Below are positions 1 through 64,000 of a DNA stretch of 64,000 nucleotides, one piece after another. A model generated the notes under the pieces. The model saw nothing but the letters and a program-made list of their open reading frames with translations. It was not told the origin of the DNA and searched no databases. The stretch comes from an uncultured Spirochaetaceae bacterium (GTDB lineage Bacteria; Spirochaetota; Spirochaetia; SZUA-6; DRHE01). Where the stretch lies: contig CAZVHJ010000018.1 in assembly GCA_964627715.1 (NCBI GenBank), positions 6,955 through 70,954 on the forward strand, written 5' to 3'. Made by a program: the position numbers and the translations under genes. Position 1 is the first letter of the stretch. Each line of letters begins with the position of its first letter.

Positions 1-324
1 TTCCATCGATGATCTTTGCTGCCATGCTAAACCTCTTCTCTTCAGTTTGTTTGATTTGTGTGTGCGCTAAAAATGACACGCTGATCTATATCGCAATAAT
101 GCGCCGTATCGGCTCACTTTTGCAAGCCCACGCAGAAAATTGATGGACAATCCGCGGCTGATCCGGGATATTCTGTACCTCGACCTCGAAAAGGAAGTAT
201 CGGACAGCTTGAACATTCCGTTTTTCCCTGCTATGGTTGGCGAAATCCGGCCTCGTCGGATTTTCATCTGTACTTGGCAAACGAACGATCTTGCGATTTC
301 TGAATCTGAAAGGAGAGAGGTACA

Positions 325-1332
325 ATGTTTATCGCTGTGGGAGAAAATATCCACTGCACCCGGATCTACAAGGTCGGCGGTACCTTCGTGAAAAGCCTGG
401 ATGAGAGCACCCATGTGGTCGCTTACCAGGAGGACGGCCAGGAGAAGCACCTTCCCATTGCCAAACGCTTCGTCGAGGCAAGCGACTGGAAGAACGGCAA
501 GGTTAAGCACGCCGCGGTAGCCATGTGGCAGGGACTGCACGGCAGTGAAGCCGAAAAGCAAGCCGGAGTGAATTACCTGCATTACATGGTTCGAAATCAA
601 GAAGCCCATGGCGCTTCGTACCTCGATCTGAACGTGGATGAGTTCAGCACCGACATCGGCGAGAGGGAAGAGCTCATCCGCTGGGCCGCAGATATCATCC
701 AGCAGGTTTCCACGGTTCCTTTGAGCATCGATTCCTCGAATGTCGAGATCCTGAAGGCGGGACTGGATGCCTGTCAGAGCGCCAAGGGCAGGCCCATGAT
801 CAACTCAGTATCCCTGGAGCGCAAGGAGGCGATCCGGGTCGCCAAAGACGCCGGTGCCGTAGTGATCGCAGCAGGAAGCGGGGAAACCAGCATGCCTGCC
901 AACAAGGAGGATCGGATCACCAACCTGAAGTCGCTGATCGCCCTGCTCGAAAAAACCGGCTTCAACTACTCCCAGATCTACCTCGATCCGCTCGTTTTTC
1001 CCGTGTCGGTAGACCCGAAGAATGGACTGATGATTCTCGAAACCATAGAAGAACTTCGTAAAGACTACGGCCAGGAGATTCACTTCGCGCCTGGCTTGAG
1101 CAACATCAGCTACGGCATGCCGAATCGAAAGTTGATCAATCAAGTCTTTACCTATCTTTGCATACAACGGGGTCTGGACGGCGGCATCGTGGATCCGATC
1201 CAGATCAACGATAATATATTGGCCGCTGTTGATCCCAAATCGGAAAGCTTTCAACTCACTGAAGCGTTTCTTACCGGCCAGGACCAGTTCGGAATGAACT
1301 ACATCTCCGCGGTACGGGATGGTCGTCTCTAA
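325..1332 (+). CDS. Pterin-binding methyltransferase (methyl-THF:corrinoid methyltransferase, AcsE/MeTr-like; could also be the MT-II of a demethylase system)
   Basis: 335-aa ORF with an AAAGGAGAGAGG RBS just upstream of the ATG. Motifs GENIHCTR, YLDLNVDE, SIDSS, MINSVS, YLDPLVFP and PGLSNISYGMPNR follow the order of the Moorella MeTr/MetH pterin-binding barrel. Confidence 0.85.
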   Translation: MFIAVGENIHCTRIYKVGGTFVKSLDESTHVVAYQEDGQEKHLPIAKRFVEASDWKNGKVKHAAVAMWQGLHGSEAEKQAGVNYLHYMVRNQEAHGASYLDLNVDEFSTDIGEREELIRWAADIIQQVSTVPLSIDSSNVEILKAGLDACQSAKGRPMINSVSLERKEAIRVAKDAGAVVIAAGSGETSMPANKEDRITNLKSLIALLEKTGFNYSQIYLDPLVFPVSVDPKNGLMILETIEELRKDYGQEIHFAPGLSNISYGMPNRKLINQVFTYLCIQRGLDGGIVDPIQINDNILAAVDPKSESFQLTEAFLTGQDQFGMNYISAVRDGRL

Positions 1333-1395
1333 GTTCTGACTGCCGCCGCGGCGGGGTGGACACCCTATAGCCCAACAAATCAGCCCGCCCTGCCG

Positions 1396-1513
1396 TTACT
1401 ACCTTAAATATTACTGAACATTACAATATTGGTAAATATTACCAAAAATACGTACAAAATTACCAAAAAAATAGATTAATTTACAAATTCAACTCTCTCT
1501 CATCCGCTATAAT
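1396..1513 (+). promoter_or_regulatory. AT-rich intergenic region with phased TTAC(C) repeats and a TATAAT box
   Basis: TTAC occurs at about 1396, 1411, 1421, 1439, 1460 and 1481. ATTACCAAAAA is repeated exactly at 1438-1448 and 1459-1469, 21 bp apart. GGTAA-N3-TTACC lies at 1431-1443 and TATAAT at 1508-1513. Confidence 0.4.
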
Positions 1514-1533
1514 TGGTCTGAAAGCAACCATTT

Positions 1534-2754
1534 TTGTCAGAAAAGGGTAGTAGATTGGCTTCAAAAAAGGTGTGTGTAGTCGGCGCCGGGATTTCCGGGA
1601 TCTCGGTGGCTAACGATCTTACCCAGGCCGGGGTCGATGTTTTCCTAGTGGATAAGAATCCCTATCCGGGTGGGCAATCTGTGTTCTACGGCTGTAAAGC
1701 TACGGATGAATGTGTCCGCTGCGGTGTTTGTCTGGTACGGGAGGCTGTGGCAACACTGAAGAACAAGACAGCGACGGAATGTTTTTTTTCCAGCCGCCCG
1801 GTCGCTCTTCGTTCCAACAACGGTTCTATGGAAATCGATATTCAATCATCGGCAAACTTAATCGATTGGCAGGCCTGTGTGGAATGCGGGCGCTGCGTGG
1901 ACGCCTGCCCGGAGCAGGCCATCCAGAAGGTTCCCGGATGGAAGTATTTCGTCAACGAGCAGTGTACAGCCTGTGGAAGGTGTGTCGATGCCTGCCCAGT
2001 CGGAGCGATCAGCCTGAAAAGATCGCAGGAACAGACAACCATGCAGGTAGACGGGATCGTTCTGGCAGCCGGATACCAACCCTTCGATCCAGCGATCAAC
2101 CGCAAATGGGGCTTTGGAACGAATCCGAGAGTGCTTACCGGCAGCCAGTTGGAAAACCTCTTCTTCGAAGAAAAGTACCTTCCGGTGAAGGCCCAGAACA
2201 TGGCCTTTGTTCAATGCGTGGGTTCCCGCAGCATCATGGAGGGGCAGAAACAGTGCAGCCGGGTCTGCTGCGCCTACGCTCTGCGCATGGCCGGCAGACT
2301 GAAGCAGGAATACCCCGATCTGAATATAGATTTCTACTACATGGACATCCAGCGGTTTGGGAAGAACTTCGATCAATTCTGGGATCAGATAAAGGGAAAG
2401 ATCAATCTTATTCCGAGCAATCCCATCAGCGTCAAGACCGACGATAGGGGTCTGCCTGTAGTACGCTACGAATCCCTGCCCGAACTGGCCTGTCGGGAAC
2501 AAAGCTACGATATCGTGGTGCTGTCTCACGGGATCAATCCGGCTCAGGATGCGGAAAAACTTGCCGATCTGTTCAATCTGGACCTGAACACGGCTGGGTT
2601 TCTCGTTTCCCCGGGAAACGGATCGGCTGGCACGAACACCGGCGGCATCTTCACAGCGGGGACCTGCAAAAGACCGATGCGCATCGACGACTGCGTTGAG
2701 GATGCGGCCGCTGTTTCCCACCAGGTAATGCAAAGTCTAGGAGTACAGGTGTAA
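1534..2754 (+). CDS. HdrA-like FAD/FeS oxidoreductase, N-terminal-type half
   Basis: Dinucleotide fold VCVVGAGISGISVA. Two ferredoxin-type CxxCxxCxxxCP motifs (CVECGRCVDACP, CTACGRCVDACP). HdrA core motif FVQCVGSR...CSRVCC. The TTG start at 1534 is uncertain; in-frame TTG 1555 or GTG about 1567 are alternatives. Confidence 0.75.
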   Translation: MSEKGSRLASKKVCVVGAGISGISVANDLTQAGVDVFLVDKNPYPGGQSVFYGCKATDECVRCGVCLVREAVATLKNKTATECFFSSRPVALRSNNGSMEIDIQSSANLIDWQACVECGRCVDACPEQAIQKVPGWKYFVNEQCTACGRCVDACPVGAISLKRSQEQTTMQVDGIVLAAGYQPFDPAINRKWGFGTNPRVLTGSQLENLFFEEKYLPVKAQNMAFVQCVGSRSIMEGQKQCSRVCCAYALRMAGRLKQEYPDLNIDFYYMDIQRFGKNFDQFWDQIKGKINLIPSNPISVKTDDRGLPVVRYESLPELACREQSYDIVVLSHGINPAQDAEKLADLFNLDLNTAGFLVSPGNGSAGTNTGGIFTAGTCKRPMRIDDCVEDAAAVSHQVMQSLGVQV

Positions 2755-2756
2755 CC

Positions 2757-4340
2757 ATGAGCAGTACCCAATCGATCGTTGCCGTCCTTTGCGACCACCA
2801 GTGCAGTCCCAATGGTCCTATTCAGGCTTCGCAACTGCAAAAGCGGCTGGCCGAGAGCAGCAGTATCGAGAAGCTCATCGTTTTGCAGAAAGCCTGTCAG
2901 GGTGGGGAAAAGAAACTTGAAAGTTTAGCAGGACAAAAGATCCTGTTTGCCGGCTGTCCCTATCTCGAAGAGAGTGGATTCTACACTCGGGCTGCTGAAA
3001 ATCTTGGTCTCAGCCCTGGTGAAATGTTGGTCACGGATGTAAAATCGACGGTTTTCGATCTCTATGAAAGCTCCGAAACCATCGAAGACAATCTGGTCGG
3101 CAGGCTGGAATCTCTCGCTCAGCTTCTTGCCGACAGCGTTGCTGTAAAAGAACATCCGGTCAAACTGAAACCGAATGTCCTGATCTTTGGCAGCGGTCTT
3201 TCTGGTCTAAAAGCCGCCATCGAGCTTTCCGGCGAGAAAACCTCGGTGGATCTCGTGGAAACGGAGGACCAACCGGTGGCTCCCGGCTGCCTGGCCGGAG
3301 CACTCGAGTTCCCCAAACAGATCGAAGATCTGACCGAGCAGGCCCGGAGAAGCGAGCACATCGCCTTCTTTCCTCACAACCGGATGGGCCCGATCCAAAG
3401 GGTGGAGAAGGGATTCACCGTCAGCTTTGACGGAGCACAGCGACGGGAATACGGCGCCGTAATCTACGCGCCCGAACGGATCGAAGCCCCCGCGGATGAG
3501 GTCGGTGCTTGGAACCTTACCCAGCTGTACAACCGGCTTATGGAGGGGCAATCGATCAAAGGAAAGATCGTGTTTCTTCTCGATCGGAAGGCCGAGACAC
3601 CGCCGGAGGTAGTGCAGGATGTTCTGACAGCCGCTAAGGCGATCAAGGAACGCTCCCATGCCGAGGTCTGGATTCTTCTCAAACAGGTGAGGGTTGCCCT
3701 GCCTGGACTGCAGGAGCTCTACGACTTAGCCAGAGAGATGGGTATCATCTTTGTCAGATATCAAGCACTACATCTGAAAAACGACTTTGGAGATTTCCAG
3801 ATCAATGGGAAGGATCCCCAAACCGGCGCTGCATTCCAAATCAATAAACCCGATCGGGTGATTCTGCCCGGGACAGGTGAGCTCTCCCAAGCAGCTCTAA
3901 AGGTGGCCACAACTCTGGGACTTCGATTATTCAACGACACTTACACCCAGCCCTACTCACTCTGGCGGCTGGTCAACGAGTCGAACCATCCCGGCGTACT
4001 GGTGTGCGGCAGTGCACGGGGAAACATGGATGCCGTCGGGGTGGCTGAGGACGCAGCCTCCGTTGTGCTGGCCCTCAAACAACGCTTGCATCCGGAGGGT
4101 ATTACTCCTGTAGAGCATCTGGCCTCGGTAGATAAGGACAAGTGCGCCTACTGCTTGACCTGCCTGCGAGTCTGCCCCTACGGCGCCATCGGAAAGAACA
4201 GTGAAGAGCGAGTCGCCCAGGTGATTACTACAGCCTGCCAGGGCTGCGGAGTCTGCGCCTCCGAGTGTCCGGCAGAGGCGATTACCCTGCGCAATCTCAG
4301 TCAGGAGAGTGTTCTGGCTGGAATGAACAAACTGCTTTGA
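2757..4340 (+). CDS. HdrA-like FAD/FeS oxidoreductase, C-terminal-type half
   Basis: ATG lies 2 nt after the previous stop. Contains VLIFGSGLSGLKAA, VLVCGSARG and C-terminal CAYCLTCLRVCP plus CQGCGVCASECP clusters. It resembles the second module of the 1491-aa HdrA fusion downstream. Confidence 0.7.
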   Translation: MSSTQSIVAVLCDHQCSPNGPIQASQLQKRLAESSSIEKLIVLQKACQGGEKKLESLAGQKILFAGCPYLEESGFYTRAAENLGLSPGEMLVTDVKSTVFDLYESSETIEDNLVGRLESLAQLLADSVAVKEHPVKLKPNVLIFGSGLSGLKAAIELSGEKTSVDLVETEDQPVAPGCLAGALEFPKQIEDLTEQARRSEHIAFFPHNRMGPIQRVEKGFTVSFDGAQRREYGAVIYAPERIEAPADEVGAWNLTQLYNRLMEGQSIKGKIVFLLDRKAETPPEVVQDVLTAAKAIKERSHAEVWILLKQVRVALPGLQELYDLAREMGIIFVRYQALHLKNDFGDFQINGKDPQTGAAFQINKPDRVILPGTGELSQAALKVATTLGLRLFNDTYTQPYSLWRLVNESNHPGVLVCGSARGNMDAVGVAEDAASVVLALKQRLHPEGITPVEHLASVDKDKCAYCLTCLRVCPYGAIGKNSEERVAQVITTACQGCGVCASECPAEAITLRNLSQESVLAGMNKLL

Positions 4341-4368
4341 GTTCATTTTGACAAAAAGGAGTCTGGAA

Positions 4369-4761
4369 TTGGCTGATTCGATCCTGATCATACACTGTGC
4401 GGAGGGAGCCAAAAAAGCTTTGGCTCGGATGTCCGAGGAAGGTCATAAACTCCCGCCTCGGTTCAAGACCTTCGAGCTGCCCTGCACGGGAAGCGTGAAT
4501 GAAGTCCTGCTCATGGAAAATCTGCAGGACGGCTCGACCGGGATTGTTGTGCTCGGTTGTCGAAAAGAAAACTGCAAACATATGGACGGCAACCTCAAAG
4601 CTGAGCGCAAGGTGGCGCGAGTGAAGAAACTTCTTTCCGAGGCAGGAGTAGAGGGGAAGTTTGTCGAAATGGTTTTTACGGCTCCGGATGAAGGAAAGAG
4701 GCTTCATAACACCCTGCTTGGATACTCCCGAGCAGCTGATGCAAAGGGAAAGAGAAAATGA
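4369..4761 (+). CDS. mvhD: MvhD-like hydrogenase iron-sulfur (delta) subunit, divergent copy
   Basis: Motifs LPCTG and VVLGCRKENCKH are MvhD-type. AGGAG at 4357-4361 lies 7 nt before the in-frame TTG at 4369; the ORF track starts at TTG 4348. Confidence 0.7.
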   Translation: MADSILIIHCAEGAKKALARMSEEGHKLPPRFKTFELPCTGSVNEVLLMENLQDGSTGIVVLGCRKENCKHMDGNLKAERKVARVKKLLSEAGVEGKFVEMVFTAPDEGKRLHNTLLGYSRAADAKGKRK

Positions 4762-5420
4762 TCGTTGCCGAACAAAAACCGATACAAGAAATTCTGGCGA
4801 TGCTCCCCGAGCAGAAGAAGGTGCTGGTCGTGGGCTGTGACACCTGTGTGACCGTCTGCCTGGCCGGGGGTGAAAAAGAGGTCAAGGTCTTGACCGCTGC
4901 TCTGCGAATGGCTAAAAAACCCCTGGCGGAGGTAACCGGAATCTCTATAGAACGCCAGTGCGATGGAGAGTTTATCACCGAAATCAGCGAACAGGCGGCC
5001 CAGTATGATATCATCCTGTCGATGGCCTGTGGCGCAGGCGTGCAGATGGTGTCGGATTTCTTCCCCGAAAAGGCAGTCCTACCAGCCGTAAATACCCTGT
5101 TCATGGGCTCGAATGAGGGAACCGGGTACTGGCTGGAGCGCTGTCTCGGCTGTGGGGACTGTGTGCTTGATCTGACCGCGGGAATCTGCCCTCGAACCCG
5201 TTGTTCCAAGGGACTGATGAACGGACCCTGTGGGGGATCGGAAAATGGCAAGTGTGAGGTTGATCCGGAAAATTTGGACTGCGGCTGGAATCTGATCTAC
5301 CAGCGGCTCAAGAGCCTGAACCGCCTGGACAGCCTGATGGCGATTCAACCCCCCCAGGACTGGTCGAAATCCCACGACGGCGGACCGAGAAGACTCATCA
5401 GGGAGGATGTCAAGCTGTGA
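4758..5420 (+). CDS. metV: MetV-like methylene-THF reductase C-terminal-domain protein
   Basis: ATGA start/stop overlap with mvhD. The Cys-rich C-terminus CLGCGDCVLDLTAGICPRTRCSKGLMNGPCGGSENGKCEV...CGW is typical of MetV partners of acetogen-type MetF. Confidence 0.75.
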   Translation: MIVAEQKPIQEILAMLPEQKKVLVVGCDTCVTVCLAGGEKEVKVLTAALRMAKKPLAEVTGISIERQCDGEFITEISEQAAQYDIILSMACGAGVQMVSDFFPEKAVLPAVNTLFMGSNEGTGYWLERCLGCGDCVLDLTAGICPRTRCSKGLMNGPCGGSENGKCEVDPENLDCGWNLIYQRLKSLNRLDSLMAIQPPQDWSKSHDGGPRRLIREDVKL

Positions 5421-6367
5421 GAGAGCTCAAATCTGAAAGCAAACTTGAAAAGCTATTGGCCAAGGGCGAGTTCGTCGTCACCGGAGAGCTGGGTCCCCCG
5501 AAGAGTGTAGACATGAGCGTACTGGATAAGAAGGTCGAAGCCCTGCGCGGTGCTGTGGATGCTGTGAATATCACGGACAATCAGACGGCAATCGTACGCA
5601 TCTCTTCGATCGGCACGGCCTTTTATATCATGAACAGAGGACTGGAACCGGTGGTGCAGATGACCTGTCGGGATCGCAACCGCCTGGCCATCCAGGCGGA
5701 TCTGCTCGGTGCTTATCTCAACGGAGCCCGGAACCTGCTCTGCCTGACCGGGGATCATCAGAGCTTCGGTAATCATCCCCAGGCCAAGCAGGTTTACGAC
5801 ATCGACTCAATACAACTGATCCGGATTGTGAAGCAGATGCGGGACGATAAGACTTTTCAATGCGGCGATGAGATCCGCAACAATACAAAGTCGGAGATCC
5901 ATGAGCCCCGCTTCTTCATCGGAGCGGCGGCCAATCCCTTCGCGGATCCCCTGGAGTGGCGGGTGAGCCGCGTGGAAAAGAAGGCCGCTGCGGGAGTTGA
6001 TTTCGTCCAGACCCAGTGCGTGTACGATATGGACTGTTTTAAGCAATGGATGGACGAGGTAGTCGCTCGGGGTCTCCACGAAAGGATCAAGATCCTTGCT
6101 GGAATCACCCCGATCCGCTCCCTCGGTATGCTGCGCTACATGAAGAGCAGTGTAGCCGGTATCTCGATTCCCGATTCCCTGGTAGAGCGCTTCGAAAACA
6201 CCGCGGATGTTAAGGAAGAGGGAAAACAGTTCGCCCTCGAGCAGATTGAGATTTTCCGTCAGATGGAGGGTGTAGCAGGAGTGCACATCATGGCCATCGA
6301 GGCGGAACGAACTGTCCGGGGCATCGTGCAGGATTCGGGATTGCTCCCCAGGCCGCAGGCGGCGTAG
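5417..6367 (+). CDS. metF: 5,10-methylenetetrahydrofolate reductase (acetogen/anaerobe type)
   Basis: GTGA overlap with metV. 316 aa with VTGELGPP, NITDNQTA, MTCRDRNR, LCLTGDH and DFVQTQCVYD motifs of the MTHFR TIM barrel. Confidence 0.85.
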   Translation: MRELKSESKLEKLLAKGEFVVTGELGPPKSVDMSVLDKKVEALRGAVDAVNITDNQTAIVRISSIGTAFYIMNRGLEPVVQMTCRDRNRLAIQADLLGAYLNGARNLLCLTGDHQSFGNHPQAKQVYDIDSIQLIRIVKQMRDDKTFQCGDEIRNNTKSEIHEPRFFIGAAANPFADPLEWRVSRVEKKAAAGVDFVQTQCVYDMDCFKQWMDEVVARGLHERIKILAGITPIRSLGMLRYMKSSVAGISIPDSLVERFENTADVKEEGKQFALEQIEIFRQMEGVAGVHIMAIEAERTVRGIVQDSGLLPRPQAA

Positions 6368-6470
6368 CCGCGAAAGCAGGCCGATTGAAGAATAACTTGA
6401 GCCGGTCGGTCCTCCGCGAGGAAGGTGCCGAGCGGCTGAGAGAGAAAATTGAACCTTTTGGAGGAAAACG

Positions 6471-6962
6471 GTGGCTGACATCGTAATGACAGAGCTGGAC
6501 AAGGATTTCAAATACGAGGTGGCATCCCGGCCGGGAGCGAGTTTTTTCAAGCGCTGCTTTTCCTGCGGCACCTGCACTGCTTCCTGCCCCGTTTCTGAAA
6601 TAGACGAACGCTTCAATCCCCGCCTGTTCATTCGCCAGGCATTGCTGGGAGAGAAGAAAAAACTGCTCTCTTCGGAACTTCTGTGGTACTGCACCCAATG
6701 CTACACCTGTTTTGCCCGCTGTCCTCAAGACGTGCGTTTCACCGACGTCATGGCGGTGTTGCGGGATATGGCCGTTGAGCAGGGATACGTACCCAAGGAT
6801 ATGCGGGAGAGGGTGAAGCAGGTGGATGTCCTGGCTCAGGAGATTCGCCACGGGCTTGCTGAGGTGCTGTGGACCACCGCTAAAAAGAAAGATCCGGCTG
6901 AGATCGAGAAAACCGTAAAGAGCAAACTGGCCAAAGGCCTGAAGGAGTTACAGCAGTCATGA
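6471..6962 (+). CDS. hdrC: HdrC-like 4Fe-4S dicluster protein
   Basis: GGAGGA RBS and GTG start. CFSCGTCTASCP and CTQCYTCFARCP motifs in a roughly 160-aa protein, as in heterodisulfide reductase subunit C. Confidence 0.75.
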   Translation: MADIVMTELDKDFKYEVASRPGASFFKRCFSCGTCTASCPVSEIDERFNPRLFIRQALLGEKKKLLSSELLWYCTQCYTCFARCPQDVRFTDVMAVLRDMAVEQGYVPKDMRERVKQVDVLAQEIRHGLAEVLWTTAKKKDPAEIEKTVKSKLAKGLKELQQS

Positions 6963-9900
6963 GTCAAAACGGCAGCGGCTCGGTTCTGGTTGTTGGAGGA
7001 GGCATTGCCGGAATCCAGGCCTCCCTCGACCTGGCCGATGCGGGCTTTCGGGTAAACCTGGTCGAATCCTCTCCCACGATCGGCGGCGTCATGGCCCAGT
7101 TGGACAAGACTTTTCCCACCAACGATTGCTCGATGTGTATCATGAGCCCCAAACTGGTTGACTGCGCCCGGCACCTGAATATCAATCTGTTGACCCTATC
7201 TGAAGTCAAGTCTGTGTCCGGGCAGCCGGGGGATTTCACAGCCAAGGTTCACCGTAAAGCCCGGTACGTGGACGAGGACAAATGTACGGGTTGCGGAGAG
7301 TGCGAGAAGTACTGCCCCGTTCCTATGCCCAATGAGTTCGACGAAAAGCTTGGAATCCGGCACGCCATCTACCGCCCCTTTCCCCAAGCCGCACCCAACG
7401 TGTTCGCCATCCAGAAAAAGGGCAAGAGCCCCTGCAGCGCCGCCTGTCCGGCGGACTGCAACGCCCATGGCTACGTTTCGCTGATCCGAGAGCGCAAATT
7501 CAAGGAGGCCCTTCAGCTGATTCGCGACCGCATCCCTCTGCCCGCCGTATGCGGGAGGGTCTGCGGGCTGTGCGAGGATGAATGCAACCGCAACAACCTC
7601 GATCAAGCCGTCGAGATTCGAGCCTTGAAACGGTTTGCCTCCGACTGGGAGATGAATCATCAGGAGGAAATGGCGGAATACCTCGAAGCTGCCAGACCAA
7701 CGGGAAAGAAAAAGGCAAAAGTTGCGATTGTGGGTTCCGGACCTGCCGGTCTGACCGCCGCCTACGACCTGGCCAAGCTCGGCTACCAACCGGTGGTTTT
7801 TGAAGCTCTACCTAAAACCGGCGGGATGCTTCGCTACGGCATTCCTCAGTATCGCCTGCCCGATGAGGTTCTGGACTACGAGGTAGGAGTCATCGAAAAG
7901 GCGGGTGTCGATATCAGAACAAGAGAAGCTTTCAGCAAGAGCACGACTGTGCAAGGCCTGCGCAAAGAGGGCTTCGAAGCGGTGTTTCTTGCTGCGGGAA
8001 CCCAGAAGAGCCGTAAACTTTTTATCGAGGGTGAGGAGCTCGAAGGTATTCTTCCCGCCCTCGATTTTCTAAAAGCTGCAGACAACGGCAAATCATCTTC
8101 CGCAGTCGAGGGCAAAATCGTAGCCGTCATCGGCGGAGGCAACACCGCCATCGACTCGGTACGTACCGCCCGCAGGCTGGGAGCTAAAGAAGCCCTTCTG
8201 ATCTATCGACGTACCAGAGCAGAGATGCCTGCGATAGCCGAAGAAGTGCAAGCTGCCGAGGAAGAGGGAATCAAACTTTACTTTCTCCTGGCGCCGCAAA
8301 AGATATTGGGGAAATCCGGGAAGGTCACAGACCTTGTTTGTACGCGTATGCGTCTGGGAGCTCCAGACGCTTCGGATCGACGGCGACCCATTCCCGTGCC
8401 GGGTCAAACCGAAAGCATTCACGTGGATGTGATCATCTCGGCTCTCGGTCAGGAAGTGGACACGGCCTTCATAGACGCCGAGGGCGCTAAGCTCGACATG
8501 GTGAAGGGTCTCATCAAGGTCGACCCGGTGAGTTTACAGACCAGCATACCCGGTGTATTCGCCGGTGGAGACGTGGCTGGCGCGGGAGGATACGTGGTGC
8601 ACGCCATCGCCCACGGACACACCGCGGCGCAGTCCATAGACCGCTATCTGAGTAAAAAAGATCTCCACGAAGGGCGTACTCCGGAACCTACCCCGACCGC
8701 TCCCATGCCGGAGGAATTCCACGAGAAAAAGCCTCGTGTCCCTGTACCAATGCTCGATGTAAACAAGCGGATCAGTAATTTTGCCGAGGTTGAGCTGGGT
8801 TTGAGCGAAGAGCAGGCCGTAGAGGAGGCCAGCCGCTGCCTGAACTGCGGCGTGTGCTGCGAGTGCCAGCAGTGCGTGGCCCACTGTGAAGCCGATGCGA
8901 TTGATCACACCCAGAAAAATGAAGAACTTGAGCTGAAAGTCGGAGCCGTTCTGGTCGCCGCGGGCTGTGAAAAATACGATCCCAAGGCCATGTACCACCT
9001 TGGCTACGGGAAATACCCGGATGTTGTAACCAGTATCCAGTTCGAGCGCATCCTCTCCGCTTCCGGTCCCTTCGGAGGACATATTCAGCGGCCTTCCGAC
9101 GGAGTGCTTCCCAAGAAAGTGGCCTTCATTCAGTGCGTGGGTTCTCGAGACCCGGTAGCGGGGAATGATCACTGCTCCTCGGTGTGCTGCATGTACGCCA
9201 TCAAGGAAGCTGTGATCGCCAAAGAGCACGAACACGAGATCGAACCCACGATCTTCTACATGGATATCCGCGCCCATGGCAAAGATTTCGATCGCTACTT
9301 CGAGAGAGCCAAGAGCGAATACGGAATAAAGTTCACCCGCGCCCGGGTATCCGGGGTTGTGCGGGATGAGGCAACGGGCAAACTGCTGCTCGAATACGAG
9401 AACGAGGCAAACGGAATAGCCCATGAAGAGTTCGACCTGGTGGTGCTGTCAATCGGTTTTCAGGGCGGCAGCAGCCTGCGAGAGCTGGGTCGGAGCCTGG
9501 GAGTGCCCCTGAACCGCTACGGCTTTATCGCCACTGATCCCTTCAACCCGGTGGAAACGAAGGTGCCGGGGATCTTCATCTGCGGCCCTGCCCAGGAACC
9601 GAAAGACATCCCGGAAACCGTCATGCAAGCATCCGCGGGCGCTGCAGCTGCCGCCGAGACCCTTGCGGGAAACCGCTGGAGCGAGGTGCTGGAGAAGACC
9701 TATCCGGAGGAACGGGACGTAACCGCCGAACCTCTGCGGGTTGGAGTGTTTGTCTGCCACTGCGGCATCAACATCGGAGCAACCGTACAGGTTCCCGAGG
9801 TGGTGGAGTACGCCAAAACCCTGCCCGACGTGGCCTATGCGGAGGCCAACCTATACACCTGCTCCCAGGACACCCAGGCTCATATCCGAGACATGATCGA

Positions 9901-11434
9901 TGAACATGGCCTGAACAGGGTCATCGTGGCCTCCTGTACTCCCAGGACCCACGAACCTCTGTTTCAGGAGACGATCCGGGAGGCGGGCCTGAACCGTCAT
10001 CTCTTCGAAATGGCCAACATCCGGGATCAATGTTCCTGGATCCATATGGGTCTTTCTGCAGAGGCAACGGAGAAAGCCAAGGACCTGCTGCGAATGTCAT
10101 TAGCCAAGGTACGGCTGGTGGAGCCGTTGCCGACCATCCCTCTGGATGTTCAGCAAAGCGCCCTGGTTCTAGGCGGCGGTCCCGCCGGAATGTCTGCAGC
10201 CCTGTCCCTGGCCAATCAGGGATTCCCCGTACACATCGTCGAAAGGCAGAACAAGCTCGGCGGCAATCTGAACAAGGTTCTGTCCACCATAGAGGGTCGG
10301 GACACACAGGTGCTGCTGGACAAGATGCTGAATCAGATCGAAGAATACAAAAACATCACCGTACATCTGGGAACTACGATCGAAGCGGTGGAAGGATTCG
10401 TCGGTCAATTCAAGACACGGCTCAATGGAAACGGCAGCGGCAGTCAGGAAATCGAGCACGGCGTTGTGATCATCGCCACGGGAGCCCAGGAATCCAAACC
10501 CACCGAATATCTGTACGGGCAGGACAAACGGGTACTGACCGGCCAGGAGCTCGAAGAGCTGCTGCACAAAGCGGCGCCGGATACACTACCCAAACGGGTT
10601 GTCTTCATCCAGTGTGTGGGCTCTCGGGAAGAGGGTCACATGTACTGCAGCCGGGTTTGCTGCCGACAGAGCATCAAGAATGCCCTGACCTTGAAGAGGA
10701 AACAATCAGAGGCGGAAGTGTACATCCTGTTCCGGGATATGCGTACCTACGGTTTTGCCGAACGCTACTACCAGGAAGCCCGGGATGCCGGGGTGATCTT
10801 CCTGCGCTACCAACCGGAAGCCAAGCCGGTGGCAGAGATTAGGGGCGACAAGCTTCAGATCTCGGTCAAGGATATCCAGAGTGCAGAAACAATCGTAATT
10901 ACCGATCCTGATGCCGTGGTACTGGCGGCAAGAATCGACGCCGAGGCGGGTAACGAAGGCATCTCCCAGGCGTTCAAGGTACCCCTTAACCAGGATGGAT
11001 TCTTCCTCGAAGCTCATGTCAAACTGCGTCCGGTGGATTTCGCCACCGAAGGGGTATACCTGGCGGGTATGGCTCACAATCCCAAAACGATCGAAGAATC
11101 CATCGTCCAGGGCCGCGCCGCCGCCGCCCGGGCAGCTACGATCATCGCCAAAGACAAATACCTGGCTGAAGCAACGATCGCTGCAGTGAACGAAGATCTG
11201 TGCGACGGCTGCGGCATTTGCGTGGGGGTGTGTGAGTACAACGCCTTGGAAATCGAGGAAAAGCCCGACCAAATGCAGGCGGAGCCTTCCCGCAGGACCA
11301 AGATTGTGAAACTAAACGAAGCGGCCTGCAAGGGCTGCGGCTGCTGCGTGGCTGCTTGTCCAAGCGGTGCGATGGAGCAGAAGGGATACAAGAATGAACA
11401 GATCATGGCGGAAATCGACGCCGCCCTGCTCTAA
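6959..11434 (+). CDS. HdrL-type giant HdrA fusion (HdrA module + inserted GltD/NfnB-like NAD(P)H oxidoreductase + second HdrA module + ferredoxin domains)
   Basis: 1491 aa with an ATGA overlap with hdrC. VLVVGGGIAGIQ and the TNDCSMCI HdrA signature. GltD-like stretch at about aa 155-565 (VAIVGSGPAGL, GGMLRYGIPQYRLP, VIGGGNTAIDS, GVFAGGDV). FIQCVGSRD...CSSVCC appears twice. Terminal motifs CDGCGICVGVCE and CKGCGCCVAACP. Confidence 0.85.
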   Translation: MSQNGSGSVLVVGGGIAGIQASLDLADAGFRVNLVESSPTIGGVMAQLDKTFPTNDCSMCIMSPKLVDCARHLNINLLTLSEVKSVSGQPGDFTAKVHRKARYVDEDKCTGCGECEKYCPVPMPNEFDEKLGIRHAIYRPFPQAAPNVFAIQKKGKSPCSAACPADCNAHGYVSLIRERKFKEALQLIRDRIPLPAVCGRVCGLCEDECNRNNLDQAVEIRALKRFASDWEMNHQEEMAEYLEAARPTGKKKAKVAIVGSGPAGLTAAYDLAKLGYQPVVFEALPKTGGMLRYGIPQYRLPDEVLDYEVGVIEKAGVDIRTREAFSKSTTVQGLRKEGFEAVFLAAGTQKSRKLFIEGEELEGILPALDFLKAADNGKSSSAVEGKIVAVIGGGNTAIDSVRTARRLGAKEALLIYRRTRAEMPAIAEEVQAAEEEGIKLYFLLAPQKILGKSGKVTDLVCTRMRLGAPDASDRRRPIPVPGQTESIHVDVIISALGQEVDTAFIDAEGAKLDMVKGLIKVDPVSLQTSIPGVFAGGDVAGAGGYVVHAIAHGHTAAQSIDRYLSKKDLHEGRTPEPTPTAPMPEEFHEKKPRVPVPMLDVNKRISNFAEVELGLSEEQAVEEASRCLNCGVCCECQQCVAHCEADAIDHTQKNEELELKVGAVLVAAGCEKYDPKAMYHLGYGKYPDVVTSIQFERILSASGPFGGHIQRPSDGVLPKKVAFIQCVGSRDPVAGNDHCSSVCCMYAIKEAVIAKEHEHEIEPTIFYMDIRAHGKDFDRYFERAKSEYGIKFTRARVSGVVRDEATGKLLLEYENEANGIAHEEFDLVVLSIGFQGGSSLRELGRSLGVPLNRYGFIATDPFNPVETKVPGIFICGPAQEPKDIPETVMQASAGAAAAAETLAGNRWSEVLEKTYPEERDVTAEPLRVGVFVCHCGINIGATVQVPEVVEYAKTLPDVAYAEANLYTCSQDTQAHIRDMIDEHGLNRVIVASCTPRTHEPLFQETIREAGLNRHLFEMANIRDQCSWIHMGLSAEATEKAKDLLRMSLAKVRLVEPLPTIPLDVQQSALVLGGGPAGMSAALSLANQGFPVHIVERQNKLGGNLNKVLSTIEGRDTQVLLDKMLNQIEEYKNITVHLGTTIEAVEGFVGQFKTRLNGNGSGSQEIEHGVVIIATGAQESKPTEYLYGQDKRVLTGQELEELLHKAAPDTLPKRVVFIQCVGSREEGHMYCSRVCCRQSIKNALTLKRKQSEAEVYILFRDMRTYGFAERYYQEARDAGVIFLRYQPEAKPVAEIRGDKLQISVKDIQSAETIVITDPDAVVLAARIDAEAGNEGISQAFKVPLNQDGFFLEAHVKLRPVDFATEGVYLAGMAHNPKTIEESIVQGRAAAARAATIIAKDKYLAEATIAAVNEDLCDGCGICVGVCEYNALEIEEKPDQMQAEPSRRTKIVKLNEAACKGCGCCVAACPSGAMEQKGYKNEQIMAEIDAALL

Positions 11435-11449
11435 GGGAAGAGGAAAACA

Positions 11450-11905
11450 ATGAGCGAGAGTTTTACGCCGAAAATACTTGTATTCTGCTGCAACTGGTGC
11501 GCCTACGCCGGGGCTGACCTGGCCGGCGTCAGCAGACTGCAGATAACACCACACTTCCGGGTCATCCGAACGCTCTGTTCCGCCCGAGTGGATCCCGAGT
11601 TTATCCTTCACGCCTTCAAGCAGGGAGCCGATGGGGTCATGGTGCTCGGCTGCCATCCCGGCGACTGCCACTACATTGGAGGCAACTACCGAACCCGGCG
11701 GCGCATGGCCCTGCTCAAGCTGATGCTCCAGCAGTTCGGCCTGAACAAGGACCGTTTTCACCTGGAGTGGGTTTCCGCCGCCGAAGGTGAGAAGTTCGCT
11801 CAAGTGGTAAACAGTTTCGTGGAGCGGGTCACCCAGCTAGGTCCCAGCCCGTTCCGAAAGCTGAAAGAAGAAAAGAAAACGGAAGCGGTTGCAGCCGTCC
11901 AATAG
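11450..11905 (+). CDS. mvhD: MvhD, methyl-viologen-reducing hydrogenase delta subunit
   Basis: Canonical ILVFCCNWCAYAGADLAG and VLGCHPGDCHY motifs. Confidence 0.85.
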   Translation: MSESFTPKILVFCCNWCAYAGADLAGVSRLQITPHFRVIRTLCSARVDPEFILHAFKQGADGVMVLGCHPGDCHYIGGNYRTRRRMALLKLMLQQFGLNKDRFHLEWVSAAEGEKFAQVVNSFVERVTQLGPSPFRKLKEEKKTEAVAAVQ

Positions 11906-11921
11906 GAGGGACGAATAGATC

Positions 11922-12929
11922 ATGGCCGAAAAAATCACGATAGCACTGAAACGTGGAGCGTCCTGCGTGGGCTGCGATATCGCCATCGTCAACTTCAACG
12001 AAGAGCTGTTCACTCTTCTCGAGGTGGCGGATATAGTCTTTGCGCCCACTCTTCTCGATGTAAAATACGATGATCTCAAGAAGATGCCGGACAAGTCCAT
12101 CACCATCGGTTTCTACCACGGAGCTGTCCGGAACTCTGATAATGAAGAACTCGCCCATGTCATGCGTCAGAAGTGCCAGATCCTCATCGCCTACGGAGCC
12201 TGCGCCCACATGGGAGGGATTCCAGGATTGGCCAATGTATCGACAAAACAGGCGATCCTGAACAAGGTCTACAAGGAGACCTTTTCAGTGGTAAATCCCG
12301 AGGGCACACTGCCCCTGGAAAAGATGCAGGATGAGGCAGGCCACGAGCTGACCTTGCCCAGGTTTTACGACCAGGTTATGGCGCTCGACGACGTGGTGGA
12401 CGTCGACTACTTCGTCCCGGCCTGCCCGCCGACACCGGACATGAACATGAAGATCCTCGGTGTTGTGAAGGCCTTTGTCACCGAAGGCAAGCCCTTGCCG
12501 CCGAAAGGTACGGTGATTGCATCGGAAAAGACCCTCTGCGACGAGTGCAAGCGGGAACGGGGGGAGAAGGTCGAGGTGGACCGGCTGTACCGGGTGCACG
12601 AAAAAGAATTCGACCCGGAGAAGTGCTTTCTCGACCAGGGGATCATCTGCCTGGGGCCGGCCACCCGAGCCGGCTGCGGCGCGGTATGTACTGAGACCAA
12701 TATGCCCTGCCGTGGCTGCATGGGACCGACCGCCGCGGTGACCGAACAGGGCGCCTCGATGCTCTCCGCTCTGGCTTCAGTGTACGGCCTGACAGACAGG
12801 GAGAGTGAGATGAGCGAAGAGGAGATCGATAAGTTGATGAGCAACATCCTCGATCCTCTGGGCTGTTTTTACAGGTTCAGCCTGCCAAAGTCACAGCTGG
12901 GAAGAGTCGTCAGCGATACGAAAGGATAA
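11922..12929 (+). CDS. mvhG: [NiFe] hydrogenase small subunit, Mvh/F420-non-reducing type (cytoplasmic, no Tat signal)
   Basis: 335 aa with GASCVGCDIA near the N-terminus, no RRxF twin-arginine leader and C-terminal Cys clusters (CDECK, CLGPATRAGCGAVC, CRGC). Confidence 0.8.
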   Translation: MAEKITIALKRGASCVGCDIAIVNFNEELFTLLEVADIVFAPTLLDVKYDDLKKMPDKSITIGFYHGAVRNSDNEELAHVMRQKCQILIAYGACAHMGGIPGLANVSTKQAILNKVYKETFSVVNPEGTLPLEKMQDEAGHELTLPRFYDQVMALDDVVDVDYFVPACPPTPDMNMKILGVVKAFVTEGKPLPPKGTVIASEKTLCDECKRERGEKVEVDRLYRVHEKEFDPEKCFLDQGIICLGPATRAGCGAVCTETNMPCRGCMGPTAAVTEQGASMLSALASVYGLTDRESEMSEEEIDKLMSNILDPLGCFYRFSLPKSQLGRVVSDTKG

Positions 12930-12933
12930 GAGC

Positions 12934-14433
12934 ATGCCACAGATCTGGGACGAAACGCATAAGACAGACCGCCGGGTCATCCATATCGAGCCGGTCACCC
13001 GGCTGGAGGGCCACGCAAAAATAGATATCTTTCTCGACGAAAAGGGCAACGTGGAGGAAACCTACTTCCAGGTTGTCGAGTTGAGAGGGTTCGAGGAGTT
13101 CTGCAAGGGCCGTCCTGCGGAGGAGATGCCCCGCATCGTAACCCGTCTGTGCGGGGTCTGTCCCTGGCCGCATCATCTCGCCTCCAGCCGTGCCCTGGAC
13201 GTGCTGTTCGACGCCCCCCCGCCGCCTACGGCTCACAAGATCCGGGAGCTAGGCTACTGCGCCCACATGCTGGAGAGTCATCTGGAACACGTATACGCTC
13301 TGGGTCCGGCTCCGGATTTCGTACTAGGTCCGGCGGCGGACCCGATGAAGCGCAACGTCCTCGGTGTGATCGAAGCGGTGGGGCTGGAGACTGGCACCTC
13401 CGTGATCAAGCACCGTGGATACGCGGTGGAGATCGAGAACATCATCGGGGGCAAGTCGACTCACCCGGTCTTCAGCATCCCGGGAGGCGTTTCCCGTCCA
13501 ATGACCCGGGAGCAGGTCGATCGGATCCGGGAGCTGGCGGACAAGTTGGTGGATTTCACCGAGTTCACCCTCACCGTAGTGGACGATGTGATCCTGTCCA
13601 ACAAAGACTATGTGGATATCATTTTGAACAAGGACCTCTACTATCACAACTCCTACCACATGGGCATGGTAGACGACAACGGAAAGCTGGCCTTCTACGG
13701 CGGCAAGATGCGCATCATGAGCCCGGAGGGAAAGATCGTCGACAACTTCACGGAGAACGAGTACCTCGATTACGTGGCCGAACACACGGTGCCCTGGTCC
13801 TATCTGAAGTTCCCCTACCTGAAGAAGGTCGGTTGGAAGGGACTCACCGATGGGGTAGACTCAGGTCTGTACCGGGTGGCGCCCCTGTCCCGGATGAACG
13901 TGGCCGACGGCATGGCCACCCCCAAGGCCCAGGCGGCCTACGATCGCTTTTTCGAAACCCTGGGACAGAAACCGGTCCAGAACTCCCTGTCCTTTCACTG
14001 GGCACGGGCGATCGAATGCGTTTACGCGGCGGAACGGCTGCAGCAACTGGCAAACGATCCGGAGATCCTCGGCAAGGATTACCGCACGATCAGTACCACG
14101 GTTGCCGGCGAGGGTGTCGGCATCGTGGAGGCGCCGCGGGGTTCGCTGTTCCATCACTACAAGAGCGATGAGAAAGGGTTGATCATCGATCTGAACCTGA
14201 TCGTGGCCAGCGCTCAGAACTACGGAGCCATGAACCTGGACATCCGTAACGTGGCCAAAACTCTGATCAAGGATGGGCAGATCTCAAACGGAATCCTCAA
14301 CATGGTGGAGATGGGCTTTCGCTCTTACGATCCCTGTTTCTCCTGCGCCACCCATGCGGCCATCGGACAGATGCCGATGGAGCTGGTGATCCACGACAGC
14401 ACGGGCGAGGAGATCCGACGGATCCGGCGTTAG
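12934..14433 (+). CDS. mvhA: [NiFe] hydrogenase large subunit, Mvh type
   Basis: Motifs EPVTRLEGH and RLCGVCPWPHH (N-terminal Ni ligands). C-terminal DPCFSCATH is followed by a 24-aa extension that would be removed by the protease. Confidence 0.9.
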   Translation: MPQIWDETHKTDRRVIHIEPVTRLEGHAKIDIFLDEKGNVEETYFQVVELRGFEEFCKGRPAEEMPRIVTRLCGVCPWPHHLASSRALDVLFDAPPPPTAHKIRELGYCAHMLESHLEHVYALGPAPDFVLGPAADPMKRNVLGVIEAVGLETGTSVIKHRGYAVEIENIIGGKSTHPVFSIPGGVSRPMTREQVDRIRELADKLVDFTEFTLTVVDDVILSNKDYVDIILNKDLYYHNSYHMGMVDDNGKLAFYGGKMRIMSPEGKIVDNFTENEYLDYVAEHTVPWSYLKFPYLKKVGWKGLTDGVDSGLYRVAPLSRMNVADGMATPKAQAAYDRFFETLGQKPVQNSLSFHWARAIECVYAAERLQQLANDPEILGKDYRTISTTVAGEGVGIVEAPRGSLFHHYKSDEKGLIIDLNLIVASAQNYGAMNLDIRNVAKTLIKDGQISNGILNMVEMGFRSYDPCFSCATHAAIGQMPMELVIHDSTGEEIRRIRR

Positions 14434-14480
14434 GCGGGCGCAACGCCCGCGGTTATTCCCCCGGCCCCGAGTCACGCAGA

Positions 14481-14951
14481 ATGGCCAGCACCCTGATCCT
14501 CTACCTGGGAAACCCGATCGTGAAAAACGATCAGGTGGGCCTGATCGTCGGCGCCCAGATCGCATCTCTTTTCTCCTCAAACCCCGAGGTAGATGTTCAG
14601 GAGTTCAGCGGTTCTCCTATGGATCTGGTATCCGACATACAAGGATACGATCGATTGATTCTCATCGACTCGACCTCAACGGGGAAGAGGACGATCGGCT
14701 CGGTAACCCTGTTCGGGGAAGAGGAGTTTCTATCGAACAGAGGGGATGTCTATTTGCACGGAATGAATCTTTCTGAAGCCCTGATCCTTTGCCGCCGTAT
14801 GCAGCTTCCCTTTCCCAAAGAGTTGCACCTGATCGGCATCGAAGCAGGCGCCATCTACGAGTTCGGTGAAATCTTATCCGCGGAACTTCAGGACAAGCTT
14901 CCCCAGATAATCCCTGAGGTTCGTCGGATTGTGGAAAAACTAATAGAGTAG
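14481..14951 (+). CDS. Hydrogenase maturation endopeptidase (HyaD/HybD/FrhD family)
   Basis: 156 aa with ILYLGNPIVKNDQVG, LILIDS and HGMNL motifs, immediately after the large subunit. Confidence 0.8.
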   Translation: MASTLILYLGNPIVKNDQVGLIVGAQIASLFSSNPEVDVQEFSGSPMDLVSDIQGYDRLILIDSTSTGKRTIGSVTLFGEEEFLSNRGDVYLHGMNLSEALILCRRMQLPFPKELHLIGIEAGAIYEFGEILSAELQDKLPQIIPEVRRIVEKLIE

Positions 14952-15053
14952 TCGAGGGCGCTTCAGTTTTCTCCCATGACTTCGTTGTCGTACTCCACCT
15001 CGAAGCGCAGCTTGTGTATTGAAGTAGATATAACCGATTGAAAAGGAAAATAC

Positions 15054-16070
15054 ATGACGGGTCTGGAAAGAACGCAAAAGGCCATGCGAATGGAGCCCAT
15101 CGATCGCATTCCAACGTTCCCGATTCTCATTGCTCCTGCTTGCCAACTCATAGGGGTCAAGCAGCGTGATTACTCACTCGATCCTGATGTGATGGCAGAC
15201 ACCTTGTTGAAAGCGAGAGATCTACTCGGCGCGGATGGAGTATACGTGTCCCGGGACAACTGGGTTTATCACCAGGCTTTGGGGGGAAACCTGATCTTTC
15301 CCGAGGATGAGGAGTCATACAGTAAGGAGCCAATTCTCGATTCGATCAAGGAGTTTCGCAAGTTGCAGATTCCGGATCCCGAAATTGCACCAGGAATGAA
15401 AACACTGCTTTCCGCAGCTAGGAAAGTCGTAGGGAAGGTCGGCGGTCAGTACTACATTCAGGCCAATATCGATTGCGGACCTTTTAGTCTTGCTGCAGTC
15501 TTGCGGGGTGCTCAATCGTTCTTACTGGACCTGGTAACGGAGGATGAGAAAGATCTCCACGAGTTCCTGGACTTCTGTAGCGAAGTAGTAATCGCCTATG
15601 GACGGGCGATGATTTCCACCGGGGTACACGGGATACAGTACGGAGACTCTACGGCGAGTTTGATCAGCCCCGAACACTACGAGAGATTTGTCCTGCCCTA
15701 CCAGCAGAAATCCGTTGACGCCTTAACGGGGAAAGACTGCGACATATGGATCCACATATGCGGTAATACCGAGCATCTCCTGCACTTTTTACGACCGCTC
15801 AATTTCCAGGGATTTGAGGTGGATGCAAAGGTTGAAATGGTGACGGCACGGAGACTCCTTGGAGACCGTGTCGCGATAAAGGGGAATCTGGATACGACTT
15901 TCTTACTAAAACAAAGCCCGGATGAGGTTTACGAAGCGACTCAACAAATCCTGCGCAGTGGGAACTTCAAAACCGGGATCATTATGTCTCCGGGCTGCGG
16001 AGTGCCCCGGATGACGCCCCTCAATAATCTACGAGCAATGGTGCAGGCTTGCGAAGATTACAAACTCTGA
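15054..16070 (+). CDS. URO-D-fold protein (MtaA/CmuA-like methyltransferase family), paralog P1
   Basis: 338 aa. N-terminal ERTQKAMRMEPIDRIP. HICGN (H-x-C-G) plus a later SPGCG Cys, resembling the MtaA-type Zn motif H-x-C...C. Confidence 0.75.
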   Translation: MTGLERTQKAMRMEPIDRIPTFPILIAPACQLIGVKQRDYSLDPDVMADTLLKARDLLGADGVYVSRDNWVYHQALGGNLIFPEDEESYSKEPILDSIKEFRKLQIPDPEIAPGMKTLLSAARKVVGKVGGQYYIQANIDCGPFSLAAVLRGAQSFLLDLVTEDEKDLHEFLDFCSEVVIAYGRAMISTGVHGIQYGDSTASLISPEHYERFVLPYQQKSVDALTGKDCDIWIHICGNTEHLLHFLRPLNFQGFEVDAKVEMVTARRLLGDRVAIKGNLDTTFLLKQSPDEVYEATQQILRSGNFKTGIIMSPGCGVPRMTPLNNLRAMVQACEDYKL

Positions 16071-16122
16071 CCATTTGCAAGCAGATAACAATTCGAATCC
16101 ATCTCCAGCTTAGCTCCCACGG

Positions 16123-17223
16123 TTAAAACGTCAGTTCTGTAAGCTGAAAATACTCCCGGTATGCGTTTACCATCGCTAGATAATTTTTTAAGGGAACGCT
16201 ATCTGTAATTGCATTACTGGCCGTGAAAATATGTCCCCCCTGTCCCCAGCCGGCTTCAAGAACTTCAAACGTTAGTTTTTTTATGCCCTCTGGCGTTTCA
16301 AAACTCAGGACATTGCCACAATCCATATTCCCGAAAAAAAGAATCCTGTCTCCAAAGCGGTTTTTTAGTGTTCCCAGATCCATTCCGGCGCTCATATCGA
16401 TTTCCAGATAGGCATCAACCTCGCAGCCAAACAGGAAATCGTCGATTACAGGCCAGATATCTCCATCCGTCGCGTTGACCGAATATGTCCCCGCCTCTCT
16501 GAGGCGTCGCGCACATATCCGAACCTCGGGAACGATGAACTCTCTGTAGGAATCGGGAGAAATCAGAAGGCGCCTACCGGCGAAATCTCCACCGATTCCT
16601 ACCATATCAATGCCGATCTCTATATAATCATCGATTACTTTGATTGCTCTTTGAGTCGCCAAAGAGAAATGTTGTTTCGCTACCTCCGGATCCAAAACCA
16701 TCACCTGCATAAGGTCTGCGTCGGTCCAAATCCCGTGAAAATAGGCCGGAGCCAGAATCGGAAGATCCAGATCTCTGCTCTTCATTTCTTCCCGAACGAA
16801 CTCATAAACGAGGTAACAGTCGCGGGGCAGCTCTCCCATCATAGATTCAGAAACCCGCAGGTTCCGCTCTCGAAGGCGCTCTACAGGGTCCCCTTTCTCT
16901 TTCAACTCGAAATGGCTGCCCAATTCATCCAGCGGGTCGTAGAGGTACGTTTCTCCCGGCACGGGGTTCGGGCTTAGACACAGCAGGTCATGCCCCAATC
17001 TCGAGGAAAGTTCCACCCGATCTCGGGCATACCGATGAAGCATACGTTCGAAACCGGCAGATTCGGCCGCGGCCAGCCATGGTTGCATCCCGCCAAGATA
17101 CTCCACGAAGGATCTGCCTAGAATTTTCTCCGCCACCGGCGGGAGTAAAACATATTCAAAAAAAGGGGTTCGGTCCGGTTGCTGGTGTTTGAAAGAAGCC
17201 CCTACTCGCTGTCGGGATGTCAT
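16123..17223 (-). CDS. URO-D-fold protein, paralog P2 (lacks the H-x-C motif)
   Basis: GGAAAGGA RBS 5 nt before the ATG at 17223; the ORF track ATG at 17241 abuts the ROK stop codon. N-terminal MTSRQRV...QPDRTP. NATDG occupies the H-x-C-G position. Confidence 0.7.
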   Translation of the reverse strand: MTSRQRVGASFKHQQPDRTPFFEYVLLPPVAEKILGRSFVEYLGGMQPWLAAAESAGFERMLHRYARDRVELSSRLGHDLLCLSPNPVPGETYLYDPLDELGSHFELKEKGDPVERLRERNLRVSESMMGELPRDCYLVYEFVREEMKSRDLDLPILAPAYFHGIWTDADLMQVMVLDPEVAKQHFSLATQRAIKVIDDYIEIGIDMVGIGGDFAGRRLLISPDSYREFIVPEVRICARRLREAGTYSVNATDGDIWPVIDDFLFGCEVDAYLEIDMSAGMDLGTLKNRFGDRILFFGNMDCGNVLSFETPEGIKKLTFEVLEAGWGQGGHIFTASNAITDSVPLKNYLAMVNAYREYFQLTELTF

Positions 17224-17241
17224 ACATGTCCTTTCCTGCAT

Positions 17242-18441
17242 TCACTGAGTGAAGTAATCGTGCAGAATAACACTGCTGATGCCTTGAACGCGGATGTCGG
17301 ATTGTTCTTCCGAGTATACGATCTTCAAGAATTTTGCTATCTGCCGAAGACTTAAGTTCATCACAATTCTTTCGATCGTCTCGAAGAGAAATCGGTTTCC
17401 ATCTATCACAGGACCACGAAGAACGATCATCTCGGGATTAAAGATATTAGCTATATCCGCCAGTTTTTCCCCTAAATGACGTCCGGTTTGTTCGAAAACA
17501 TTACGGACCAGCCGGTCTCCGTTGTTGGCGGCTGTGACCAAATGCTCGATCTGCAGTTTTGAGAAATCATTATCACAGTACTTGAGTACTTCGCTGTTCA
17601 CGCCTTGATGGAGGCCATCTCTGACTGTAGAAAGGATGTACTGTTTGGAGCTGATCGTCTCCAGACAACCGGTGTGCCCGCAAAAACAGAGTTGGCCATT
17701 GTTGATGGCGTGGGTATGCCCGAACTCTCCTGCGTAGTAGCTGTTCCCCGCATATATTTCACCGTTTACGATGATTCCCATCCCTATTCCTTCACCCAAC
17801 CACACGCAAAGGAAATGTTCGATCCCCAAACCGCGCCCGTAATATTTTTCTCCGAGAGCACAGGCGTTGGCATCATTCACCAGAAAGCAGGGAATGTTGT
17901 ACTTCCTTTCAATTAGCTCTTTCAATGGGACGTCGTACCAGTTTTTGGCGAAAAGGTATTCATGGGATATACCCTGCTTTGGATCAATATATCCCCCCAA
18001 GCCTATACCGATCCCAAAAATCTTTTTCTCAAACTTTGAAGCCTCAGATACCAAACCGTCGAGCAGCTGCAGTAAGGCTGCGATCAACTCATCTTTGTCT
18101 ATACCAAAAAAAAGGGGGATCGAGCGCTGTGAGAGGATTTCACCTATCGTATTTATTAACACGCCTTTCATCTCCGAAACATCAAGCACAACCGCTATGT
18201 TGATACCCACCGCAGGGTTAAGTTCGATGAAGGTCGATCTTCTACCGCCGGTCGATAATTCCCGGTCTGTTTCCTGAATCAATCCAAGCTCCATCAGGAT
18301 CTTGATGTATTTCACTATTGAAGAAGGGCTCAGCCTTAGAATTTCTCCCAACCGGTTTCTGATTATCCTCTTGTTGTTCAGAATAGACTTCAGGATAGTG
18401 CTCATCCTGCTCTTCTGAATCGGCGAATATTCTGAGAACAT
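17242..18441 (-). CDS. ROK-family transcriptional regulator
   Basis: N-terminal winged HTH (RNRLGEILRLSPSSIVKYIKILMELGLI). ROK sugar-kinase-like core with the Zn motif HTHAINNGQLCFCGHTGCLE. Confidence 0.85.
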   Translation of the reverse strand: MFSEYSPIQKSRMSTILKSILNNKRIIRNRLGEILRLSPSSIVKYIKILMELGLIQETDRELSTGGRRSTFIELNPAVGINIAVVLDVSEMKGVLINTIGEILSQRSIPLFFGIDKDELIAALLQLLDGLVSEASKFEKKIFGIGIGLGGYIDPKQGISHEYLFAKNWYDVPLKELIERKYNIPCFLVNDANACALGEKYYGRGLGIEHFLCVWLGEGIGMGIIVNGEIYAGNSYYAGEFGHTHAINNGQLCFCGHTGCLETISSKQYILSTVRDGLHQGVNSEVLKYCDNDFSKLQIEHLVTAANNGDRLVRNVFEQTGRHLGEKLADIANIFNPEMIVLRGPVIDGNRFLFETIERIVMNLSLRQIAKFLKIVYSEEQSDIRVQGISSVILHDYFTQ

Positions 18442-18456
18442 GGTCGTATCCGGTAT

Positions 18457-19323
18457 CTATCCTTTCAAGGCACCCGCTGATATCCCGCTGATAAAATCCC
18501 TCTGCATCAACCACATGATCAACAAAACGGGAAATACAACGACGCATCCCATCGCAGCCATAGGTCCCCAGATCAAAGCTTTGTCCGTGATGAAACCCGC
18601 TATAAGCACGGTCAGCGGTTTTGACCTGTTTACAGTGAGAATGACGGCATAGAGAAACTCGTTCCAGCTATAAACAAAAGTAAGCATCCCCGTCGCAATT
18701 AAGCCGGACTTTACCATTGGTGTTGTAACGTACAGATATCTCTGCGGCAAGGTGCAGCCGTCCAACATGCTCTGTTCTTCCACTTCGAAGGGAGCCTCCT
18801 GGTAGAAACCGATCATCAGGAGAATCACAAGCGGAAGATTGAAGCTGGTGTTCATAATGACAAGGGAGAGAACGTTATCCATCAGCCGGAGGGAACGAAT
18901 GATATAGAACACAGGGACCGCAACGACGATAGCCGGATACATCTTTTGAACGAGAAACCAGCTGGCAAAGACCCCTTTTATCCTGCGGGGAAGAGCTCCG
19001 TTGATAAGAGCATATGAAGCCATGCTTCCGAATACTACGGTAAAGATCGTGGCTCCGGATGCAATCATGATCGAATTTATCAATCCTTTGAAAACTTCAT
19101 ACTTCTGCACGATATCGAGAAAATTCTGCCCTGTTATGCGGGAGGGAAACATAACTGGAGGATTGGAGAAATAGTCCTGCTCCAATTTGAAGGCATTGGT
19201 GATCATCCAGTAGAAAGGAAAAAGGATCACGATAAAGAGAATGACCAGGATGATGATCCGCGTAGGGAACCCGATGAAGTTGCTTAGATAACTCTGTCTG
19301 ACTCTTCTTGAACCAAGTCGCAT
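18457..19323 (-). CDS. Carbohydrate ABC transporter permease (MalG-like)
   Basis: The real start is the ATG at 19323, 2 nt after the upstream stop. The ORF-track N-terminal extension to 19767 overlaps the upstream permease in another frame. Multi-TM protein with an EAA-like loop (EEQSMLDGCTLPQRY). Confidence 0.85.
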   Translation of the reverse strand: MRLGSRRVRQSYLSNFIGFPTRIIILVILFIVILFPFYWMITNAFKLEQDYFSNPPVMFPSRITGQNFLDIVQKYEVFKGLINSIMIASGATIFTVVFGSMASYALINGALPRRIKGVFASWFLVQKMYPAIVVAVPVFYIIRSLRLMDNVLSLVIMNTSFNLPLVILLMIGFYQEAPFEVEEQSMLDGCTLPQRYLYVTTPMVKSGLIATGMLTFVYSWNEFLYAVILTVNRSKPLTVLIAGFITDKALIWGPMAAMGCVVVFPVLLIMWLMQRDFISGISAGALKG

Positions 19324-19325
19324 AG

Positions 19326-20231
19326 TTATCCCAGCCTCTTTAACTGAAAGCTTCTCAGGCGAATAAACACCCCGGCGATCAGTGACATGGCGATGATGAA
19401 TAAAATCGCCGTAGCAGATGAGTAGCCTACGTCGAGGAATTTTATTCCTTGCCTGTAAATATAGGTCGGCAACATCTCGGTTGCGTTGCCCGGACCTCCC
19501 TGAGTCATGACAAAAACCACGTCGAATATCTTGAAAGCATCGATGAAGCGAATCATGGCAACGATGATAATTACAGGCGACGTTATCGGCAGCACCACTT
19601 TTGTAAACACTTTCCATGGAGAGGCGCCGTCCACCCGCGCAGCGTCCAGGAAACTTTGGGGAATCGACTTGATGGATGAAAGCACCAACAGGGCTACGAA
19701 CGGAATAAACTGCCAGCAGTCTACAAAAACCACGGTGTATAGAGCGATGCGGTAGTCGCCGATCCACGACACCGGCGGGAGCCCCACAAAACTGAGCAGA
19801 TAGTTCACCACCCCGTAAGTCCTGTCAACCATCATCCGCCACAGCGTTCCTGAAGCTACGGGGGCTATGATCATGGGAACCATCAAAAAGGTTGTAAGTA
19901 CCCGGCTCATCCTGTTGTCGTCGGAAAGCATCATGGCCACCATGACTCCGATTACCAGCTCAATAGAAACAGAGAGCAGAGCAAAAAGAATATTGTTTGT
20001 CAGAGATTTAATAAAAATCTCGTCCCGAAACATGTTGAAGTAATTCTGCAGCCCGATGAATGCCGGTCTCGATGTGGCAATCGTCAGCTTGTAACGATGA
20101 AAGCTTAATACCAATCCGTATCCGAGGGGAATAAAAGCGGCAATCATCAGTACTACTACAACGGGCAGAAGAAACGCCCAAGACCAGATCCGGTCGGATG
20201 TGGTTTGGTGAATGCGTCTGGAAATCAGCAT
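19326..20231 (-). CDS. Carbohydrate ABC transporter permease (MalF-like)
   Basis: 301 aa with six predicted TM stretches and an EAA loop (LDAARVDGASPWKVFTKVVLP). Confidence 0.85.
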   Translation of the reverse strand: MLISRRIHQTTSDRIWSWAFLLPVVVVLMIAAFIPLGYGLVLSFHRYKLTIATSRPAFIGLQNYFNMFRDEIFIKSLTNNILFALLSVSIELVIGVMVAMMLSDDNRMSRVLTTFLMVPMIIAPVASGTLWRMMVDRTYGVVNYLLSFVGLPPVSWIGDYRIALYTVVFVDCWQFIPFVALLVLSSIKSIPQSFLDAARVDGASPWKVFTKVVLPITSPVIIIVAMIRFIDAFKIFDVVFVMTQGGPGNATEMLPTYIYRQGIKFLDVGYSSATAILFIIAMSLIAGVFIRLRSFQLKRLG

Positions 20232-20310
20232 CGATTTCTCATCCTCCTAAAACGGTTAGACCTCTCATAAAGAGAGGTCTAACCATTATAATCAATAGTC
20301 CAAGAGGACT

Positions 20311-21606
20311 CTACCTTCCTGTGTTCTTCACTCCCGGAGCAGGTGGATACTCCTCCAGAACCTTGGCGAGACCGGCCTCCATGAACTGCACCGACCTCTC
20401 CAGGTCCCACTGTCCGGTAACGTAATTGGCCACCGCGTCTCTGATTGTAGTCTCTGCCATCGTGCCGGCGGGGATCCGCCACCAGATGATCGCGCCCTGA
20501 TCGGAAGCTTTCTTGTGGGGATAGAGCTTGTCGTTCTTTACCTCCGGCTTCTCCCAGACAGACTGCCTGGAGGGCAGGATTGAGTAATCCGTGAAATTCT
20601 TGAGCTGTTTCTCCGCACTGGTGTAAAACTTTATCCACTCCCAGGCCGCATCTTTGTTTTTGGCCGCCTTGGGGATGCCGATGTCCCAGGAGGAGAGTAC
20701 AGTCACTCCATTTTTCGCATACGGTATGGGAGCGATTGCCCACTTATTCACAACCTTTGATTTCTCAGGGTTATCCCCATTAGGAGCAATGGACAGGGTC
20801 GGCCAGGAGAAAGCAATACCTGCATTACCGTTGAGGAAGGCGGCGTCCGATTCGGGCAGACCCCAAGCTGGAGCGGCAGGATCTGCGTAGTCAAACCATC
20901 GTTTCGTGATCTTCAGCGCTTCCCGTGTTTCCGGAGAATCTAAAGTAAGATTCCAATTCTCGTCAGCCCAGCGACCGCCGAGAGACCACTGCACCATCAT
21001 CCATAGACCACTGAGCTGTTCCTTCAAACCGGGAATGGCGATTGCATAGAGGTTTGGGGGATCGTGGATTTCCTCACAAACCTCAAAAAAATCATCCCAG
21101 TTCTCTGGAAACTCGTCTATCAAATCCGTACGGTAAGCTAAAGTTTGAGGTGTGTTGGAAAAGGGGAAGCCCATGATTTTTCCAGCCCACTTCCCGGACT
21201 GCTCCCAAAGCCCCGGCAAAAAGTCCGAAGTGTCGAAGTTATCCCGTTTGATGTAGGGCTCAAGGTCCTCCATGAAAGGCTCAAACTCACCGTCCCACTG
21301 ACAGGCGGGCGTGACAACATCGTATGTGCTGTCTTCCGTGGACAGGGCTAAACCCATTTTTTCATACAGAGTGAGGTACGGGAAGTCAACAACTTCAATC
21401 TCGCAGCCTGTTTTTTCTGTGAACTCCGCCGAATACTTTTTGGCGGCCTCAGCATAGGTTGCCGAGAAATAGAGTACGGTAATTTTCTGACCGGCGAAAG
21501 GCTTGCCCTCGACTGCTGTGGATGGTTCCTTCCCTCCCCCAGCGAAGGCGACAGTGGCAAGACCAACTACCAATACGATGGTTATCAGTATCTGGATCTT
21601 TTTCAT
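20311..21606 (-). CDS. Carbohydrate ABC transporter substrate-binding protein (family 1)
   Basis: AAGGAG RBS before the ATG at 21606. Signal peptide MKKIQILITIVLVVGLATVAFA|GGG. About 430 aa, W/Y-rich SBP-like sequence. Confidence 0.85.
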   Translation of the reverse strand: MKKIQILITIVLVVGLATVAFAGGGKEPSTAVEGKPFAGQKITVLYFSATYAEAAKKYSAEFTEKTGCEIEVVDFPYLTLYEKMGLALSTEDSTYDVVTPACQWDGEFEPFMEDLEPYIKRDNFDTSDFLPGLWEQSGKWAGKIMGFPFSNTPQTLAYRTDLIDEFPENWDDFFEVCEEIHDPPNLYAIAIPGLKEQLSGLWMMVQWSLGGRWADENWNLTLDSPETREALKITKRWFDYADPAAPAWGLPESDAAFLNGNAGIAFSWPTLSIAPNGDNPEKSKVVNKWAIAPIPYAKNGVTVLSSWDIGIPKAAKNKDAAWEWIKFYTSAEKQLKNFTDYSILPSRQSVWEKPEVKNDKLYPHKKASDQGAIIWWRIPAGTMAETTIRDAVANYVTGQWDLERSVQFMEAGLAKVLEEYPPAPGVKNTGR

Positions 21607-21739
21607 TGAAAAACTCCTTTTATAATTTTGGATTCTTTGGGTAGCTTCCCTTAAGGCTCTACTCGTGCCGGGACTGGCGCGAATCGAATTTTTCATAGAC
21701 ACCTCCTTGTCTCTGAAATGCTCTGTTGGGATGACTATG

Positions 21740-21768
21740 ATTTTAGAGGCTCATCAGCAAGTTGTCAA
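21740..21768 (-). promoter_or_regulatory. Sigma-70-like promoter for the SBP/permease/ROK operon
   Basis: Read on the minus strand: TTGACA (21768-21763), 17-nt spacer, TAAAAT (21745-21740). Confidence 0.55.
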
Positions 21769-21816
21769 TACTTTTTTCATTTATTCAATTATGTATCCAA
21801 TTTTAATTATATTTTA

Positions 21817-21845
21817 TTGACAGAATGAAAATATCACCCTAATAT
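21817..21845 (+). promoter_or_regulatory. Sigma-70-like promoter for URO-D P3/epimerase
   Basis: TTGACA (21817-21822), 17-nt spacer, TAATAT (21840-21845), about 50 nt upstream of the ATG at 21897. Confidence 0.55.
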
Positions 21846-21896
21846 ACTTAAAAATATTACACTAATTATTTTAACGACGAGGATTTATACGGGGGA

Positions 21897-22928
21897 ATGC
21901 ATTCAAAAGCGAAAATAATTGAAAACGCTCTTCTAAAACAAAAAACAAGCCGCTTTCCCTGCTTTCCCTTAATCGACATAGCCTTTGCCTCTTCCTACTC
22001 AGGACAATTGATGCGGGAGGTTCAATTAGACCCCAATCTTCACGCAAGTGCTTTGAGCAAATGCGCTGTGGAATTACCCGTAGACGGCGTATACATCAAT
22101 CTCTGTCTAGATGCCGGTCAGGGGGATCGAATCAGCGACAGTGAAAATAAACTCGACGAGTCACTTAATCTCGTGATTCCGGAGAATGATGTGCTATCCA
22201 TATCCTCTACAGAAATCACATCCCTCGATGACGAGAGAGTCATTAAAGCCGAGCTTTTCCATCCCGGTATATTGGCCACATTCAACAAAATCGATGATAA
22301 CATCAAGGCCAATTATGCAGTTGCAGTAGGAGTAACCGGAACATTCTCTCAGGTTGCCTTTCTGGCCGGAATATCGGAATTCATGATGGCGCTTCTCGAT
22401 CAGCCCGACATCGTACACCAGGTCCTTAAAAGACGGCACCAGATCGTCATCCGGCAGGTGCAGGAGCTCTGCGCTGCCGGGGCCCGCTTCATTTGGATAG
22501 GAGAGGGGCTGGGGTCCGGAAGTTTGATCAGCCCGGATCAATATCGAGAATTTGTGTTACCCTATGAGATTGAAATTGCCGAAGAGATACGGAAAAACGG
22601 AGCGTTGTCGCTACTTCATATTTGCGGGAATGTCACTAATGCTCTTCCCGATATAGCGAAGTGTTCTGCGGATGGTTTTGACCTGGATTATCCCGTGGAC
22701 CTGGCCGTTGCTTTCGAAATGCTACTGCCGGATGTTACCGTAAAAGGAAATATCAATCCACGGCTATTCATGAAAGGCTTCTCTGATCAGCTAAAACAAT
22801 CCTGTCTCCAGGCAAAAGACATTGCTGCAGATAGAATCGGTTACATAATGTCTACCGGGTGTCTGGTACCCAGAGACTCGGCGACGGAATCATTCCACAT
22901 CATGGCGGAAGTCTGCAGGTATGACTGA
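21897..22928 (+). CDS. URO-D-fold protein, paralog P3
   Basis: 343 aa with LLHICGN (H-x-C-G) and a later STGCLVP Cys. Overall collinear with P1. Confidence 0.75.
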   Translation: MHSKAKIIENALLKQKTSRFPCFPLIDIAFASSYSGQLMREVQLDPNLHASALSKCAVELPVDGVYINLCLDAGQGDRISDSENKLDESLNLVIPENDVLSISSTEITSLDDERVIKAELFHPGILATFNKIDDNIKANYAVAVGVTGTFSQVAFLAGISEFMMALLDQPDIVHQVLKRRHQIVIRQVQELCAAGARFIWIGEGLGSGSLISPDQYREFVLPYEIEIAEEIRKNGALSLLHICGNVTNALPDIAKCSADGFDLDYPVDLAVAFEMLLPDVTVKGNINPRLFMKGFSDQLKQSCLQAKDIAADRIGYIMSTGCLVPRDSATESFHIMAEVCRYD

Positions 22929-22933
22929 ATCCA

Positions 22934-24142
22934 ATGATGAACAAAGGGGAGAGGTTCATGAATAAAAAACGAATGCAGAGTTTGAGTGAGCACTTTTACA
23001 CGGAACTGGTAAACAACACGATGCCGTTTTGGATCGAGCACGCCACTGATAAACAATACGGAGGTTTTGCTACGTTCCTCGATCGGAAGGGAGAGATACT
23101 CAGTCCGGATAAATCCATGTGGGTGATGGGTAGAATCAGTTGGGTGCTTTCCAGGCTCTACAACGATCTCGAACACAGAGAGGAATGGCTTACCCTTGCC
23201 CGCCGTGGTATTGAGTACATCCGCAAGTACGGCTTTGACAAAGACGGAAGGATGTTCTACGCGGTGACGCGGGATGGAAAACCACTACGTAAAAGAAGAT
23301 ATCTGTTCACAGAGACCTTCGGGGTCATCGCTCTTGCCGAATACGCTCGGGCATCTGATGATGATGGCTGCCTAAGACTTGCTAAGAAGACGATGGATCT
23401 GATTATTGATCTGTACAACAAACCAGGCGCACTGGAACCTAAGTTTTATCCCGATGCCCTGAAAACCCGGGGACATTCCATGGCCATGATCCAGATAAAC
23501 ACACTCCAAGTACTGAGGAGCGCCGACAAGAACGGGATGTACGATGCCCGGATTGACAATGCGATCGAAGAGATATTTCGCTATTTTGTCAAACCCGAGA
23601 AGAAGGTGCTCCTCGAGACTGTCGGCGAAAACGGCGAGTACCTCGGAACCCTGCCGGAAGGCCGTTGCGTGAACCCGGGCCATGCAATCGAGACGGCCTG
23701 GTTCATCATGGAGGAAGGCCGGCAACGGAAAGACATAGAATTGGTAAAACGGGCTTTGCCCATACTGGATTGGTCCCTCGAATTGGGATGGGACGCCAAA
23801 CACGGTGGGATTCTCTATTTTGTTGATATCGAGGGAAGACAGCCCATCCAGCTGGAATGGGATATGAAGTTATGGTGGCCCCATAACGAGGCAATCTATG
23901 CCACTCTGCTGGCCTACGCTCTCACGGGTGAAGAGAAATATTCAAGCTGGTTCGAAAAAATACTCGGCTGGTCTTTGAAACACTTCCCCGATAAAGAACA
24001 CGGGGAATGGATCGGATATTTGCACCGTGACGGAACTCTGGCTCTCGATCTAAAAGGAAATTACTTCAAAGGTCCCTTCCACCTGCCACGGCAACAATTG
24101 TTCTGCCACCTGTTGCTAAAAGAGATGCTGTCGAAAGCGTAA
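22934..24142 (+). CDS. N-acylglucosamine 2-epimerase (AGE) superfamily sugar epimerase/isomerase
   Basis: About 400 aa, (alpha/alpha)6-barrel-like, with PFWIEHATDKQYGGF, NPGHAIETAWF, WWPHNEA and GEWIGYLHRDG motifs. Alternative ATG at 22958 follows GGGGAGAGG. Confidence 0.8.
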   Translation: MMNKGERFMNKKRMQSLSEHFYTELVNNTMPFWIEHATDKQYGGFATFLDRKGEILSPDKSMWVMGRISWVLSRLYNDLEHREEWLTLARRGIEYIRKYGFDKDGRMFYAVTRDGKPLRKRRYLFTETFGVIALAEYARASDDDGCLRLAKKTMDLIIDLYNKPGALEPKFYPDALKTRGHSMAMIQINTLQVLRSADKNGMYDARIDNAIEEIFRYFVKPEKKVLLETVGENGEYLGTLPEGRCVNPGHAIETAWFIMEEGRQRKDIELVKRALPILDWSLELGWDAKHGGILYFVDIEGRQPIQLEWDMKLWWPHNEAIYATLLAYALTGEEKYSSWFEKILGWSLKHFPDKEHGEWIGYLHRDGTLALDLKGNYFKGPFHLPRQQLFCHLLLKEMLSKA

Positions 24143-24205
24143 AAAAAGCTTTACAACTCACTTTTGATCTGCTATGCTATCATTAATCATCCTTGGGAGG
24201 GGAAC

Positions 24206-24382
24206 ATGGATAGCGGCAAAAAAGAGCTTCTCAAGAAAGCCGTGTCGCTGCACGGCAAAATCCTGCCGACGCGGACGCGGAGGTCTCTTGAGGAATGTTT
24301 CACAACCGAAGAGTCCAAACTCATATTCTGGTTCAACGACGAGACAGGGACAACCAAGGTGCTCATCAAGGAGCAAGCCTAG
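24206..24382 (+). CDS. Small hypothetical protein (58 aa)
   Basis: GGGAGGGG RBS 5 nt before the ATG at 24206. No recognisable motif. The stop overlaps the convergent symporter stop. Confidence 0.4.
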   Translation: MDSGKKELLKKAVSLHGKILPTRTRRSLEECFTTEESKLIFWFNDETGTTKVLIKEQA

Positions 24383-26028
24383 GTGGGTTTGGCAACCTTC
24401 CGAGACCCCTTCGGTTTGCGCCCTCTCGCTTCTCGTAATATGAATACCTTGTAGACTACGCTGAGGATGATCCCCAGACCTATATAGTACCAGACCCAAA
24501 GGGGCAGCCCGATAACAAGCATGGGCTGTCGGTTCCAGGCCCAGAAGTCATTGCCTAGTATGAACAGTGCCGCGAAAACCAGCACCCAGGGCCAAACGCC
24601 GGGGTGGACCGGAGCGACAACACCCGTGTTTTCTCCGGGTGGGTTACTTAGAAGGCTGACGGCAATGAATACGAGAGTCGTTGCTGCGAGAATAGGGACA
24701 ACCGGAAGAATCCCCGGAGCGCTTAACAGCTTGAAGTAGAAGGCCAATACCAGCCCTTCCCCGGCAACGATGCTGGCCGCCGCTGCGTACCGATTGGCCC
24801 TCTTCCAGTACAGACCTCCGATCACAGTCGGTGCAAGCACCACCAGCCCGTTGAAAGTGGTTTTGCTGATAAAATCCAGGATCGTCTGCGGCGGCTTGAC
24901 GGCTATTAAAAATCCCAGCGCTCCGAGAAGCACGATGACTCCTTTTTCTTTCAGTATTTCCCTCTTTTTGAAACGGACGAAGTCTACCGTGATCAAGGAC
25001 GTCAGGGTGAGCAGCTGGGAATCCATGGTGGACATCAGCGCTGCCAGACTACCGGTGATGAGCAAAGTGCTGACAAAGACTCCAGCGAAGCGTTGCAGCA
25101 GCAGAGGAAAAACAGCGTCGGATTCGGCGGGAGAAAGATTGGCGAAGGTGTGCCTGCCCAGCACCCCAATAGACACGGTCAGGAAGAAGAGAAAGGTCGT
25201 GATCAAGGGATAGAGGACCACCGTAGTTTTGAGAGACTTCTCATCCTTGGCTGCGATGAAACGCTGGAAGAGCTGCGGAAACATGGGATCGGCGAAGAAC
25301 CAGAGGAAGAGGTAGCCGAACCAGATCCCGAACAGCATCGATCCGTCCTGACCCGGTCGGGCGAACAGGGCTGGAAAAGAAGCGTAGACCTCTTCGTGAG
25401 CCCTCACGAATCCCCCGCTTTTACGAAAGATGATAATGAAGGCGGCCAGAGTAAAACCAATCATCATCAGGGCCTGGATCAGGTCCGTCCACACAATCGA
25501 GCGCATTCCCCCCAGGGCAACGTAGACCACGATGAACGTCGTGATCAGTAGGGCCCCGGACAGGTAAGGGATCCCAACCAGAGCATTGAGGGATTTCCCG
25601 CTGGCTATGGCTTGAATGGCGATATACGGCAGAGTGAACACGATCATGACGATGGAGAAAAGCTTCTTCAACCATGGGGCCCCATAACGATCGGTAATGA
25701 AGTCGGAAGGGGTGATATAGCCCCGCTCTTTGGACAACGAAAGGATCCGTTTCCCGATCAACAGGAAGGACAGAGCCATGAATCCGGTGCCGAAGCCCAT
25801 GACCGGGTAGAAGGCATAGCCGATCCTGTATCCCGCGCCGGATAGCCCGAAGATGGTAAAGGCGCTGAAATTGGTGGCCGCCATGGTGAAAAAGAGCAGA
25901 AGCCTGCCCACCCCTCTGCCGGCCAAAAAAAACTCAACCTTGTTTGTAGACGCACGTTTTCGAAACACGATCCCGATGATCAGGGTGATAGCCAGATACG
26001 CAAGAATAATACTCAGCCGCTGCCACAT
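24379..26028 (-). CDS. Sodium:solute symporter family (SSF) transporter
   Basis: About 549 aa with 13 or more hydrophobic segments and SSF-like patterns (FFLAGR, GGMRSIVWTD). The ATG at 26028 is preceded by GGAGGGA. Confidence 0.8.
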   Translation of the reverse strand: MWQRLSIILAYLAITLIIGIVFRKRASTNKVEFFLAGRGVGRLLLFFTMAATNFSAFTIFGLSGAGYRIGYAFYPVMGFGTGFMALSFLLIGKRILSLSKERGYITPSDFITDRYGAPWLKKLFSIVMIVFTLPYIAIQAIASGKSLNALVGIPYLSGALLITTFIVVYVALGGMRSIVWTDLIQALMMIGFTLAAFIIIFRKSGGFVRAHEEVYASFPALFARPGQDGSMLFGIWFGYLFLWFFADPMFPQLFQRFIAAKDEKSLKTTVVLYPLITTFLFFLTVSIGVLGRHTFANLSPAESDAVFPLLLQRFAGVFVSTLLITGSLAALMSTMDSQLLTLTSLITVDFVRFKKREILKEKGVIVLLGALGFLIAVKPPQTILDFISKTTFNGLVVLAPTVIGGLYWKRANRYAAAASIVAGEGLVLAFYFKLLSAPGILPVVPILAATTLVFIAVSLLSNPPGENTGVVAPVHPGVWPWVLVFAALFILGNDFWAWNRQPMLVIGLPLWVWYYIGLGIILSVVYKVFILREARGRKPKGSRKVAKPT

Positions 26029-26059
26029 GGTTCCCTCCATTTTTGCGGCTCCACTCGGT

Positions 26060-26108
26060 GGTAGAAAAAGAAAGCCACCCAGAGCTGCAGAACGGGTCTG
26101 GATGGCTT
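26060..26108 (-). terminator. Terminator-like hairpin + U-tract inside the symporter 5' leader (possible attenuator)
   Basis: Minus strand: AAGCCAtCCAGA-13 nt loop-TCTGGgTGGCTT followed by TCTTTTTCT, ending about 30 nt before the start codon. No minus-strand gene lies upstream that it could terminate. Confidence 0.45.
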
Positions 26109-26367
26109 CTTCATCAGCCTAGAGCATAACCCGAGAGATTCGTAGTGATTTGCCTTAGTATAGCGGGTCATCGCGGGGCTGACAAGGGCGGTTCTGGGCA
26201 TTTGGGGTGCCGGGGATGTGTTGACCTACCATACCTTCCACCCTGGCATCCGACCGTATTGAGACTAACAGTCGTTATCATTTCCCCACAATTCAGATAA
26301 CGTTGTACCCGGCCGCGAGGTTCCCACCGGCAACTGTCAGCAAGGCGTCGTCGACCGAAAGCGATTC

Positions 26368-26640
26368 TTGAGGTGCCGCGGCAGTTCATCCGGGTTGTTC
26401 TACGGCATATTGATACAGATGTATTACGACGATCACAATCCGCCGCATTTCCATGCGATCTATAGTGCCTACAAGGCCGTGATCGCTATTCAGGACTTCG
26501 CCATACTTGAAGGAGACCTGCCTCCTAAGGCCGTTGGTCTAGTGATGGAATGGGCAAGGGAGCACAAGAACGACCTGCTGAAGGAATGGGATCTGGCCAG
26601 AAAGAAGCAGTCCCTGTTTCAGATCGAACCCCTCGAATAA
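26368..26640 (+). CDS. DUF4160-family protein
   Basis: FYGILIQMYYDDHNPPHFHAIY is the signature N-terminus of the DUF4160 family. The start codon is uncertain. Confidence 0.7.
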   Translation: MRCRGSSSGLFYGILIQMYYDDHNPPHFHAIYSAYKAVIAIQDFAILEGDLPPKAVGLVMEWAREHKNDLLKEWDLARKKQSLFQIEPLE

Positions 26641-26653
26641 TAGGAGAGACGAC

Positions 26654-26881
26654 ATGTTCTTCGACGTTACGGAAGCACAATACATCGATAATTACAGGAT
26701 AAGGTTGAGCTTTGAGGATGGGTCTACCGGCATCGCCGATCTTTCTGACTACCCTAACGAAAACAATGTTTTTCGCTCGTTCCTCGGCATGAACTATTTC
26801 AGAGACTTCCGAATCGAGTACGGGACTATTCCGAGGCGCTTCACCATCTGTCAGCAACAAATGAAGACAATAGGCTCGTAG
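26654..26881 (+). CDS. DUF2442-family protein (C-terminus apparently aberrant)
   Basis: VTEAQYIDNYRIRLSFEDGSTGIADLSDY matches the DUF2442 pattern. The tail after EYGTI diverges from what I recall of the family. Confidence 0.6.
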   Translation: MFFDVTEAQYIDNYRIRLSFEDGSTGIADLSDYPNENNVFRSFLGMNYFRDFRIEYGTIPRRFTICQQQMKTIGS

Positions 26882-27400
26882 AACCACAGCAGCAGCGCTC
26901 TGCCTTTGTTAGTCTGTGGGGATGAAGGCGAGAAGGAGGATCTGCTGCCTGTTCTTCTTCGGATTCGATCAGATAGCGCTTAAGCGTCTCGGCAAGACAA
27001 GGAGAGGTCAGCCCGGAAGATAGAAACGACTCGAGGTCTTCCATGATCGGGATCGGCGGGACCCCCCCCACACAGCGAAAGGTATCCCGGGTCATAAAGA
27101 TGGACTGGTCCCCGTAAGGGGTGAAGGACAGACGCTTACGGCCGTTGAGGTAGGCCAGCCAGGTATTTAACAGAGGGCTAGCGCCAATCACCCCCAAGGA
27201 GAAGGCTCCAGCGTCCTGGCTACCAGACCAATCCCTGCTTTAGGAAGAATCGTATCCACGTGCATTATTTCGCTGTCTTCTATCCCCCGAAGCTTACGGA
27301 GATGCGTGAAACAAGCGTTGATATTTTCACACTCTTTATATACGGGGATGACGATCGAGCATCGGGGAGGAGGATCGATGAGCGTCAACTCACTGCCTCC
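26841..27400 (-). pseudogene. Fragmented family-2 glycosyltransferase remnant
   Basis: The N-terminal piece CSIVIPVYKECENI...EIMHVD and the C-terminal piece TPYGDQSIFMTRDTFRCVGGVPPIPIMEDLE lie in two different frames. The central catalytic portion is missing. Confidence 0.45.
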
Positions 27401-27468
27401 GCTCCGGGATGATCCAGATCTTCTCAGGTGGAAGGGAAAAGGCGACCCGCCTACCCTCCAAAGCGGCG

Positions 27469-27819
27469 TCAGAATCCGCAGGAGCGATAACCTCCCATTC
27501 CGCGCCGTCCGATGCACTCGATTCCACCCGGAGCTCCCCAATAGAACTGGTGACCCGCCGGTTCTCCTTGAATCCGGCGAGAAAACTGTTGTTGCCGAAA
27601 AATGTGGCGATCCTCCGATTTGCAGGTTTTTCCTAGAACTGTCTGCGCTCCCCGATCTGCTGTATCTCTCAGTGTCAAAGCGCTTGTCACCGCCAGAGTC
27701 ACCACGATCCCGGTTGCCAGCACGGAGACGAAGACGGTCAGCAGGAGGGAAGGTTCGCCAAGGCGCCGGTTGCCTTGAAAGAACTCGGGTCTATAGAGTT
27801 TCTTGGCCAGATAGAACAT
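27469..27819 (-). CDS. Hypothetical small membrane-anchored protein (possibly another gene remnant)
   Basis: One N-terminal TM stretch (LLLTVFVSVLATGIVVTLAV). Overlaps the 3' end of the upstream regulator by 29 nt. No motif recognised. Confidence 0.25.
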   Translation of the reverse strand: MFYLAKKLYRPEFFQGNRRLGEPSLLLTVFVSVLATGIVVTLAVTSALTLRDTADRGAQTVLGKTCKSEDRHIFRQQQFSRRIQGEPAGHQFYWGAPGGIECIGRRGMGGYRSCGF

Positions 27820-28771
27820 GGGAGGAACCTGCTCGTTTCTTGACCAGGCGGTTGGCCAGCTTCACCGCTTCATCAGCGCTGCGGGCAAAGCCATCCGCCT
27901 TCACTTTCTTGCAAAGTTCCGCATCTTGATTGAAAGGCCTGCCTCCAACCAGGATGACAAGATCCTTCAGACTCTCGGCGGCCCGGATCGATCGGATGGC
28001 CCGGGCGATCGATTCCACGTTGAAAAACATCGTGGCCGAAAGGGCGAGCAGATCGGCCTTGTGATCCACAACGGTTTTGACCATATCCTCGTTGCAGAGA
28101 TTGCTGCCCAGGAAGAAGGTCTTCCAGCCATCCATCTCCAAAAAATCTGCGACCATGCGGACCCCGATATCGTGGAACTCACCGCACACGGCCATGGCCA
28201 GACACACGGTTTCTATCTTCTCCCGGGAAGCGGCTGTGATATAGGGATACAGCTGAGACATGATGAGCTGGGTGGAAGCGGAAAAGTAGTGTTCCGTGGC
28301 AACGTCCACTTGATTCTGCATCCACATCAACCCAATTTCCTTGAGGGTGCGCTCGAATACGGTCCTGTAGATCTCCCCTACTTCACGTCCCTCCTTCACT
28401 GCATTGTGCACCAGATTGCTCGCCTCCTCCCGCTTTCCGGCCAGCAGAAGATCCAGGTACTGTTTTGCCAGAGGACTCATGGGCGGGAGGGTTTCTTCCT
28501 CTTCTCTGTAAAAGCCACTCTGGTACTGTAGGTCCTGGACTGCCCGATTCACATCGCTCCTGCCCATCAGATAATCCAGAGACACATTGAAGTAATCTGC
28601 TATCCGGTGCAGGATTCGTTCGTCAGGAAAACGAGCCCCCTGCTCATAGTTGGCGATCGTTGTTTGCGCTACTCCCAGAGCGTCCCCCAGGTCTTTTTGA
28701 CGCAGATTCGCAACGGTACGGAGCTCGCGCAATCTAGAAGCCAAGTCCGTCATGCCATCAAGATAACACAA
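27791..28771 (-). CDS. XRE-type HTH regulator fused to a CarH/LitR-like B12-binding module
   Basis: Cro/C1 HTH (LRQKDLGDALGVAQTTIANYEQG). Helical-bundle motif W-x9-E-H (WMQNQVDVATEH). Rossmann-type B12 motif EFHDIG...SAT...VGGRPF. Alternative ATG at 28753. Confidence 0.8.
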   Translation of the reverse strand: MCYLDGMTDLASRLRELRTVANLRQKDLGDALGVAQTTIANYEQGARFPDERILHRIADYFNVSLDYLMGRSDVNRAVQDLQYQSGFYREEEETLPPMSPLAKQYLDLLLAGKREEASNLVHNAVKEGREVGEIYRTVFERTLKEIGLMWMQNQVDVATEHYFSASTQLIMSQLYPYITAASREKIETVCLAMAVCGEFHDIGVRMVADFLEMDGWKTFFLGSNLCNEDMVKTVVDHKADLLALSATMFFNVESIARAIRSIRAAESLKDLVILVGGRPFNQDAELCKKVKADGFARSADEAVKLANRLVKKRAGSSHVLSGQETL

Positions 28772-28831
28772 TTCGAGTAACGAATCAACCGCAAGCGGAA
28801 TAATAGGCGGGTATTATTTCGATTCGTGATT

Positions 28832-29287
28832 TCAACAGAGCTCCGGAGTGAGAAACCAGTGCAACAGCCACGAGCCGGCGCTACTTTCCAGACAGACCAT
28901 ACCCGCCGAGGGAAGATCGAGCAGGTCCTGTTCGGTACCGAGCAGCAGAACGGAGATCAGTTTACCCAGCTGAGGAAGATGCCCCACGATCACCAGATTG
29001 GAGTCCCGTCGCTCCAACTCCTCAACCAGCGGTGGCAGCGGATCGTTGGGGTCCAGACCGCTTCGGGCGTGCACCCGCTCCTCGATTCTCAAGCCGGCGG
29101 CAAGTATGGCGGCGGTTTGCTCCGCTCGAGTTTTTCCACTGTGCCAGATCGCATCGATTTGAGGTTCGAGTCTGGAAAAGACCTGGGAAACCGCCTCGAC
29201 CTCTAGACGACCACGGGCGCTTAAGCCCCGCCCCGGATCTTCGTGCTTGGGTTTTGCATCACCGTGACGAAGAATATACAGAAACAT
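28832..29287 (-). CDS. sixA: Phosphohistidine phosphatase SixA
   Basis: MFLYILRHGDA...LSARG...VIVGHLP motifs of the histidine phosphatase superfamily; SixA-sized at 151 aa. Confidence 0.8.
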   Translation of the reverse strand: MFLYILRHGDAKPKHEDPGRGLSARGRLEVEAVSQVFSRLEPQIDAIWHSGKTRAEQTAAILAAGLRIEERVHARSGLDPNDPLPPLVEELERRDSNLVIVGHLPQLGKLISVLLLGTEQDLLDLPSAGMVCLESSAGSWLLHWFLTPELC

Positions 29288-29596
29288 CTACCACTCCGTC
29301 GAGTCGGTTGGAGCTACAGGGGCGCAGGCGGTGCTTTCTCGCTTTCTAGCCATCATGGGCTCCACAGCTTCGCGCCATTCCTGATAATGGGCAGTCTCCT
29401 TGTGGTCCTTGGTCGCCTGCTCATCCCGGTAGACTTCGTAGAGAATGAAGTGATCCGGATCGGATTCAGACTGCAATACATCGAAACGCAGAACCCCCGG
29501 CTCCTGGATCGAACCCTGTCTGTTCTTTACCGTGGCTCCTTTGAACTCCTCGATACTCTGCTCTTTCACGTAGACATCAATAATCCGGACGATCAT
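29288..29596 (-). CDS. Antibiotic-biosynthesis-monooxygenase (ABM) domain protein
   Basis: 102 aa, ferredoxin-like ABM pattern (FDVLQSESDPDHFILYEVYRDEQATKDHKETAHY). Confidence 0.75.
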   Translation of the reverse strand: MIVRIIDVYVKEQSIEEFKGATVKNRQGSIQEPGVLRFDVLQSESDPDHFILYEVYRDEQATKDHKETAHYQEWREAVEPMMARKRESTACAPVAPTDSTEW

Positions 29597-30672
29597 TATC
29601 CGCCTCCAAGGGAATACTGCTCTTTGAACGCGTCTAGTTTCTGCAGATACCTCTCCCTCAGTCTGTCCCGCTCCTGCTTTGGCAGAAAGCTGGCTTCAAT
29701 CGCGTTCAGATTCAATCGAATCAGATCCTGAAGGGTGAAGCCGAAGTACTCAACAGCCTTGATATAGTCGTCGGTAAGGTCCGTATTCTGTATAAAGGGG
29801 TCATCCGAGTTCAGCGTGACCGGAACACCTTTTCTGTACAAAGCTCCTATCGGATGATTTCTCTCATCTTCCCAGGAACCTGTCTGGTAATTGGAGGTGA
29901 TGCACAACTCAAGGACGATCCCCTTCTCTATGAGGAAATCCTGAAGCAACGGATCATCGATTGTGCTGGTGCCGTGACCGATTCGAGCGGCGTGAAGGTT
30001 GCGAATCGCCTCCCAAATCTGCTCGGAGGAACTGACCTCACCTGCATGAATCGTAGATTTATACAGCCCGTCGGACTCGATCAAATCGAAGAAATCCCGG
30101 AATTGCTCCGGTGGAAAGTTGATCTCGTCACCTGCAAGGTCGATCCCGACGATTTCCGGTATCTGAAGTGCTTTCAATCGATTGTACAGGCCGATCATCT
30201 CCCAACTGGTTTGCTTGCTCCGGTTGAAGGTCAGAAGGTAGCGGATCTTCAAGCCCACTTCGGCGGCTGCTTTATTGCCGGCTTCTACGATCAGCTTGGT
30301 GATCTCAGATCGGTCGAAATCATTCTCCAGGGCAAAGTGTTCCGGGGAAAAGCGCAGCTCGCAGTAGCACAATCCATCTTGAACAAGCTCTTTTACCGAG
30401 TGGTAAGTAATGAAGTACACGTCATCAAATGTACGGTACCAGTCGTTTCGAAACTTGGTCAGAAAAGCGAGAAAGTCCGGACTGGAATCTTTGGGGAATT
30501 GTACTTCTTTCTTGAACGCCTCGAAGTCGCTTGGTCGTTCGAGGTTGTTCTTCAATGATAGCTCATGCAGTTTATCGACGGGAAATGTTCCCTCCAGGTG
30601 TCTATGCACTTCAATCTTAGGCAAGTTCTTCATCACCGCTTTTTGTAGCAGCCTTTTCTTTTCGTTGCTCAC
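29596..30672 (-). CDS. add: Adenosine deaminase
   Basis: PKIEVHRHLEGT, IDLAGDE, IHAGE, RIGHG and NSDDP metal and catalytic motifs. Confidence 0.9.
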   Translation of the reverse strand: MSNEKKRLLQKAVMKNLPKIEVHRHLEGTFPVDKLHELSLKNNLERPSDFEAFKKEVQFPKDSSPDFLAFLTKFRNDWYRTFDDVYFITYHSVKELVQDGLCYCELRFSPEHFALENDFDRSEITKLIVEAGNKAAAEVGLKIRYLLTFNRSKQTSWEMIGLYNRLKALQIPEIVGIDLAGDEINFPPEQFRDFFDLIESDGLYKSTIHAGEVSSSEQIWEAIRNLHAARIGHGTSTIDDPLLQDFLIEKGIVLELCITSNYQTGSWEDERNHPIGALYRKGVPVTLNSDDPFIQNTDLTDDYIKAVEYFGFTLQDLIRLNLNAIEASFLPKQERDRLRERYLQKLDAFKEQYSLGGG

Positions 30673-30785
30673 GGTTTTTACTCTTATCTCCCCTCCCCTG
30701 TACTTGTTGGTACGAATATGAATTCAATTTCCCACAAAGTAATATAAATTTAATACAAAAGATCAATTCTTCAAGAGAATTTTAT

Positions 30786-30835
30786 TAAATAAAACACAAA
30801 ACCCCTCTCGCCGGATAGAGCGAAAGCGGGAGAGA
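30786..30835 (-). terminator. Rho-independent terminator after the small Cys-protein gene
   Basis: Minus strand: CTCTCCCGC-loop-GCGAGAGGGG followed by TTTTGTGTTTTATTT. Confidence 0.6.
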
Positions 30836-30868
30836 TTTTGTGAAATTAAAAGTGTGAAAGGGTTCTGG

Positions 30869-31072
30869 TTACAGGGAATCCGGATCGCAGAGGTAGTCGG
30901 CGCTGTTCGAGACTCTCCCGCACTGTTTGCAGACGTATTTCCCGTTACGTACCAAGTCTTTGTAGTCTGACAGATTTGTCTGTATATAATTCATTACGTG
31001 AGCAACGCAAAGGTGCTTGCCATGACCCTTGTGGGGACCCTCTACTTCACTCAACGGAAACCATTCAGCCAT
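30869..31072 (-). CDS. Small Cys/His-rich hypothetical protein (67 aa)
   Basis: AGGAGG RBS 7 nt before the ATG at 31072. Contains HKGHGKHLC and CKQCG...C. Followed by its own terminator. Confidence 0.5.
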   Translation of the reverse strand: MAEWFPLSEVEGPHKGHGKHLCVAHVMNYIQTNLSDYKDLVRNGKYVCKQCGRVSNSADYLCDPDSL

Positions 31073-31211
31073 CGTTAATCCTCCTGATGCATGAGATAAA
31101 TACAATGGGAATATACAACCCCAAGGAGTTCATTGCAAGGGCAATGCTTACGACGAGGGTCAGGATTACCGCTCCTGAAACTCCCCAAAACCCCACATAA
31201 CTCCTCGTTTC

Positions 31212-31240
31212 TTGTCACGGCCAAGGATTTCCTGTAAAAT
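31212..31240 (+). promoter_or_regulatory. Sigma-70-like promoter immediately upstream of valS
   Basis: TTGTCA (31212-31217), 17-nt spacer, TAAAAT (31235-31240). The ATG at 31249 lies only 8 nt after the -10 box and no SD is visible. Confidence 0.5.
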
Positions 31241-31248
31241 GTGCGGCC

Positions 31249-33900
31249 ATGATGAAGGCTATTGAGCTAGCCACAGAATATGACCCAAAGGACTTCGAAG
31301 ATCGACTATACAAGTTCTGGTTGGATAACAACCTGTTTGCGCCGAATCTGGATAAAAAGGCCCAGCCTTATGTGATTGTGATACCCCCACCGAACGTAAC
31401 CGGGGTCCTGCATATGGGACACGGCTTGAACAACAGCCTTCAAGATGTGTTGATTCGTTATCACAGGATGTCGGGTGAGCCTACTCTCTGGCTGCCGGGA
31501 TCCGATCACGCCGGAATCGCTACCCAGGCCGTGGTGGAAAAACAGCTGCGAGAGCAGGGCATCTCTCGGGAGCAGATCGGTCGGGAAAAGTTCGTGGAGG
31601 AAACCTGGAAGGTCACCAACAAACACCACGATATTATCGTACAGCAGCTGCAAAAGATCGGTTCATCCTGCGACTGGCAGCGCGAACGCTTTACCCTGGA
31701 TGAAGGTCTTTCCCGGGCAGTGCGGGAGGTGTTCGTGAGCCTTTACGAGAAGGGCCTTGTTTACAAGGGGAATTATCTGGTCAATTGGTGCTGGTCCTGC
31801 GGCACAGCGATCTCGGATGATGAAGTTGAGCACGAGGAGATCGAAGGCCGGATGTACCACTATCGGTATCCCCTGGCGGATGGAAGCGGATCTATAGAAA
31901 TTGCTACCACTCGTCCGGAGACGATGCTGGGAGATACCGCGCTGGCAGTCCATCCCGATGATAAGCGGTACAAGCACCTGGTGGGGAAACACGCACTTTT
32001 ACCCCTCACCGACCGGCAGCTTCCCATCGTCGCTGACACCTATGTGGACATGGAGCTCGGTTCCGGAGTCGTGAAGGTCACTCCGGCCCACGACCCCAAC
32101 GACTACGAGATCGGCAAACGGCACAATCTACCGAGAATCAATATTCTCAACCCTGATAACACCCTGAACAGCAACGTCCCGCAAAGCTATCGAGGCCTCA
32201 AAGTCGCCGAGGCTCGGAAAAAGGTGGTTCAGGACATAAAAAAGGCAGGACTGTTTATCCGCGATGAAAAGCACATGCACACCGTGGGTCACTGTTACCG
32301 CTGCCACAGTACGATCGAGCCCTACCTTTCAGACCAGTGGTTCGTACGCATGCGTCCCCTGGCCGACAAGGCCCTCGCTGCCTGGGAACGGGGGGAAGTC
32401 CAGTTTTACCCGCGGAAATGGGAGAACACCTACGTACACTGGCTGCGGAACATCCGCGACTGGTGCATATCCAGGCAATTGTGGTGGGGTCATCGCATCC
32501 CGGTCTGGTACTGCGAGGCTTGTGGCCAGATGACCGTCTCTCGGGAAGATCCTTCCTCCTGCCGGAACTGCTCGAGCACGGATATCCGACAGGATCCGGA
32601 TGTACTGGATACCTGGTTCTCCTCCGCTCTCTGGCCCTTCTCTACCCTCGGGTGGCCTGATCGAACCGAGGATTTGAAAAGCTTCTATCCGACTTCAACC
32701 CTGGTGACCGCCTACGAGATCATCTTCTTTTGGGTGGCCCGCATGATCATGATGGGACTCGAGTTCATGGAAGAGGTTCCCTTCCACGATGTGTACATAC
32801 ACGGTCTGGTGCGGGACACACAGGGGAGAAAAATGTCCAAGTCTCTGGGCAACGGAGTCGATCCCCTGGAAGTCGTGGATGAATACGGTGCCGATGCCCT
32901 TCGTTTTACCCTCGCCTTCCTGGCTGCTCAAGGCCAAGATATCCTGATGGACAAGGAGAGCTTCAAACTGGGCAGCAAGTTTGCTAACAAGATCTGGAAC
33001 GCATCCCGCTTCATCCTGATGAATCTAGAAGACCGCAATCTACTTGAGGAGGCTCAGCTTAAGCTCGACGAGGAGGACCGCTGGATACTGCACAGGTTGA
33101 ACCTGGCAGCCCAGAGCTCCCGAACAGCCCTGGATCAGTACCGTTTCAATGATGCCGGGCAGACCGTATATGAGTATTTCTGGAACGATTTCTGCGACTG
33201 GTACATCGAAGCCGCGAAACTCGTTTTAGACTCCGATGATGCGGCAGAGAAGGACAGAAAAATTACGCTCTGCCTGAACATCCTGGAAGAGTCGCTGCGC
33301 CTGCTGCACCCCTTTCTCCCCTTCGTGACCGAGGAAATCTATCAGAAACTGCCCGTGCACGGTCAGAGCATCGTCACCGCCTCCTATCCGGAGTTTTCAG
33401 AACACCGAATAGACCAGGAGGCCCAGGATCGTTTTGCCCTCCTACAAGAGCTCGTACGGGCTGTTCGCACCCTGCGTAGTGAGTTCACCATACCGGCGGG
33501 GAAAAAGATCCCGGTCACTGTGAAGACTGTGAAAGATGATTCTCCCTGGCAGGTGTTCAACGAACAGAAAGATCTGATATCCCTGCTCATAGGCTCGGAA
33601 AAGCTGCAAATAACGGGTGGGGCAGTCAAGAGGGAGGGAAGCATCCCCGCCGTAGGTTCGGGCTTTGAGGCCTTTGTCTATATCAAAGATGCTATAGACC
33701 TGGATAAGGAGATGGAAAAACTAAATAAAGAGCTCCGAAATCTGGAAGAGGCGCTGGAACGAACCAAAGGCAAGTTGGCCAACCAATCCTTCTTGAAAAA
33801 GGCTCCTGAAGATGTTGTGCAGAACGAGAGGGGCAAGCAAGAAGAGCTCCAGCGGAGGAAAGATAAAATCGCCGGCTATATAGAAGATCTAAAGGCCTAG
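31249..33900 (+). CDS. valS: Valine--tRNA ligase
   Basis: 883 aa with PPPNVTGVLHMGHGLN (HIGH), KMSKSLGN (KMSKS), a CP1 editing region and a C-terminal coiled coil. Confidence 0.95.
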   Translation: MMKAIELATEYDPKDFEDRLYKFWLDNNLFAPNLDKKAQPYVIVIPPPNVTGVLHMGHGLNNSLQDVLIRYHRMSGEPTLWLPGSDHAGIATQAVVEKQLREQGISREQIGREKFVEETWKVTNKHHDIIVQQLQKIGSSCDWQRERFTLDEGLSRAVREVFVSLYEKGLVYKGNYLVNWCWSCGTAISDDEVEHEEIEGRMYHYRYPLADGSGSIEIATTRPETMLGDTALAVHPDDKRYKHLVGKHALLPLTDRQLPIVADTYVDMELGSGVVKVTPAHDPNDYEIGKRHNLPRINILNPDNTLNSNVPQSYRGLKVAEARKKVVQDIKKAGLFIRDEKHMHTVGHCYRCHSTIEPYLSDQWFVRMRPLADKALAAWERGEVQFYPRKWENTYVHWLRNIRDWCISRQLWWGHRIPVWYCEACGQMTVSREDPSSCRNCSSTDIRQDPDVLDTWFSSALWPFSTLGWPDRTEDLKSFYPTSTLVTAYEIIFFWVARMIMMGLEFMEEVPFHDVYIHGLVRDTQGRKMSKSLGNGVDPLEVVDEYGADALRFTLAFLAAQGQDILMDKESFKLGSKFANKIWNASRFILMNLEDRNLLEEAQLKLDEEDRWILHRLNLAAQSSRTALDQYRFNDAGQTVYEYFWNDFCDWYIEAAKLVLDSDDAAEKDRKITLCLNILEESLRLLHPFLPFVTEEIYQKLPVHGQSIVTASYPEFSEHRIDQEAQDRFALLQELVRAVRTLRSEFTIPAGKKIPVTVKTVKDDSPWQVFNEQKDLISLLIGSEKLQITGGAVKREGSIPAVGSGFEAFVYIKDAIDLDKEMEKLNKELRNLEEALERTKGKLANQSFLKKAPEDVVQNERGKQEELQRRKDKIAGYIEDLKA

Positions 33901-33948
33901 CCGCAACCTTTGGCCGTGTTCCGCTGTCCTATTACGATGCAGGGTTAG

Positions 33949-34374
33949 ATGGTTATTGCAGGTTTGATTCGATCGAGCTGGATCGGCAGCACCGCCCTCC
34001 AGGAAACAACGAGGCAATGGCCTGGATTGGGTTCCGCCGCCCAGATCCTGATCGCCTCGATTCCCGTTGTCGCGGTTGCGCTGCTGGCGGTTCTTACCTT
34101 CTTTTTCATCCTCTGGGACTACAAAAAGCACCGTGTAATGATAGAGCGGGGAATCACTCCCAAACCGAGAAACATCGACGATAAGCTGCTTCTGATAGGG
34201 ATCGTGTCTCTTTTTGTAGGAATCGGACTGCTGGTTTTCTTCGGCCTGAAAACGGGCTTGAGTAATTCCCTCCTGGGCGGTATCATTCCTACAGCATCCG
34301 GGATGGGTATAATTACCTACTATATCCTGATCCAACAGGTGAAGAAGAAGAGGGAACGTGGGAAAAGTCAATGA
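33949..34374 (+). CDS. Hypothetical membrane protein
   Basis: Three or four hydrophobic stretches. Overlaps the sigma-factor start by 17 nt. Confidence 0.45.
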   Translation: MVIAGLIRSSWIGSTALQETTRQWPGLGSAAQILIASIPVVAVALLAVLTFFFILWDYKKHRVMIERGITPKPRNIDDKLLLIGIVSLFVGIGLLVFFGLKTGLSNSLLGGIIPTASGMGIITYYILIQQVKKKRERGKSQ

Positions 34375-34927
34375 CAACCTCTTGGTGAGCCGTATCCTCG
34401 AGGGGCAGATCGATGCCTACCGAGAAATTGTGGCTCGCTATCAAGCCCGGGTCTTCTATATCGGGTTGAAATTTTTTCATAACCGTCATGACGCCGAAGA
34501 TTACGCCCAAGAGGTCTTTCTCAAGGCTTTTGAAAAGCTCCAAAGCTTTAAAGGGGAAGTTCCCTTCTCCTCCTGGCTCAATAAAATCGCCTACAATATG
34601 GCCGTGAACCACTATCACAAACGACGCCGCACTCACGTCGAGGTGGCTCTGCCTGTTGAGCCCCGCGACACTTCCATTGGTCCGGAAGCCCGCCTCTTGA
34701 GAAACGAGCTTCGAGAAAGAGTCAGGAAGGTGCTGAAAAAGATTCCCGACATCTACAAGCCGGTTATCAACCTGCACTTTTTTGAAGGATTGAGCTATCC
34801 GGAAATCTCCCGAGTCTTGAGCATTCCCGTAAACACGATCAAGTCCCATGTATTCCGGACAAAACAACTGCTCCGCAGCCGCCTCGGAGTGTATGTTCTC
34901 AGCTATCTTGAGGAGGGAGTCATCTGA
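34358..34927 (+). CDS. ECF-type RNA polymerase sigma-70 factor
   Basis: Region 2 (DAEDYAQEVFLKAFEKLQSF, SWLNKIAYNMAVNHY) and region 4 (EGLSYPEISRVLSIPVNTIKSHVFR). The GTG start is uncertain. Confidence 0.8.
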   Translation: MGKVNDNLLVSRILEGQIDAYREIVARYQARVFYIGLKFFHNRHDAEDYAQEVFLKAFEKLQSFKGEVPFSSWLNKIAYNMAVNHYHKRRRTHVEVALPVEPRDTSIGPEARLLRNELRERVRKVLKKIPDIYKPVINLHFFEGLSYPEISRVLSIPVNTIKSHVFRTKQLLRSRLGVYVLSYLEEGVI

Positions 34928-35301
34928 TGAACCGGCGTCATGCAGCTCAAAGCCTGGATAGCATCGAACCGAAACCGGGCTTGAAAAGGGATATCACCGC
35001 ATATCTCGGCAAGGTCGGGTTCGTCGAACGTGTCATGACGGATATCTTGGAAGTTCCCGGGAAGACACGTAAAACACTTCTCTGGGCAAGCTTCTGTCTG
35101 TTCAACCTTTTTCTGCTGGTCCTCTTCGGGACCAATCAATCCTTCATTGTGGAGTTTTTCGCACTCCGGGAGGAGCTAGGTCAATTCTTCTTTCTCTTTC
35201 TCGGAATCACCCTGCTCGGCGGCCTTATTGGACTGGTGTTGGTAAGTGATATATCCTGGCTGAAGGATTATCTCTCGAAATCCGATTCTTTCGACGATTA
35301 G
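34927..35301 (+). CDS. Putative membrane anti-sigma factor
   Basis: TGATGA coupling to the sigma gene. Two TM segments. Called from position only. Confidence 0.4.
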   Translation: MNRRHAAQSLDSIEPKPGLKRDITAYLGKVGFVERVMTDILEVPGKTRKTLLWASFCLFNLFLLVLFGTNQSFIVEFFALREELGQFFFLFLGITLLGGLIGLVLVSDISWLKDYLSKSDSFDD

Positions 35302-35303
35302 AA

Positions 35304-36218
35304 TCAGCGACCTATAGGTGCCCCCTCCTCGACACTGTGAGTGACCACACTCTCCGGTGGAACATCTCGAGTGATCCACACGTTCGCTCCGATCACCGAG
35401 CCGCGTCCTATGGTGACCCTGCCCAGGACCGTAGCTCCTGAATAGATCACTACGTCATCTTCGACCACAGGATGTCTCGGGATTCCCTTGATCGGCTTGC
35501 CGTTTGCATCCAGTGGAAAACTCTTGGCACCCAGGGTGACTCCCTGGTAGATGCGTACTCTTTCACCGATGACACAGGTCTCTCCGATGACCACCCCCGT
35601 CCCGTGATCTATAAAGAACTCCTCCCCTATCTTGGCACCAGGGTGAATATCGATTCCGGTCAGACTGTGAGCCCTCTCTGTAATAATCCTGGGTATCAGG
35701 GGCGCCTCGAGACAGTACAGCTCATGAGCCAGGCGATAGTAACTGACCGCCAGTATACCGGGATAACAAAAGATCGCCTCGTCGGTGCTCTTGGCTGCAG
35801 GATCCCCGTAGTAGGCGGCACGTACATCCGTACCCAGGATGTGCTGGACCCCGGGCAGACGTTGTAGGAACTCCGTTGTGATCGCTTCCGACTTTTCCAG
35901 ACAGGCCGGGCACTCGAAACCGTGGTGATCACATTCGAAGCACAGACCACGCTTGATCTGTTCCAGCAACACCTTGAGGATACGGTCCAAAGCGGCGCCG
36001 ACGTGAAAACGCATGTTTTCTTCTGTCAGCTCCGAAATACCGAAGTAGCCCGGAAATAGGACAGAGCGCAGAGCCTCTGCGGCTTCTATGACTCGATCCC
36101 TGGAGGGCAGGAGCCGCCCTCCTTTTCCCTTCCAGGAGAGCATACCGTGCTCGGAATCGCAGAGACGGTTCACCACCTCGGCGAGTATATTCTGCTTAAT
36201 ATTCAGTTTATTCTCCAT
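35304..36218 (-). CDS. cysE: Serine O-acetyltransferase (long form)
   Basis: DPAAKS...YPG SATase N-terminal domain and hexapeptide repeats (IDIHPGAKIGEEFFIDHGTGVVIGETCVIGERVRIYQGVTLG). Confidence 0.85.
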   Translation of the reverse strand: MENKLNIKQNILAEVVNRLCDSEHGMLSWKGKGGRLLPSRDRVIEAAEALRSVLFPGYFGISELTEENMRFHVGAALDRILKVLLEQIKRGLCFECDHHGFECPACLEKSEAITTEFLQRLPGVQHILGTDVRAAYYGDPAAKSTDEAIFCYPGILAVSYYRLAHELYCLEAPLIPRIITERAHSLTGIDIHPGAKIGEEFFIDHGTGVVIGETCVIGERVRIYQGVTLGAKSFPLDANGKPIKGIPRHPVVEDDVVIYSGATVLGRVTIGRGSVIGANVWITRDVPPESVVTHSVEEGAPIGR

Positions 36219-36265
36219 ACATCACCCCAGTACAAAATACTGTAAAAGTCGACCCAACGGCCAGT

Positions 36266-37252
36266 TCAGGGAGTTTCCCACCGACCCGAGGTTTCGGAGC
36301 GAAATAGTGCGTCGAGCACCTTCTGATTGGCCACCGCATCCTCTCCAGGAGTCGGAACCGGAAGATCCTTTCGCAGGGCAACAGAAAACGCCTCGACCTC
36401 CAGACCGTACTGGTCCGCCGCCGACAATTCCGGCCTTCTCTCGCCGACCGGGGTGCTCACCGTCAGAACCGGCGGTACATCCGGATACATGTTGAAGGGG
36501 ATTTTAATGTGTATCCTGCCGGCGGCGCCGTGGATGTCTACCGCCTGGGCACAAAAGCCCTGCGTGCCGACCGTAAATACAGATCGCCCGTGTCCGAAAT
36601 CGAGGATCGCCGAGGTCAATATGTCGGTCTTGAAATCCGGATCCCGGGTGAACTGACCGATGACCCTCTCAGGTTCCCGGTCGAATATGAACCGGGGAAC
36701 TGAAACCGCGTAGCAACCGATATCCATCAGGCCTCCGCCTCCCATATCCAGCTTGTTCCTGATATTCTCGGGATCCTTCAGATCGTAGGCGTAGTAGGTA
36801 TGCACGGCCAATACCTCGCCGATTTCTCCCAATTGCACCAGTTCTTTCGTCCGCCGCCATTGGGGATGAAATCGATACATGAACGCTTCCATTAGACGCA
36901 CCCCGGCTTTGGCGGCGTACCCGACGCAGGCGGCGGCTTCAGCGGCGTTGAGAGCGAGAGGCTTTTCACAGAGAATATGTTTTCCCGCGTCCGCGGCCTT
37001 GCGGATCCATTCCGCATGGAGGTGGTTTGGGAGGGGAATGTAGACCGCTTCGATATCCTGGTCGGCGAGCAGCTTGTCGTAAGACCCGTATGATTTGGGA
37101 ATCCCAAATGTGGCTGCCACGACTCGCGCCTTCTCCTCACTCCTGGAGGCGATGGCTACGACCCGCAGCAGATCCGATTTCGACAAGGGCGGCAGAACCT
37201 TCTTCGTGAAGATATTGGCAACACCGAGCACACCCCAACGTACAGCTTCCAT
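36266..37252 (-). CDS. Gfo/Idh/MocA-family NAD(P)-dependent oxidoreductase
   Basis: VRWGVLGVANI Rossmann N-terminus and the EKPLA motif. GGAGAGGA RBS 5 nt before the ATG at 37252. Confidence 0.8.
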   Translation of the reverse strand: MEAVRWGVLGVANIFTKKVLPPLSKSDLLRVVAIASRSEEKARVVAATFGIPKSYGSYDKLLADQDIEAVYIPLPNHLHAEWIRKAADAGKHILCEKPLALNAAEAAACVGYAAKAGVRLMEAFMYRFHPQWRRTKELVQLGEIGEVLAVHTYYAYDLKDPENIRNKLDMGGGGLMDIGCYAVSVPRFIFDREPERVIGQFTRDPDFKTDILTSAILDFGHGRSVFTVGTQGFCAQAVDIHGAAGRIHIKIPFNMYPDVPPVLTVSTPVGERRPELSAADQYGLEVEAFSVALRKDLPVPTPGEDAVANQKVLDALFRSETSGRWETP

Positions 37253-37455
37253 GTTTATCCTCTCCAAGTAAGATTTTTTTCAAGTATAGGAACTGCGGAC
37301 CGAAGACACAAGAGCGAAGAGAAGGGCAACGCGATGAAACGTTGACGAATCGCAGAATTCCGACCGAGGCCTGGAGAATTTGACTCAGGCTCTTCAATTT
37401 TCTTATTTTATATTTGATATTCGTCCTTCCATCCGCGCCATCACAGGAGACAGTT

Positions 37456-40035
37456 ATGAGATTTGACAAGTTTACCATCAAAGCCCAGGAAGCAGTCCAA
37501 GCTGCGGAATCTTCGGCCCACAGGTACAATCATTCCAGCCTGGATACCGATCATCTGCTCCTGGCACTTATGGAACAGAGGGACGGCGTGATTCCTCCGC
37601 TGTTCACCGCACTGGGCGTACAGAGCGCCGGGCTTCGCTCGGATTTGGAGAACCAGCTGGCCAAGAAGCCGAAAGTCTACGGGGACAGCTCGCAGACCCA
37701 CCTGTCCCCCCAGGCGAACAAGGTGCTCCACAACGCTGAGATGGAGGCAAGCAACCTCAAGGACGAGTACATCTCCACGGAACATCTACTATTGGCCCTG
37801 CTCGACATTCAAAGCGACACCCGGGAGCTTCTGAGAGGCCACGGAGTGCAGAAGTCCGCTGTGCTTGACGCTTTGCGGCGGATCCGGGGAAGTCAGCGGG
37901 TCACCGACCAGTCTCCGGAGGATAAATATCAGGTTCTAGACCGATACTGCAGGGATTTGACCGATCTGGCCAGGAAAGAGAAGATCGATCCGGTGATCGG
38001 GAGGGACGAGGAAATCCGCCGGATCATGCAGGTGCTCTCCCGCCGCACCAAGAACAATCCCGTCTTGATCGGGGAACCCGGAGTCGGTAAAACCGCAATC
38101 GTCGAAGGGCTGGCCCGCAGAATCGTTTCCGGGGATGTTCCCGACTCCTTGAAGAACAAGCGGGTGCTGGCTCTGGACCTGGGTGCCCTGCTGGCGGGAG
38201 CCAAGTTTCGGGGAGAGTTCGAGGAGCGCCTCAAGGCGGTGATCAAAGAAATCGTAGAGGCTGAAGGGAATATATTTTTGTTCATCGATGAGCTTCATAC
38301 CCTGGTGGGCGCAGGAGCTGCGGAGGGCGCCGTGGACGCCTCGAATCTGCTCAAACCAGCCTTGGCCAGGGGAGAGCTGCGGGCGATCGGTGCTACCACC
38401 CTTGATGAGTACCGCAAACACATCGAGAAAGACGCCGCTCTGGAGCGTCGTTTTCAGCCGATCTATACTTCGGAGCCCAGTGTGGAGGACACGATCGCTA
38501 TCTTGCGCGGACTGAAAGAGCGCTACGAGGTGCACCACGGGGTTCGGATCAAGGACGAAGCGATCATCGCCGCAGCAATTCTTTCCGATCGCTACATCAC
38601 CAGCCGCTTTCTGCCCGACAAGGCCATCGATCTGGTCGACGAAGCGGCCAGCTGTCTCAAGATGGAGATCGAGAGCCAGCCCACCGAACTGGATCAGATC
38701 GAGAGGCGGATTCTGCAGCTGAACATCGAGAAACAGGCCCTGGCCAAGGAAACCGACGCCGCTTCCAAGGAGAAGAGCCAGGAGATCGACAAGGAGCTTT
38801 CGGAGCTCAAAGGCAAGCGGGATGCCATGCAGCTGCAGTGGCAGAACGAAAAGAAGATCATCGAAGAGATCAGAGTCTTGAAACAGAGGCTGGAGGAGCT
38901 CAACATCGAGGAAACCCGCTACGAGCGGGAAGGAAACCTGAACAAGGCGGCGGAGGTGAAGCACGGCCTGGTACCTGAAACCGAAAGAAAATTGGCCGAA
39001 AAAACAAAAGAACTGGAGAGCTCTCAGGGTGAGTCCAGGCTGCTGCGGGAAGAGGTTTCCGAAGAAGACATCGCCCGCATTGTCAGCCATTGGACGGGCA
39101 TTCCCGTCTCCAAGATGCTCAGCTCCGAGAAAGTCAAGCTTCTCAAGCTCGAGGAGATCCTCTCCCGCCGGGTGGTGGGCCAGGAACCGGCGATTCGGGC
39201 CGTGTCCGACGCCATCCGTCGCAACAAATCGGGACTCTCTGATATCAACCGCCCTCTGGGTACTTTCATCTTCATCGGTCCGACCGGGGTCGGGAAAACC
39301 GAGCTGGCCAAGACTCTGGCGGAGTTTCTCTTCAACGACGAGAAAGCCCTGACCCGGATCGACATGAGCGAATACATGGAGAAGTTCGCCGTAAGCCGCC
39401 TGATCGGGGCTCCCCCCGGCTATGTTGGCTACGAGGAGGGAGGTCAGCTGACCGAGGCGGTGCGCCGTCGCCCCTACTCGGTGATCCTCTTCGACGAGAT
39501 CGAAAAGGCCCATCCGGATGTATTCAACGTCCTGCTTCAGCTACTGGATGAAGGCCGGCTGACCGACAGTCAGGGACATATCGTAGATTTCAAGAACGCG
39601 ATCATCATAATGACCTCCAACCTGGGAAGCCAGCTGATCCAGCAGGCCGAGAATATCGGCGACATCAAGGATCAGATCATGGAACTGCTCAAGGCAACTT
39701 TCAAGCCGGAGTTCCTAAACCGGGTGGACGAGATCATCACCTTCGACCGGCTGGGCAAAGAGGAAATTTTGAAGATCGTAGATATTCAGCTCAAGGTGCT
39801 GGCCAAACGACTCGAGGAACAGAATATCACGATCACGGTCAGCGACAAAGCAAAGGCGCACCTGGCGGAGGTTGGATTCGATCCGCTGTACGGGGCGCGG
39901 CCGCTCAAGCGCACGTTGCAGAACCTGGTTCAGAATCCATTGGCCAAGAACATCATCGCCGGTGAGGTTCGAGGGGGCAGCAAAATCGTCGTCGATGCGG
40001 GTAAAGATGGTCTGGTATTCCGCAAACAAAACTAA
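37456..40035 (+). CDS. clpB: ATP-dependent chaperone/disaggregase ClpB
   Basis: Clp-N repeats, two AAA+ modules ([18 protein letters not shown]) and a long middle coiled coil. The ATG at 37456 follows CAGGAGA. Confidence 0.95.
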
Positions 40036-40086
40036 CAGCTCTCTGTTCATCTTCCAGCAAACTACTCCCCGCTGTATACTGGTGGC

Positions 40087-40509
40087 ATGATCTGGGCTTA
40101 CCGCCAGGAAGAACCGCAGCAGGACAGCAACGCCTGGTTGGAAGAAATCCTTCGCAGTCAACAGGTGGAAGAAGAGAAAAAGGACGAGAACCTCTACTGC
40201 TTCATCTGCGGCGAGATCATTACCCAGACTCACAACTGCATCCCCGTGGAAGGCGCCCACAGACACACCTTCACCAATCCGGGAGGATACGTTTTCGAAA
40301 TCGGCTGTTTTCGGGAGGCCCAGGGCTGCGAACAGACAGGAGAGTTCACTGATTTCTACTCCTGGTTCAACGGCTACGCCTGGCGCTACGCCGTGTGCCG
40401 CAGCTGTCGTGTTCATCTTGGCTGGATCTATCGGGGACCAGATACTTTTTTCGGCCTGGTACTGGACCGCCTTCTATCTTCCAAGGAGTCCTTTCCCTCC
40501 GAGTCCTGA
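40087..40509 (+). CDS. Single-domain cereblon-like (CULT/thalidomide-binding-domain) protein
   Basis: CFICGE...CRSC Zn site plus the aromatic-cage pattern SWFNGYAWRYAVCRSCRVHLGWIY. Compare human CRBN, recalled as FSWFPGYAW...C..C...IGWKF. Confidence 0.7.
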   Translation: MIWAYRQEEPQQDSNAWLEEILRSQQVEEEKKDENLYCFICGEIITQTHNCIPVEGAHRHTFTNPGGYVFEIGCFREAQGCEQTGEFTDFYSWFNGYAWRYAVCRSCRVHLGWIYRGPDTFFGLVLDRLLSSKESFPSES

Positions 40510-40517
40510 GTGCTGCT

Positions 40518-41221
40518 TCAGGAAGGGAGATTTCTGCGACGTTCCTCTTCCCTTCGTTTCCGCCTGTCCAACGCCTTTTTCTGAATGAACAGCGACCAGA
40601 GTATGAAGAAGACCGTGAGGACCACGAACACGAGGGAGATCGGTCGGGTGAAAATGGGGAGCACCGACCCGTCGCTCAGGATCAGCGCTTGTATAAGAGA
40701 GGTCTCCAGCAGACCGCCCAGGATATAGCCCATTATCAGCGGAGCCACGGGAAAATTGAACTTCTTCATGATGTAGCCTAAAACCCCGAAGAAGATCATC
40801 ACGTACACGTCGAAGAGATTGCTGTTCACGGTGTAGGAGCCGGCGGCACAGATGATGATCACGACGGGGAAAAGAACTGCCCGGCTGACGGACAACAGCT
40901 TGGTGAACAGGTGTAGACCCATAAATGCGATAAAGAAGTGCAGGATATTGGCCACGATCAAGCCGATGAACACGGCGTAGATGATATCCCCGGATTTATT
41001 GATCCACCGTAGGTTCCCCCTTTGTAAACCCCCAAGAGCAGACTAATTCCGGCAACCGGGGACATGTAGAAGGTGATCGGCAGCAGCAGAGCTACGGTCA
41101 TGGGCACGTTGAGACCCGGAATCGCGCCTATGGTTATCCCGATAAACAGTCCCGCCGCCACGACGAGCAAATTTTGAAAAGTGAAAAACAGCTGCGCCGC
41201 CGGAAGCAGGTGCTCAAACAT
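40518..41221 (-). pseudogene. tctA: tctA (tripartite tricarboxylate transporter large permease) with internal deletion/frameshift
   Basis: An 87-aa N-terminal piece (GAIPGLNVPMTVALLLP...YKGGTYGGSI) and a 151-aa C-terminal piece (SYTVNSNLFDVYVMIFFGVLGYIMKKFNFPVAPLIMG) lie in different frames and overlap at 40958-40973. About half of a roughly 500-aa TctA is absent. Confidence 0.7.
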
Positions 41222-41309
41222 GACAGATCCTTTTTATAAAGAATTTCACAAACAAGATCTTCGGCGCATGATTAGCCCCAAACTCAAGCCCGATGCAGCG
41301 CTCCATCCC

Positions 41310-41723
41310 TCAGTAAAGGATCCCGTGAGGTAGAGGGATCCGAAACAGGAGCTCGAAGAACAGCCAGATCACGACCGGCACGGCGACCATGCTGATCGCG
41401 ATCTTGAGGATACTGCGGGAGCCGAACAGGTAGGCGCAGATCCCGACGAAGACCCCACTGGTTACGACAAAACCGAGACGGGGAAAGACAACGGTGTAGA
41501 GGATCAGCAAAACCACGGACAGTCCGACCCGAAACACAACAACCCGGGACAGATCCGGGGGCGCATCGCGCCTGGAGCTGAAAAATCCCTGCACCATCAA
41601 CACCGCACCCATGATCATGATCAAGATCGCCAGCACGGCGGGAAGAACTAGACTAAGGCTTCGTAGCGGCCGGCAGAGTGGAAGATACCTCCACCACTGG
41701 TGTAGAAGCTCTCGTCGAGCCAA
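41310..41723 (-). CDS. tctB: TctB-like small transporter subunit
   Basis: Small hydrophobic protein upstream of tctA. The annotated start overlaps the upstream gene by 76 nt, so the true start or integrity is uncertain. Confidence 0.5.
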   Translation of the reverse strand: MARRELLHQWWRYLPLCRPLRSLSLVLPAVLAILIMIMGAVLMVQGFFSSRRDAPPDLSRVVVFRVGLSVVLLILYTVVFPRLGFVVTSGVFVGICAYLFGSRSILKIAISMVAVPVVIWLFFELLFRIPLPHGILY

Positions 41724-42940
41724 TACATCCCCCCTTTAGGTTCGAGCCAGGAGGCTCCGGCACAGGGGTGATCATGGATCAGGGTTTCCCAGTTTTTGTA
41801 GTTCTGCGCTCCATTGGATTCCAAAATACCGGAGGCAAGTCCGGGGAAAGGGGGTAGATGGGCGGCCACATTTCTGTTCCAGTCCAGCAGCATGGGCACA
41901 CAGGCGGAGTCGGCTACGAAGCTCGGCACTCCCTGTTTGTGGGCCTCTGCTGCCATGAGGATCGACATGCTCAGAGTCTTGCCCGCCGGCTTCAGGGCGA
42001 CCGCCCTATAGCCCAACGCGATCTTCCGGCGCATATCCTCGATGCCGTGGAGGGACTCATCCGCGGCAACCCGGACCGGGAGATCGTGCGCATCGAACTC
42101 ACGGTCATCGGGGAAGGGTTCCTCCAGGAGAACGACCTGATCCAGGGCGCCCATCTTCTCCAGCCCCGATAACAAAGCAAGAAGGGTCTCTTTGTCCTCA
42201 TAGCGCCCGTTGGCATCGAGGTAGTAGGCCAAACGGCCGCTGTCGGTCTGCTCCGTTCGTTTGTCCCGAAGCAGCTTGTGGAGCTGCTCGAGCCGGTCCA
42301 GGTCCTTCTCCAGCATCTGCCGCTGGCTACCCGCCTGACCGATCTTGATCTTCAGCAAGAAGTGTCCCTCCTCGACCAGATCGAGCAGCTCCCCGGAAGG
42401 CAGATTGTAGGTAATCAGGGGAATGCGGGCTACCGCCCTCTGCCTCGCAGGAAATGCGCTGCGAAGCTCTAGTGGGATCAGCTCGGAAAATACTTTGATT
42501 CCCTCAGTCACAGCGCGCAGTTTCCAAAGCGCAAAATCCAGGGAAACTGCGGAATTGAGGGTGAAAGTCAGCCGTAGATCAGCCCGGCAGGTTACCGCCT
42601 GGCCGAACTCGTGTAGCTGGGGAATAAGCTCCTGAACCGCCGCAATGGGATCGGGAAATACTTTTCCTCTGATAAGCTGAACGGCCCGTTCTGCCATGAG
42701 AGCCATGACCAGATTGCCCCCGGTTTCGGAATACGAGGAAAACACAGCAGGATCAGACCAGAGAACCGCGTTACCGCCGATGGCGGTTTGCCGTTTTTCG
42801 CAGGTATCGCCGCTGCCCTCAGCCGGATACAGTGAAGTGATGTTCAACCATTTTTCGTTGAAGGAATCGCCTTTGAAGTGAAAAGGCCTCAAGAATGGCT
42901 CCCGCTGGATCGCAAAACCGTAGCTCTGGAAACGAATCAT
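41648..42940 (-). CDS. Enolase-superfamily enzyme (MLE-subgroup-like racemase/cycloisomerase)
   Basis: LLKIKIG (KxK), YLDANG, LLEEPFP and VAADES metal ligands plus ALKPAGK (second Lys). The ATG at 42940 lies 9 nt downstream of the upstream stop. Confidence 0.7.
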   Translation of the reverse strand: MIRFQSYGFAIQREPFLRPFHFKGDSFNEKWLNITSLYPAEGSGDTCEKRQTAIGGNAVLWSDPAVFSSYSETGGNLVMALMAERAVQLIRGKVFPDPIAAVQELIPQLHEFGQAVTCRADLRLTFTLNSAVSLDFALWKLRAVTEGIKVFSELIPLELRSAFPARQRAVARIPLITYNLPSGELLDLVEEGHFLLKIKIGQAGSQRQMLEKDLDRLEQLHKLLRDKRTEQTDSGRLAYYLDANGRYEDKETLLALLSGLEKMGALDQVVLLEEPFPDDREFDAHDLPVRVAADESLHGIEDMRRKIALGYRAVALKPAGKTLSMSILMAAEAHKQGVPSFVADSACVPMLLDWNRNVAAHLPPFPGLASGILESNGAQNYKNWETLIHDHPCAGASWLEPKGGMYWLDESFYTSGGGIFHSAGRYEALV

Positions 42941-42951
42941 TTCATTTTCTT

Positions 42952-44454
42952 TCAGCCGACCCAAATCGGGCTGGACCAGGCCCACTGGTTGTTGTGCTGG
43001 CGGGCACGGATAAAGTACATATCACCGCCCTCCTGTTTATCCCGGCCTCTGTCCTGCCAGTGGATTTTGGAAGTGTATTCTTCGCCTGAAACCAGACGAT
43101 GAAGCACAAAGCTCTCCGTTGTAAATACTCCTGTAAACTCTACCGCGTTCTCCAGAATCAGATCGGCTACGGGAACCACGAAACGCTTCTTGGCAGGTTG
43201 GGAAAACTCCAGGATGAGTTTAGCCGACGTATCCGCCTCCAGTTCGAGAACCAAGGATTTGGTCGGATCCTCCAAATAGGCCTGCTTGCGGGAAGTGAAG
43301 GATTTCAGGTGCAGATCCATGTCCGAAAGCCGAGCCAGCTGGTCACGAAGATCTTCATCGAAAGGTCCGGATTGGAAGTGCTTTTCCACTCCGACAAACT
43401 TGCCTCCTTCGATACCGATCCTGACATCCCACTGGCAGATTCTCTCCATGGCCAAAGCTGCCCAAGGTCCCCAACCATATTGAAAGCGGCACTTAGCCCG
43501 CCCCGGAAGCTTCAAGGGCGAACTGATCAGATCCCCAGGAAAGAAGCGTTGAATGGTCCTGCCGTTCCGCTCAAGTTCGATCATCTCCAGGGAATCGGCT
43601 CCCTCGACAGAAACCTCGACGCTCCGGTCCGGAGTGTAAGGCAGTTCCATTCCCATAGGTTGACCGTTCAGGGTAACGGCCAGTCCGATTCTGTCTCCCG
43701 TAACCGCTACGGTCCTGCGGGCACGAAGCGCTTCGTTCAGAGAAACGCGCTTTAGATCCTCCGCCCACACGCCGACCAAACCCTCTCCGTAGGCGCCGGG
43801 AAAGCCAAAATGATCGTCTGTGGAGGCCACAAAGCCGAAGCGCAATCCTCTGGCTAATTGATACTCGATCGTCTGGGACACCGAGCGGCCGCTGTTGGAA
43901 TGAAGAATCATCGGGTAAGGAGCTCGATCGGACATGGTACAGCCATGTTCGGAGAATACCTCCACAAGCGGGCTGACCCGAGGATCGAAGTGCTGCCAGT
44001 TGTATCCCCTCCACCCGAGCTTATAGCCCACATGATGGGGAATCGCCAGAGCGCCTTTGTTCCTGGCGAATTCGAGCAGCTTGTCTGCGGAATCGGGAAG
44101 AAACAGATCCGGTTGATCCTCCGGAAAAATCAGACAGTAGTCTCCAAAAGCACTGGAGTGCCACTCGTAACCGAGGAAGGCGACAAAACCGTCGCCGTTA
44201 GCTTCTCGAATCAGTTTTCGCGTCTTCGGCCAGTGCTTCGTATGAGCTTCGAAGCCCTTTACCCAGTGCATGTGCCGTTCTCCCGGCATGATCGGCATAT
44301 CGTGCCAGGAGGCATGTCCGGTAAAGGCAAAGAAATCCAGATGCTCCTGGGCAACCTCGATGGACCGTTCAAGGGAACCCTTAGCGTATCCCACGGCGTT
44401 GTGATTGTGAAGATCCCCCCAGAAGAGCTTGTACTTCTTGTTTAGCAGAAACAT
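42952..44454 (-). CDS. His-rich metallohydrolase-like protein (PHP/DUF3604-like N-domain + beta-rich C-domain)
   Basis: WGDLHNHN, FTGHASWH, GYEWHS, IPHHVG, FSEHG and STDDH motifs occur in the order expected for a PHP-type trinuclear site. The family name is from memory only. Confidence 0.5.
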   Translation of the reverse strand: MFLLNKKYKLFWGDLHNHNAVGYAKGSLERSIEVAQEHLDFFAFTGHASWHDMPIMPGERHMHWVKGFEAHTKHWPKTRKLIREANGDGFVAFLGYEWHSSAFGDYCLIFPEDQPDLFLPDSADKLLEFARNKGALAIPHHVGYKLGWRGYNWQHFDPRVSPLVEVFSEHGCTMSDRAPYPMILHSNSGRSVSQTIEYQLARGLRFGFVASTDDHFGFPGAYGEGLVGVWAEDLKRVSLNEALRARRTVAVTGDRIGLAVTLNGQPMGMELPYTPDRSVEVSVEGADSLEMIELERNGRTIQRFFPGDLISSPLKLPGRAKCRFQYGWGPWAALAMERICQWDVRIGIEGGKFVGVEKHFQSGPFDEDLRDQLARLSDMDLHLKSFTSRKQAYLEDPTKSLVLELEADTSAKLILEFSQPAKKRFVVPVADLILENAVEFTGVFTTESFVLHRLVSGEEYTSKIHWQDRGRDKQEGGDMYFIRARQHNNQWAWSSPIWVG

Positions 44455-44653
44455 CCGAGCTTACTCCTTCCCCTGTCCTTCCTCCCCCAAAATGGACGGT
44501 GCGGGTTGCAGTTATTTCGTTAAGGTACTGAATTTCACCGCCCTCGGAAAAGGTCTCCGGCTTCGATCCGACGGCGAAGGAAGTGAGTCCTGTTGCTGCT
44601 GATCCGTTGTTATGAAGAGGATATTCTTGATCTTGCTCATTGGTTATGCAACC

Positions 44654-45595
44654 TTAGGACTGGTGAACGAAAAGGATCTCCAAGACGGCGGGAATGAGGA
44701 CGGTGAATACCGGTATGGAGGAAAGCAACAGCAGGTTAAAGAAGTCGTTGGCACCCAGCATGCTCCAGCCTGCGATTATCGTGCTGCCCATCCCGATAAC
44801 CAGCAGCGTGGCAATCTTCGACAAACGCTGACGCAGGCGCATGAACAGTGCCGCGGACAGACTCAGGAGCAGGAGGGCCAGAACCATACTTCGATCCCAC
44901 TGATGCACCGTTAATCCCCGGGTAAAGAGGACCTGTCCTACACCGTCGATCGCGGCGATCCAAATGCCCAGCAATGGAAGAGGAAGGAGCATAAAGGAAA
45001 CCAGGAGCCAATCCCGCCTCAGGATCCGCAAAACCACAGCAAGCACGATCCAGAAGGCCACTCCGTACAAACCGAGAAACAGGAGAAGCCTGACATGTTC
45101 GGAAGACACACCGGAGCCGATCACCAACTTGTAGATGGAGAGATACACGAAATTGCGGGAAAGAAACACCACCGCCAGAACCGGTGCAAAGGCACACCCG
45201 ATCCAGGGATACAACCAATTCGGTTTGCCTTTCAGCCAACCAAGCAGGGTAACCATGAGCAGAACAGAGAAGGCTGTAACAAGAGCAGTAGGCTGAGACC
45301 ATAGATGGGTAGCAAATAAACCCGCGCCCAGAAGGGCGGGTTGAGCCGCGAGTAGAGCCTCCAGCCAGCTGCCTCGGCTGTGAGCTTCGTACAGTAGCTT
45401 GGCCACCTTGCGTGGTCTTCCAAAGGAACAGATCGCCTGCTTGGTTGCATCCGCTTCGGTGAAGCCCTCTATCTGCAGCTCCTCTACCTTGTCTTGGAAA
45501 TATGTCTCCAACTCCCCGATGACCTTATTTTCAGTGTTCGGATCGAGATGGAGATTAGATCTGATTTGATTTAGATACGCCTCGATCGCCTGCAT
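44654..45595 (-). CDS. PadR-associated membrane protein (permease-prefix/DUF1700-like N-terminus)
   Basis: Soluble N-terminus AYLNQIRSNL...ELETYFQDKVEELQIEGFTEADA...FGRP followed by 6 or more TM segments. Lies 23 nt downstream of padR. Confidence 0.6.
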   Translation of the reverse strand: MQAIEAYLNQIRSNLHLDPNTENKVIGELETYFQDKVEELQIEGFTEADATKQAICSFGRPRKVAKLLYEAHSRGSWLEALLAAQPALLGAGLFATHLWSQPTALVTAFSVLLMVTLLGWLKGKPNWLYPWIGCAFAPVLAVVFLSRNFVYLSIYKLVIGSGVSSEHVRLLLFLGLYGVAFWIVLAVVLRILRRDWLLVSFMLLPLPLLGIWIAAIDGVGQVLFTRGLTVHQWDRSMVLALLLLSLSAALFMRLRQRLSKIATLLVIGMGSTIIAGWSMLGANDFFNLLLLSSIPVFTVLIPAVLEILFVHQS

Positions 45596-45618
45596 CGGTG
45601 GCCCACTGCCTCAAGACA

Positions 45619-46002
45619 TCAAGCGTTTTCCGGTCTGAGGATCAGGTTCATGGCCTGGGAAAATTTGAACCACATGCTGATCCTGTTCAGCAAGACTTCT
45701 TCTCCTTTTGCGGTGATTCTGTAGTAGCGCCTCTGCTGCCCGTTGGGCTGAACCTGCCACTCTCCCTGGATCAGCCCGTCGCTTTCCAGCTTATGCAGGG
45801 CAGGGTATACGGTACCCTCTCGGAATTTAAAAAAACCCTCGCTTCTGTGCTGGATCTCCTTAATCAAACGGTAACCGTGAATGCGACCGGATTCGTTGAT
45901 CAGGTACAGCAGGAGAGAATCTGTATTGCCCCTCAGCAGCTCTCGATCGTACTCCAGGGCTTGTGTTTTCTGCCGCAGTTCTTTCCGTGGTCTGTGTTTC
46001 AT
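45619..46002 (-). CDS. PadR-family transcriptional regulator
   Basis: GYRLIKEIQ...REGTVYPALHKLESDGLI...RRYYRITAKG. GGAGGGAGAT RBS directly before the ATG at 46002. Confidence 0.85.
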   Translation of the reverse strand: MKHRPRKELRQKTQALEYDRELLRGNTDSLLLYLINESGRIHGYRLIKEIQHRSEGFFKFREGTVYPALHKLESDGLIQGEWQVQPNGQQRRYYRITAKGEEVLLNRISMWFKFSQAMNLILRPENA

Positions 46003-46148
46003 ATCTCCCTCCTCTTCCAATTGTACTATATATTCAAACATATTCCATAGCTACTGTATACACCGCTGTCTTGGAAATTCGCTCAGTCGCTCCCGCGCGG
46101 CAGTTTCAAAGGGTGAGCAAATCGGCTAAGCTGTCGTCGAGGGAGAAA

Positions 46149-46823
46149 ATGAAGAAGTACTCTGCTGTCATCTTTGATATGGACGGGACACTACTCAACA
46201 CCCTGGAAGATCTGGGGGATTGCATGAACCTGGTCCTGGCTCGAGCCGGCTACGCTGCCCATCCCATCGACGATTTCAGGTATTTCGTCGGTGATGGCAT
46301 GGAGAATCTGGTACGACGGGTCCTTCCGGAACAACGGCGAGATGAGGCGACGATTCGACAAATCCAAACGGCGATGGAGGAGGAGTACGGCAAGCACTGG
46401 GCGGACAAGACTGACCTGTATCCGGGAATTTCCGCCCTCCTCGATGAGCTGACGAAACGGGAGATCAGAATGGGCATCCTGTCCAACAAACCCGATTCCT
46501 CTACCAAGGTGATCGCCGAACGCTACTTCAGAGATTGGCAGTTCGATCCCGTGTTCGGTGCCAGAGATGGGGTACCGAGAAAACCGGATCCCGCAGCGGC
46601 GCTTGAGATCTGCAGGCATTGGGAACTGGGACCCTCGGAGGTGCTTTATGCCGGAGATACCAACACGGATATGCAGACCGCTCGACAGGGGGGGATGTTC
46701 GCCGTCGGTGTTCTCTGGGGCTTCCGTTCAAAGGAAGAGCTAATCGAACACGGCGCTCAGGAGCTGGTCGCCGCGCCCCAAGAGATGCTGCCCTTCTTTC
46801 GTGACGGAAGACAGCCCGATTAG
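46149..46823 (+). CDS. HAD-superfamily phosphatase (phosphoglycolate-phosphatase-like)
   Basis: VIFDMDGTLLNT (motif I), ILSNK (II) and YAGDTNTDMQTA (IV). The ATG at 46149 follows GGGAGAAA. Confidence 0.8.
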   Translation: MKKYSAVIFDMDGTLLNTLEDLGDCMNLVLARAGYAAHPIDDFRYFVGDGMENLVRRVLPEQRRDEATIRQIQTAMEEEYGKHWADKTDLYPGISALLDELTKREIRMGILSNKPDSSTKVIAERYFRDWQFDPVFGARDGVPRKPDPAAALEICRHWELGPSEVLYAGDTNTDMQTARQGGMFAVGVLWGFRSKEELIEHGAQELVAAPQEMLPFFRDGRQPD

Positions 46824-47533
46824 ATCCCCCGAACCTCGCAACTGCCAAACAGATCCGCGATCTGGCTGCGGAGCTCCCTTAGAGTTTCCGCGCTGAAGGG
46901 CGATTCATCCCGATAGAGAGGATCTAAAGCCCTCTCGGGGACGAACTGCTGAAGTACGAAACGGCGATGGCCCTGAAGCTGACGAGCCAGATACAGGAGA
47001 TCCTCCCGATTGTGGATCTTCGGAACCAGAGTACAGCGAAGCTCGATCTCCACCTTCGTCATCTTGAGGAGCTCGAGAGTAGCTCTGATCTTCTCGATCC
47101 AATCCTGGTCTCCCTCGGCCAGACCTGCGGCTTTCTGGTAGGCCGGCCAGGTGATCGGCGCTTTGACATCCATGGCAACATAGTCTACAAGACCTTCTTC
47201 GAGAAGTCTTTCGATCATATCCGGATTGGTGCCGTTGGTTTCCAAGCCCGTACAAAGACCAAGCACCTTGACTTCTGCCAGGAACTCAGGGGTTGCTTCG
47301 TTCAGGGTAGGCTCACCGCCACTGATCACCAAGGCCTGATAAAGCTCTCTGTTTATTCTCAAATACTGCAGCACGCTTTCTCCGGGAAGATCCGAAAGCT
47401 CCCCCGGTCGTTGTACCAGATCCGCGTTGTAGCAGAAGGGACAGCGGAAGTTGCAGCCTCCTGTGAACAAAACCGTGGCGATCTTACCGGGGTATTCGAT
47501 GAGAGAGGTCTTCTGCCAGCCTTTAAAAGTCAA
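46820..47533 (-). CDS. nrdG: Anaerobic ribonucleoside-triphosphate reductase activating protein (radical SAM)
   Basis: GGCNFRCPFCYN CxxxCxxC cluster, GGEPTL, and position directly after nrdD. Confidence 0.85.
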   Translation of the reverse strand: MTFKGWQKTSLIEYPGKIATVLFTGGCNFRCPFCYNADLVQRPGELSDLPGESVLQYLRINRELYQALVISGGEPTLNEATPEFLAEVKVLGLCTGLETNGTNPDMIERLLEEGLVDYVAMDVKAPITWPAYQKAAGLAEGDQDWIEKIRATLELLKMTKVEIELRCTLVPKIHNREDLLYLARQLQGHRRFVLQQFVPERALDPLYRDESPFSAETLRELRSQIADLFGSCEVRGI

Positions 47534-47548
47534 TGCGAGAGGTATCGT

Positions 47549-49804
47549 TTATAGAACCGCCGAGTTGTTATGCGCCGGCACCGGTTCCAGGGTATGGGTC
47601 TGCCCATCCACGGACTCCACAGATTCGTCTTCCGAGACGGCGCCTTCCACGAACTCCGCACCCATTGTCTGTTGCTCGAGTTGCCGGTCGTAGGTCCGCC
47701 TGTCGCTGAACTCCACCTGTTTTCCCGGATTCCACTGATCCACCGGGCGCAGGTACCCTACGGAGCGGGACCAAACCTCGCAAGCTTCCCCGCATTTCGG
47801 ACAGGTGCGCTGCTCGCCCCTGAGGTATCCGTGCTGTTCACAGATGCTGAACGTGGGTGTGAGGGTATAGTAGGGCAGATGAAAGTTTTCGGCGATCGTC
47901 TTTACCAATATCTTTGTGGCTTTCACCGCAGGCATCTTTTCGCCCAGAAACGCGTGTAGGACGGTTCCCCCGGTGTACCGGCTCTGCAGCGGGTCCTGAA
48001 GTTTGAGGGCTGCGAACACATCGTCGGTGAAACCGACGGGAAGCTGGGTGCTGTTCGTGTAATAGGGTGCGCGGAAATCCTTACCGTTTCGCCCAGAGGC
48101 TGCATACACATCCTCGCTGTACACTTTGATTTCCGGGAAGAGCTTCTTATCGATCCGGGCCAGTCGAAAACTCGTGCCTTCCGCCGGCGTCGCCTCGAGA
48201 TTGAAGATGCTGTTCGTTTCGGCCTGAAAGTCTGACAGTTTTGCCCGCATGAAGTCCAGAGCCCGCACCGTAAACTCCACTCCTTCGGGCTGGGTAAGGT
48301 CTAAGCCGAGTAAATTGTACACGGCGTCGTTCATTCCGATGATCCCGATGGTGGAGAAGTGGTTCTTCCAGTAGCTGCCGAAACCGGCTTTGATATTGCG
48401 CAGGTAAAACCGGCTGTAGGGATACAAACCTCTGTCCGTGAACTTCTCCAAGATTTCCCGCTTGATGATCAGACTCTCCTTTGCCAGTTCCATCCTCGTG
48501 CCCAGGATTTCCAGGAACTCCTCCTCGGAATCCGCCTCGTAACCGATCCTTGGCAAATTGAGAGTCACGACACCGACGGACCCGGTCAGAGGATTGGAGC
48601 CGAACAGTCCACCGCCACGCTTCTGCAGCTCCCGCTTGTCCAGGCGCAGACGGCAACACATGCTGCGAACATCGTCCGGTTTCATGTCGGAGTTGATAAA
48701 ATTCGAGAAATAAGGAATTCCGTACTTGGCGGTCATCTCCCAGACGGGATCCAGTTCCGTGCTCTCCCATGGGAAATCGGGGATAACGTTGTACGTGGGG
48801 ATTGGAAAGGTAAAGGGTCGACCGGTGGCATCCCCCTGGCACATGGTCTCGGCAAAGGCCCGGTTGAACATATCCATCTGTTCCTGGAACTCGCCGAATG
48901 TTTTATCTTTGATCTCGCCGCCGATAACCACGGGCTGTTTTTTAAGATACTCGGGAGCCTTCAGGTCGAGGGTTATATTGGTGAACGGTGTTTGAAATCC
49001 CACCCGGGTCGGAACGTTCATGTTGTACAGAAATTTCTGTACGCATTGCTTCACCATCTCATAGCTCAAACCGTCATAGTAGATAAACGGAGCCAACAGG
49101 GTGTCAAAGTTGGAAAAGGCTTGGGCGCCGGCGGCTTCACCCTGAAGCGTGTAGAGGAAGTTCACTACCTGCATCAAAGCTACGTCGAAGTGCCGCGCCG
49201 GGTTGGACTCCACCTTTCCCCGTACACCCCGAAATCCTTCGATCAAGAGATCCTGCAGGTCCCAGCCGACGCAGTAGGGGCCGAGAGTTCCCAGATCGTG
49301 GATGTGAAACTCCCCACTGATATGGGCATCCCGGATCTCTTTAGGGTATACGCTGTTGAGCCAGTAGTTACAGACAACTTTCTGGGTAATGTGCACATTG
49401 AGGCCCTGCAGGGAGTAGGTCATGTTGCTGTTCTCCCGCACCCTCCAGTCCATCTCGTCGAGATAATCATCGATGATGGTAATATCTCGAAGAAGTTTGG
49501 TGACTTCGCGAATATTTTTATGCTGTTCCCGGTAAAGAATGTAGGCCTTGGCGACTTTTGCATGTCCGTTCTCGATGAGGATCTTCTCGACGATGTCCTG
49601 GACATGTTCGACGGAAGGAACACTTCCGTCTTCGTACTTGCGCCGTATACCTTTGACTACCTGGTCGGAAACTTTTATCGCCTTTTCGAAATCTCGTCCG
49701 CCTACGGCTTGAACAGCGGCCCAGATCGCATTGGTGATCTTCCCCTGGTCAAAGGCTTCGACTTCTCCGTTTCTCTTCCTGATAAATTCCACTTTGCGTA
49801 ACAT
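47549..49804 (-). CDS. nrdD: Anaerobic (class III) ribonucleoside-triphosphate reductase
   Basis: N-terminal ATP-cone, C-terminal Zn ribbon CEQHG...CPKCG, and glycyl-radical motif SRSVGYLRP. Confidence 0.95.
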   Translation of the reverse strand: MLRKVEFIRKRNGEVEAFDQGKITNAIWAAVQAVGGRDFEKAIKVSDQVVKGIRRKYEDGSVPSVEHVQDIVEKILIENGHAKVAKAYILYREQHKNIREVTKLLRDITIIDDYLDEMDWRVRENSNMTYSLQGLNVHITQKVVCNYWLNSVYPKEIRDAHISGEFHIHDLGTLGPYCVGWDLQDLLIEGFRGVRGKVESNPARHFDVALMQVVNFLYTLQGEAAGAQAFSNFDTLLAPFIYYDGLSYEMVKQCVQKFLYNMNVPTRVGFQTPFTNITLDLKAPEYLKKQPVVIGGEIKDKTFGEFQEQMDMFNRAFAETMCQGDATGRPFTFPIPTYNVIPDFPWESTELDPVWEMTAKYGIPYFSNFINSDMKPDDVRSMCCRLRLDKRELQKRGGGLFGSNPLTGSVGVVTLNLPRIGYEADSEEEFLEILGTRMELAKESLIIKREILEKFTDRGLYPYSRFYLRNIKAGFGSYWKNHFSTIGIIGMNDAVYNLLGLDLTQPEGVEFTVRALDFMRAKLSDFQAETNSIFNLEATPAEGTSFRLARIDKKLFPEIKVYSEDVYAASGRNGKDFRAPYYTNSTQLPVGFTDDVFAALKLQDPLQSRYTGGTVLHAFLGEKMPAVKATKILVKTIAENFHLPYYTLTPTFSICEQHGYLRGEQRTCPKCGEACEVWSRSVGYLRPVDQWNPGKQVEFSDRRTYDRQLEQQTMGAEFVEGAVSEDESVESVDGQTHTLEPVPAHNNSAVL

Positions 49805-49862
49805 AGTTCCCCTCCCAGTCTGAGCAAATCACCGTTGTTGCAGCTTTTTCTTTAAGCCTGCT

Positions 49863-50315
49863 TTAGACTTTCTTTAGTGTCCTCAGCTCCTTCTCAAACG
49901 ACTTGAGATCGGTGAACTCCCTGTACACCGATGCAAAGCGGATGTAGGCCACCTTATCGAGAGCCTTGAGCCGATCCATCACCAGCTCCCCGATGACCTG
50001 AGCCGGAACCTCCCGACTTCCGTAGTTGTACAGTTCCGCCTCGATCCCACTGACCCGCTTCTCGATTTCCTCGCGCGGGATCGGCCTCTTCTCACAGGCC
50101 TTGAGCAATCCGGCCAGAAGCTTGTCCCGGTCGAAGCTTTCCCGCCGCCCATCCTTCTTGATTACCGACACACCCGTCCACTCGATGCGTTCGTATGTGG
50201 AGAAGCGCCGCCCGCAGGACAGACATTCTCGTCTGCGCCTGATCGTATCGAGTTCTTCGAGGTTACGCTTATCCACCACCCGCGTCTTCGGGTGCCGGCA
50301 GAACGGGCATTTCAT
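49863..50315 (-). CDS. nrdR: Transcriptional repressor NrdR
   Basis: MKCPFC...RRRRECLSCGRRFSTYE Zn ribbon plus ATP-cone. Confidence 0.95.
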   Translation of the reverse strand: MKCPFCRHPKTRVVDKRNLEELDTIRRRRECLSCGRRFSTYERIEWTGVSVIKKDGRRESFDRDKLLAGLLKACEKRPIPREEIEKRVSGIEAELYNYGSREVPAQVIGELVMDRLKALDKVAYIRFASVYREFTDLKSFEKELRTLKKV

Positions 50316-50323
50316 ACCCTAAA

Positions 50324-50377
50324 TCACAAGATATTGTGCTCCTATTATATCTGAAACCACAAGATACGCAAGTATCT
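50324..50377. promoter_or_regulatory. Tandem NrdR-box-like sites upstream of nrdR-nrdD-nrdG
   Basis: tCACAAGATATTGTGc palindrome at 50324-50339. An identical CACAAGATA 9-mer recurs 33 bp away at 50358-50366, inside the AGATAC-GCAA-GTATCT inverted repeat at 50362-50377. Confidence 0.6.
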
Positions 50378-50515
50378 CCTAACAGATTTCTAATAAAAAA
50401 GTACTAGAATACGATTTTTGTTAGTATGACTGACTAACAAAAATTTAGAGCCCACCGGGACGGGGTAGCGGATAGGGCTTTTGCTTTTCTGCAAAATACA
50501 CTATCCTCTCATCTT

Positions 50516-51235
50516 ATGTTCGGCCCGTTCATCTTTCCTGAAGCGGTCAGCAACAATTTGCTGATCAGACTTTTAGTCGCTTGTCTCCTTGGCGCTGTAA
50601 TAGGTTTCGAGCGAGATATCCACGGCCGCGCCGCAGGTTTGCGCACGAACATGCTGGTCAGCATGGGGGCTGCCCTGTTCATGCTGATCTCCGTGGCTGT
50701 GGCGGAAAGCTTCTCCGGTGGCCCCGAAAGCACCGGCCTGCGAGTAGATCCTAGCCGTATCGCTGCTCAGATCATCACCGGTATCGGCTTTCTCGGTGCC
50801 GGGGCAATCATCAAAGAGGGGTTCAATATTCGAGGTCTGACTACCGCAGCCTGCCTCTGGGTGTCTGCCGGAGTCGGCATGGCTGCCGGAGCGGGTTTTT
50901 TCGAAATGGCCATCGTCGTGACCCTGATTGGCCTGTTTACCCTTGTGGTTGTGAACAGATTTGAGAAGGTGTACGCCAAGGACTCCTACCGAACACTGGA
51001 AATCACCGCGGCAAATGACGCTGATATCTCCGGGTTGATTGAAGTGGTCAAACGGAAACACCTGAAGATTCTGTTCTTGGATTTCAGCAGAGACTATAAG
51101 ATGAATCGAATAGTCATCACCTTTACGATTCGCCTCTTCCATAAAGGGGTAACCGACAAGCTCGCCCATGGGATCGTAAAAGATCTGGAGAACTCCGGGT
51201 ACCCGATTCACAAACTCAAATGGGGACACGAATGA
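50516..51235 (+). CDS. MgtC/SapB-family membrane protein
   Basis: LLGAVIGFERDIHGRAAGLRTNMLVSMGAALFM signature and a C-terminal ACT-like soluble domain. Confidence 0.85.
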   Translation: MFGPFIFPEAVSNNLLIRLLVACLLGAVIGFERDIHGRAAGLRTNMLVSMGAALFMLISVAVAESFSGGPESTGLRVDPSRIAAQIITGIGFLGAGAIIKEGFNIRGLTTAACLWVSAGVGMAAGAGFFEMAIVVTLIGLFTLVVVNRFEKVYAKDSYRTLEITAANDADISGLIEVVKRKHLKILFLDFSRDYKMNRIVITFTIRLFHKGVTDKLAHGIVKDLENSGYPIHKLKWGHE

Positions 51236-51555
51236 AAACAATAAAAAACAAGATCCTGATACATCGGGATTTGCTGAATCGGGATTGCCAGGCTGGCATT
51301 GGCAATACGGAAGGCCAGCTGCAGTTTCGCTATGCCGTACATATTGGTTATTACCAAAATGGCGGAACCAAACACAAACAGGGCAATCACCGGCAGAGTC
51401 AGATTCCCCCTGAAGATTCGTAGTACCGCTCCCATGAAGGGCCCCACCTAGAAATTGGAAAGAACATAGAACAGGCCGGCTAAGCGCGAGGACAGACCCG
51501 CGGTAGCGTTCTGACCGCCGCTGACAGATCGCCAGAGTCACGCCCCAACTGTACA

Positions 51556-52068
51556 TCAGCCCCAACTCTCGTAGTGCACAAGTTCTACAGTGGGTTTGCG
51601 CTTTTTCTCTCCCGGCCGATCGCTGGGATACCCCAGGGGTGTGAAGACAATCGGCTCGACTGATTCGGGCAGCTTCAAGATCTGCCGGGCCGCTTGAGCG
51701 TCAAAGGCCCCGATCCAGCAGCTTCCCAAGCCCTGATCGGTCGCTGCCAGGATCAGATGGTCCATGACAATCGCAGCATCTATATCGCAGAAGCGCTTTC
51801 CGTCGGTCCGCACCCAACATCTGTCGGTAAGGCCGCACAGGGCGATTACAATAGGGGGTTGGACGAACCAATCCCTTCCGTAGATTCGCTTCAGCTCCTC
51901 CTCCCGGCCATCGGTATGTATGACCAGGATCCTGAAAGGTTGGCGATTAGCTGCGGTTGGAGCCAGACGAGCGGCTTCGAGTACTTTTGCCAATACCGGA
52001 TCCGGGACCGGATCACGCTTATACGCACGGACGCTGTATCGCGCCTGAATCAGCTCTTGAAATTCCAT
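51556..52068 (-). CDS. Nitroreductase-family FMN oxidoreductase
   Basis: RYSVRAY...LEAARLAPTAANRQPFR signature; 170 aa. Confidence 0.8.
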   Translation of the reverse strand: MEFQELIQARYSVRAYKRDPVPDPVLAKVLEAARLAPTAANRQPFRILVIHTDGREEELKRIYGRDWFVQPPIVIALCGLTDRCWVRTDGKRFCDIDAAIVMDHLILAATDQGLGSCWIGAFDAQAARQILKLPESVEPIVFTPLGYPSDRPGEKKRKPTVELVHYESWG

Positions 52069-52158
52069 GACGGTTTCTCCCTTCGAATCTGTTCTTCACC
52101 ACACCCTTCTTTATTGCTCGATCGCCTTCTTATAGATCGTCCCTTCTGGACCCATCAT

Positions 52159-53961
52159 CTATCCGTACAGCGGCCCGAAATTCGTACAGGCCCGGTAATC
52201 CGCACCTTCTGAATCCATGCCGAAGGCCGCCCAGGCGCTGGGACGATAGATCGTCTCCACGTTGTGCATACACACAGGAATACGCAGCATCGAAGCCAGA
52301 GTGATCAGCTCTGCCCCGATATGTCCGTAGCTGAAGGCTCCGTGGTTTGCCCCCCAATTGGCCATCACCGAGTAGACATCGGCGAAGGGTTCTTTGCCGG
52401 TGAGCCTGGGCACGAACCAGGTAGTCGGCCAGGTCGGATTGGTACGGACATCCAGAGCATCGTGGACCTTGGCGGGAAGCTCGGCAGTATGACCTTCGGC
52501 AATCTGTAAAACCGGTCCCAAGCCTCGTACCAGGTTGATCCGGGACATGGTTATGGGCATACCCCCCTGGGTCAGGAAGTCGGTGGAGTAACCGCCTCCG
52601 CGGAAGTACCCCAGATCGGCGGGCCGCCATTCTGTGACCTCGAGGCATTTCTTCACCTCTTCGGGGGTGATCTCCCAGAAGGGCTTGATCACGGGTTTCC
52701 CATCCCGGCTCATTTGTCCGGTTCCGTCCAGGGCGGCGGGTCCTGAATTGATCAGATGGATGATTCCTCCTTCGGCCAATCCTTTGGGAGCAACTCCGGT
52801 GACTCGTTTGATCGCCTCGGCGCTCCAGTAGGTACGCACATCGGCAAAAATCTGGGCGGTGCCCGTAAGCAGATATCCGAACAGCATGGACACGCCGTTG
52901 AGACTGTCATTCTCCGTGGCCAGGATGTGGGGCTCCCGAATGCCGTTCCAGTCGAAAGAGGAGTTCAGAATCGCCTCCATGAAATCCCCGTTGGGAAAGT
53001 GATCCGTCCACTGGCGCTGTCCCTGAAAACCCGCTGCCAGGGCGTTGTGACCGAGCGCCTCTTCGCCGAATCCCAACTCGGCGAGGCGGGGATTGCCCAC
53101 CATCAGGTCCCGGGCGATCAGAGTCATCTGGACTACCCTCTCCCAATCTTTCGACTTTTGGTCGCGGGAGCGCTGCTTATCCGGCGGGTTGTCGTCCCTA
53201 CCCTCCTTACAATTGTCCTTGACCCAGGCCATGGCCCGCTGGAATTCCTCTCTGTCGTAGATCTCCTCTTCGAAACGGCGCACGAACTCGCTCATATCGA
53301 CATATTCATTACGCATGCCGAGATAACTTTGGAAGAAATCTTCCTGAACGATCGACCCGGCGATTCCCATGGACACCGAACCGAGAGACAGGTAGCTCTT
53401 CCCCCTCATGGTCGCAACAGCCAGACCGGCTCGCACAAAGCGAAGGATCCTCTCCCGGACGTCTTCGGGAACAGATGTGTCCCCCGAATCCTGGACATCC
53501 CGGCCGTAAATACCAAAGGCAGGCAATCCCTTCTGGTTATGGGCCGCGAGCACTGCAGCCAGGTAGACCGCACCGGGCCGCTCCGTGCCATTGAACCCCC
53601 ACACCGCCTTGGGCATCAGAGGATCCATATCCATGGTTTCGGAGCCGTAGCACCAGCAGGGAGTGACGGTCAGGGATACACCCACTCCTTCCCGGGCGAA
53701 CTTCTCATGTGCCATGGCCGCTTCCGCTACCCCGCCGATGCAGGAATCGGCGATCACGCATTCCACCGGAAGGCCGTTGGCCTGGCGCAGACTCTCCGTG
53801 ATGATCCGGGCTGCCGTCTTAGCCATTACCATGGTCTGGTTTTCCAGACTTTCCCGCACACCTCCAAGCCGGCCGTCGATGGCAGGGCGGATACCGACTT
53901 TCGGCATGCTTCCCTTCAATCGGTTCTGGGGCGGATTCATCTTCAAATGTTCCGTTGCCAT
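52159..53961 (-). CDS. fucI: L-fucose isomerase
   Basis: Collinear with E. coli FucI as I recall it ([47 protein letters not shown]). GGAGGA RBS 4 nt before the ATG at 53961. Confidence 0.9.
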
Positions 53962-54016
53962 ATCATCCTCCAAATATCGTTTTTCAAGCAAATTGCGTTC
54001 TCAGCCGCTGTATCCC

Positions 54017-55135
54017 TCAAGAATAGACGCACTCCCGGGCTGCCTCGGCGTAGGCCTGGATGTTTGCCACCGGGGTTTCGAAGAAGTGGTCGGTGCAGGA
54101 GAGTATGTAGCCGCCATCGTACCCCACCTTCTCAAACAGTGTGTGCACCTGATTGCGGATCGTATCGTGAGTTCCCCGGGTCAGGACGTTGAACTGATCC
54201 ATGCCCCCAATCAAAGCCAGCCGGTTGCCGATTTTCTCTTTGTAGTCCCAGGGCTCCTGGTTGCCGCCGATCGAGGGGGCGGCCAGGGTCTCGGAGGCGT
54301 CGCAGCCGTTGGCCACGATATGCTCCTCGATGCCAAAAGTTCCCCCGCAGGTGTGATAGGTGACCTTGAAACCGAGGCTGTGGAGGGCGTCGTGCATCTT
54401 GCGATCGTAGGGCAGGCAGAACTCCTCGTGCAGCCCGGGCGAAATCAGAGTAGAGGAGGCAGAACCGCCTCCGGTCTCTACCAGATCGAACTTGGCGCCT
54501 TTCATGCTTTCGATGAACTCAAGCTTCTTGTTCAGAAGGATCTGAAGCAGCTGGTGCACCCAGTCAGGATAATCCGTAGCTTTGAGGATCAGCTCGGTGA
54601 TGTCCATCAGGCAGGCGGCGTGCTGCCAGCAGCCGGCCTGATCTCCCCAGACAAATCCGCGGACGATGCCGGTATCCGCTACCCTGGTGTAAAACTCATC
54701 CAAGGGCTTCAGATCCAGCGTGGGTACGGGCATATACTTGCGGATCAGCTCGAGATCCTCCTCCTTCTTGATCAGATACTCTGTGATCCAGGTGGTCTTT
54801 CGGTCCCCCCCGGTCTTGTAGGTCAACACGCCTTCCGGGGTGGTGATTGTATGGTGGTTGATGCGGTTGTCCGGATCGTCGGAGATCACCGCCACCTCGT
54901 CCCGCCACTCCGGCGTGGAAGCCTTAGTGTAATCGGCATCCACCAGCCAGAACTGACCCATGTCTTCGAAGTATTGGATCTGCCCGTCCATCCCGAACTT
55001 TTGGAATGCCTCGACATCGCTGATTCCGTCGAGATACTCGTCGAGATGGTAACCCTGCCACTGATGCACGGAAACCGGCAGCCGATCCGGCTTTTCTTTA
55101 TTTAGGGCACACATCAAGCGTTCTTTGGATGTCAC
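54017..55135 (-). CDS. URO-D-fold protein, paralog P4
   Basis: AGGAGGA 5 nt before the in-frame GTG at 55135, giving N-terminus (M)TSKERLMCALNKEKPDRLP like the other paralogs. YHTCGG (H-x-C-G) and a later LSCTDH Cys. Confidence 0.75.
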   Translation of the reverse strand: MTSKERLMCALNKEKPDRLPVSVHQWQGYHLDEYLDGISDVEAFQKFGMDGQIQYFEDMGQFWLVDADYTKASTPEWRDEVAVISDDPDNRINHHTITTPEGVLTYKTGGDRKTTWITEYLIKKEEDLELIRKYMPVPTLDLKPLDEFYTRVADTGIVRGFVWGDQAGCWQHAACLMDITELILKATDYPDWVHQLLQILLNKKLEFIESMKGAKFDLVETGGGSASSTLISPGLHEEFCLPYDRKMHDALHSLGFKVTYHTCGGTFGIEEHIVANGCDASETLAAPSIGGNQEPWDYKEKIGNRLALIGGMDQFNVLTRGTHDTIRNQVHTLFEKVGYDGGYILSCTDHFFETPVANIQAYAEAARECVYS

Positions 55136-55145
55136 TTCAATCCTC

Positions 55146-56012
55146 CTATCCCTTAACCGCTCCAAGGGTCAAGCCACGCAGCAACTGCCGTTGCACAATG
55201 ATCACAAAGATAATCGCCGGAATGAGCATCAGCACTGACATTGCGCACATACCCCGCCAATCCGAGACGAACTCACCGGTAAAGTCGAACAGACCCACCG
55301 GAAAGGTTTTCGAGGCGGTGGTCCTGCTGACCACACTGGCAATCGCAAACTCGTTCCAAGAGGTGAGGAAGGCGAATATGCCGCTGGCCGCCAACCCCGG
55401 TCCCACCAGGGGAAGCTCAACCCGGAGAAAGGCCGTCCACTTGGAACAGCCGTCGATCAGAGCCGCATCGTTGAGGCTCTCCGGGATCTCCCCGATGAAC
55501 CCGGCCATCAACCAAGCGGTAAACGGCACGTTCAGGGAGGCGTGGGCTAGAACCAATCCAAGGGATGTGTCGGCCAATCCCATCCGGGTAAATAAAAAGA
55601 ACAGAGGCAGGCTCAGCGCAATCCCCGGTATCGCCCTGGCCAGCATCAAGGAGAGAAAGATGCCATTCCTTCCTTTGAATTTAAAGCTGGAAAAGGCGTA
55701 GGCCGCCAGAGTGCCGATGACCAGGGCCAGGGCGGTGCTAAAGACTGCGGTAATCAGAGAGTTGCGCAGGTAGGCGCCGAAGGGGACATTCTCGCCAAAG
55801 GCGAATCGTTCCGGATTGACCCCAAAACCTAAAAGCGCCAAGTAGGAGTCGAAGTTGAAGTTCCTCGAGATCCATACCGGAGGACGGGTGTTGATCTCAA
55901 TGTTAGGGCGCAGCGAGGTAGAAATCAGCCAGAGTACAGGTACGAAGAACAGGCCGAGTACGATTCCAGTCGTGATTTTCGAAGAAATGTAACGATGGTG
56001 TTTCATGCTCAT
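55146..56012 (-). CDS. Carbohydrate ABC transporter permease (MalG-like)
   Basis: 288 aa, 6 TM segments, EAA loop (LNDAALIDGCSKWTAFLRVELP). Start overlaps the upstream stop. Confidence 0.85.
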   Translation of the reverse strand: MSMKHHRYISSKITTGIVLGLFFVPVLWLISTSLRPNIEINTRPPVWISRNFNFDSYLALLGFGVNPERFAFGENVPFGAYLRNSLITAVFSTALALVIGTLAAYAFSSFKFKGRNGIFLSLMLARAIPGIALSLPLFFLFTRMGLADTSLGLVLAHASLNVPFTAWLMAGFIGEIPESLNDAALIDGCSKWTAFLRVELPLVGPGLAASGIFAFLTSWNEFAIASVVSRTTASKTFPVGLFDFTGEFVSDWRGMCAMSVLMLIPAIIFVIIVQRQLLRGLTLGAVKG

Positions 56013-56944
56013 ACGCCCCTCACTCTCCGCGTCTTGATGAGCTGCTTGAAAAAATAGAAGGTAAAGGCAATCGCAATCAGTACTGTGATGTAGCTCATCG
56101 CGCTACCGATGGCGAAGTTCTGGCTGGTAAAAGCCAAGCGGTATACATAGGTCCAGATCAGCTCAGTACGGTGGGCCGGACCGCCTCCTGTCATGATGCT
56201 GACCAGGTCGTAGGCTCGGGCTACATCCAAAGAGCGGACCGCCAGAGCGATGTAGATGAATGGTGCGACCGAAGGCACGGTCACGTGAATGAACTTCTGC
56301 CACTCCGTGGTTCCGTCCACCTCCGCCGCATCGATGATGTCGGGGGAAATCGACAGGATTCCAGCCAGGAAAATGATCACCATAAAAGGAGTACTCATCC
56401 ATATTTCGGCGACCAGTATTGTGATAAAACCGAGGGGTTTTTGGATGAGCCAGGGGATGATCATCGGCTCCTGAAAGATCTCGAACAGGATATTGTTCAC
56501 CAGGCCGACCTGATCGTTGAAGATCCACTTGAACTGAAATCCAACCAGGATCGGTGCAAACATCATCGGCATCATCAGGATGGTCCGCAGGATACCCTGC
56601 CCCCGCACCACGTGACTCATCGCGTTGGCGATAAAGAGTCCCAACACCAGTTCCACGTTTACCGTGATCATGATGTACAGCACCGTTCGTCCCAAAGCGG
56701 GTAAAAACACGGAATCCTGAAACAGCAGAACGTAGTTACGAAAACCTACGAATTTTGGAGCGGACTGGCTGACCAGGGTGAAATTGGTGAAGCTCAAGTA
56801 CAGGGAGTAGATCATCGGAAAGGCGATGACGAATATGATGAGCGCCGCTGCCGGAAGCAAGAGGAAAACCGGCAGGCGCCTCTCCTCCAGCATCACGGAG
56901 GAGTGCTTTTGTTTTTCTTTGTTCTGTTTCTCTTTGGCAACCAT
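56009..56944 (-). CDS. Carbohydrate ABC transporter permease (MalF-like)
   Basis: 311 aa with EAA loop (IIDAAEVDGTTEWQKFIHVTVP). GGAGAG RBS. Confidence 0.85.
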   Translation of the reverse strand: MVAKEKQNKEKQKHSSVMLEERRLPVFLLLPAAALIIFVIAFPMIYSLYLSFTNFTLVSQSAPKFVGFRNYVLLFQDSVFLPALGRTVLYIMITVNVELVLGLFIANAMSHVVRGQGILRTILMMPMMFAPILVGFQFKWIFNDQVGLVNNILFEIFQEPMIIPWLIQKPLGFITILVAEIWMSTPFMVIIFLAGILSISPDIIDAAEVDGTTEWQKFIHVTVPSVAPFIYIALAVRSLDVARAYDLVSIMTGGGPAHRTELIWTYVYRLAFTSQNFAIGSAMSYITVLIAIAFTFYFFKQLIKTRRVRGV

Positions 56945-57040
56945 GGAGCTCTCCGGTTTTAGGATGATTCTCGTAAACGAACAAGATCAGGTATCGGACG
57001 ATTTTTAATATCGCCCGATACCTTTTACGTACTACAAAAC

Positions 57041-58330
57041 TTAGTAGTAGCCTCTTTCCTTCATCATCGCTTCCACTTTGGTCGCCGCTTCATTCAGACC
57101 TGCCTTGGGGTCTTTGTCTCCCAGGATGATGGCCTGAACGATCGGATATACTATGTCGGAGGCGGGTAACCATTCCGCCACCAGGGGCGGGGTGCGGAAG
57201 TCATTGGCGGCCTGAAACTGAGCCAACTCAAGGCGTTTGGTATCCAGCTGGTTGCCGGCCGCTTTGGCGTCGGCGATAATCTTGTCCCACACCGAGTTGC
57301 GGGTGACCAAAAAGCCCAGGTTGGCCTCGGTCATCTGGCTGTCGGCACTGGTGATGAACTTGATGAAGTCCGCCGCCGTCTCTTTCTGCTGACTGGCTTT
57401 GGTGATGGAGAAGCTGTGTTGTCCAGCCCAGCCGCCGTGAATACCGGCATTCCCCCTAGGCTGGCGGGCGATGTCGAACAATCCGGCGGCCTTCGAGGCT
57501 GAAGGATCTTGGAAGTAGCTGTACCAGCCGTACCACTCGGTGTACATCACTATATTGCCGGCTACCCAGTTCTTGGCCACGTCCTCCCACACGAAGCTGG
57601 TCATGCCGGGCGGCATGGCACCGGCCTTATACAGATCCTGGAACATGGTAGCGGCCTTTACTCCACCGGGAGCATTGAAACCGGGCTTCCAGTTCTTGTC
57701 GAAGAACTCGGCGCCTTCGCAGGTCGATACCTCGTAGAACCGACCGGTCAGAGCTTCCTCTTTTCCAGCGAACTCCGTAGCATACACTCCAGCTGGCAGG
57801 TTCGGCTGCACTTTCAGAGCAGTGGCCTTGAACTCGTCCCAGGTTTCCGGAACTGTCAGGCCAAAATCCTGGAACAAATCGGTGCGGTAGTGCAGGCAGC
57901 TGATGTCGAAATGCCGCGGGATGATCCACAGCTTACCGTCCCGCTTGCCCGAATTGAGGATCATGGGGATGAAATCCTTCAAATCGTCCGTGCTGAAATA
58001 ATCATCCAGGGGTACAATCCCGTCTGCCTTGATATACTGGGTGAAGAAACTGGAGTGGTCCCAGCACACATCGTAGTCCACGGATCCGGCAGCGAAATCC
58101 GTCTTCAACTTCTTGTCGATCTGGAAGCCGTCTCCCTTGTAGACGATCTCTACTTTCATGCCCGTCTTGGCTTCCCACTTGGGGATCTCCTTGTAGAGCT
58201 CTTCATAATTCGCGCCGCCGATAAAGGCGCACTTCAGAACTGAGGGCGCCGCCGCTTCCTGTTTTCCGCCTGCAAAGGCAAAGCCGGCAACAAGCAGCAG
58301 AGCCAATGTGAGTGTTGGGAGTTTTTTCAC
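57041..58330 (-). CDS. Carbohydrate ABC transporter substrate-binding protein (family 1)
   Basis: AAGGAG 6 nt before the GTG at 58330. Signal peptide (M)KKLPTLTLALLLVAGFAFA|GGK. Confidence 0.85.
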   Translation of the reverse strand: MKKLPTLTLALLLVAGFAFAGGKQEAAAPSVLKCAFIGGANYEELYKEIPKWEAKTGMKVEIVYKGDGFQIDKKLKTDFAAGSVDYDVCWDHSSFFTQYIKADGIVPLDDYFSTDDLKDFIPMILNSGKRDGKLWIIPRHFDISCLHYRTDLFQDFGLTVPETWDEFKATALKVQPNLPAGVYATEFAGKEEALTGRFYEVSTCEGAEFFDKNWKPGFNAPGGVKAATMFQDLYKAGAMPPGMTSFVWEDVAKNWVAGNIVMYTEWYGWYSYFQDPSASKAAGLFDIARQPRGNAGIHGGWAGQHSFSITKASQQKETAADFIKFITSADSQMTEANLGFLVTRNSVWDKIIADAKAAGNQLDTKRLELAQFQAANDFRTPPLVAEWLPASDIVYPIVQAIILGDKDPKAGLNEAATKVEAMMKERGYY

Positions 58331-58448
58331 ACTTTTCTCCTTAAAATTTTTTTTCGTGGAAGCAGATGAGGCACAGGCGATCATCCGTTTCCCGTTGTAC
58401 CCACAATTTGTACCTTCATCACCTCCTCTCATTACAAACAACCGGCCC

Positions 58449-59507
58449 CTACCTGTAGGTACCGTACTCGGCGATGGTATCGAACATGGTCAAGACGTTC
58501 TCCAGGGGCGTTTCCTCCAGAATGGTATCGTGGCTAGCACCAGCCACGAAACCGCCACCCGGCTTCATGATGTCGATGACCTCTCTCGTCTTTTTACGGA
58601 CCAGCTCTGGAGTGCCCTTGATCAGGACATGGTGGGAGTCGATACATCCGTTGAACAGGATCCTGGCCCCGAACTCAGCCTTGAGGGAAACCAGATCCAT
58701 ACCCACACAGGAGGACTGGACCGCATGCAGTCCGTCCAATCCGGCTTCGATCATCGCCGGGATCAACGGTGCGAACCCGCCACAGCAGTGGAGCATCACT
58801 TTCAGATTATACTGATGACCCAGATCGATCAGCCGCTTCAAGTGGGGAAGGAGGAACCGTCGGAACAGCTCTTCTCCTACTAACGGCCCCATCTGACTAC
58901 CGAAATCATTGCCGATGAAGAAAATGTCGATCGCCTCTGCCGCGGCCTCAAAGGTTCTTCGGCTTACTTCGAAATAGAAATCAACGATACGAGTAAGCAA
59001 TGTATCGACAAAGTGAGAGTCGTCGTACAACTTGTAGTAGAAATTCTCCATCCCCACCAGATCGATGGCATCATGCCAGTAGGGAGCCCACTCACCGCCC
59101 AGGATTGCATACTTCCCCTCGTACAGCAGCGCATCATCCATCATGTGGGAAATACTGATCCAGTCGGGATCCGGCCAGGCGTATTCCTCGAGCTCCCGCA
59201 GAGTAGCTTCGGCCAGGGGATGGGAGCGGGGCTGACCATAGCCGATCCCGCTGCGCTCGATACCGAAGGGGGTGCGGTAGATCGAACCCTCGCTGAGATG
59301 CTCCACCGGGCTGTAAGCTTCCGGTCCGGCATATCGGGAGAAGACCCTGCGGAAATCATCGTGGAATCGAATTCGCAGAGCCTCATCGTCAAGCCCGAGT
59401 TCAAGCTTGGCCTTGTCCCAGAACTCCTGCGATGCGCCACACCAGGTGGGAACTCGATCGGGCTCCTCGTGGGCAAAAGCCGCCTTAACTCTTTCCCGCG
59501 AGGTCAT
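58449..59507 (-). CDS. URO-D-fold protein, paralog P5
   Basis: MTSRERVKAAFAHEEPDRVP N-terminus. LHCCGG (H-x-C-G). C-terminal PGGGFVAGASHD, with His where P1/P3/P4 have Cys. Confidence 0.75.
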   Translation of the reverse strand: MTSRERVKAAFAHEEPDRVPTWCGASQEFWDKAKLELGLDDEALRIRFHDDFRRVFSRYAGPEAYSPVEHLSEGSIYRTPFGIERSGIGYGQPRSHPLAEATLRELEEYAWPDPDWISISHMMDDALLYEGKYAILGGEWAPYWHDAIDLVGMENFYYKLYDDSHFVDTLLTRIVDFYFEVSRRTFEAAAEAIDIFFIGNDFGSQMGPLVGEELFRRFLLPHLKRLIDLGHQYNLKVMLHCCGGFAPLIPAMIEAGLDGLHAVQSSCVGMDLVSLKAEFGARILFNGCIDSHHVLIKGTPELVRKKTREVIDIMKPGGGFVAGASHDTILEETPLENVLTMFDTIAEYGTYR

Positions 59508-60550
59508 GCAATACCCCCATCCTTTTCTCGAACGGTCGATTCCCTGACGACAAGTTGGCAGGGGACCTTTGTACTGATTTTGGGGATCTTCTTTTTTTCG
59601 ATGAGCTTCATCAACAGCCTGTACGTTTGTTCGGCGAGCAGGCTTGTGGGCTGTTGTACAGAGGTAATGGGCACCCGCAGGTATTTGGTATAACGCTCAT
59701 CTCCGTAGCCGGCGACCAGGATATCTCGAGGAACCTTGATATCCTGCTCCCATAGAGCTACGAGAACGCCCAGTGCGATCTCGTCGTTTACACCCATAAC
59801 CGCCTCTACGCCCTGCAGCGCTCCATCTGCAATAAGCCGCCGGGCAATCTTGTAACCATCTTCCTGAAAGAATCCGCTCTCGAGAAACAGACGCTCATCT
59901 ACAGGAATCTTGTGTTCGCGGAACGCCTTCCAATAGCCGGCGATACGTTCGATAGTGACGCTGGTTTCTTTGTCCCCGCAGAGAAAGAGAATTTTACGGG
60001 CACCCTGCTCGATCAGGTGATTGACCAGGAGGTAACTGCCCTGCACGTCATCGCTGGTTACCGAATAAAAAGGCTTGTCGATAAAGTAACGATCGAGAAG
60101 GATCAGCGGGATGTTGCGGCTGCGGATGTCCTCGAGAAGCCCCAGGTTGTGCTGCCCCTTAGCCGGGGCTACGACAATTCCATTAACCCTCCGGGAGAGG
60201 ATCATTTCAATGGCTTTACGTTCCGGTTCCGGGTCCTCGTAGCTGTGGGCCAACAGGATGTCGTAGCCGGCTTCATCTAGCCTCCGACTCAGGTGATAGC
60301 AGATCTCATTAAAGAAGATCTGCATGATGTCCGGGATCAGCAGTCCGATGACCCGGCTGTCCTTCTGTACCAAATGACGGGCTAGAAAGTTTGGTCGGTA
60401 ATTTAGTTCCTTGGCTAAAGCGAGGATCTGTTGCTTGGTTTCCTCGCTAATATGGATTCCCTCATCTGCCTTGCCGTTGAGAACCCGAGACACCGTGGCT
60501 ATGCTCTTGTTGGCACGCTTGGCAATATCTGCCAGGGTCGCGTAGGGCAT
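59504..60550 (-). CDS. LacI-family transcriptional regulator
   Basis: ATLADIAKRANKSIATVSRVLNGK HTH plus a periplasmic-binding-protein-like core. Its start and stop codons overlap the flanking URO-D genes. Confidence 0.9.
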   Translation of the reverse strand: MPYATLADIAKRANKSIATVSRVLNGKADEGIHISEETKQQILALAKELNYRPNFLARHLVQKDSRVIGLLIPDIMQIFFNEICYHLSRRLDEAGYDILLAHSYEDPEPERKAIEMILSRRVNGIVVAPAKGQHNLGLLEDIRSRNIPLILLDRYFIDKPFYSVTSDDVQGSYLLVNHLIEQGARKILFLCGDKETSVTIERIAGYWKAFREHKIPVDERLFLESGFFQEDGYKIARRLIADGALQGVEAVMGVNDEIALGVLVALWEQDIKVPRDILVAGYGDERYTKYLRVPITSVQQPTSLLAEQTYRLLMKLIEKKKIPKISTKVPCQLVVRESTVREKDGGIA

Positions 60551-61776
60551 TAGACTACCGCCTCGAACATGGCAACGATATTCTCCGGGGGCACCTCCGG
60601 GAGGATGTTGTGAACCGTGTTGAAGACGAACCCACCGCCCGGAGTAAAGATCTCCAGCCGCCGCTTCACCTGTTCCTTCACTTCCCGGGGCGTGGCCCGA
60701 TTCAGAACATGACGGGTATCGACTCCACCCCCCCAGAACGTCAGATCTTTGCCGAACTCAGCCTTCAGTTTGGCCGGTTCCATATTTCTCGCATTGGTCT
60801 GTACAGGATTAATGATCTCAAAACCTGCTTCGATCAGGTGCGGGAGCAGCTCGTAAATCGATCCACAGGTATGGAGGAAGGTGTGCATTCGACTGTGCTT
60901 TTTTACGAAGTCGCACAATTTGGCGTGCCGGGATTTGAACAGCTTCTCATAGATCTCCGGCGGCATGAAAGGTCCCTGATCCATTCCCAGGTCATCCCCG
61001 AAGCGGGCGATGTCCACCAGATCCCCAACGGCGGTGCAGACCTTTTCCAGAAAGGAGAGATGCTGCTCCATTAGCGCATCGAGCAGCCGTTCCACGTTAT
61101 ACTGATCCGCTACTAGGTCCATCAGGAAGTTGTCCAATCTCCTCAAGAAACTCCCCCATTCGAAGAGATTGCACCCAACCACGATCATCAACGCCTGATC
61201 CATCGAATCTTTGAGCTGCAGAGTGCGGTTGCGAAGGGTCTTCCAAAAATCCGGTTCTGAAGCGTGATCCCAGGGACTGTGAACCAGGGCTGCCCAGAGG
61301 ATCTTGCCCATCTCCTCGGAAAGATTCTCGAAGGAGTCAGGATAGCCGTTGAGATAGGGGAAATAGGTCTGATCGAAGAATGTACCCTTGGACGGCATCT
61401 TCGCAATCACCTGCCCGCCGACCGAGGCTTCCCAGCTTCCGTCGGACTGCAGGACAGGTTGAAACCAGGACGGATACTGAGCTTTGCTACCGTCGGCCAA
61501 CTCAACGTCGTACCAGTCCGAATCCGCAGTGTTGAAGGTGCGACCGATATCCACAACATCGATTCCGAAGCGCTCCAGGATAAAATCCTCCGGCTGGGCG
61601 AGCTGCTGCACCACGTCGTACACCCGAGTGTGACCGCGGGTCTCACCCAGGTGAGCCTTCAGTCGACCATAGGCAATAGCCGAAATGCCGGAGCTTGGAG
61701 TGGAACCCAGATCCACCGGTACTCTATCCGGTTCCCTGTGGTCAATAGCGGCAAGAATCCGTTCCCGCGAAGTCAT
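60550..61776 (-). CDS. URO-D-fold protein, paralog P6
   Basis: AGGAGA 6 nt before the ATG at 61776. MTSRERILAAIDHREPDRVP, LHTCGS, and C-terminal PGGGFVFNTVHN. Confidence 0.75.
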   Translation of the reverse strand: MTSRERILAAIDHREPDRVPVDLGSTPSSGISAIAYGRLKAHLGETRGHTRVYDVVQQLAQPEDFILERFGIDVVDIGRTFNTADSDWYDVELADGSKAQYPSWFQPVLQSDGSWEASVGGQVIAKMPSKGTFFDQTYFPYLNGYPDSFENLSEEMGKILWAALVHSPWDHASEPDFWKTLRNRTLQLKDSMDQALMIVVGCNLFEWGSFLRRLDNFLMDLVADQYNVERLLDALMEQHLSFLEKVCTAVGDLVDIARFGDDLGMDQGPFMPPEIYEKLFKSRHAKLCDFVKKHSRMHTFLHTCGSIYELLPHLIEAGFEIINPVQTNARNMEPAKLKAEFGKDLTFWGGGVDTRHVLNRATPREVKEQVKRRLEIFTPGGGFVFNTVHNILPEVPPENIVAMFEAVV

Positions 61777-61797
61777 CCCCAATCTCCTGTTCGACCC

Positions 61798-62967
61798 TCA
61801 AACCAGTTCCGGAATGTCGTATTCGCCGAGATTCAGCGGGTATTTGCCGTACTCCCTCACCAGCTTGACCACATAATCGTAGTTCTTTCCGGATACGTTG
61901 CTGGGAACCGAATGATCGGACTGGAAGATAAAGCCTCCCCCCTTGGCGGCGTTCAGTTTCCTCAGAACCATCTTTTTCAACTCCTCCTCGCTCGCCTCAG
62001 CCCAGACCTGGACGTCCATGTTGCCGCAGAATCCGATTCTATGGCCGTAGGTTCGGCGAAGCTCTACCACGTCCAGTCCCGCTTTCGCCTCCAAGGGATT
62101 GTAGGCATCCACACCGATCTCTATGAAATCCTCGAATATCCGACTGACATTTCCGCAACCGTGATAAATCACCGGCAGCCCGCTTTCATGGCAGACGTCG
62201 ACAATCGCCTTCACACCGGGTTTGAAATGCTTGCGCCAATACTCGGGGGAGAACAGCATATCGTTTCTGTAGGCTACATCCCCCCAAATCACAATTCCGT
62301 CAAGCAATCCATCAGCTGCCTGGATCTGGGCCTTGGTAAGCTCGAGATTGAACTCGTTGACTCGTTGGACGAAAGCGGCCAGCTCTTCAGGATACAGACC
62401 GATCCAGAGCATGACATTTTCACTTCCGATGATCCGCCATAACTCCTCGTGGCCTTCACAAACCGAGCCGTACACGGGGAAATTAGGGTGAAGAGCTTTC
62501 ACCGTGTCGATCCAGGCCGGAAGGTCCCGGGCAAAGCCGTCTCCAACACCGGCCAGTTGGTTGTCCCCGCCCTTCAGGTACCGCCGATCGTCCCAGGGGT
62601 GGTCGAACTCGAAAGCCCGCATCTTCTCGATCGTATCCGTTTCGAACTTGAGAAAACGGGGCATGGGATCGGCGAACTTCTTCTGAATCACCGCCTCAAA
62701 CCCTGTGCGAACAACCACCTCCTCCTCGTTCTCGCTGATAATCTCGAAGCTCTTGATGTGGGGATCCATGTTGGGAATGGTTACGATCCAGTCCAGGTCG
62801 TAGTAAGTATAGATGTCGGTATCCGCCGGCAATCCCAGCTCCTCCTGCCAGCGCTTGATGAAGCTACCCCAGAAAAAATCGCTGATAGGAACCCGGTCCG
62901 CCTCTTCATGCTGGAGGGTTTTGGTCATCCGCTCTAGTTTCTCCCGGCATTTCTGCGTTCGTTCCAT
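61798..62967 (-). CDS. URO-D-fold protein, paralog P7
   Basis: GAGGGGGG RBS before the ATG at 62967. HEEADRVP, YHGCGN, and C-terminal KGGGFIFQSDHS. Confidence 0.75.
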   Translation of the reverse strand: MERTQKCREKLERMTKTLQHEEADRVPISDFFWGSFIKRWQEELGLPADTDIYTYYDLDWIVTIPNMDPHIKSFEIISENEEEVVVRTGFEAVIQKKFADPMPRFLKFETDTIEKMRAFEFDHPWDDRRYLKGGDNQLAGVGDGFARDLPAWIDTVKALHPNFPVYGSVCEGHEELWRIIGSENVMLWIGLYPEELAAFVQRVNEFNLELTKAQIQAADGLLDGIVIWGDVAYRNDMLFSPEYWRKHFKPGVKAIVDVCHESGLPVIYHGCGNVSRIFEDFIEIGVDAYNPLEAKAGLDVVELRRTYGHRIGFCGNMDVQVWAEASEEELKKMVLRKLNAAKGGGFIFQSDHSVPSNVSGKNYDYVVKLVREYGKYPLNLGEYDIPELV

Positions 62968-63006
62968 GAATCCCCCCTCGATCAGTCGAATAATCAAACC
63001 TTATAC

Positions 63007-63051
63007 GTTAAACGCTTAACATAATTCTAACCAATTCTGCCTGGTTGTCAA
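63007..63051 (-). promoter_or_regulatory. Sigma-70-like promoter with overlapping LacI-type palindromic operator
   Basis: Minus strand: TTGACA (63051-63046), 16-nt spacer, TAGAAT (63029-63024). Three nt downstream lies the 14-bp palindrome GTTAAGCGTTTAAC (63020-63007; 12 of 14 positions symmetric, central CG). Confidence 0.55.
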
Positions 63052-63105
63052 GTTTTTTTCTAACCCCAACCGCCGGTTAAGTTCCGGTATCTTTTTGCTG
63101 ATTCC

Positions 63106-63429
63106 CTAATCGGTGTGGAAAACCTCTTCCATCTCAGCCCACCACTCGCCCTCGGTCCTTGTCTCCAGAGGCTCCTGCATGGGCATCATGATATCCCACC
63201 ATTCCTGGGTTTTCGGATCTGCCGCCATCTTCACCATATCCGCAGCAAAATCCGTACCGACATACTCAAAGTAGGCGAACAGATAGCCACCCTTGTGAAA
63301 GATCGAGTAGTTGCGAATGTTGCACTTCCGAATCATCTCGAGTATTTCCGGCCAGACTTCCGCGTGGTACCTCTTGTACTCCTCCAACTTCTCCGCTTTC
63401 ACCCGGATGAGTTGTCCGTGTCTCTTCAT
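63106..63429 (-). CDS. rhaM: L-rhamnose mutarotase
   Basis: About 107 aa with MKRHGQLIRVKAEKLEEYKRYHAEVWPE...NYSIF...LFAYFEY...WW, characteristic of RhaM/YiiL. Confidence 0.85.
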   Translation of the reverse strand: MKRHGQLIRVKAEKLEEYKRYHAEVWPEILEMIRKCNIRNYSIFHKGGYLFAYFEYVGTDFAADMVKMAADPKTQEWWDIMMPMQEPLETRTEGEWWAEMEEVFHTD

Positions 63430-63489
63430 AGTCAATTCTCCTCTCTCAAACTAAATACCTTCAACCTCACGACGCCCTGTCGAGACAGG

Positions 63490-64000
63490 TCACGTCCGAT
63501 CACTGGTCGCCCGTTCTGCAAGCATCCTTAGAATCTGTCCGGCAGCACCGCGAAAAATGAACTGCGCTTCGTGATCCAGACCTGTTGGCTGGTTGTTGAT
63601 GATCGCGACCTTCCCCTCATGATGACGGGTTTCTCCCGGGATTCCCGCCGCTGGATACACCTGCAGGGAGGTTCCCACGGTTATCAGCAGATCTGCCATC
63701 CCGGCCTCAGCAAAGGCCCGCCGCGTCTCCTCCTCAGGCATAGCCTGGCCGAAGGAGATAGTGGCCGGCTTCAGCCATCCGCCGCAGTCATCGCAGCGGG
63801 GGCATTCGGTGGATGGGTCCGGATGCTTGTCAAAAAAGAACAGCACCTCCTCCCACTCAAAACGCTTTCGGCACTGCAGACAGGTGATGTAGGCACTACT
63901 GCCGTGAAGCTCGATCACCCTGTCCGCAGGGATACCAGCTTTCTGATGAAGTCCATCGATATTCTGGGTGATCATGGTTTTCAAGTACCCCGCCTCGAAC
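63490..64000 (-). CDS. cobB: Sir2-family NAD-dependent protein deacylase (5' end outside window)
   Basis: TQNIDGLH, HGS, Zn ribbon CLQC...CPRCDDCGG, and VGTSLQVYPA. The reading frame stays open to the window edge. Confidence 0.8.
   Translation of the reverse strand, partial: FEAGYLKTMITQNIDGLHQKAGIPADRVIELHGSSAYITCLQCRKRFEWEEVLFFFDKHPDPSTECPRCDDCGGWLKPATISFGQAMPEEETRRAFAEAGMADLLITVGTSLQVYPAAGIPGETRHHEGKVAIINNQPTGLDHEAQFIFRGAAGQILRMLAERATSDRT

Follow-up and report, generated by a model that had tools for sequence, protein, structure and literature searches.

In our best explanation, to which we assign a probability of about 0.55, the gene cluster analysed here encodes a methylene-THF reductase of the Moorella type (type IV), in a variant that is coupled to a hydrogenase and has no HdrB, i.e. 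a soluble multi-subunit enzyme from which HdrB would have been lost and to which a cytoplasmic Mvh-type [NiFe] hydrogenase would have been added as one electron port. The cluster was studied in a stretch of 64 000 nt from an uncultured Spirochaetaceae bacterium (GCA_964627715.1, CAZVHJ010000018.1:6955-70954), hereafter the window. We found no paper describing such a cluster; the enzyme type itself is known but poorly understood. The Moorella enzyme, HdrCBA-MvhD-MetVF, was reportedly described by Mock et al. in 2014. Methylene-THF reductases of this Hdr type are documented for Moorella thermoacetica and Sporomusa ovata (PMC9430772, PMC8760232, PMC13391211); neither the Hdr proteins nor MvhD co-purified with MetVF in Sporomusa, the interactions detected there being weak only (PMC9430772).

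The cluster consists of 13 co-directional genes at positions 325-16070 of the window (Pfam and NCBIfam), in the order MeTr, split HdrA pair, MvhD, MetV, MetF, HdrC-like protein, HdrL, MvhD, MvhG, MvhA, protease and MtaA-like protein, and families and cofactor motifs were confirmed for all 13. Profile matches placed the twelve genes named in the original prediction where they had been predicted and in the expected families; the run does not end with them, however, but with a thirteenth gene for an MtaA/CmuA-like URO-D protein. The features are as follows.

1..79, minus strand: 5' end of folD (methylene-THF dehydrogenase/cyclohydrolase), divergent, with the remainder upstream of the window
325..1332, plus strand: MeTr-like methyl-THF:corrinoid methyltransferase, 335 aa (PF00809, Pterin_bind, E 5e-24)
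1555..2754 (alternative start 1534), plus strand: HdrA1, aligning to HdrA 8rvu residues 152-564 (E 3e-55)
2757..4340, plus strand: HdrAx, a reduced HdrA paralogue, whose residues 53-166 and 291-523 align to HdrA 8rvv 54-168 and 406-638
4348..4761, plus strand: MvhD1, a divergent MvhD/FlpD (PF02662, E 3e-25)
4758..5420, plus strand: MetV, Cys-rich FeS subunit of MetFV (PF12225, E 1e-36)
5417..6367, plus strand: MetF, acetogen-type methylene-THF reductase catalytic subunit (PF02219, E 9e-40)
6471..6962, plus strand: HdrC-like 2x[4Fe-4S] protein, 163 aa (TIGR03290, E 4e-28, 98 bits, below the 160-bit cut-off)
6959..11434, plus strand: HdrL, 1491 aa (Pfam; HdrA 5odc, E 3e-197; NfnB 5jca, E 3e-88)
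11144..11434, plus strand: C-terminal ferredoxin domain of HdrL
11450..11905, plus strand: MvhD2, canonical [2Fe-2S] adaptor of the Mvh-associated type (PF02662, E 9e-56; VhuD, E 1e-37)
11922..12929, plus strand: MvhG, [NiFe] hydrogenase small subunit (NF045875 VhuG, E 3e-61)
12934..14433, plus strand: MvhA, [NiFe] hydrogenase large subunit (NF041785 VhuA, E 4e-117, 391 bits, below the 800-bit equivalog cut-off)
14481..14951, plus strand: hydrogenase maturation endopeptidase (TIGR00072, E 2e-22; PF01750)
15054..16070, plus strand: MtaA/CmuA-like URO-D-fold methyltransferase, last gene of the run (PF01208; TIGR01463, E 3e-53, below cut-off)

As had been proposed, a single, densely packed cluster unites MetFV and the Hdr-type flavoproteins with the Mvh hydrogenase and an NAD(P)H module resembling GltD/NfnB. 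Reading of the sequence confirmed the ATGA/GTGA overlaps at 4758, 5417 and 6959, each start/stop overlap spanning 4 nt (that of metV and metF included), and the gaps within hdrA1-metF and hdrC-protease measure 2-47 nt. The largest internal gap, of 103 nt, lies between metF and hdrC, and an AT-rich gap of 222 nt separates MeTr from hdrA1. Promoter and terminator scans of the cluster gave results at chance level. No ORF of the cluster contains an in-frame stop, and therefore no selenocysteine is implied. Upstream, the divergent folD (L006:6092-7033, minus strand) matches PF02882 (E 1e-70) and PF00763, and MeTr, with its pterin-binding domain at residues 89-290 and a match below cut-off to NF005719 (E 5e-55), is a neighbour conserved in relatives.

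The three predicted HdrA-type flavoproteins are all present, but they hold four thioredoxin-reductase-type cores, i.e. those of HdrA1 and HdrAx and two in HdrL. [quoted passage not shown] HdrAx has the N-terminal domain, a GSGLSG dinucleotide fold and a C-terminal 2x[4Fe-4S] ferredoxin domain, and lacks the inserted ferredoxin domain and the CxGSR...CSxxCC motif. A selenocysteine read-through joining the two was ruled out, because a real stop codon, the TAA of HdrA1 at 2752-2754, separates the ORFs. In HdrL, the inserted ferredoxin domain of core 1 is split by a GltD/NfnB-like FAD, NAD(P)H and 2x[4Fe-4S] module (residues ~156-600; PF14691 and PF07992 fall inside the HdrA frame), followed by an HdrA N-terminal domain, core 2 and finally a C-terminal ferredoxin domain, with mvhD 15 nt downstream. 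Among the HdrA1, HdrAx and HdrL cores there is no single HdrA with N-terminal domain, thioredoxin-reductase core, and inserted and C-terminal ferredoxin domains. Both HdrA1 versus HdrAx and the halves of HdrL show complementary losses, one partner having the Cys loop without the N-terminal domain and the other the reverse, which matches the pattern proposed for heterodimeric HdrA (PMC9012536). Compared with the symmetric four-domain HdrA of methanogens, the cores are asymmetric, being split in one case and fused in the other, and an NfnB-like module is inserted in one of them.

The Moorella HdrA (~1490 aa) has the architecture of HdrL, with a GltD-like FAD/NAD(P)H module splitting core 1 and, in both proteins, a second core bearing N-terminal and C-terminal ferredoxin domains (PMC9430772). 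We therefore regard the studied system as a variant of the type IV reductase and not as a new kind of enzyme. Both also have an acetogen-type MetF with MetV, an mvhD directly before metV, and HdrC. Here, MetV contains 13 invariant Cys in the alignment, MetF starts with a GTG at 5417 preceded by the Shine-Dalgarno sequence AGGGAGGA, and the stop codon of MvhD1, which retains four Cys, overlaps the metV start (ATGA); an mvhD stands directly 5' of metV in 74 of the 92 metVF pairs. In contrast to the type IV enzyme, the studied cluster lacks HdrB, contains a split HdrA pair and another MvhD in addition, places hdrC-hdrL downstream instead of upstream of metF, and includes all of an Mvh [NiFe] hydrogenase along with the protease for it. 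The HdrC-like protein, whose stop codon overlaps the hdrL start, has two CX2CX2CX3CP motifs and belongs to a distinct subfamily with the motif LDxxFKYE, being ~20 aa shorter than the HdrC adjoining HdrB.

Large fusions of HdrA and glutamate-synthase type followed by mvhD likewise occur in Desulfobacterium autotrophicum and Syntrophobacter fumaroxidans, but in these species HdrL is associated with dsr, fdh or hdrABC genes, some of the HdrL loci containing selenocysteine (PMC2702500, PMC5947623), whereas the HdrL studied here is linked to metVF and mvhGA. The NfnAB transhydrogenase combines NfnB-like and PyrK-like (NfnA) parts; the studied cluster has only the former, inside HdrL, and no PyrK-like gene.

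A synteny search of 100 loci, of which relatives supplied 20 and a scan of species-representative genomes 80, recovered the core order hdrA1-hdrAx-mvhD-metV-metF-hdrC-hdrL-mvhD in 21 of them, hosted by Spirochaetota, Atribacterota, Bacillota and contigs labelled Anaerolineales. A further known system, the marine Anaerolineae hdrA-mvhD-metVF-hdrCB cluster, shares an HdrL-MvhD-MetV-MetF core with the studied cluster (PMC5736913), and its layout occurs in 32 of the 100 loci; directly after metF, however, the Anaerolineae clusters have an HdrC-HdrB fusion with CCG domains where the studied cluster has a plain HdrC (PMC5736913).

What follows mvhD2 varies. In most versions of the cluster, the place of the hydrogenase is taken by a pair of FeS proteins plus a PyrK-like NAD(P)H protein (15 distinct loci with a readable downstream region, L032 being left out as it shares its contig with L016), and the rare hydrogenase version, with mvhGA and protease, was found in the studied genome (G000), G020 and G012. 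The MvhD proteins group by downstream module and not by species: those of the FeS/PyrK type form a clade with 99/95 support, and the studied MvhD2 clusters with the MvhD of G012 and G020 (100/99). Judging from these sequences, the hydrogenase is a lineage-specific module swap in these three genomes and no general feature of the cluster type. Sliding-window identities place a recombination breakpoint at HdrL residue ~1395, past which HdrL resembles the Mvh-bearing and not the closest relatives; therefore, the C-terminal ferredoxin domain travels with MvhD and the hydrogenase. Such a unit fits the electron path of the solved Mvh-Hdr complex, in which Mvh electrons pass through MvhD, then through the C-terminal ferredoxin domain, before reaching FAD (PMC9012536).

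An exchange of the terminal module in the right-hand part, independent of the left, would also suit two separate enzymes, i.e. a MetFV reductase with HdrA1, HdrAx and MvhD1, and a stand-alone HdrC-HdrL-MvhD2-MvhGA that would bifurcate or confurcate electrons among H2, NAD(P)+ and ferredoxin, the two being co-located solely because one supplies reductant for the Wood-Ljungdahl pathway's methyl branch. The two HdrA pairs and two MvhD fit two enzymes equally well, the largest internal gap falls between the two parts, and other Spirochaetota carry hdrA-mvhDGA with no metVF nearby (in the loci inspected from the phylum sample, mvhDGA adjoins an ordinary hdrA, without metVF in the upstream sequence available). 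However, hdrC-hdrL-mvhD stands directly 3' of metF in all 21 loci across several phyla, HdrC has no other obvious partner in the cluster, and the other two cluster layouts put HdrL-MvhD, there the sole HdrA, directly beside metVF, as in the Moorella enzyme (PMC9430772). We consider this division into two enzymes rather unlikely.

The cluster contains no HdrB. The profile search found no CCG domain on the 76.5 kb contig (C18), and no hdrB just outside the window, where the divergent folD lies upstream and the genes beyond 16070 are on the minus strand. Genome-wide, the assembly contains no HdrB-type gene, its three CCG proteins, all of other systems, being the GlcF-like member of a GlcD-GlcF pair, a 1060 aa fusion and a one-CCG protein of 382 aa in an unrelated operon. 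The metagenome-assembled genome is 87.7 % complete with 6.3 % contamination, so that the lack of hdrB applies to its assembled part, and an ordinary type IV enzyme could be served in trans by a CCG protein encoded elsewhere, either the one-CCG protein on contig C44, which adjoins a GltD-ferredoxin-MvhD fusion and so is paired with an MvhD-containing flavoprotein, or a gene in the unassembled 12 %. Several close relatives do have hdrB elsewhere, but there it belongs to a por-hdrA-hdrC-hdrB island that brings an HdrA and an HdrC of its own, and this island is cleanly missing from the studied genome, where the conserved assembled flanks on C15 are joined without it. Moreover, the C44 protein, with its single CCG domain, has aldehyde dehydrogenase and amino-acid-oxidase-like genes as neighbours, G020, with the same Mvh-type cluster at 95 % completeness, gave no CCG match, and the HdrB-less layout is conserved across phyla. 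An HdrB acting in trans is quite improbable.

The hydrogenase that would take part in the preferred, HdrB-less variant is closest to the VhuA/Mvh model in its large subunit, which has the motifs RLCGVCPWPH and DPCFSCATH, with Cys and not Sec as ligands, and a cleavable C-terminal tail of 26 aa; no Tat signal motif was seen at the N-terminus of MvhG. HypD and four RnfD/NqrB homologues are present. An Mvh-type [NiFe] hydrogenase with the order mvhD-mvhG-mvhA, the MvhD adaptor, HdrA-type FAD cores and an HdrC FeS wire are all shared with the MvhAGD-HdrABC complex of hydrogenotrophic methanogens (PDB 5ODC, 8RVU; PMC9012536). Unlike that complex, the studied cluster has neither HdrB nor CoM-S-S-CoB, and MetFV is its likely terminal oxidoreductase.

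In the HdrB-less variant, the proteins would form a complex in which MetF provides the flavin and folate site, MetV the FeS clusters, the HdrC-like protein a 2x[4Fe-4S] wire and the GltD/NfnB-like module of HdrL an NAD(P)H port. Two asymmetric HdrA 'heterodimers', i.e. HdrA1 and HdrAx with MvhD1, and the fused HdrL with MvhD2, are the candidate bifurcating flavins. H2 would be oxidised at MvhA and its electrons passed via MvhG, MvhD2 and HdrL's C-terminal ferredoxin domain to a flavin, from which the exergonic flow to methylene-THF (-200 mV) would pay for the reduction of ferredoxin. We infer that methylene-THF would be the high-potential couple in place of the substrate of HdrB. In an equally plausible wiring, MetFV would lie behind MvhD1, at the hydrogenase position of Mvh-Hdr. 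The cluster suggests that hydrogen gas is a direct partner in a key step of CO2 fixation.

The reaction would be reversible, methyl-THF oxidation and reduced ferredoxin yielding H2 when methyl donors are at hand, and its main direction may be oxidative, a variant of the best explanation that we hold as a tentative, less probable possibility. Methyl groups would then enter through corrinoid methyltransferases, such as the MtaA-like protein and MeTr, to give methyl-THF, whose oxidation would be confurcated with reduced ferredoxin or NAD(P)H to H2 as a redox valve. In favour of this, MeTr and the MtaA/CmuA-like methyltransferase flank the cluster beside the divergent folD, the MtaA-like URO-D protein has tblastn matches at more than a dozen sites in the genome, and methyl-THF oxidation with NAD+ is endergonic and requires coupling (PMC13391211). 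Against it, none of the enzymes is bound to one direction, and MeTr and folD have a part in both. An acetyl-CoA synthase, moreover, occurs in most relatives (14 of the 18 genomes of the family), which could be acetogens and which also speak for the best explanation. In the searched assembly of the studied genome, at 87.7 % completeness, this enzyme was not found, a point against the best explanation.

Type I Acetothermia have likewise led to the idea that methylene-THF is reduced in the cytoplasm by H2-dependent bifurcation via MvhAGD; in these, metVF-hdrA-mvhD is accompanied by hdrBC-mvhAG at another locus, HdrB included (PMC9586279), whereas the genes studied here are all in one cluster without HdrB. 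In G006, a genome of the same genus, the syntenic site holds folD, MeTr, small and large hydrogenase subunits, protease, metV, metF and an MtaA-like gene, i.e. a hydrogenase-metVF operon without Hdr, whose hydrogenase differs from that of the studied genome. Its small subunit aligns to the NiFeSe-type model from position 38 only, and the usual export signal is therefore missing. By its gene content, this operon is an independent link between a hydrogenase and MetVF.

According to the ORF listing and family searches of the window, the co-directional run comprises 13 genes, with folD lying divergently on its 5' side and minus-strand genes on its 3' side.

Genes of the co-directional run (evidence in each case: ORF and family search)
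325-1332, plus strand, MeTr
1555-2754, plus strand, HdrA1
2757-4340, plus strand, HdrAx
4348-4761, plus strand, MvhD1
4758-5420, plus strand, MetV
5417-6367, plus strand, MetF
6471-6962, plus strand, HdrC-like protein
6959-11434, plus strand, HdrL
11450-11905, plus strand, MvhD2
11922-12929, plus strand, MvhG
12934-14433, plus strand, MvhA
14481-14951, plus strand, maturation protease
15054-16070, plus strand, MtaA/CmuA-like URO-D-fold methyltransferase

The three start/stop overlaps proposed for the cluster proved to be real, and in promoter and terminator scans of positions 1-16500 the counts did not exceed those expected by chance and no site was informative. Selenocysteine read-through joining the 406-aa and 527-aa HdrA ORFs was ruled out by a TAA stop between them. 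The source MAG, G000, has 4.88 Mb in 100 contigs, with 87.7 % completeness and 6.3 % contamination; contig C18, whose positions 6955-70954 form the window, was ruled out as a contaminant, since both the cluster and the regions flanking it recur in same-genus genomes at protein identities of 80-96 %.

The cluster is read, with a probability of roughly 55 %, as encoding a variant of the type IV, i.e. Hdr-type (Moorella), methylene-THF reductase that is coupled to a hydrogenase and has no HdrB. The original prediction that HdrB is absent from the cluster holds, as the whole 76.5-kb contig contains no CCG domain, the mark of HdrB. CCG domains occur in three other contexts of the source genome, i.e. 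a GlcD/GlcF-like pair on contig C65, a 1060-aa fusion on C6 and a one-CCG protein in an aldehyde-dehydrogenase/GltD-Fd-MvhD/amino-acid-oxidase-like operon on C44. The two-CCG HdrB of close relatives lies within a 7-kb porABG-hdrA::mvhD-hdrC-hdrB island (hdrA::mvhD fusion of 838 aa), which six of the ten nearest relatives carry, e.g. on contig C80 of the nearest one, G008 (L139:1281-8309). In the source genome, both island flanks, sharing 89-90 % nucleotide identity with those of G008, are assembled and joined on contig C15 with 10 nt between them (C15:6812-6821) and without the island, which is thus genuinely missing from this position. No CCG match was found in G020, a 95 % complete genome with the same hydrogenase-bearing cluster.

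The C44 operon (L112:2732-11103) encodes the aldehyde dehydrogenase, a GltD/NfnB-like::ferredoxin::MvhD fusion (764 aa), the one-CCG protein (382 aa), a Fer2_4/Pyr_redox_2/BFD protein (693 aa) and a DAO flavoprotein, its NfnB-MvhD-CCG module adjoining amino-acid-oxidase-like genes.

In a set of 100 loci, of which relatives contributed 20 and a one-genome-per-species scan 80, the metVF neighbourhoods sort into three layouts. In the first (14 loci), hdrC-hdrB lies beside hdrL-mvhD-metVF, mostly upstream as in the Moorella order, and HdrL is the HdrA. The second (32 loci) consists of hdrL-mvhD-metVF followed by an HdrC-HdrB fusion and equals the Anaerolineae type (PMC5736913). The third, which is that of the window, reads hdrA1-hdrAx-mvhD-metV-metF-hdrC-hdrL-mvhD without a CCG protein and was found at 21 loci, hosted by several Spirochaetota families, Atribacterota, one Bacillota MAG (permuted order) and contigs labelled Anaerolineales. 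Compared with HdrC from HdrB-bearing clusters, HdrC from HdrB-less clusters forms a distinct subfamily that is around 20 aa shorter.

HdrL, a fused HdrA of 1491 aa, starts with an HdrA core whose inserted ferredoxin domain is broken by a GltD/NfnB-like module (residues ~156-600; match to the NfnB structure 5jca, E 3e-88), followed by an HdrA N-terminal domain, a second core with a QCVGSR...CSRVCC motif and a C-terminal ferredoxin domain, an architecture already described for the Moorella enzyme, whose HdrA has 1487 aa (PMC9430772). In the split pair, HdrA1 aligns to HdrA residues 152-564, covering the FAD core, the Cys-rich loop and the inserted ferredoxin domain, and HdrAx lacks both this domain and the flavin-adjacent cluster motif. 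Complementary cores of this kind have been read by Chadwick et al. as heterodimeric HdrA (PMC9012536), and both the HdrA1/HdrAx pair and the two halves of HdrL show that pattern.

What follows mvhD2 varies among the layout-3 clusters. At 15 distinct loci it precedes two FeS proteins and a PyrK-like NAD_binding_1/DHODB_Fe-S protein (a 16th entry, L032, lies on the same contig as L016 and was not counted separately); the FeS proteins of this usual terminal module have about 350 and 343 aa, one of them with Fer4_22 (e.g. L012:12560-15497). Together with the NfnB-like insert of HdrL, the module may form an Nfn-like pair. In the source genome and in two further Mvh-bearing genomes, G020 and G012, mvhD2 is followed instead by mvhG, mvhA and the protease gene. 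MvhA possesses both metal-binding motifs and the cleavable tail, no Tat signal motif was seen in the MvhG N-terminus, and HypD is encoded elsewhere in the source genome.

The hydrogenase is thus a swapped module within the layout-3 cluster, as is evident when comparing sequence identities. Relative to G008, the window's proteins from MeTr to HdrC are 87-96 % identical, HdrL 80 % and MvhD2 only 59 %. MvhD2, MvhG and MvhA share 73-84 % identity with their G020 and G012 counterparts, the other proteins of these two genomes reaching 26-71 %, and in sliding windows the identity switches at around HdrL residue 1395, where the C-terminal ferredoxin domain starts. In the maximum-likelihood tree, all MvhD sequences that precede an FeS/PyrK module fall into a single clade (99/95), and MvhD2 of the source genome groups with G012 and G020 (100/99), apart from its own genus. 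What moves as a unit in evolution is therefore also what would be expected to make contact. Relatives of the Mvh small subunit occur in 11 of the 401 genomes of the phylum sample; in the ten other than the source genome, Mvh adjoins an ordinary hdrA, with no metVF within the upstream sequence examined.

The FeS/FeS/PyrK module resembles sulfhydrogenase beta/gamma or AsrAB. At one locus from another spirochaete family (L138, G164:C14:44000-61000), mvhD-FeS-FeS-PyrK is followed directly by a second hdrL with mvhD-mvhG-mvhA, and both input modules therefore stand in tandem.

Two wirings of MetFV have to be considered. High-potential electrons from the HdrL flavin would pass through HdrC to MetV and then MetF, with MetFV in the place of HdrB, which is favoured by the location of hdrC after metF. 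Alternatively, MetFV would sit behind MvhD1, in the position of the hydrogenase in Mvh-Hdr; this is favoured by the near-constant adjacency of the two genes, mvhD lying immediately 5' of metV in 74 of 92 pairs. MetV as modelled by AlphaFold2 (mean pLDDT 71) has a confident alpha/beta domain in its N-terminal ~115 residues and a poorly modelled Cys-rich C-terminal half. It resembles neither HdrB nor the hydrogenase small subunit, Foldseek against the PDB returning only generic alpha/beta matches (E > 0.008), and a sequence search gave no solved MetV structure. A search for MetV within longer proteins found fusions with MetF, RnfC, Rieske, FolD and B12 domains and none with HdrC or a CCG domain.

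The Hdr-type reductase itself is known, its energy coupling and second electron partner having been unresolved since the Moorella work, and papers from 2022 and 2026 debate NADH, menaquinone, dithiols or an unknown carrier (PMC9430772, PMC13391211). HdrL was likewise known (PMC2702500, PMC5947623), and for Acetothermia, separate loci including hdrBC have led to the proposal of H2-dependent bifurcation (PMC9586279). In our literature search, neither the HdrB-less layout nor the version with the hydrogenase was found to have been described; the cluster extends the known Hdr-type reductase and is not a separate kind. A natural HdrB-less version takes the 'unknown disulfide' out of the coupling problem, the hydrogenase, joined via its own MvhD and a matching ferredoxin domain, nominates H2 and ferredoxin as partners, and its exchange with the NAD(P)H module offers a natural experiment in donor acceptance by HdrA systems.

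It is tempting to speculate, tentatively, that the cluster encodes a fully soluble, H2-driven, flavin-based electron-bifurcating methylene-THF reductase needing no HdrB, with MetFV as the high-potential sink and an exchangeable MvhD-docked input (hydrogenase or NAD(P)H module). Such an enzyme would catalyse 2 H2 + methylene-THF + oxidised ferredoxin -> methyl-THF + reduced ferredoxin. If true, organisms with the Wood-Ljungdahl pathway would have a membrane-free, energy-conserving methylene-THF step, and the electron partner of this enzyme class, open since 2014, would be named. Given the methyltransferases that flank the cluster and the numerous URO-D paralogues, methyl-group oxidation with H2 release is as plausible as H2-driven reduction.

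The source genome holds formyl-THF synthetase, folD, three MeTr paralogues, a CooS-type protein and four RnfD/NqrB homologues; in addition, one contig breaks off at a locus with acsC/acsD, RACo and acsE. No acetyl-CoA synthase was found in the assembly, probably because this locus (L113) hits the contig end. Acetyl-CoA synthase is present in 14 of 18 family and six of nine genus genomes; the Wood-Ljungdahl pathway is therefore present in most of the lineage, and the cluster of these uncultured sediment spirochaetes bears on makers and consumers of H2 and acetate in anoxic sediments.

An independent hydrogenase-MetVF link is found in the closed genome of G006, from the same genus. Its syntenic site (L021:1676-9041 on contig C1), anchored by folD, MeTr (82 % identity) and the MtaA-like gene (87 %), has the order folD (minus strand), MeTr, hydrogenase small and large subunits, protease, metV, metF and MtaA-like, with no Hdr genes in the operon. 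This hydrogenase belongs to the NiFeSe type; the alignment of its small subunit to the model does not begin until position 38, so that the subunit lacks the usual export signal.

Several minor observations concern related loci. On a long-read metagenome contig bearing the same cluster type as the window, a 592-aa frame combining a ferredoxin domain, MvhD and MetV (L141:10001-11779) was not counted, since the adjoining HdrA1 and HdrL are fragmented and it is probably a frameshift artefact. L113 (G000:C47:21315-41314) is a second methyl-branch locus, encoding a MetF-like protein (300 aa), a MetF::MetV fusion (676 aa), a B12-binding radical SAM protein, AcsE, AcsD, RACo and AcsC up to the contig end. 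The MeTr of the cluster (325-1332), one of the three paralogues, scores under the AcsE model cut-offs; for its N-terminal ~88 residues there is no family match, the pterin-binding domain starting only at residue 89.

Follow-up and report, generated by a model that had tools for sequence, protein, structure and literature searches.

Seven paralogs of the uroporphyrinogen decarboxylase family, methyltransferase-like by motif, lie within two sugar-uptake operons of a spirochaete

What do seven relatives of a haem enzyme do in a single stretch of spirochaete DNA? The window, meaning the whole stretch of 64,000 nucleotides that was analysed, encodes seven open reading frames of the uroporphyrinogen decarboxylase (URO-D) family, P1 to P7 (Table 1), as a first-pass annotation had proposed. 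Their PF01208 scores are far over the cut-off, by which chance is ruled out for all seven. ORF lengths match gene calls on independent contigs (366 aa for P2, 372 for P4, 352 for P5, 408 for P6 and 389 for P7). Pairwise BLASTP identities are 18–30% (34% for P2/P7, over a short stretch only), and on these identities the paralogs are old and anciently diverged. All seven genes lie within two conserved carbohydrate-uptake operons, here called module A (P1–P3) and module B (P4–P7).

Table 1. Features of the window in order of position
Feature	Positions	Strand	Match or remark
Pterin-binding methyltransferase, MeTr/AcsE-like	325–1332	+	PF00809, 86 bits
C1/redox cluster	1534–14951	+	Pfam and NCBIfam matches; same strand as P1, directly upstream
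P1, most MtaA-like paralog, complete H-x-C...C triad (HICGN, SPGCG)	15054–16070	+	PF01208, 224 bits, full length
P2, paralog without metal motif (NATDG; distal TASNA)	16123–17223	-	PF01208, 64 bits, C-terminal half only
ROK-family regulator, N-terminal HTH, NagC/Mlc-like	17242–18441	-	PF00480, 184 bits
Two CUT1-type ABC permease genes (module A)	18457–20231	-	BPD_transp_1
Extracellular sugar-binding protein (SBP), module A transporter	20311–21702	-	SBP_bac_1, 132 bits
P3, Cys-type paralog (HICGN, TGCL)	21897–22928	+	PF01208, 127 bits; MtaA, E 4e-13
AGE-family enzyme (N-acylglucosamine 2-epimerase / aldose-ketose isomerase family)	22934–24142	+	PF07221, 168 bits
Sodium:solute symporter flanking module A	24379–26040	-	PF00474, 147 bits
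XRE-HTH + B12-binding_2 + B12-binding protein	27791–28771	-	Pfam; sole corrinoid-binding protein in the window
L-fucose isomerase fucI, bona fide, last gene of module B	52159–53991	-	NCBIfam fucI
P4 (H-T-C-G-G, D-H-F-F)	54017–55135	-	PF01208, 86 bits
Two permeases, module B transporter	56009–56944; 55146–56012	-	BPD_transp_1
Sugar-binding protein (SBP), module B transporter	57041–58441	-	SBP_bac_1
P5, His-type paralog (H240-C-C242-G-G, H261, H326)	58449–59507	-	PF01208, 95 bits
LacI-family repressor	59504–60550	-	LacI and Peripla_BP domains
P6, His-type paralog (HTCGS ... NTVHN)	60550–61776	-	PF01208, 78 bits
P7, His-type paralog (HGCGN ... QSDHS)	61798–62967	-	PF01208, 77 bits
rhaM-family mutarotase, first gene of module B	63106–63435	-	PF05336, 121 bits

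Homologues carry the database label 'uroporphyrinogen decarboxylase', as the Pfam family name would suggest, and genuine HemE enzymes of haem or sirohaem synthesis have to be considered. In P5–P7 a distal His occupies the alignment column, seven residues past a conserved Gly, in which P1 and P3 have their distal Cys and HemE the His of its G-H-G. However, the NCBIfam HemE cut-off of 303 bits was reached by none of the seven (best, P1 at 84 bits), the model was not listed for P2 or P4, and MtaA/CmuA models outscored HemE for all seven. HemE Arg37, Arg41 and Tyr164 are absent from P1–P7 in the alignment, and an Asp86 equivalent is found in P1 only. The window holds no haem-pathway neighbours, and there are seven copies, in sugar operons. 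A HemE role is exceedingly improbable, and the proposal that these are not haem-pathway decarboxylases stands.

The PDB comparison covered P1, P2, P3, P5 and P7 by sequence and P4 by profile. Wherever any solved structure was found the nearest was MtaA (4AY7), by sequence for P1, P2, P3 and P5 and by profile for P4 (E 1e-3); P7 had no PDB sequence match at E<0.1. P1 matched MtaA at E 1e-25, in an alignment where HICGN and PGCG correspond residue by residue, and scored 181 bits against the NCBIfam MtaA/CmuA model, under the cut-off of 235. MtaA was also the top predicted-fold match for P5 and P4. The family matches and model scores place P1–P7 in the URO-D/MetE-like (beta/alpha)8 superfamily, on the side of the corrinoid methyltransferases MtaA/CmuA.

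After MtaA and UROD, the fold matches of the P5 and P4 models are MetE structures, and P7 weakly matches an archaeal MetE-like NCBIfam model. MetE and epoxyalkane:CoM transferase, both of this superfamily, work without a corrinoid (PMC10418091), suggesting that methyl or alkyl groups might be transferred directly, the metal activating a thiol or other acceptor, or tetrahydrofolate binding directly. Donor and acceptor halves could be split among paralogs, for example between a variable, sugar-specific one and a generic, very conserved P4 or P5. The modules always have at least two different paralogs, and P4 and P5 are unusually conserved (65–79% across phyla and contexts). However, Pfam Meth_synt matched none of the seven, and the conserved modules are without candidate thiol-cofactor or folate genes. 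Thiolate displacement of an unactivated sugar methyl ether is also, in our judgement, chemically demanding, and direct transfer of this kind is unlikely.

The motif strings that had been reported were all found in the translations, including the H-x-C-G variants, P2 NATDG at the same position, and C-terminal PGCG, TGCL and GGGF...H. An N-terminal ER...(P/E)DR.P pattern, said to be shared by all, holds for P1 and P4–P7 but not for P2 (RQR...PDRTP) or P3 (no match; KTSRFP). Because MtaA and HemE carry related versions, the pattern is family-wide and undiagnostic. The division into Cys-type and His-type paralogs needed one correction, in P4, which had been called Cys-type from its LSCT string. 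Of 120 close homologues, 86 have C at this residue and the other 34 have L, M or A; many of these 34 have a Cys two residues earlier. D-H-F-F, just past LSCT, is present in 120/120 close homologues and 15/15 genome orthologues, and HTCGG in 116/120. Since the Cys is variable and D-H-F-F invariant, P4 groups with P5, P6 and P7 as a His (Asp/His) type. All four non-Cys paralogs are in the fucose operon. The separate His-type subfamily that had been proposed does exist and is large, with 552 clusters (50% identity) at E<=1e-30.

Among 107 diverse representatives, His240 is nearly universal, Cys242 is usual and about 80 have His in the distal column; Gln or Asn replaces the distal His in about one quarter of diverse relatives. 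The P1 family keeps HICG in 118/120 homologues and SPGCGV in 115/120. In the P5 family HCCGG is found in 115/120 and (A/P)SHD in all orthologues, and the P7 group has H-G-C-G in 11/12 sequences and D-H in 12/12. Such conservation suggests that the metal motif is under selection in the P1, P4 and P5 families. In the AF2 model of P5 (pLDDT 92.7), His240 and Cys242 closely follow one strand and His326 comes two residues past the last strand, matching the aligned MtaA motif positions. A His/Cys site is a hallmark of the thiol- and alkyl-transfer zinc sites of MtaA and MetE, and the motifs point to putative zinc-dependent methyl or alkyl transferases. Zn-independent URO-D-type methyltransferases such as CdmB (PMC13222342) count against a Zn-based reading.

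P2 lacks His, Cys and distal ligand, yet is 71–88% conserved and always paired with P1; TASNA is present in 3/3 orthologues and NATDG in 2/3, with no match in the third by text search. Natural LacI::P5-like fusion proteins (P0244, P0246) have degenerate ligands (HSAG...SHE; SSSG...SVD), suggesting reuse of the domain as a sensor. Some copies, above all P2, might lack catalytic activity and act as the sugar-binding or scaffolding partner of a catalytic paralog. We consider this quite unlikely, as P2 conservation fits a different catalytic mechanism equally well and the strongly conserved motifs of P1 and P3–P7 would be left unexplained.

In module A, P2 is convergent with P1 and opens a P2-ROK-ABC operon. 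The ROK regulator scores 227 bits against NCBIfam NagC, under the cut-off. The listed permease ORF 18457–19767 overlaps 19326–20231 and therefore probably has an internal true start; permeases of 288 and 290 aa occupy the equivalent position in the close relative L086. The order P1|P2-ROK-permease-permease-SBP is kept in L086, L088, L091 and L106, and the P1|P2-ROK-ABC|AGE neighbourhood recurs in these four and L107. Relatives of P3 are few, three at 93%, 90% and 61% identity and the rest at <=32%. The AGE-family gene directly downstream scores 365 bits against NCBIfam AGE, under the cut-off of 600, and is paired with a URO-D gene in L086, L088, L106 and L107. Symporter synteny extends to L086, L091 and L093. 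One P1 homologue sits amid GH29, GH20 and CE15 genes.

Module B, rhaM-P7-P6-lacI-P5-SBP-permease-permease-P4-fucI, is a single tight operon with gaps of -4 to 138 nt, in which lacI shares 1 nt with P6 and 4 nt with P5, and P4 lies 25 nt upstream of fucI. The fucI product scores 1094 and 1071 bits in NCBIfam, over cut-offs of 775 and 850, and has all three Pfam fucose-isomerase domains. rhaM also precedes P7 on contig L002, and the transporter gene order is the same on contig L001. rhaM and fucI, which flank P4–P7, went unmentioned in the first-pass annotation. P6 is the closest paralog of P5 (30% identity, 120 bits) and has only three orthologues in related loci. The P5 orthologous group comprises >6,300 90%-identity clusters, with 61–76% identity across about ten phyla, and P4 homologues across phyla are 73–92% identical.

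The P5 orthologue was followed through 37 well-flanked genome loci. rhaM lies within 6 kb in 15/37, a GH29 or GH95 fucosidase is found in 11/37 and a second URO-D gene in 13/37. URO-D, rhaM and monosaccharide-type ABC transporter genes co-occur in Planctomycetota and others, and one P4 homologue follows a GH38 mannosidase. For P1, P2, P4, P5 and P7 a sugar context is found again in different phyla. The searched literature contained no report on the role of URO-D paralogs in sugar or fucose operons.

Corrinoid genes were examined in the window and around the homologues. The pterin methyltransferase scores 187 bits against the NCBIfam methyl-THF:corrinoid methyltransferase, under the cut-off of 259. 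Its 82% identical copy in L086 adjoins FolD, and in the window it has no adjoining corrinoid partner. To our knowledge all characterised members of this family use a corrinoid; if that is also true here, the methyl-transfer parts of the genome are scattered. The C1/redox cluster encodes two HdrA-like proteins, MetV, MetF, an HdrC-like protein, a 1491-aa HdrA2/GltD-like fusion, MvhD, small and large subunits of a Vhu-type [NiFe] hydrogenase and a HycI protease. MetFV, next to P1, had been suggested along with the pterin methyltransferase as a possible acceptor of a harvested methyl group. A tie of P1 to MetFV was not borne out, as the cluster adjoins P1 only in L086, is absent beside P1 in L087, L088, L106 and L107, and distant genomes keep P1 with P2-ROK-ABC-AGE and no MetFV nearby.

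The window had also been said to lack a corrinoid carrier. It does encode one B12-binding protein, with W-x9-E-H (WMQNQVDVATEH) and E-x-H-x-x-G (EFHDIG), motifs that we take to mark CarH-type AdoB12 sensors. The product is probably a CarH-like regulator (light/B12 sensor) rather than a methyl carrier. In 80/81 genome loci the P5 orthologue had neither a corrinoid carrier nor a RACo activase or pterin methyltransferase within 10 kb, and none of these was found in any P1 or P4 context examined. In the sole exception, L084 (Anaerolineae), one strand carries P5-like (61%) and P7-like (79%) genes together with an ABC transporter and a canonical corrinoid protein of 211 aa. Because the same scan detected a classical cluster in L096, where carrier, URO-D, CobW and RACo adjoin one another, absence at the other loci is meaningful. 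This near-universal absence is a real objection to the corrinoid methyltransferase reading.

P1 is close to the MtaA/CmuA subfamily, a label that JGI gives to some homologues, and the pterin methyltransferase and MetFV lie upstream on the same strand. These genes could be ordinary three-component corrinoid methyltransferases for methoxy-aromatics, methylamines, methylthiols or methanol, coincidentally placed in sugar loci. However, the sugar context recurs across phyla, MetFV adjacency is confined to close relatives and neither a carrier nor an activase adjoins the genes. LacI and ROK regulators and the LacI::P5 fusions further link the genes to sugar regulation. This reading is very unlikely.

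We consider the URO-D paralogs to be accessory enzymes of two conserved sugar-utilisation modules. Our leading explanation, a tentative one, is that a metal helps to strip O-methyl groups from imported sugars, which are then passed to the neighbouring isomerases. The adjacent ABC transporters or symporter would import a modified monosaccharide or short oligosaccharide, namely O-methylated 6-deoxyhexoses (fucose or rhamnose) in module B and an O-methylated hexose or hexosamine in module A. A metal, probably Zn, would be held on the C-terminal face of the barrel by H-x-C and a distal Cys (P1, P3) or His/Asp-His (P4–P7), and would bind and polarise the ether oxygen. A cob(I)amide nucleophile, either free cofactor or bound to a carrier protein whose gene lies in another part of the genome, would take the methyl. 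RhaM would equilibrate the anomers of the freed aldose, and the product of the next gene downstream would isomerise it (FucI after P4, AGE after P3). In this spirochaete the methyl group might pass to tetrahydrofolate via the pterin methyltransferase, after which MetFV-Hdr-Mvh might oxidise or reduce it.

In both modules a URO-D gene lies directly upstream of an aldose-ketose isomerase gene (P4-fucI, P3-AGE), which fits an order of unmasking, then isomerising. The hosts are mostly anaerobic glycan degraders and the window encodes NrdDG, both of which count for sugar demethylation, and the L084 carrier and the pterin methyltransferase without adjoining corrinoid partner are corrinoid hints in its favour. 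Against it are the 80/81 P5 loci without carrier, RACo or pterin methyltransferase, the sensor-like character of the only B12 protein in the window, and hosts labelled Pirellulales, Planctomycetaceae or Terriglobia, groups that include aerobes. P4 homologues 75–79% identical occur in fucose, mannoside and other contexts, which argues against narrow sugar specificity, and distal His replacement and the motif-free P2 argue against metal-based demethylation. As far as we know, cob(I)-mediated cleavage is without precedent for an alkyl (non-aryl) sugar methyl ether.

Missing corrinoid proteins, both near P5 and in the operons of the window, and lineages that include aerobes would also fit corrinoid-independent, metal-dependent sugar-converting enzymes. 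Here the URO-D barrel would have taken on another chemistry, with the H-x-C/His site as a Lewis-acid centre, for example isomerisation, epimerisation, dehydration or retro-aldol cleavage of free fucose, rhamnose or hexose. The smallest recurrent unit is P5 with rhaM alone, and a mutarotase implies that the substrate is a free reducing sugar. Invariant Trp, Gln, Asp, Glu and His residues are numerous in the P4 family, as is typical of sugar-binding pockets. Metal-dependent TIM-barrel sugar epimerases are among the weak fold matches, but at TM 0.35–0.47 these reflect generic TIM-barrel likeness. No superfamily member is known to us for chemistry of this kind, and a His/Cys site is typical of the MtaA/MetE class. 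With fucI in the same operon, no isomerase is missing. The functions listed for the superfamily comprise decarboxylation and the transfer of methyl or alkyl groups (PMC10418091). Sugar conversion by the paralogs is possible but doubtful.

Apart from an O2-dependent P450 (PMC6292453), the searched literature contained no sugar O-demethylase; the hosts of the URO-D paralogs are mostly anaerobic. By motif, these relatives of a haem enzyme are methyltransferase-like metal enzymes inside sugar-uptake operons, and the fucose operon, which carries P4–P7, is spread over many phyla of anaerobic glycan degraders.

All seven open reading frames that the first-pass annotation assigned to the URO-D fold (P1–P7) were found, the motifs quoted for them are present in the translations, and the same gene lengths are called on independent metagenome and genome contigs. 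In Pfam each lies well above the PF01208 cut-off; the matches weaker than that of P1 mostly cover the C-terminal half of the model. Judged by their pairwise BLASTP identities of 18–34%, P1–P7 are ancient paralogs with no recent duplicates. The N-terminal ER...PDR.P pattern described for the whole set holds for P1 and P4–P7, is weak in P2 and is absent from P3; MtaA and HemE also carry a related pattern.

Positions of the paralogs and other features of the window. Scores are in bits; cut-offs are 23.9 for PF01208 (Pfam), 235 for TIGR01463 (MtaA/CmuA) and 303 for TIGR01464 (HemE equivalog).
Feature	Position	Strand	Scores or content
P1	15054-16070		PF01208 224 (full length); TIGR01463 181; TIGR01464 84
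P2	16123-17223		PF01208 64; TIGR01463 58
P3	21897-22928		PF01208 127; TIGR01463 101; TIGR01464 50
P4	54017-55135	-	PF01208 86; TIGR01463 83
P5	58449-59507	-	PF01208 95; TIGR01463 72; TIGR01464 21
P6	60550-61776	-	PF01208 78; TIGR01463 42; TIGR01464 28
P7	61798-62967	-	PF01208 77; TIGR01463 43; TIGR01464 24
rhaM	63106-63435	-	PF05336, 121 bits
fucI	last gene of module B	-	NCBIfam 1094 bits, cut-off 775
B12-binding protein	27791-28771	-	XRE-HTH + B12-binding_2 + B12-binding (Pfam); about 5 kb from P3
Pterin-binding methyltransferase	325-1332	+	about 14 kb upstream of P1; N-terminal extension about 85 aa
Co-directional C1/redox string	325-14951	+	pterin methyltransferase, two HdrA-like, MetV, MetF, HdrC-like, 1491-aa HdrA2/GltD-like fusion, MvhD, Vhu-type [NiFe] hydrogenase, HycI
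Stretch without long ORF	26040-27790		about 1.7 kb
Two overlapping genes	41648-44454	-	enolase-superfamily protein (weak MR_MLE_C) and 500-aa protein (marginal DUF3604)
Anaerobic ribonucleotide reductase genes	46820-50315		NrdD, its radical-SAM activase, NrdR

The MtaA/CmuA models of NCBIfam outscore the HemE model for each of P1–P7, and all curated cut-offs are missed. P2 and P4 are not listed for the HemE model. In an alignment with HemE 6W2O, Arg37, Arg41 and Tyr164 (human numbering), which together with Asp86 we take to be substrate-binding or catalytic residues of HemE, are missing from all seven paralogs. P1 alone has Asp in the Asp86 column, a reading that is weaker for P2–P7 because their N-terminal halves align poorly. 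HemE identity of P1–P7 is rejected on the scores below cut-off and the absent substrate residues. The best solved relative by sequence is M. mazei MtaA (4AY7), with E values of 1e-25 for P1, 4e-13 for P3, 2e-6 for P5 and 2e-5 for P2. P4 and P7 have no PDB sequence match at E<0.1; the alignment of a P4-family profile with MtaA (E 1e-3) pairs their H-x-C motifs. The AlphaFold models predicted for P5 (pLDDT 92.7) and for P4 (pLDDT 77.7, moderately confident only because its alignment is shallow) match MtaA first, then UROD, then MetE. The reading of these proteins as MtaA-like rather than HemE is thus supported by the NCBIfam scores, by MtaA as best solved relative and by the missing HemE residues; a zinc methyltransferase mechanism is hypothesised for them. 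Whatever their chemistry, the database label 'uroporphyrinogen decarboxylase' is misleading.

The HICGN and PGCG strings of P1 align residue for residue with identical strings in MtaA, whose His and Cys are its Zn ligands (His240, Cys242 and Cys319 of MtaA). By alignment, the H-x-C...C triad is found in P1 and P3; in P4–P7 the H-x-C is paired with a distal His or Asp-His, and P2 lacks the motif. In a 114-sequence alignment the distal residue, Cys in P1 and P3 and His in P5, P6 and P7, falls 7 residues past a conserved Gly, in the same column as the G-H-G His of HemE. In the P1 family HICG is kept in 118/120 sequences and SPGCGV in 115/120. In the P5 family HCCGG occurs in 115/120, every orthologue has (A/P)SHD, and G-L-D-G-L-H-A-V-Q supplies one more His; P7 orthologues have H-G-C-G and S-D-H. 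Among close homologues in the P4 family, HTCGG occurs in 116/120 and D-H-F-F in 120/120, against 86/120 for the 'LSCT' Cys. The overall observation of the first-pass annotation is real but needs correcting: its Cys-type group stands for P1 and P3 and its His-type group for P5–P7, whereas P4, placed with the former, was misassigned. Since the 'LSCT' Cys of P4 varies and its D-H-F-F does not, P4 is grouped with P5–P7. On these alignments the corrected split is P1 and P3 as Cys-type, P4–P7 as His or Asp-His type, and P2 without a motif.

The His-type group is large: searching a 50%-identity library with P5 returned 9,202 matches at an E value of 1e-3 or below and 552 at 1e-30 or below. In the 107 full-length top representatives, His240 (P5 numbering) is near-universal and Cys242 is usual, with Asp instead in about 15; the distal column, His326 in P5, is never Cys, being His in about 80 and Gln in about 21. 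Two homologues from the search, P0244 and P0246 (699 and 695 aa), are natural fusions of a complete LacI repressor with a P5-like domain, and H-x-C and the distal His are degenerate in both. Their P5-like domain may have taken on a new role as ligand sensor. LacI::P5-like fusions are the only domain fusions found, and they confirm the regulatory link, not the chemistry. P2 and these fusions with degenerate ligands suggest that some copies are non-catalytic.

Module B is a single tight minus-strand operon comprising rhaM, P7, P6, lacI, P5, a sugar-binding protein, two permeases, P4 and fucI. P5 orthologues are 61–76% identical across many phyla (Spirochaetota, Planctomycetota, Latescibacterota, Hydrogenedentota, Anaerolineae, Acidobacteriota, Verrucomicrobiota, Lentisphaerota, Kiritimatiellae, Bacteroidota and Omnitrophota among their hosts), and the closest match among genomes, at 91%, is in a Spirochaetales MAG. 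A unit of URO-D(P4-like)-rhaM-URO-D(P7-like)-URO-D(P5-like) with a monosaccharide-type ABC transporter recurs in related loci and often adjoins GH29 or GH95 fucosidases, sulfatases and symporters. For the 37 loci in which a P5 orthologue is flanked by at least 4 kb on either side, context was counted by simple ORF calling and BLAST probes. rhaM lies within 6 kb of the orthologue in 15/37, a fucosidase in 11/37 and a second URO-D gene in 13/37; at least one of rhaM, fucosidase, second URO-D and fucI is found in 23/37. A family of 424–477 aa proteins, whose tested representative has no Pfam match, also recurs beside P5 orthologues (L022, L043, L056, L065 and L085). P4 homologues are 73–92% identical across phyla. 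One of them (79%), in a 2.19-Mb genome record (L109 4413-11116), ends an SBP-permease-permease-GH38 alpha-mannosidase operon directly after GH38, so that P4-type enzymes are not confined to a fucose context. P6 relatives are few in the fetched data.

Module A runs from P1 through P2-ROK-permease-permease-SBP and P3-AGE to SSF. P1 homologues in several lineages keep the arrangement of P1, P2-ROK-ABC and AGE, and one sits among GH29, GH20 and CE15 genes. P3 relatives are few in the metagenome scan and the wider context of P3 is thin. A URO-D gene upstream of AGE at L093 6344-7352 resembles a chimera of P1 and P3: identity to P1 is 76% over the N-terminus, and over the remainder it is about 58% to P1 and 60% to P3. 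At L106 1-5862, some 4 kb away from a module of P1, P2-ROK-ABC and AGE, is a bacterial-microcompartment locus encoding BMC shell and EutN-type proteins, short-chain dehydrogenases and an aldehyde dehydrogenase. The literature searched yielded no paper that describes fucose or glycan loci with URO-D proteins, and the main text of a fucoidan-Planctomycetota paper does not mention these proteins (PMC11685898). The cross-phylum tie of the paralogs to fucose and other sugar operons is a noteworthy result, undescribed in the searched literature. It shows that fucose and other sugar-utilisation loci have as a fixed component members of a very large enzyme group (thousands of clusters, with 65–79% identity over about ten phyla), and it points to a conserved step of anaerobic fucose-glycan degradation.

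Glycans of algae, plants, cyanobacteria and bacteria commonly contain O-methylated sugars, which block catabolism. In both modules an aldose-ketose isomerase gene lies immediately downstream of a URO-D gene. Because family placement, metal-type motif, LacI/ROK regulation, transporters, mutarotase and isomerase combine in this way, the paralogs probably pre-process an imported, modified sugar. The known chemistries of the URO-D superfamily are decarboxylation and methyl or alkyl transfer (PMC10418091). The sole sugar O-demethylase in the searched literature is an O2-dependent P450 (PMC6292453), no paper there describes anaerobic sugar O-demethylation, and the hosts of the paralogs are largely anaerobes. 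For these reasons metal-assisted O-demethylation of methylated sugars, predicted from sequence and context, is the favoured reading, although we hold it tentatively.

Of the three-component O-demethylase set (MT I, corrinoid protein, pterin-binding MT II and RACo), only the pterin methyltransferase is present in the window besides the paralogs, and no corrinoid protein adjoins it or any of P1–P7. The earlier statement that the window has neither a corrinoid carrier nor an activase holds for RACo and carrier proteins, but one B12-binding protein is present. This protein has W-x9-E-H and E-x-H-x-x-G motifs, which we take to be those of CarH-type AdoB12 sensors (four-helix bundle and Rossmann B12 domain). 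On the match with these motifs it looks like a CarH-like regulator. It was set aside as the missing methyl carrier on its motifs and HTH; NCBIfam is ambiguous, with 62 bits for MtgC-type corrinoid proteins against 47 bits for CarH, both below cut-off. Its HTH is of XRE rather than MerR type, a non-MerR DNA-binding domain on a CarH-like protein in a probable anaerobe. Rfam and tRNA scans of the window gave no match and no cobalamin riboswitch.

A BLAST probe of 81 loci found no corrinoid protein near P5 orthologues. Scanning 1.44 Mb of loci and the window for D-x-H-x-x-G...S-x-L...G-G gave 14 matches, two of them genuine-looking and confirmed by Pfam. One belongs to a classical carrier-URO-D-CobW-RACo cluster around a distant relative (L096). 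The other comes from an Anaerolineae MAG (H23_313; L084 1-9662), where an operon encodes a canonical 211-aa corrinoid protein and an ABC transporter together with P5-like (61%) and P7-like (79%) proteins, two more paralogs and a member of the creatininase family; among the P5 loci, a carrier protein was found in this one alone (1/81). Gene neighbourhood therefore gives a single hint of corrinoid involvement and otherwise no support for it. The carrier-free neighbourhoods suit a close rival, a new sugar chemistry that is independent of corrinoids, which we consider slightly less likely than O-demethylation. Two of the four URO-D paralogs in the Anaerolineae operon have H-x-D in place of H-x-C.

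The C1/redox string that begins with the pterin methyltransferase looks like an H2-linked methylene-THF reductase system; in a relative (L086) the string is shorter and rearranged and lies beside FolD. MetFV had been noted as lying next to P1. This adjacency is present in the window and in one close relative, but distant genomes keep P1 with P2-ROK-ABC-AGE and MetFV is not nearby. Since the MetFV/hydrogenase cluster accompanies P1 only in the close relative, the adjacency is treated as lineage-specific, and MetFV-Hdr-Mvh was downgraded as the functional partner of P1. Elsewhere in the window, the NrdD genes are consistent with an anaerobic host. The stretch without a long ORF contains three consecutive minus-strand small ORFs of 117–120 aa with no Pfam match, and shows neither Rfam nor tRNA matches nor notable repeats. 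The two overlapping minus-strand genes are a further side observation.

If the favoured O-demethylation is correct, URO-D-fold metalloenzymes of anaerobic glycan degraders would cleave the methyl ethers of fucose, rhamnose, mannose and related sugars, and the freed methyl groups would enter C1 metabolism or H2 production in sediments. In its broadest form the proposal casts P4/P5/P7 with RhaM, and separately P1/P2/P3 with AGE, as the missing sugar O-demethylases that work without oxygen; they would form a widespread, unrecognised class of URO-D-fold metalloenzymes in anaerobic glycan degraders with several paralogs per module and mostly no dedicated corrinoid carrier. So broad a claim is held a little more tentatively still. 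Demethylation, if true, would tie glycan breakdown to methyl-group (C1/H2) fluxes in anoxic sediments.

Among known systems, HemE/UROD shares the Pfam family and the (beta/alpha)8 fold (TM 0.63–0.70 for the P5 and P4 models), and P5–P7 have a His in its G-H-G column. The paralogs lack its R-Q-A-G-R motif and have another genomic context; HemE is not known to need a metal. The methylcobamide:CoM methyltransferases MtaA/MtbA/MtsA have the same fold and are the best sequence or profile match for P1–P5 and the best predicted-fold match for P5 and P4. The alignment of H-x-C-G is exact, and the distal P-G-C / G-C Cys is likewise common to MtaA, P1 and P3. However, identity to MtaA is only 22–26%, the hosts are bacteria rather than methanogens, no cognate corrinoid protein adjoins the genes, the distal Cys is replaced by His or Asp-His in P4–P7, P2 has no motif, and the genes lie in sugar rather than methylotrophy operons.

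MetE and epoxyalkane:CoM transferase carry out alkyl transfer at an H-x-C...C(E) zinc site. They belong to the same superfamily as URO-D (PMC10418091), and MetE gives the next-best fold matches, at a TM of only about 0.45–0.53. MetE-like direct transfer, another close rival of O-demethylation, would draw on this kinship. The paralogs have one barrel against two in MetE and no homocysteine or CoM context, none of the seven matches Meth_synt_1 or Meth_synt_2 in Pfam, and the one MetE-like NCBIfam match is weak (P7, 22 bits). We regard direct transfer as improbable.

The favoured O-demethylation has its physiological parallel in the cytochrome P450 that demethylates 6-O-methyl-D-galactose of porphyran in aerobic marine bacteria and thereby lifts the block that this methyl ether puts on sugar catabolism (PMC6292453; PMC9400963). 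The P450 has an unrelated fold, needs O2 and yields formaldehyde, whereas the route of the paralogs would be O2-independent. The acetogen MT I enzymes (the O-demethylases OdmB/VdmB and the chloromethane dehalogenase CdmB, PDB 9RUI) are bacterial members of the same superfamily, in which some URO-D-type methyltransferases have Zn and some do not (PMC13222342). Similarity to CdmB is marginal (E 1e-3 for P1, E 0.9 for the P4 profile), their substrates are aryl methyl ethers or halomethanes rather than sugars, and known systems of this kind have MT I, corrinoid protein, MT II and activase; in the classical cluster (L096) the carrier and RACo genes are adjacent. These enzymes nevertheless move a methyl group from substrate to corrinoid, which makes them the closest functional analogy for the role proposed here.

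Follow-up and report, generated by a model that had tools for sequence, protein, structure and literature searches.

Locus A (positions 15054-24142 of the 64-kb window, the whole stretch of DNA that we analyzed) raises the question of why a sugar ABC importer and an AGE-family epimerase should be accompanied by three proteins of the URO-D superfamily, here called P1, P2 and P3. Our tentative answer is that the module imports a decorated, probably O-methylated N-acetylhexosamine, that the URO-D proteins strip the methyl group by corrinoid chemistry, and that the epimerase converts ManNAc to GlcNAc.

Gene content of locus A

The genes and predicted regulatory elements are as follows.

15054..16070, + strand: P1, URO-D superfamily, MtaA-like (Pfam URO-D 224 bits; zinc triad HICGN ... 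PGCG)
16123..17223 (ORF start possibly 17241), - strand: P2, URO-D-fold, 'TDGN type', no zinc triad (URO-D 64 bits)
17242..18441, - strand: ROK regulator, NagC/Mlc-like, with an N-terminal HTH (Pfam ROK 184 bits)
18457..19323, - strand: ABC permease, MalG/UgpE-like, CUT1 type (BPD_transp_1 match; true start MRLGSRR... at 19323)
19326..20231, - strand: ABC permease, MalF/UgpA-like, CUT1 type (BPD_transp_1 54 bits; UgpA 121, GlcT 120 bits)
20311..21606, - strand: extracellular solute-binding protein, SBP_bac_1 (132 bits; signal peptide; start MKKIQILITIVLVVGLATVAFAGGG at 21606)
21670..21696, - strand: 9-codon leader ORF MKNSIRASP, with AAGGAGG in front of it; the binding protein starts about 90 nt downstream
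21740..21768, - strand: predicted sigma-70-like promoter of the importer-ROK-P2 operon (TTGACA-17-TAAAAT; 11/12 consensus)
21817..21845, + strand: predicted sigma-70-like promoter of the divergent P3-AGE pair (TTGACA-17-TAATAT; 10/12 consensus)
21897..22928, + strand: P3, URO-D superfamily, MtaA-like fold (Pfam URO-D 127 bits; zinc triad H241/C243/C322)
22934..24142, + strand: AGE-family N-acyl-D-glucosamine 2-epimerase, NanE-II type (PF07221 GlcNAc_2-epim 168 bits)
24379..26040, - strand: sodium:solute symporter (SSF 147 bits)

Pfam and NCBIfam scans identified every gene in the order given by the initial annotation, namely P1 (+), P2-ROK-permease-permease-binding protein (-) and P3-AGE (+). 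As it had also stated, no ABC ATPase, kinase or glycoside hydrolase domain was detected in the interval, and the same scans found no aldolase gene in the module. The 5-nt gap between P3 and AGE (22929-22933) was reproduced, and the placement of P2 at or 18 nt after the ROK stop was correct on both counts: the open reading frame begins directly after the stop, and the start of the orthologues (366 aa, 56-90% identical) is the second ATG, 18 nt further on. The starts of two importer genes had to be moved. The distal permease begins at 19323 and not at 19767, and its MalG/UgpE-like orthologues are 288-291 aa long; the binding protein begins at the ATG at 21606, and the extra 32 codons once assigned to it are part of an in-frame leader. 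A module lacking kinase, aldolase and glycosidase fits a role in unmasking and conversion.

The nearest solved relative of the binding protein, MalE3, is distant (96 bits). The symporter adjoins AGE in the closest relatives only (L001, L007, L008, L054, L056, L057 and L071), and is a possible accessory transporter of the module. AGE scores 365 bits against the NCBIfam AGE model (cut-off 600) and 397 bits against the N-acylglucosamine 2-epimerase of PDB 8bry, with ~50% identity over 388 residues. The ROK protein matches the NCBIfam models for NagC (227 bits over residues 22-386, HTH included) and Mlc (173 bits), both below the equivalog cut-offs. An amino-sugar theme appears in independent implementations: AGE itself; the NagC-like ROK; the P0234 contig, where the module is surrounded by genes for PFK, a SIS protein and a pair of PIG-L deacetylases; L086, where P3-like and P1-like genes flank a NanE-ROK fusion; and the nan cluster of L075 described below.

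The module is conserved across Spirochaetota

There is good support for the proposal that these genes form a functional module and are not together by chance, as the module recurs, rearranged, in ~25 Spirochaetota loci. Genes for P1, P2, ROK, AGE and the importer, in most cases joined by P3, were found in shuffled order at 20 Spirochaetota genome loci and on metagenome contigs. P2 adjoins the ROK and importer genes in every Spirochaetota locus with a contig reaching far enough, AGE is present in all module loci, and P3 is present in most. P1 keeps to the module in all relatives whatever its upstream context; in L002, genes for a PfkB kinase and a mannitol dehydrogenase take the place of the hydrogenase operon next to it. 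A separate lineage at 33-36% identity carries a single operon, SBP-permease-permease-P1-like-P3-like-AGE (L082, L083, L085), with a P2 orthologue alongside it in L085. The initial annotation had proposed that a lack of conserved co-occurrence between URO-D and sugar ABC genes would speak against a module; co-occurrence is conserved across loci, and this test therefore fails to refute it. The parallel drawn with locus B (52159-62997) holds at the level of gene content only: that locus encodes FucI, four URO-D proteins, two permeases, a binding protein and LacI, bringing the URO-D copies in the window to seven, all divergent.

Outside Spirochaetota, P2 and P3 orthologues occur in glycan-degradation loci that have no ABC importer. 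The conserved link is with sugar catabolism and AGE-like proteins, not with CUT1 importers as such. The P1, P2 and P3 orthologues of PVC phyla, Armatimonadota and Firmicutes stand alone in glycan loci with no corrinoid genes; across several phyla the neighbors of these solitary genes include glycoside hydrolases, (alpha/alpha)6-barrel proteins, fucosidases, GH20 and CE15.

The URO-D proteins have two active-site types

P1, P2 and P3 share only 25-28% pairwise identity and represent two active-site types. All three score best to the NCBIfam MtaA/CmuA methyltransferase models rather than to hemE, with none reaching the curated MtaA/CmuA cut-off of 235 bits (P1 scores 181 bits against TIGR01463). 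P1 aligns end to end with MtaA of M. mazei (PDB 4ay7) and keeps the H-x-C and C ligand positions. The zinc triad of P3 is invariant in 15 aligned family members, and its AlphaFold model (pLDDT 92) superimposes on MtaA 4ay8 with a TM of 0.84 at a sequence identity of 18-19%. Zinc sites of this His/Cys/Cys kind typically serve enzymes that move alkyl groups onto or off thiols.

The Pfam match of P2 covers the C-terminal half only, and the best folds for its AlphaFold model (pLDDT 85) are URO-D and MtaA, with a TM of 0.60-0.65. Asp253 and Asn337 occupy the positions of Cys242 and Cys319 in MtaA, the motifs GGDFAG, NATDG, YLEID, GNMDCG and GGHIF.ASNAIT are invariant in the family, and many invariant carboxylates and histidines lie at the barrel strand ends.

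Corrinoid machinery is linked to sister clades but absent from the module

Among the members of the UroD superfamily are O-, S- and halogen demethylases (PMC10418091), and relatives of the locus A proteins are found beside corrinoid genes. A sister clade of P3 (37% identity; HICGD and STGCLV present; all family motifs kept) occurs in L075 and L076, where the gene is the last of a nan cluster (NanE, GDSL esterase, YhcH, ROK kinase, NanA, sulfatase with maturase, RpiR) and lies tail to tail with RACo; beyond RACo are genes for a PocR/AraC regulator and a corrinoid protein, then for another URO-D methyltransferase and for CobW. In L074, L098 and L124 as well, RACo is the direct neighbor of a P3- or P1-like gene. 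The signature motifs of P2 are shared with the URO-D gene between two corrinoid proteins in L038, a cluster with the order PocR-corrinoid protein-URO-D-corrinoid protein-pterin methyltransferase-MFS-URO-D-RACo. These links come from relatives at 29-37% identity in a few lineages.

No B12-binding corrinoid protein or RACo was found within ~10 kb of ~25 module loci, nor in the 64-kb window, using queries that detected both in the positive controls L038 and L075. This is the main weakness of the demethylation reading, which therefore requires supply in trans. In published systems MT-I enzymes are substrate-specific, while a corrinoid protein and MT-II may be common to several of them, and mtaA also occurs as solitary copies (PMC13391211). 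The sole B12-domain protein of the window (27791-28771) is fused to an HTH, carries ExHxxG, is not conserved near the module and looks like a CarH-type regulator.

Regulatory elements

The importer-ROK-P2 promoter is conserved in orthologous intergenic regions, as is the TGTCAA element of the P3-AGE promoter in relatives. The leader peptide is kept through synonymous changes in L006, L007, L008, L029, L054, L055 and L057, while the sequence past codon 9 diverges among them; other clades have different leaders of 7-9 aa, all Pro-terminated. We found no conserved RNA structure and no Rfam match in the leader region, and no cobalamin riboswitch.

Comparison with known systems

Full-text literature searches returned no description of a module combining a sugar importer, AGE and three URO-D proteins. 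The closest systems are the three-component corrinoid O-demethylases (Mtv of Moorella; Odm/Vdm of Acetobacterium and Desulfitobacterium), composed of MT-I, corrinoid protein and MT-II with a RACo-type activase. Their MT-I enzymes also belong to the UroD superfamily (PMC10418091), and it is a known pattern that one genome encodes several substrate-specific MT-I paralogues whose partners can be shared (PMC13391211). P2 has the motifs of the L038 cluster URO-D, the sister clade of P3 adjoins RACo and a corrinoid protein, and the host carries Wood-Ljungdahl methyl-branch genes, which lie directly upstream of P1. Unlike these systems, the module and its surroundings lack a corrinoid protein, an activase and MT-II, and the URO-D genes accompany a sugar importer and an amino-sugar epimerase instead of aromatic-compound genes. 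The implied substrate also differs. It would be an aliphatic methyl ether on a sugar; the literature searched described corrinoid O-demethylases for aryl methyl ethers only, and none for this kind of substrate.

P1 and P3 share the fold and His-x-Cys...Cys triad of the methanogen MT-II enzymes MtaA, MtbA and MtsA, which are methylcobamide:coenzyme M methyltransferases (4ay7). However, the locus A scores of 181 and 101 bits fall below the family cut-off, P2 has no triad at all, and the host is a bacterium with no coenzyme M genes seen in the window and no cognate corrinoid protein. The pairing of an AGE-family epimerase with a ROK-family protein recalls NanLE-RokA catabolism of sialic acid and ManNAc in Bacteroides, where NanE-II (an AGE) and RokA form a known ManNAc route and the epimerase acts on unphosphorylated ManNAc (bioRxiv 10.64898/2026.05.18.725967). 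Locus A differs in having no NanA/NanL lyase, in using ABC transport, in the addition of three URO-D proteins and in its ROK, which has an HTH and looks like a regulator, not a RokA kinase.

Marine porphyran degraders demethylate 6-O-methyl-D-galactose aerobically with a P450-dependent, and so oxygen-dependent, monooxygenase that releases formaldehyde. The proposed logic is alike, with a demethylase in a sugar-utilization locus removing a methyl ether before normal catabolism, but the resemblance is functional only, since the locus A organism is an anaerobe and its enzymes have the UroD fold.

Alternative roles for the URO-D proteins

A different role, somewhat unlikely in our view, is that the URO-D paralogs are corrinoid-independent sugar-converting enzymes, the barrel having taken on a new reaction with the imported or isomerized sugar. 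Candidates are Lewis-acid (zinc or hard-metal) isomerization, elimination or ether cleavage, decarboxylation and hydrolysis, and such enzymes would pair with AGE- or FucI-type isomerases. There are repeated cases of a URO-D gene beside a gene for an epimerase or isomerase, namely P3-AGE, uB1-FucI and P2 with a second AGE paralogue. The lack of a corrinoid protein or RACo near any module locus, the solitary orthologues among glycan-degradation genes of several phyla, and the Asp/Asn replacing soft zinc ligands in P2, with invariant carboxylates and histidines as in sugar-active TIM barrels, all point the same way. However, such chemistry is known for no superfamily member, the zinc site of P1 and P3 is of a kind typical of thiol alkyl transfer, and sister clades of both active-site types lie inside bona fide corrinoid clusters. 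The functions listed for the superfamily are uroporphyrinogen decarboxylation and alkyl transfer (PMC10418091).

[quoted passage not shown] In line with this, a P3 orthologue in L049 is divergent from the methionine genes MetY-MetX-MetW, and P1 lies directly downstream, at the 3′ end, of a MetVF-Hdr-Mvh operon of variable internal order on four related contigs (here, L001, L005 and L096). We consider this improbable. The MetF linkage is confined to the closest relatives, whereas the importer/AGE linkage is kept over ~25 loci, through shuffling, and down to 33-36% identity. The GC of P1 (0.513) is nearer that of the module (P2, 0.502) than that of the upstream operon (0.52-0.59). The zinc site is missing from P2, which is the best conserved of the three. 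Finally, chance adjacency, or a role in heme synthesis as true HemE enzymes, is hardly credible. All three proteins match Pfam PF01208 and are named 'uroporphyrinogen decarboxylase' in public sources, but against a hemE cut-off of 303 bits P1 scores 84, P3 scores 50 and P2 has no match. Scans of the window turned up no further heme genes, and both the copy number and the conserved synteny with sugar genes contradict an assignment of P1, P2 or P3 as HemE.

A model for locus A

We return to methyl removal by corrinoid chemistry. All the findings agree with the suggestion that the imported sugar, or a substituent of it, is the target of the URO-D proteins, and we infer that removal of the substituent is the more apt form of this suggestion. 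In our model, the CUT1-type ABC system would import the sugar using an ATPase encoded elsewhere. P1, P2 and P3 would be substrate-specific, MT-I-like corrinoid-dependent methyltransferases that pass the sugar methyl to a Co(I) corrinoid, P2 being of the 'TDGN type', which lacks zinc and is known from classical corrinoid clusters, and P1 and P3 being MtaA-like. The zinc site of the latter two could activate a poor alkoxide leaving group, or serve a thiol acceptor. The corrinoid protein, the reductive activase (RACo) and a methyl-corrinoid:THF transferase would be supplied in trans, and the methyl group would enter the Wood-Ljungdahl methyl branch. The position of P1 at the end of the MetVF-Hdr-Mvh operon, with no promoter or terminator predicted in the 102-nt gap upstream of P1, fits this route. 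AGE would convert the unmasked ManNAc to GlcNAc for central metabolism. We speculate that the NagC-like ROK represses both divergent promoters, and the proline-ending leader peptide may also take part in regulation.

Together this suggests that anaerobic sediment spirochaetes have in locus A a conserved module for the catabolism of a decorated substrate of the ManNAc/GlcNAc type, most probably O-methylated. If this is true, the module may be a route by which oxygen-free microbes remove methyl groups from sugars.

Locus A is a conserved sugar-import module

The initial annotation described locus A (window 15054-24142) as a sugar importer with a ROK regulator, three proteins of the URO-D superfamily (P1, P2 and P3) and an AGE-family epimerase (AGE), in the order P1, P2-ROK-permease-permease-binding protein, P3-AGE. 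The ORF list and domain scans bear out this order, and the scans likewise found the ABC ATPase, kinase and glycoside hydrolase all absent from the locus A interval, as had been claimed. The starts of the distal permease (19323) and of the binding protein (ATG at 21606, with a signal peptide) are corrected in the following list.

15054-16070, + strand: P1, URO-D
16123-17241 or 16123-17223, - strand: P2, URO-D
17242-18441, - strand: ROK regulator
18457-19323, - strand: distal permease, BPD_transp_1
19326-20231, - strand: second permease, BPD_transp_1
20311-21606, - strand: binding protein, SBP_bac_1
21897-22928, + strand: P3, URO-D, divergent from the importer operon
22934-24142, + strand: AGE-family epimerase, 5 nt after P3

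With an SBP_bac_1 binding protein and two MalF/MalG-like BPD_transp_1 permeases, the importer belongs to the CUT1 class. No ABC_tran gene that could supply its MalK/MsmK-type ATPase was found in 15054-26040; importers of this class often share an ATPase whose gene lies elsewhere. Among solved structures the binding protein has only distant relatives. The regulator has the architecture of NagC/Mlc repressors, an N-terminal winged HTH (Lrs14/Sta1 HTH models match residues 15-69) followed by a ROK sugar-binding domain, with the NagC model aligned over residues 22-386 of 399, and it scores below the NagC/Mlc equivalog cut-offs (650 and 530).

Scanning genomes with a P2 alignment as the seed yielded 20 Spirochaetota loci. 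In every one with a long enough contig P2 lies behind the ROK and importer genes; AGE is present in these loci and P3 in most, while P1 sits beside P2 or at the far side of the module. Gene order varies among P1 / P2-ROK-perm-perm-SBP / P3-AGE, P1-AGE-P3 / SBP-perm-perm-ROK-P2, P2-P1-AGE, and a single operon SBP-perm-perm-ROK-P2-UROD-AGE-UROD (slashes separate gene blocks; SBP is the binding protein). Since linkage that outlasts rearrangement is a classic signature of functional coupling, its retention through this shuffling in the 20 loci upholds the proposal of a functional module as opposed to chance adjacency. A metagenome scan seeded with a P3/P1 alignment added further copies, and in a lineage at only 33-36% identity the operon reads SBP-perm-perm-P1-like-P3-like-AGE (L082, L083, L085), with a P2 orthologue alongside in L085. 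Genes flanking the core are not conserved: among 81 flanking proteins from 16 spirochaete loci, Pfam identified no recurrent accessory genes other than PfkB kinases (4 cases), all other families occurring at most three times. We consider conservation of the module to be solid.

Many relatives have a second, divergent AGE paralogue directly beside P2, scoring about 300 bits to the AGE of the window. The window is without it, and its P1-P2 gap is just 52 nt.

L001, 3016-4233: second AGE paralogue beside P2
L005, 5086-6393: the same
L016, 9195-10463: the same
L022, 11084-12355: the same
L026, 11089-12288: the same
L096, from 6986: the same

In other phyla P2 adjoins AGE (L022, L053) or 400-aa proteins with a weak (alpha/alpha)6-barrel match or no Pfam match (L028, L036), and P2 with an AGE-like barrel may be the oldest pairing.

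Sequencing runs containing locus A are exclusively sediment DNA metagenomes, with no RNA among them, and the best relatives are MAGs; the host is an uncultured Spirochaetaceae/Spirochaetales bacterium of anoxic sediment. Locus A is low in GC (window 16001-24000; genes 0.46-0.525) relative to the window average of 0.538 and to the Mvh/Hdr genes (0.56-0.59), which may be a trace of horizontal acquisition or of a distinct codon regime. Beyond the module, two short overlapping ORFs at 26525-27197 (-) are probably a gene remnant; one aligns to no more than positions 115-164 of the 221 residues in an 'arsenosugar biosynthesis glycosyltransferase' model, and the comparable position in the relative L001 holds DUF2064 and GT2 genes. 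Adjacent ORFs of 445 and 500 aa at 41648-44454 (-) have only weak enolase C-terminal-like and DUF3604 matches.

A second importer locus carries further URO-D variants

Locus B has the content first described for it, including FucI, four URO-D genes, two permeases, a binding protein and LacI.

52159-62997, - strand: locus B, in the order FucI, URO-D, two permeases, binding protein, URO-D, LacI, URO-D, URO-D

Its four URO-D paralogues are further variants, with an H-x-C-G motif and, where the third zinc ligand would be, a C-terminal His or Asp. Tandem relatives of these paralogues occur in L016, L040 and L128.

P1 belongs to the module

Upstream of P1, window 325-14951 (+) holds a Wood-Ljungdahl methyl-branch and electron-bifurcation cluster that encodes a pterin-binding methyltransferase, two Fe-S/FAD proteins, MetV, MetF, a 1491-aa multi-domain HdrA-like protein, MvhD, MvhG, MvhA and a HycI-type hydrogenase protease; in the relative L006 it also includes FolD. 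This content suggests an acetogenic or hydrogen-cycling spirochaete. P1 starts 102 nt after the cluster, across a gap with no predicted promoter or terminator. Here, as in L001, L005 and L096, it is found at the 3′ end of the MetVF-Hdr-Mvh operon, whose internal order is reshuffled among them. P1 may be co-transcribed with the upstream operon in this genome. As the main reading, we rejected P1 as a member of the hydrogenase/MetF operon and assign it to the module, because it keeps to the module in loci whose upstream genes are different (L002, where they are a mannitol dehydrogenase and a PfkB kinase, L007, L008, L016-L020) and because its GC (0.513) is near that of P2 (0.502), the upstream operon being higher at 0.52-0.59. 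The position behind MetVF-Hdr-Mvh fits the demethylation scheme proposed in the Discussion, a weak indication since the linkage is missing in more distant relatives.

One isolated hint of a connection to homocysteine and methionine comes from L049 (3955-9062), where a P3 orthologue (53% identity) with a 76-aa ORF in front of it points away from a MetY-MetX-MetW methionine-biosynthesis operon.

The URO-D proteins resemble corrinoid methyltransferases

Seven divergent URO-D copies are present in 64 kb, and the window ORFs that were scanned included no further tetrapyrrole genes. P1, P2 and P3 share only 25-28% identity with one another. Against the hemE equivalog (TIGR01464, cut-off 302.95 bits) P1 scores 84 bits and P3 50 bits, and P2 has no match. 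The best models for all three are instead the MtaA/CmuA methyltransferases (TIGR01463), with scores of 181.4 (P1), 100.6 (P3) and 58.6 bits (P2), all below the cut-off of 235.4 bits. The MtaA zinc ligands His-x-Cys...Cys (H240/C242/C319) are retained in P1 (HICGN, PGCG) and in P3 (HICGN, STGC), where they are invariant in 15 sequences. P2 is without the triad and has NATDG and ASNAIT at those sites, so that Asp253 and Asn337 stand at the MtaA cysteine positions. The P2 family has invariant motifs of its own (GGDFAG, YLEID, GNMDCG and GGHIF) and is tightly conserved, with 56-90% identity among the best 120 matches and only 142 cluster representatives at E<1e-30.

Structure prediction gave P3 an MtaA-like (beta/alpha)8 fold (pLDDT 92; TM 0.83-0.84 to MtaA 4ay7/4ay8), and a P2 model (pLDDT 85) with TM of only 0.60-0.65 to UROD and MtaA. 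Searches of solved structures returned none closer than MtaA/UROD for P2, alone or as a profile, for the locus B paralogues, or for the MT-I-like protein of the Desulfovirgula locus L038 (MT-I being a substrate-specific methyltransferase); the match to CdmB (9rui) was marginal. Long P2 relatives include a tandem duplication (P0419), a membrane-tail fusion (P0486), a protein with a C-terminal extension (P0391) and a probably mis-joined ORF (P0427), and on reading their sequences we saw no obvious fusion to a B12 domain.

Corrinoid genes are absent near the module and present beside sister clades

Using phmmer, we found no corrinoid protein (B12-binding_2 plus B12-binding, ~210 aa) and no reductive corrinoid activase (RACo) in the window or in the module loci, both searches covering ~10 kb around ~25 of them. 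The same queries do pick up corrinoid proteins in L038, L075, L076, L113 and L130, and RACo adjoins sister-clade genes in L074, L075, L076, L098, L124 and L038, abutting P3- or P1-like genes in L074, L098 and L124. No Rfam match, to a cobalamin riboswitch or any other RNA, reached its gathering score in the whole window. The pterin-binding methyltransferase at 325-1332, 14 kb upstream, is PRK07535-like (187 bits, cut-off 259) and, sited in the Wood-Ljungdahl cluster, may be that pathway's own enzyme.

An HTH-B12 protein at 27791-28771 (-) has B12-binding_2 and B12-binding domains and scores 52 bits with the corrinoid-protein query. We rejected it as the missing carrier: it is an XRE HTH fusion with an EFHDIG (ExHxxG) motif, scores 47-62 bits to corrinoid-protein and CarH models alike, and is missing from all relatives' module loci. 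Its sequence suggests a cobalamin-dependent regulator of the CarH kind, not a methyl carrier.

Two sister-clade settings stand out. The L038 cluster, from a Desulfovirgula MAG, comprises PocR/AraC, a corrinoid protein, URO-D, a second corrinoid protein, a pterin methyltransferase, an MFS transporter, URO-D and RACo, and its first URO-D matches the P2 signature almost motif for motif. In L075 (176-17427 of metagenome contig Ga0209475_10000540) and, similarly, in L076, a complete sialic-acid (nan) cluster ends in a P3-family gene that has 37% identity and every family motif, HICGD and STGCLV among them. This cluster encodes Opp-type ATPases, NanE, a GDSL esterase, YhcH, a ROK kinase, NanA, a sulfatase with its radical-SAM maturase, and RpiR. 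The P3-family gene lies tail to tail with RACo, beyond which are a PocR/AraC regulator, a corrinoid protein, a 451-aa MtaA-like URO-D and CobW. The esterase and sulfatase would strip O-acetyl and O-sulfate decorations, and the corrinoid methyltransferase set is most simply read as their O-methyl counterpart; L075/L076 is a candidate system for demethylating O-methylated sialic acids.

The epimerase and gene contexts point to an N-acetylhexosamine

AGE matches the solved N-acylglucosamine 2-epimerase 8bry at 397 bits (~50% identity over 388 residues) and 6f04, 2gz6 and 1fp3 at 288, 286 and 244 bits; cellobiose 2-epimerases reach at most 93 bits, and the NCBIfam equivalog score is 365 bits, below the cut-off of 600. 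Around the module on the P0234 contig are genes for two PIG-L deacetylases, a SIS protein, PFK, a further ROK protein and aldose epimerases, and in L086 a NanE-ROK fusion stands between P3-like and P1-like genes. An AGE enzyme (NanE-II) with a ROK kinase is a known ManNAc route (bioRxiv 10.64898/2026.05.18.725967). Together with the NagC/Mlc-like regulator and the nan set of L075, these sequence similarities and contexts, as several independent indications, point to an N-acetylhexosamine of the ManNAc/GlcNAc type as the substrate.

Outside Spirochaetota the orthologues have lost the importer and kept glycan contexts. P2 is found there with AGE or other (alpha/alpha)6-barrel proteins, GH-like proteins, an MFS transporter or DUF5009; P3 in PVC phyla with LacI, large secreted proteins and Laminin_G_3 proteins; and a P1 orthologue at 64% identity among three GH29 fucosidases, GH20, CE15 and an MFS sugar transporter.

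A putative leader peptide precedes the importer operon

Two conserved, divergent sigma-70-like promoters are predicted in the 195-nt intergenic region.

21768-21740, - strand: predicted sigma-70-like promoter, TTGACA-17-TAAAAT
21817-21845, + strand: predicted sigma-70-like promoter, TTGACA-17-TAATAT

A short ORF (21670-21708, -) that has a strong Shine-Dalgarno sequence and lies ~90 nt ahead of the start of the binding protein encodes MKNSIRASP. These first nine codons are kept by synonymous changes in seven relatives, with divergence after codon 9, and other clades have MK(T/A)NNCGDP*, VFVRQPP* or MRLSVLRPP* at the same place, all 7-9 aa and ending in proline (leader-ORF loci L006, L007, L008, L029, L054, L055, L057, L010, L011, L027, L058 and L061). 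No conserved RNA structure was found in the importer leader, where Rfam gave a chance-level match only. The ORF looks, from this pattern, like a proline-ending regulatory leader peptide. We take its IRASP to resemble the SecM arrest motif IRAGP, and a ribosome-arrest leader may control the importer operon.

Discussion

The systems closest to the module are the three-component corrinoid O-demethylases and the MtaA-type methyltransferases, and we propose that in its working it resembles a set of MT-I or MT-II enzymes, the latter taking the methyl group from the methyl-corrinoid. Measured against a complete corrinoid system, the module falls short in its sub-threshold family scores and in having neither corrinoid protein nor activase. 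According to published work, MT-I enzymes are specific for their substrate, corrinoid protein and MT-II can be shared, and some mtaA copies stand alone (PMC13391211). We tentatively favor a scheme, to which we give a little under an even chance, in which the module imports a decorated, probably O-methylated, N-acetylhexosamine. P2, as a zinc-free MT-I type, and P1/P3, as a zinc type, would transfer the methyl group to a Co(I) corrinoid, with corrinoid protein, activase and MT-II coming in trans; the methyl group would pass to the THF/Wood-Ljungdahl branch encoded next door, and AGE would turn ManNAc into GlcNAc. We infer both the chemistry and the substrate. Zinc as a Lewis acid in P1/P3 would make chemical sense by analogy with methanol activation, since an aliphatic alkoxide is a poor leaving group.

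New, corrinoid-independent chemistry of the URO-D proteins on the sugar would best explain why corrinoid genes are missing around every module locus and why orthologues stand alone in glycan loci. We rate this rival as unlikely, though far from negligible; both URO-D types have relatives inside bona fide corrinoid clusters. A role as thiol or one-carbon methyltransferases that does not concern the sugar is contradicted by the depth of synteny, and we regard it as improbable. HemE function or chance adjacency is excluded by the scores and the conservation, and we give it practically no weight.

Corrinoid-dependent demethylation of the sugar, our favored reading, can be put more generally: anaerobes may demethylate sugars by UroD-fold corrinoid methyltransferases encoded in sugar-utilisation loci, feeding the Wood-Ljungdahl pathway in acetogenic sediment spirochaetes, with amino sugars, sialic acids and, in locus B, perhaps fucose as the sugars. 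We see this as possible, if on balance doubtful. The glycans of algae, plants, invertebrates and microbes commonly contain methylated sugars, whose methyl ethers block normal catabolism. The only sugar demethylase described to our knowledge is an oxygen-dependent P450 system. Our full-text literature search returned no paper connecting genes of the UroD family to sugar loci or corrinoid enzymes to the methyl ethers of carbohydrates, and no anaerobic sugar demethylase; the corrinoid O-demethylases in that literature act on aryl ethers.

The general reading, if true, would make this the first anaerobic sugar O-demethylase system. Cobalamin-dependent ether cleavage would then cover aliphatic (carbohydrate) methyl ethers in addition to aryl ones, and the leaving group would be activated by a zinc site like that of P1/P3. 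Should the corrinoid-free rival hold, the UroD fold would gain a new reaction type. As concrete candidates, all open to expression and assay, the module offers three enzyme families, a binding protein and an epimerase. 'Uroporphyrinogen decarboxylase family' genes in such sugar loci are currently mis-named, and confirmation of sugar demethylation would give those in loci like these a function, add a new substrate class for corrinoid methyltransferases, and tie glycan degradation to acetogenic one-carbon metabolism in sediments.
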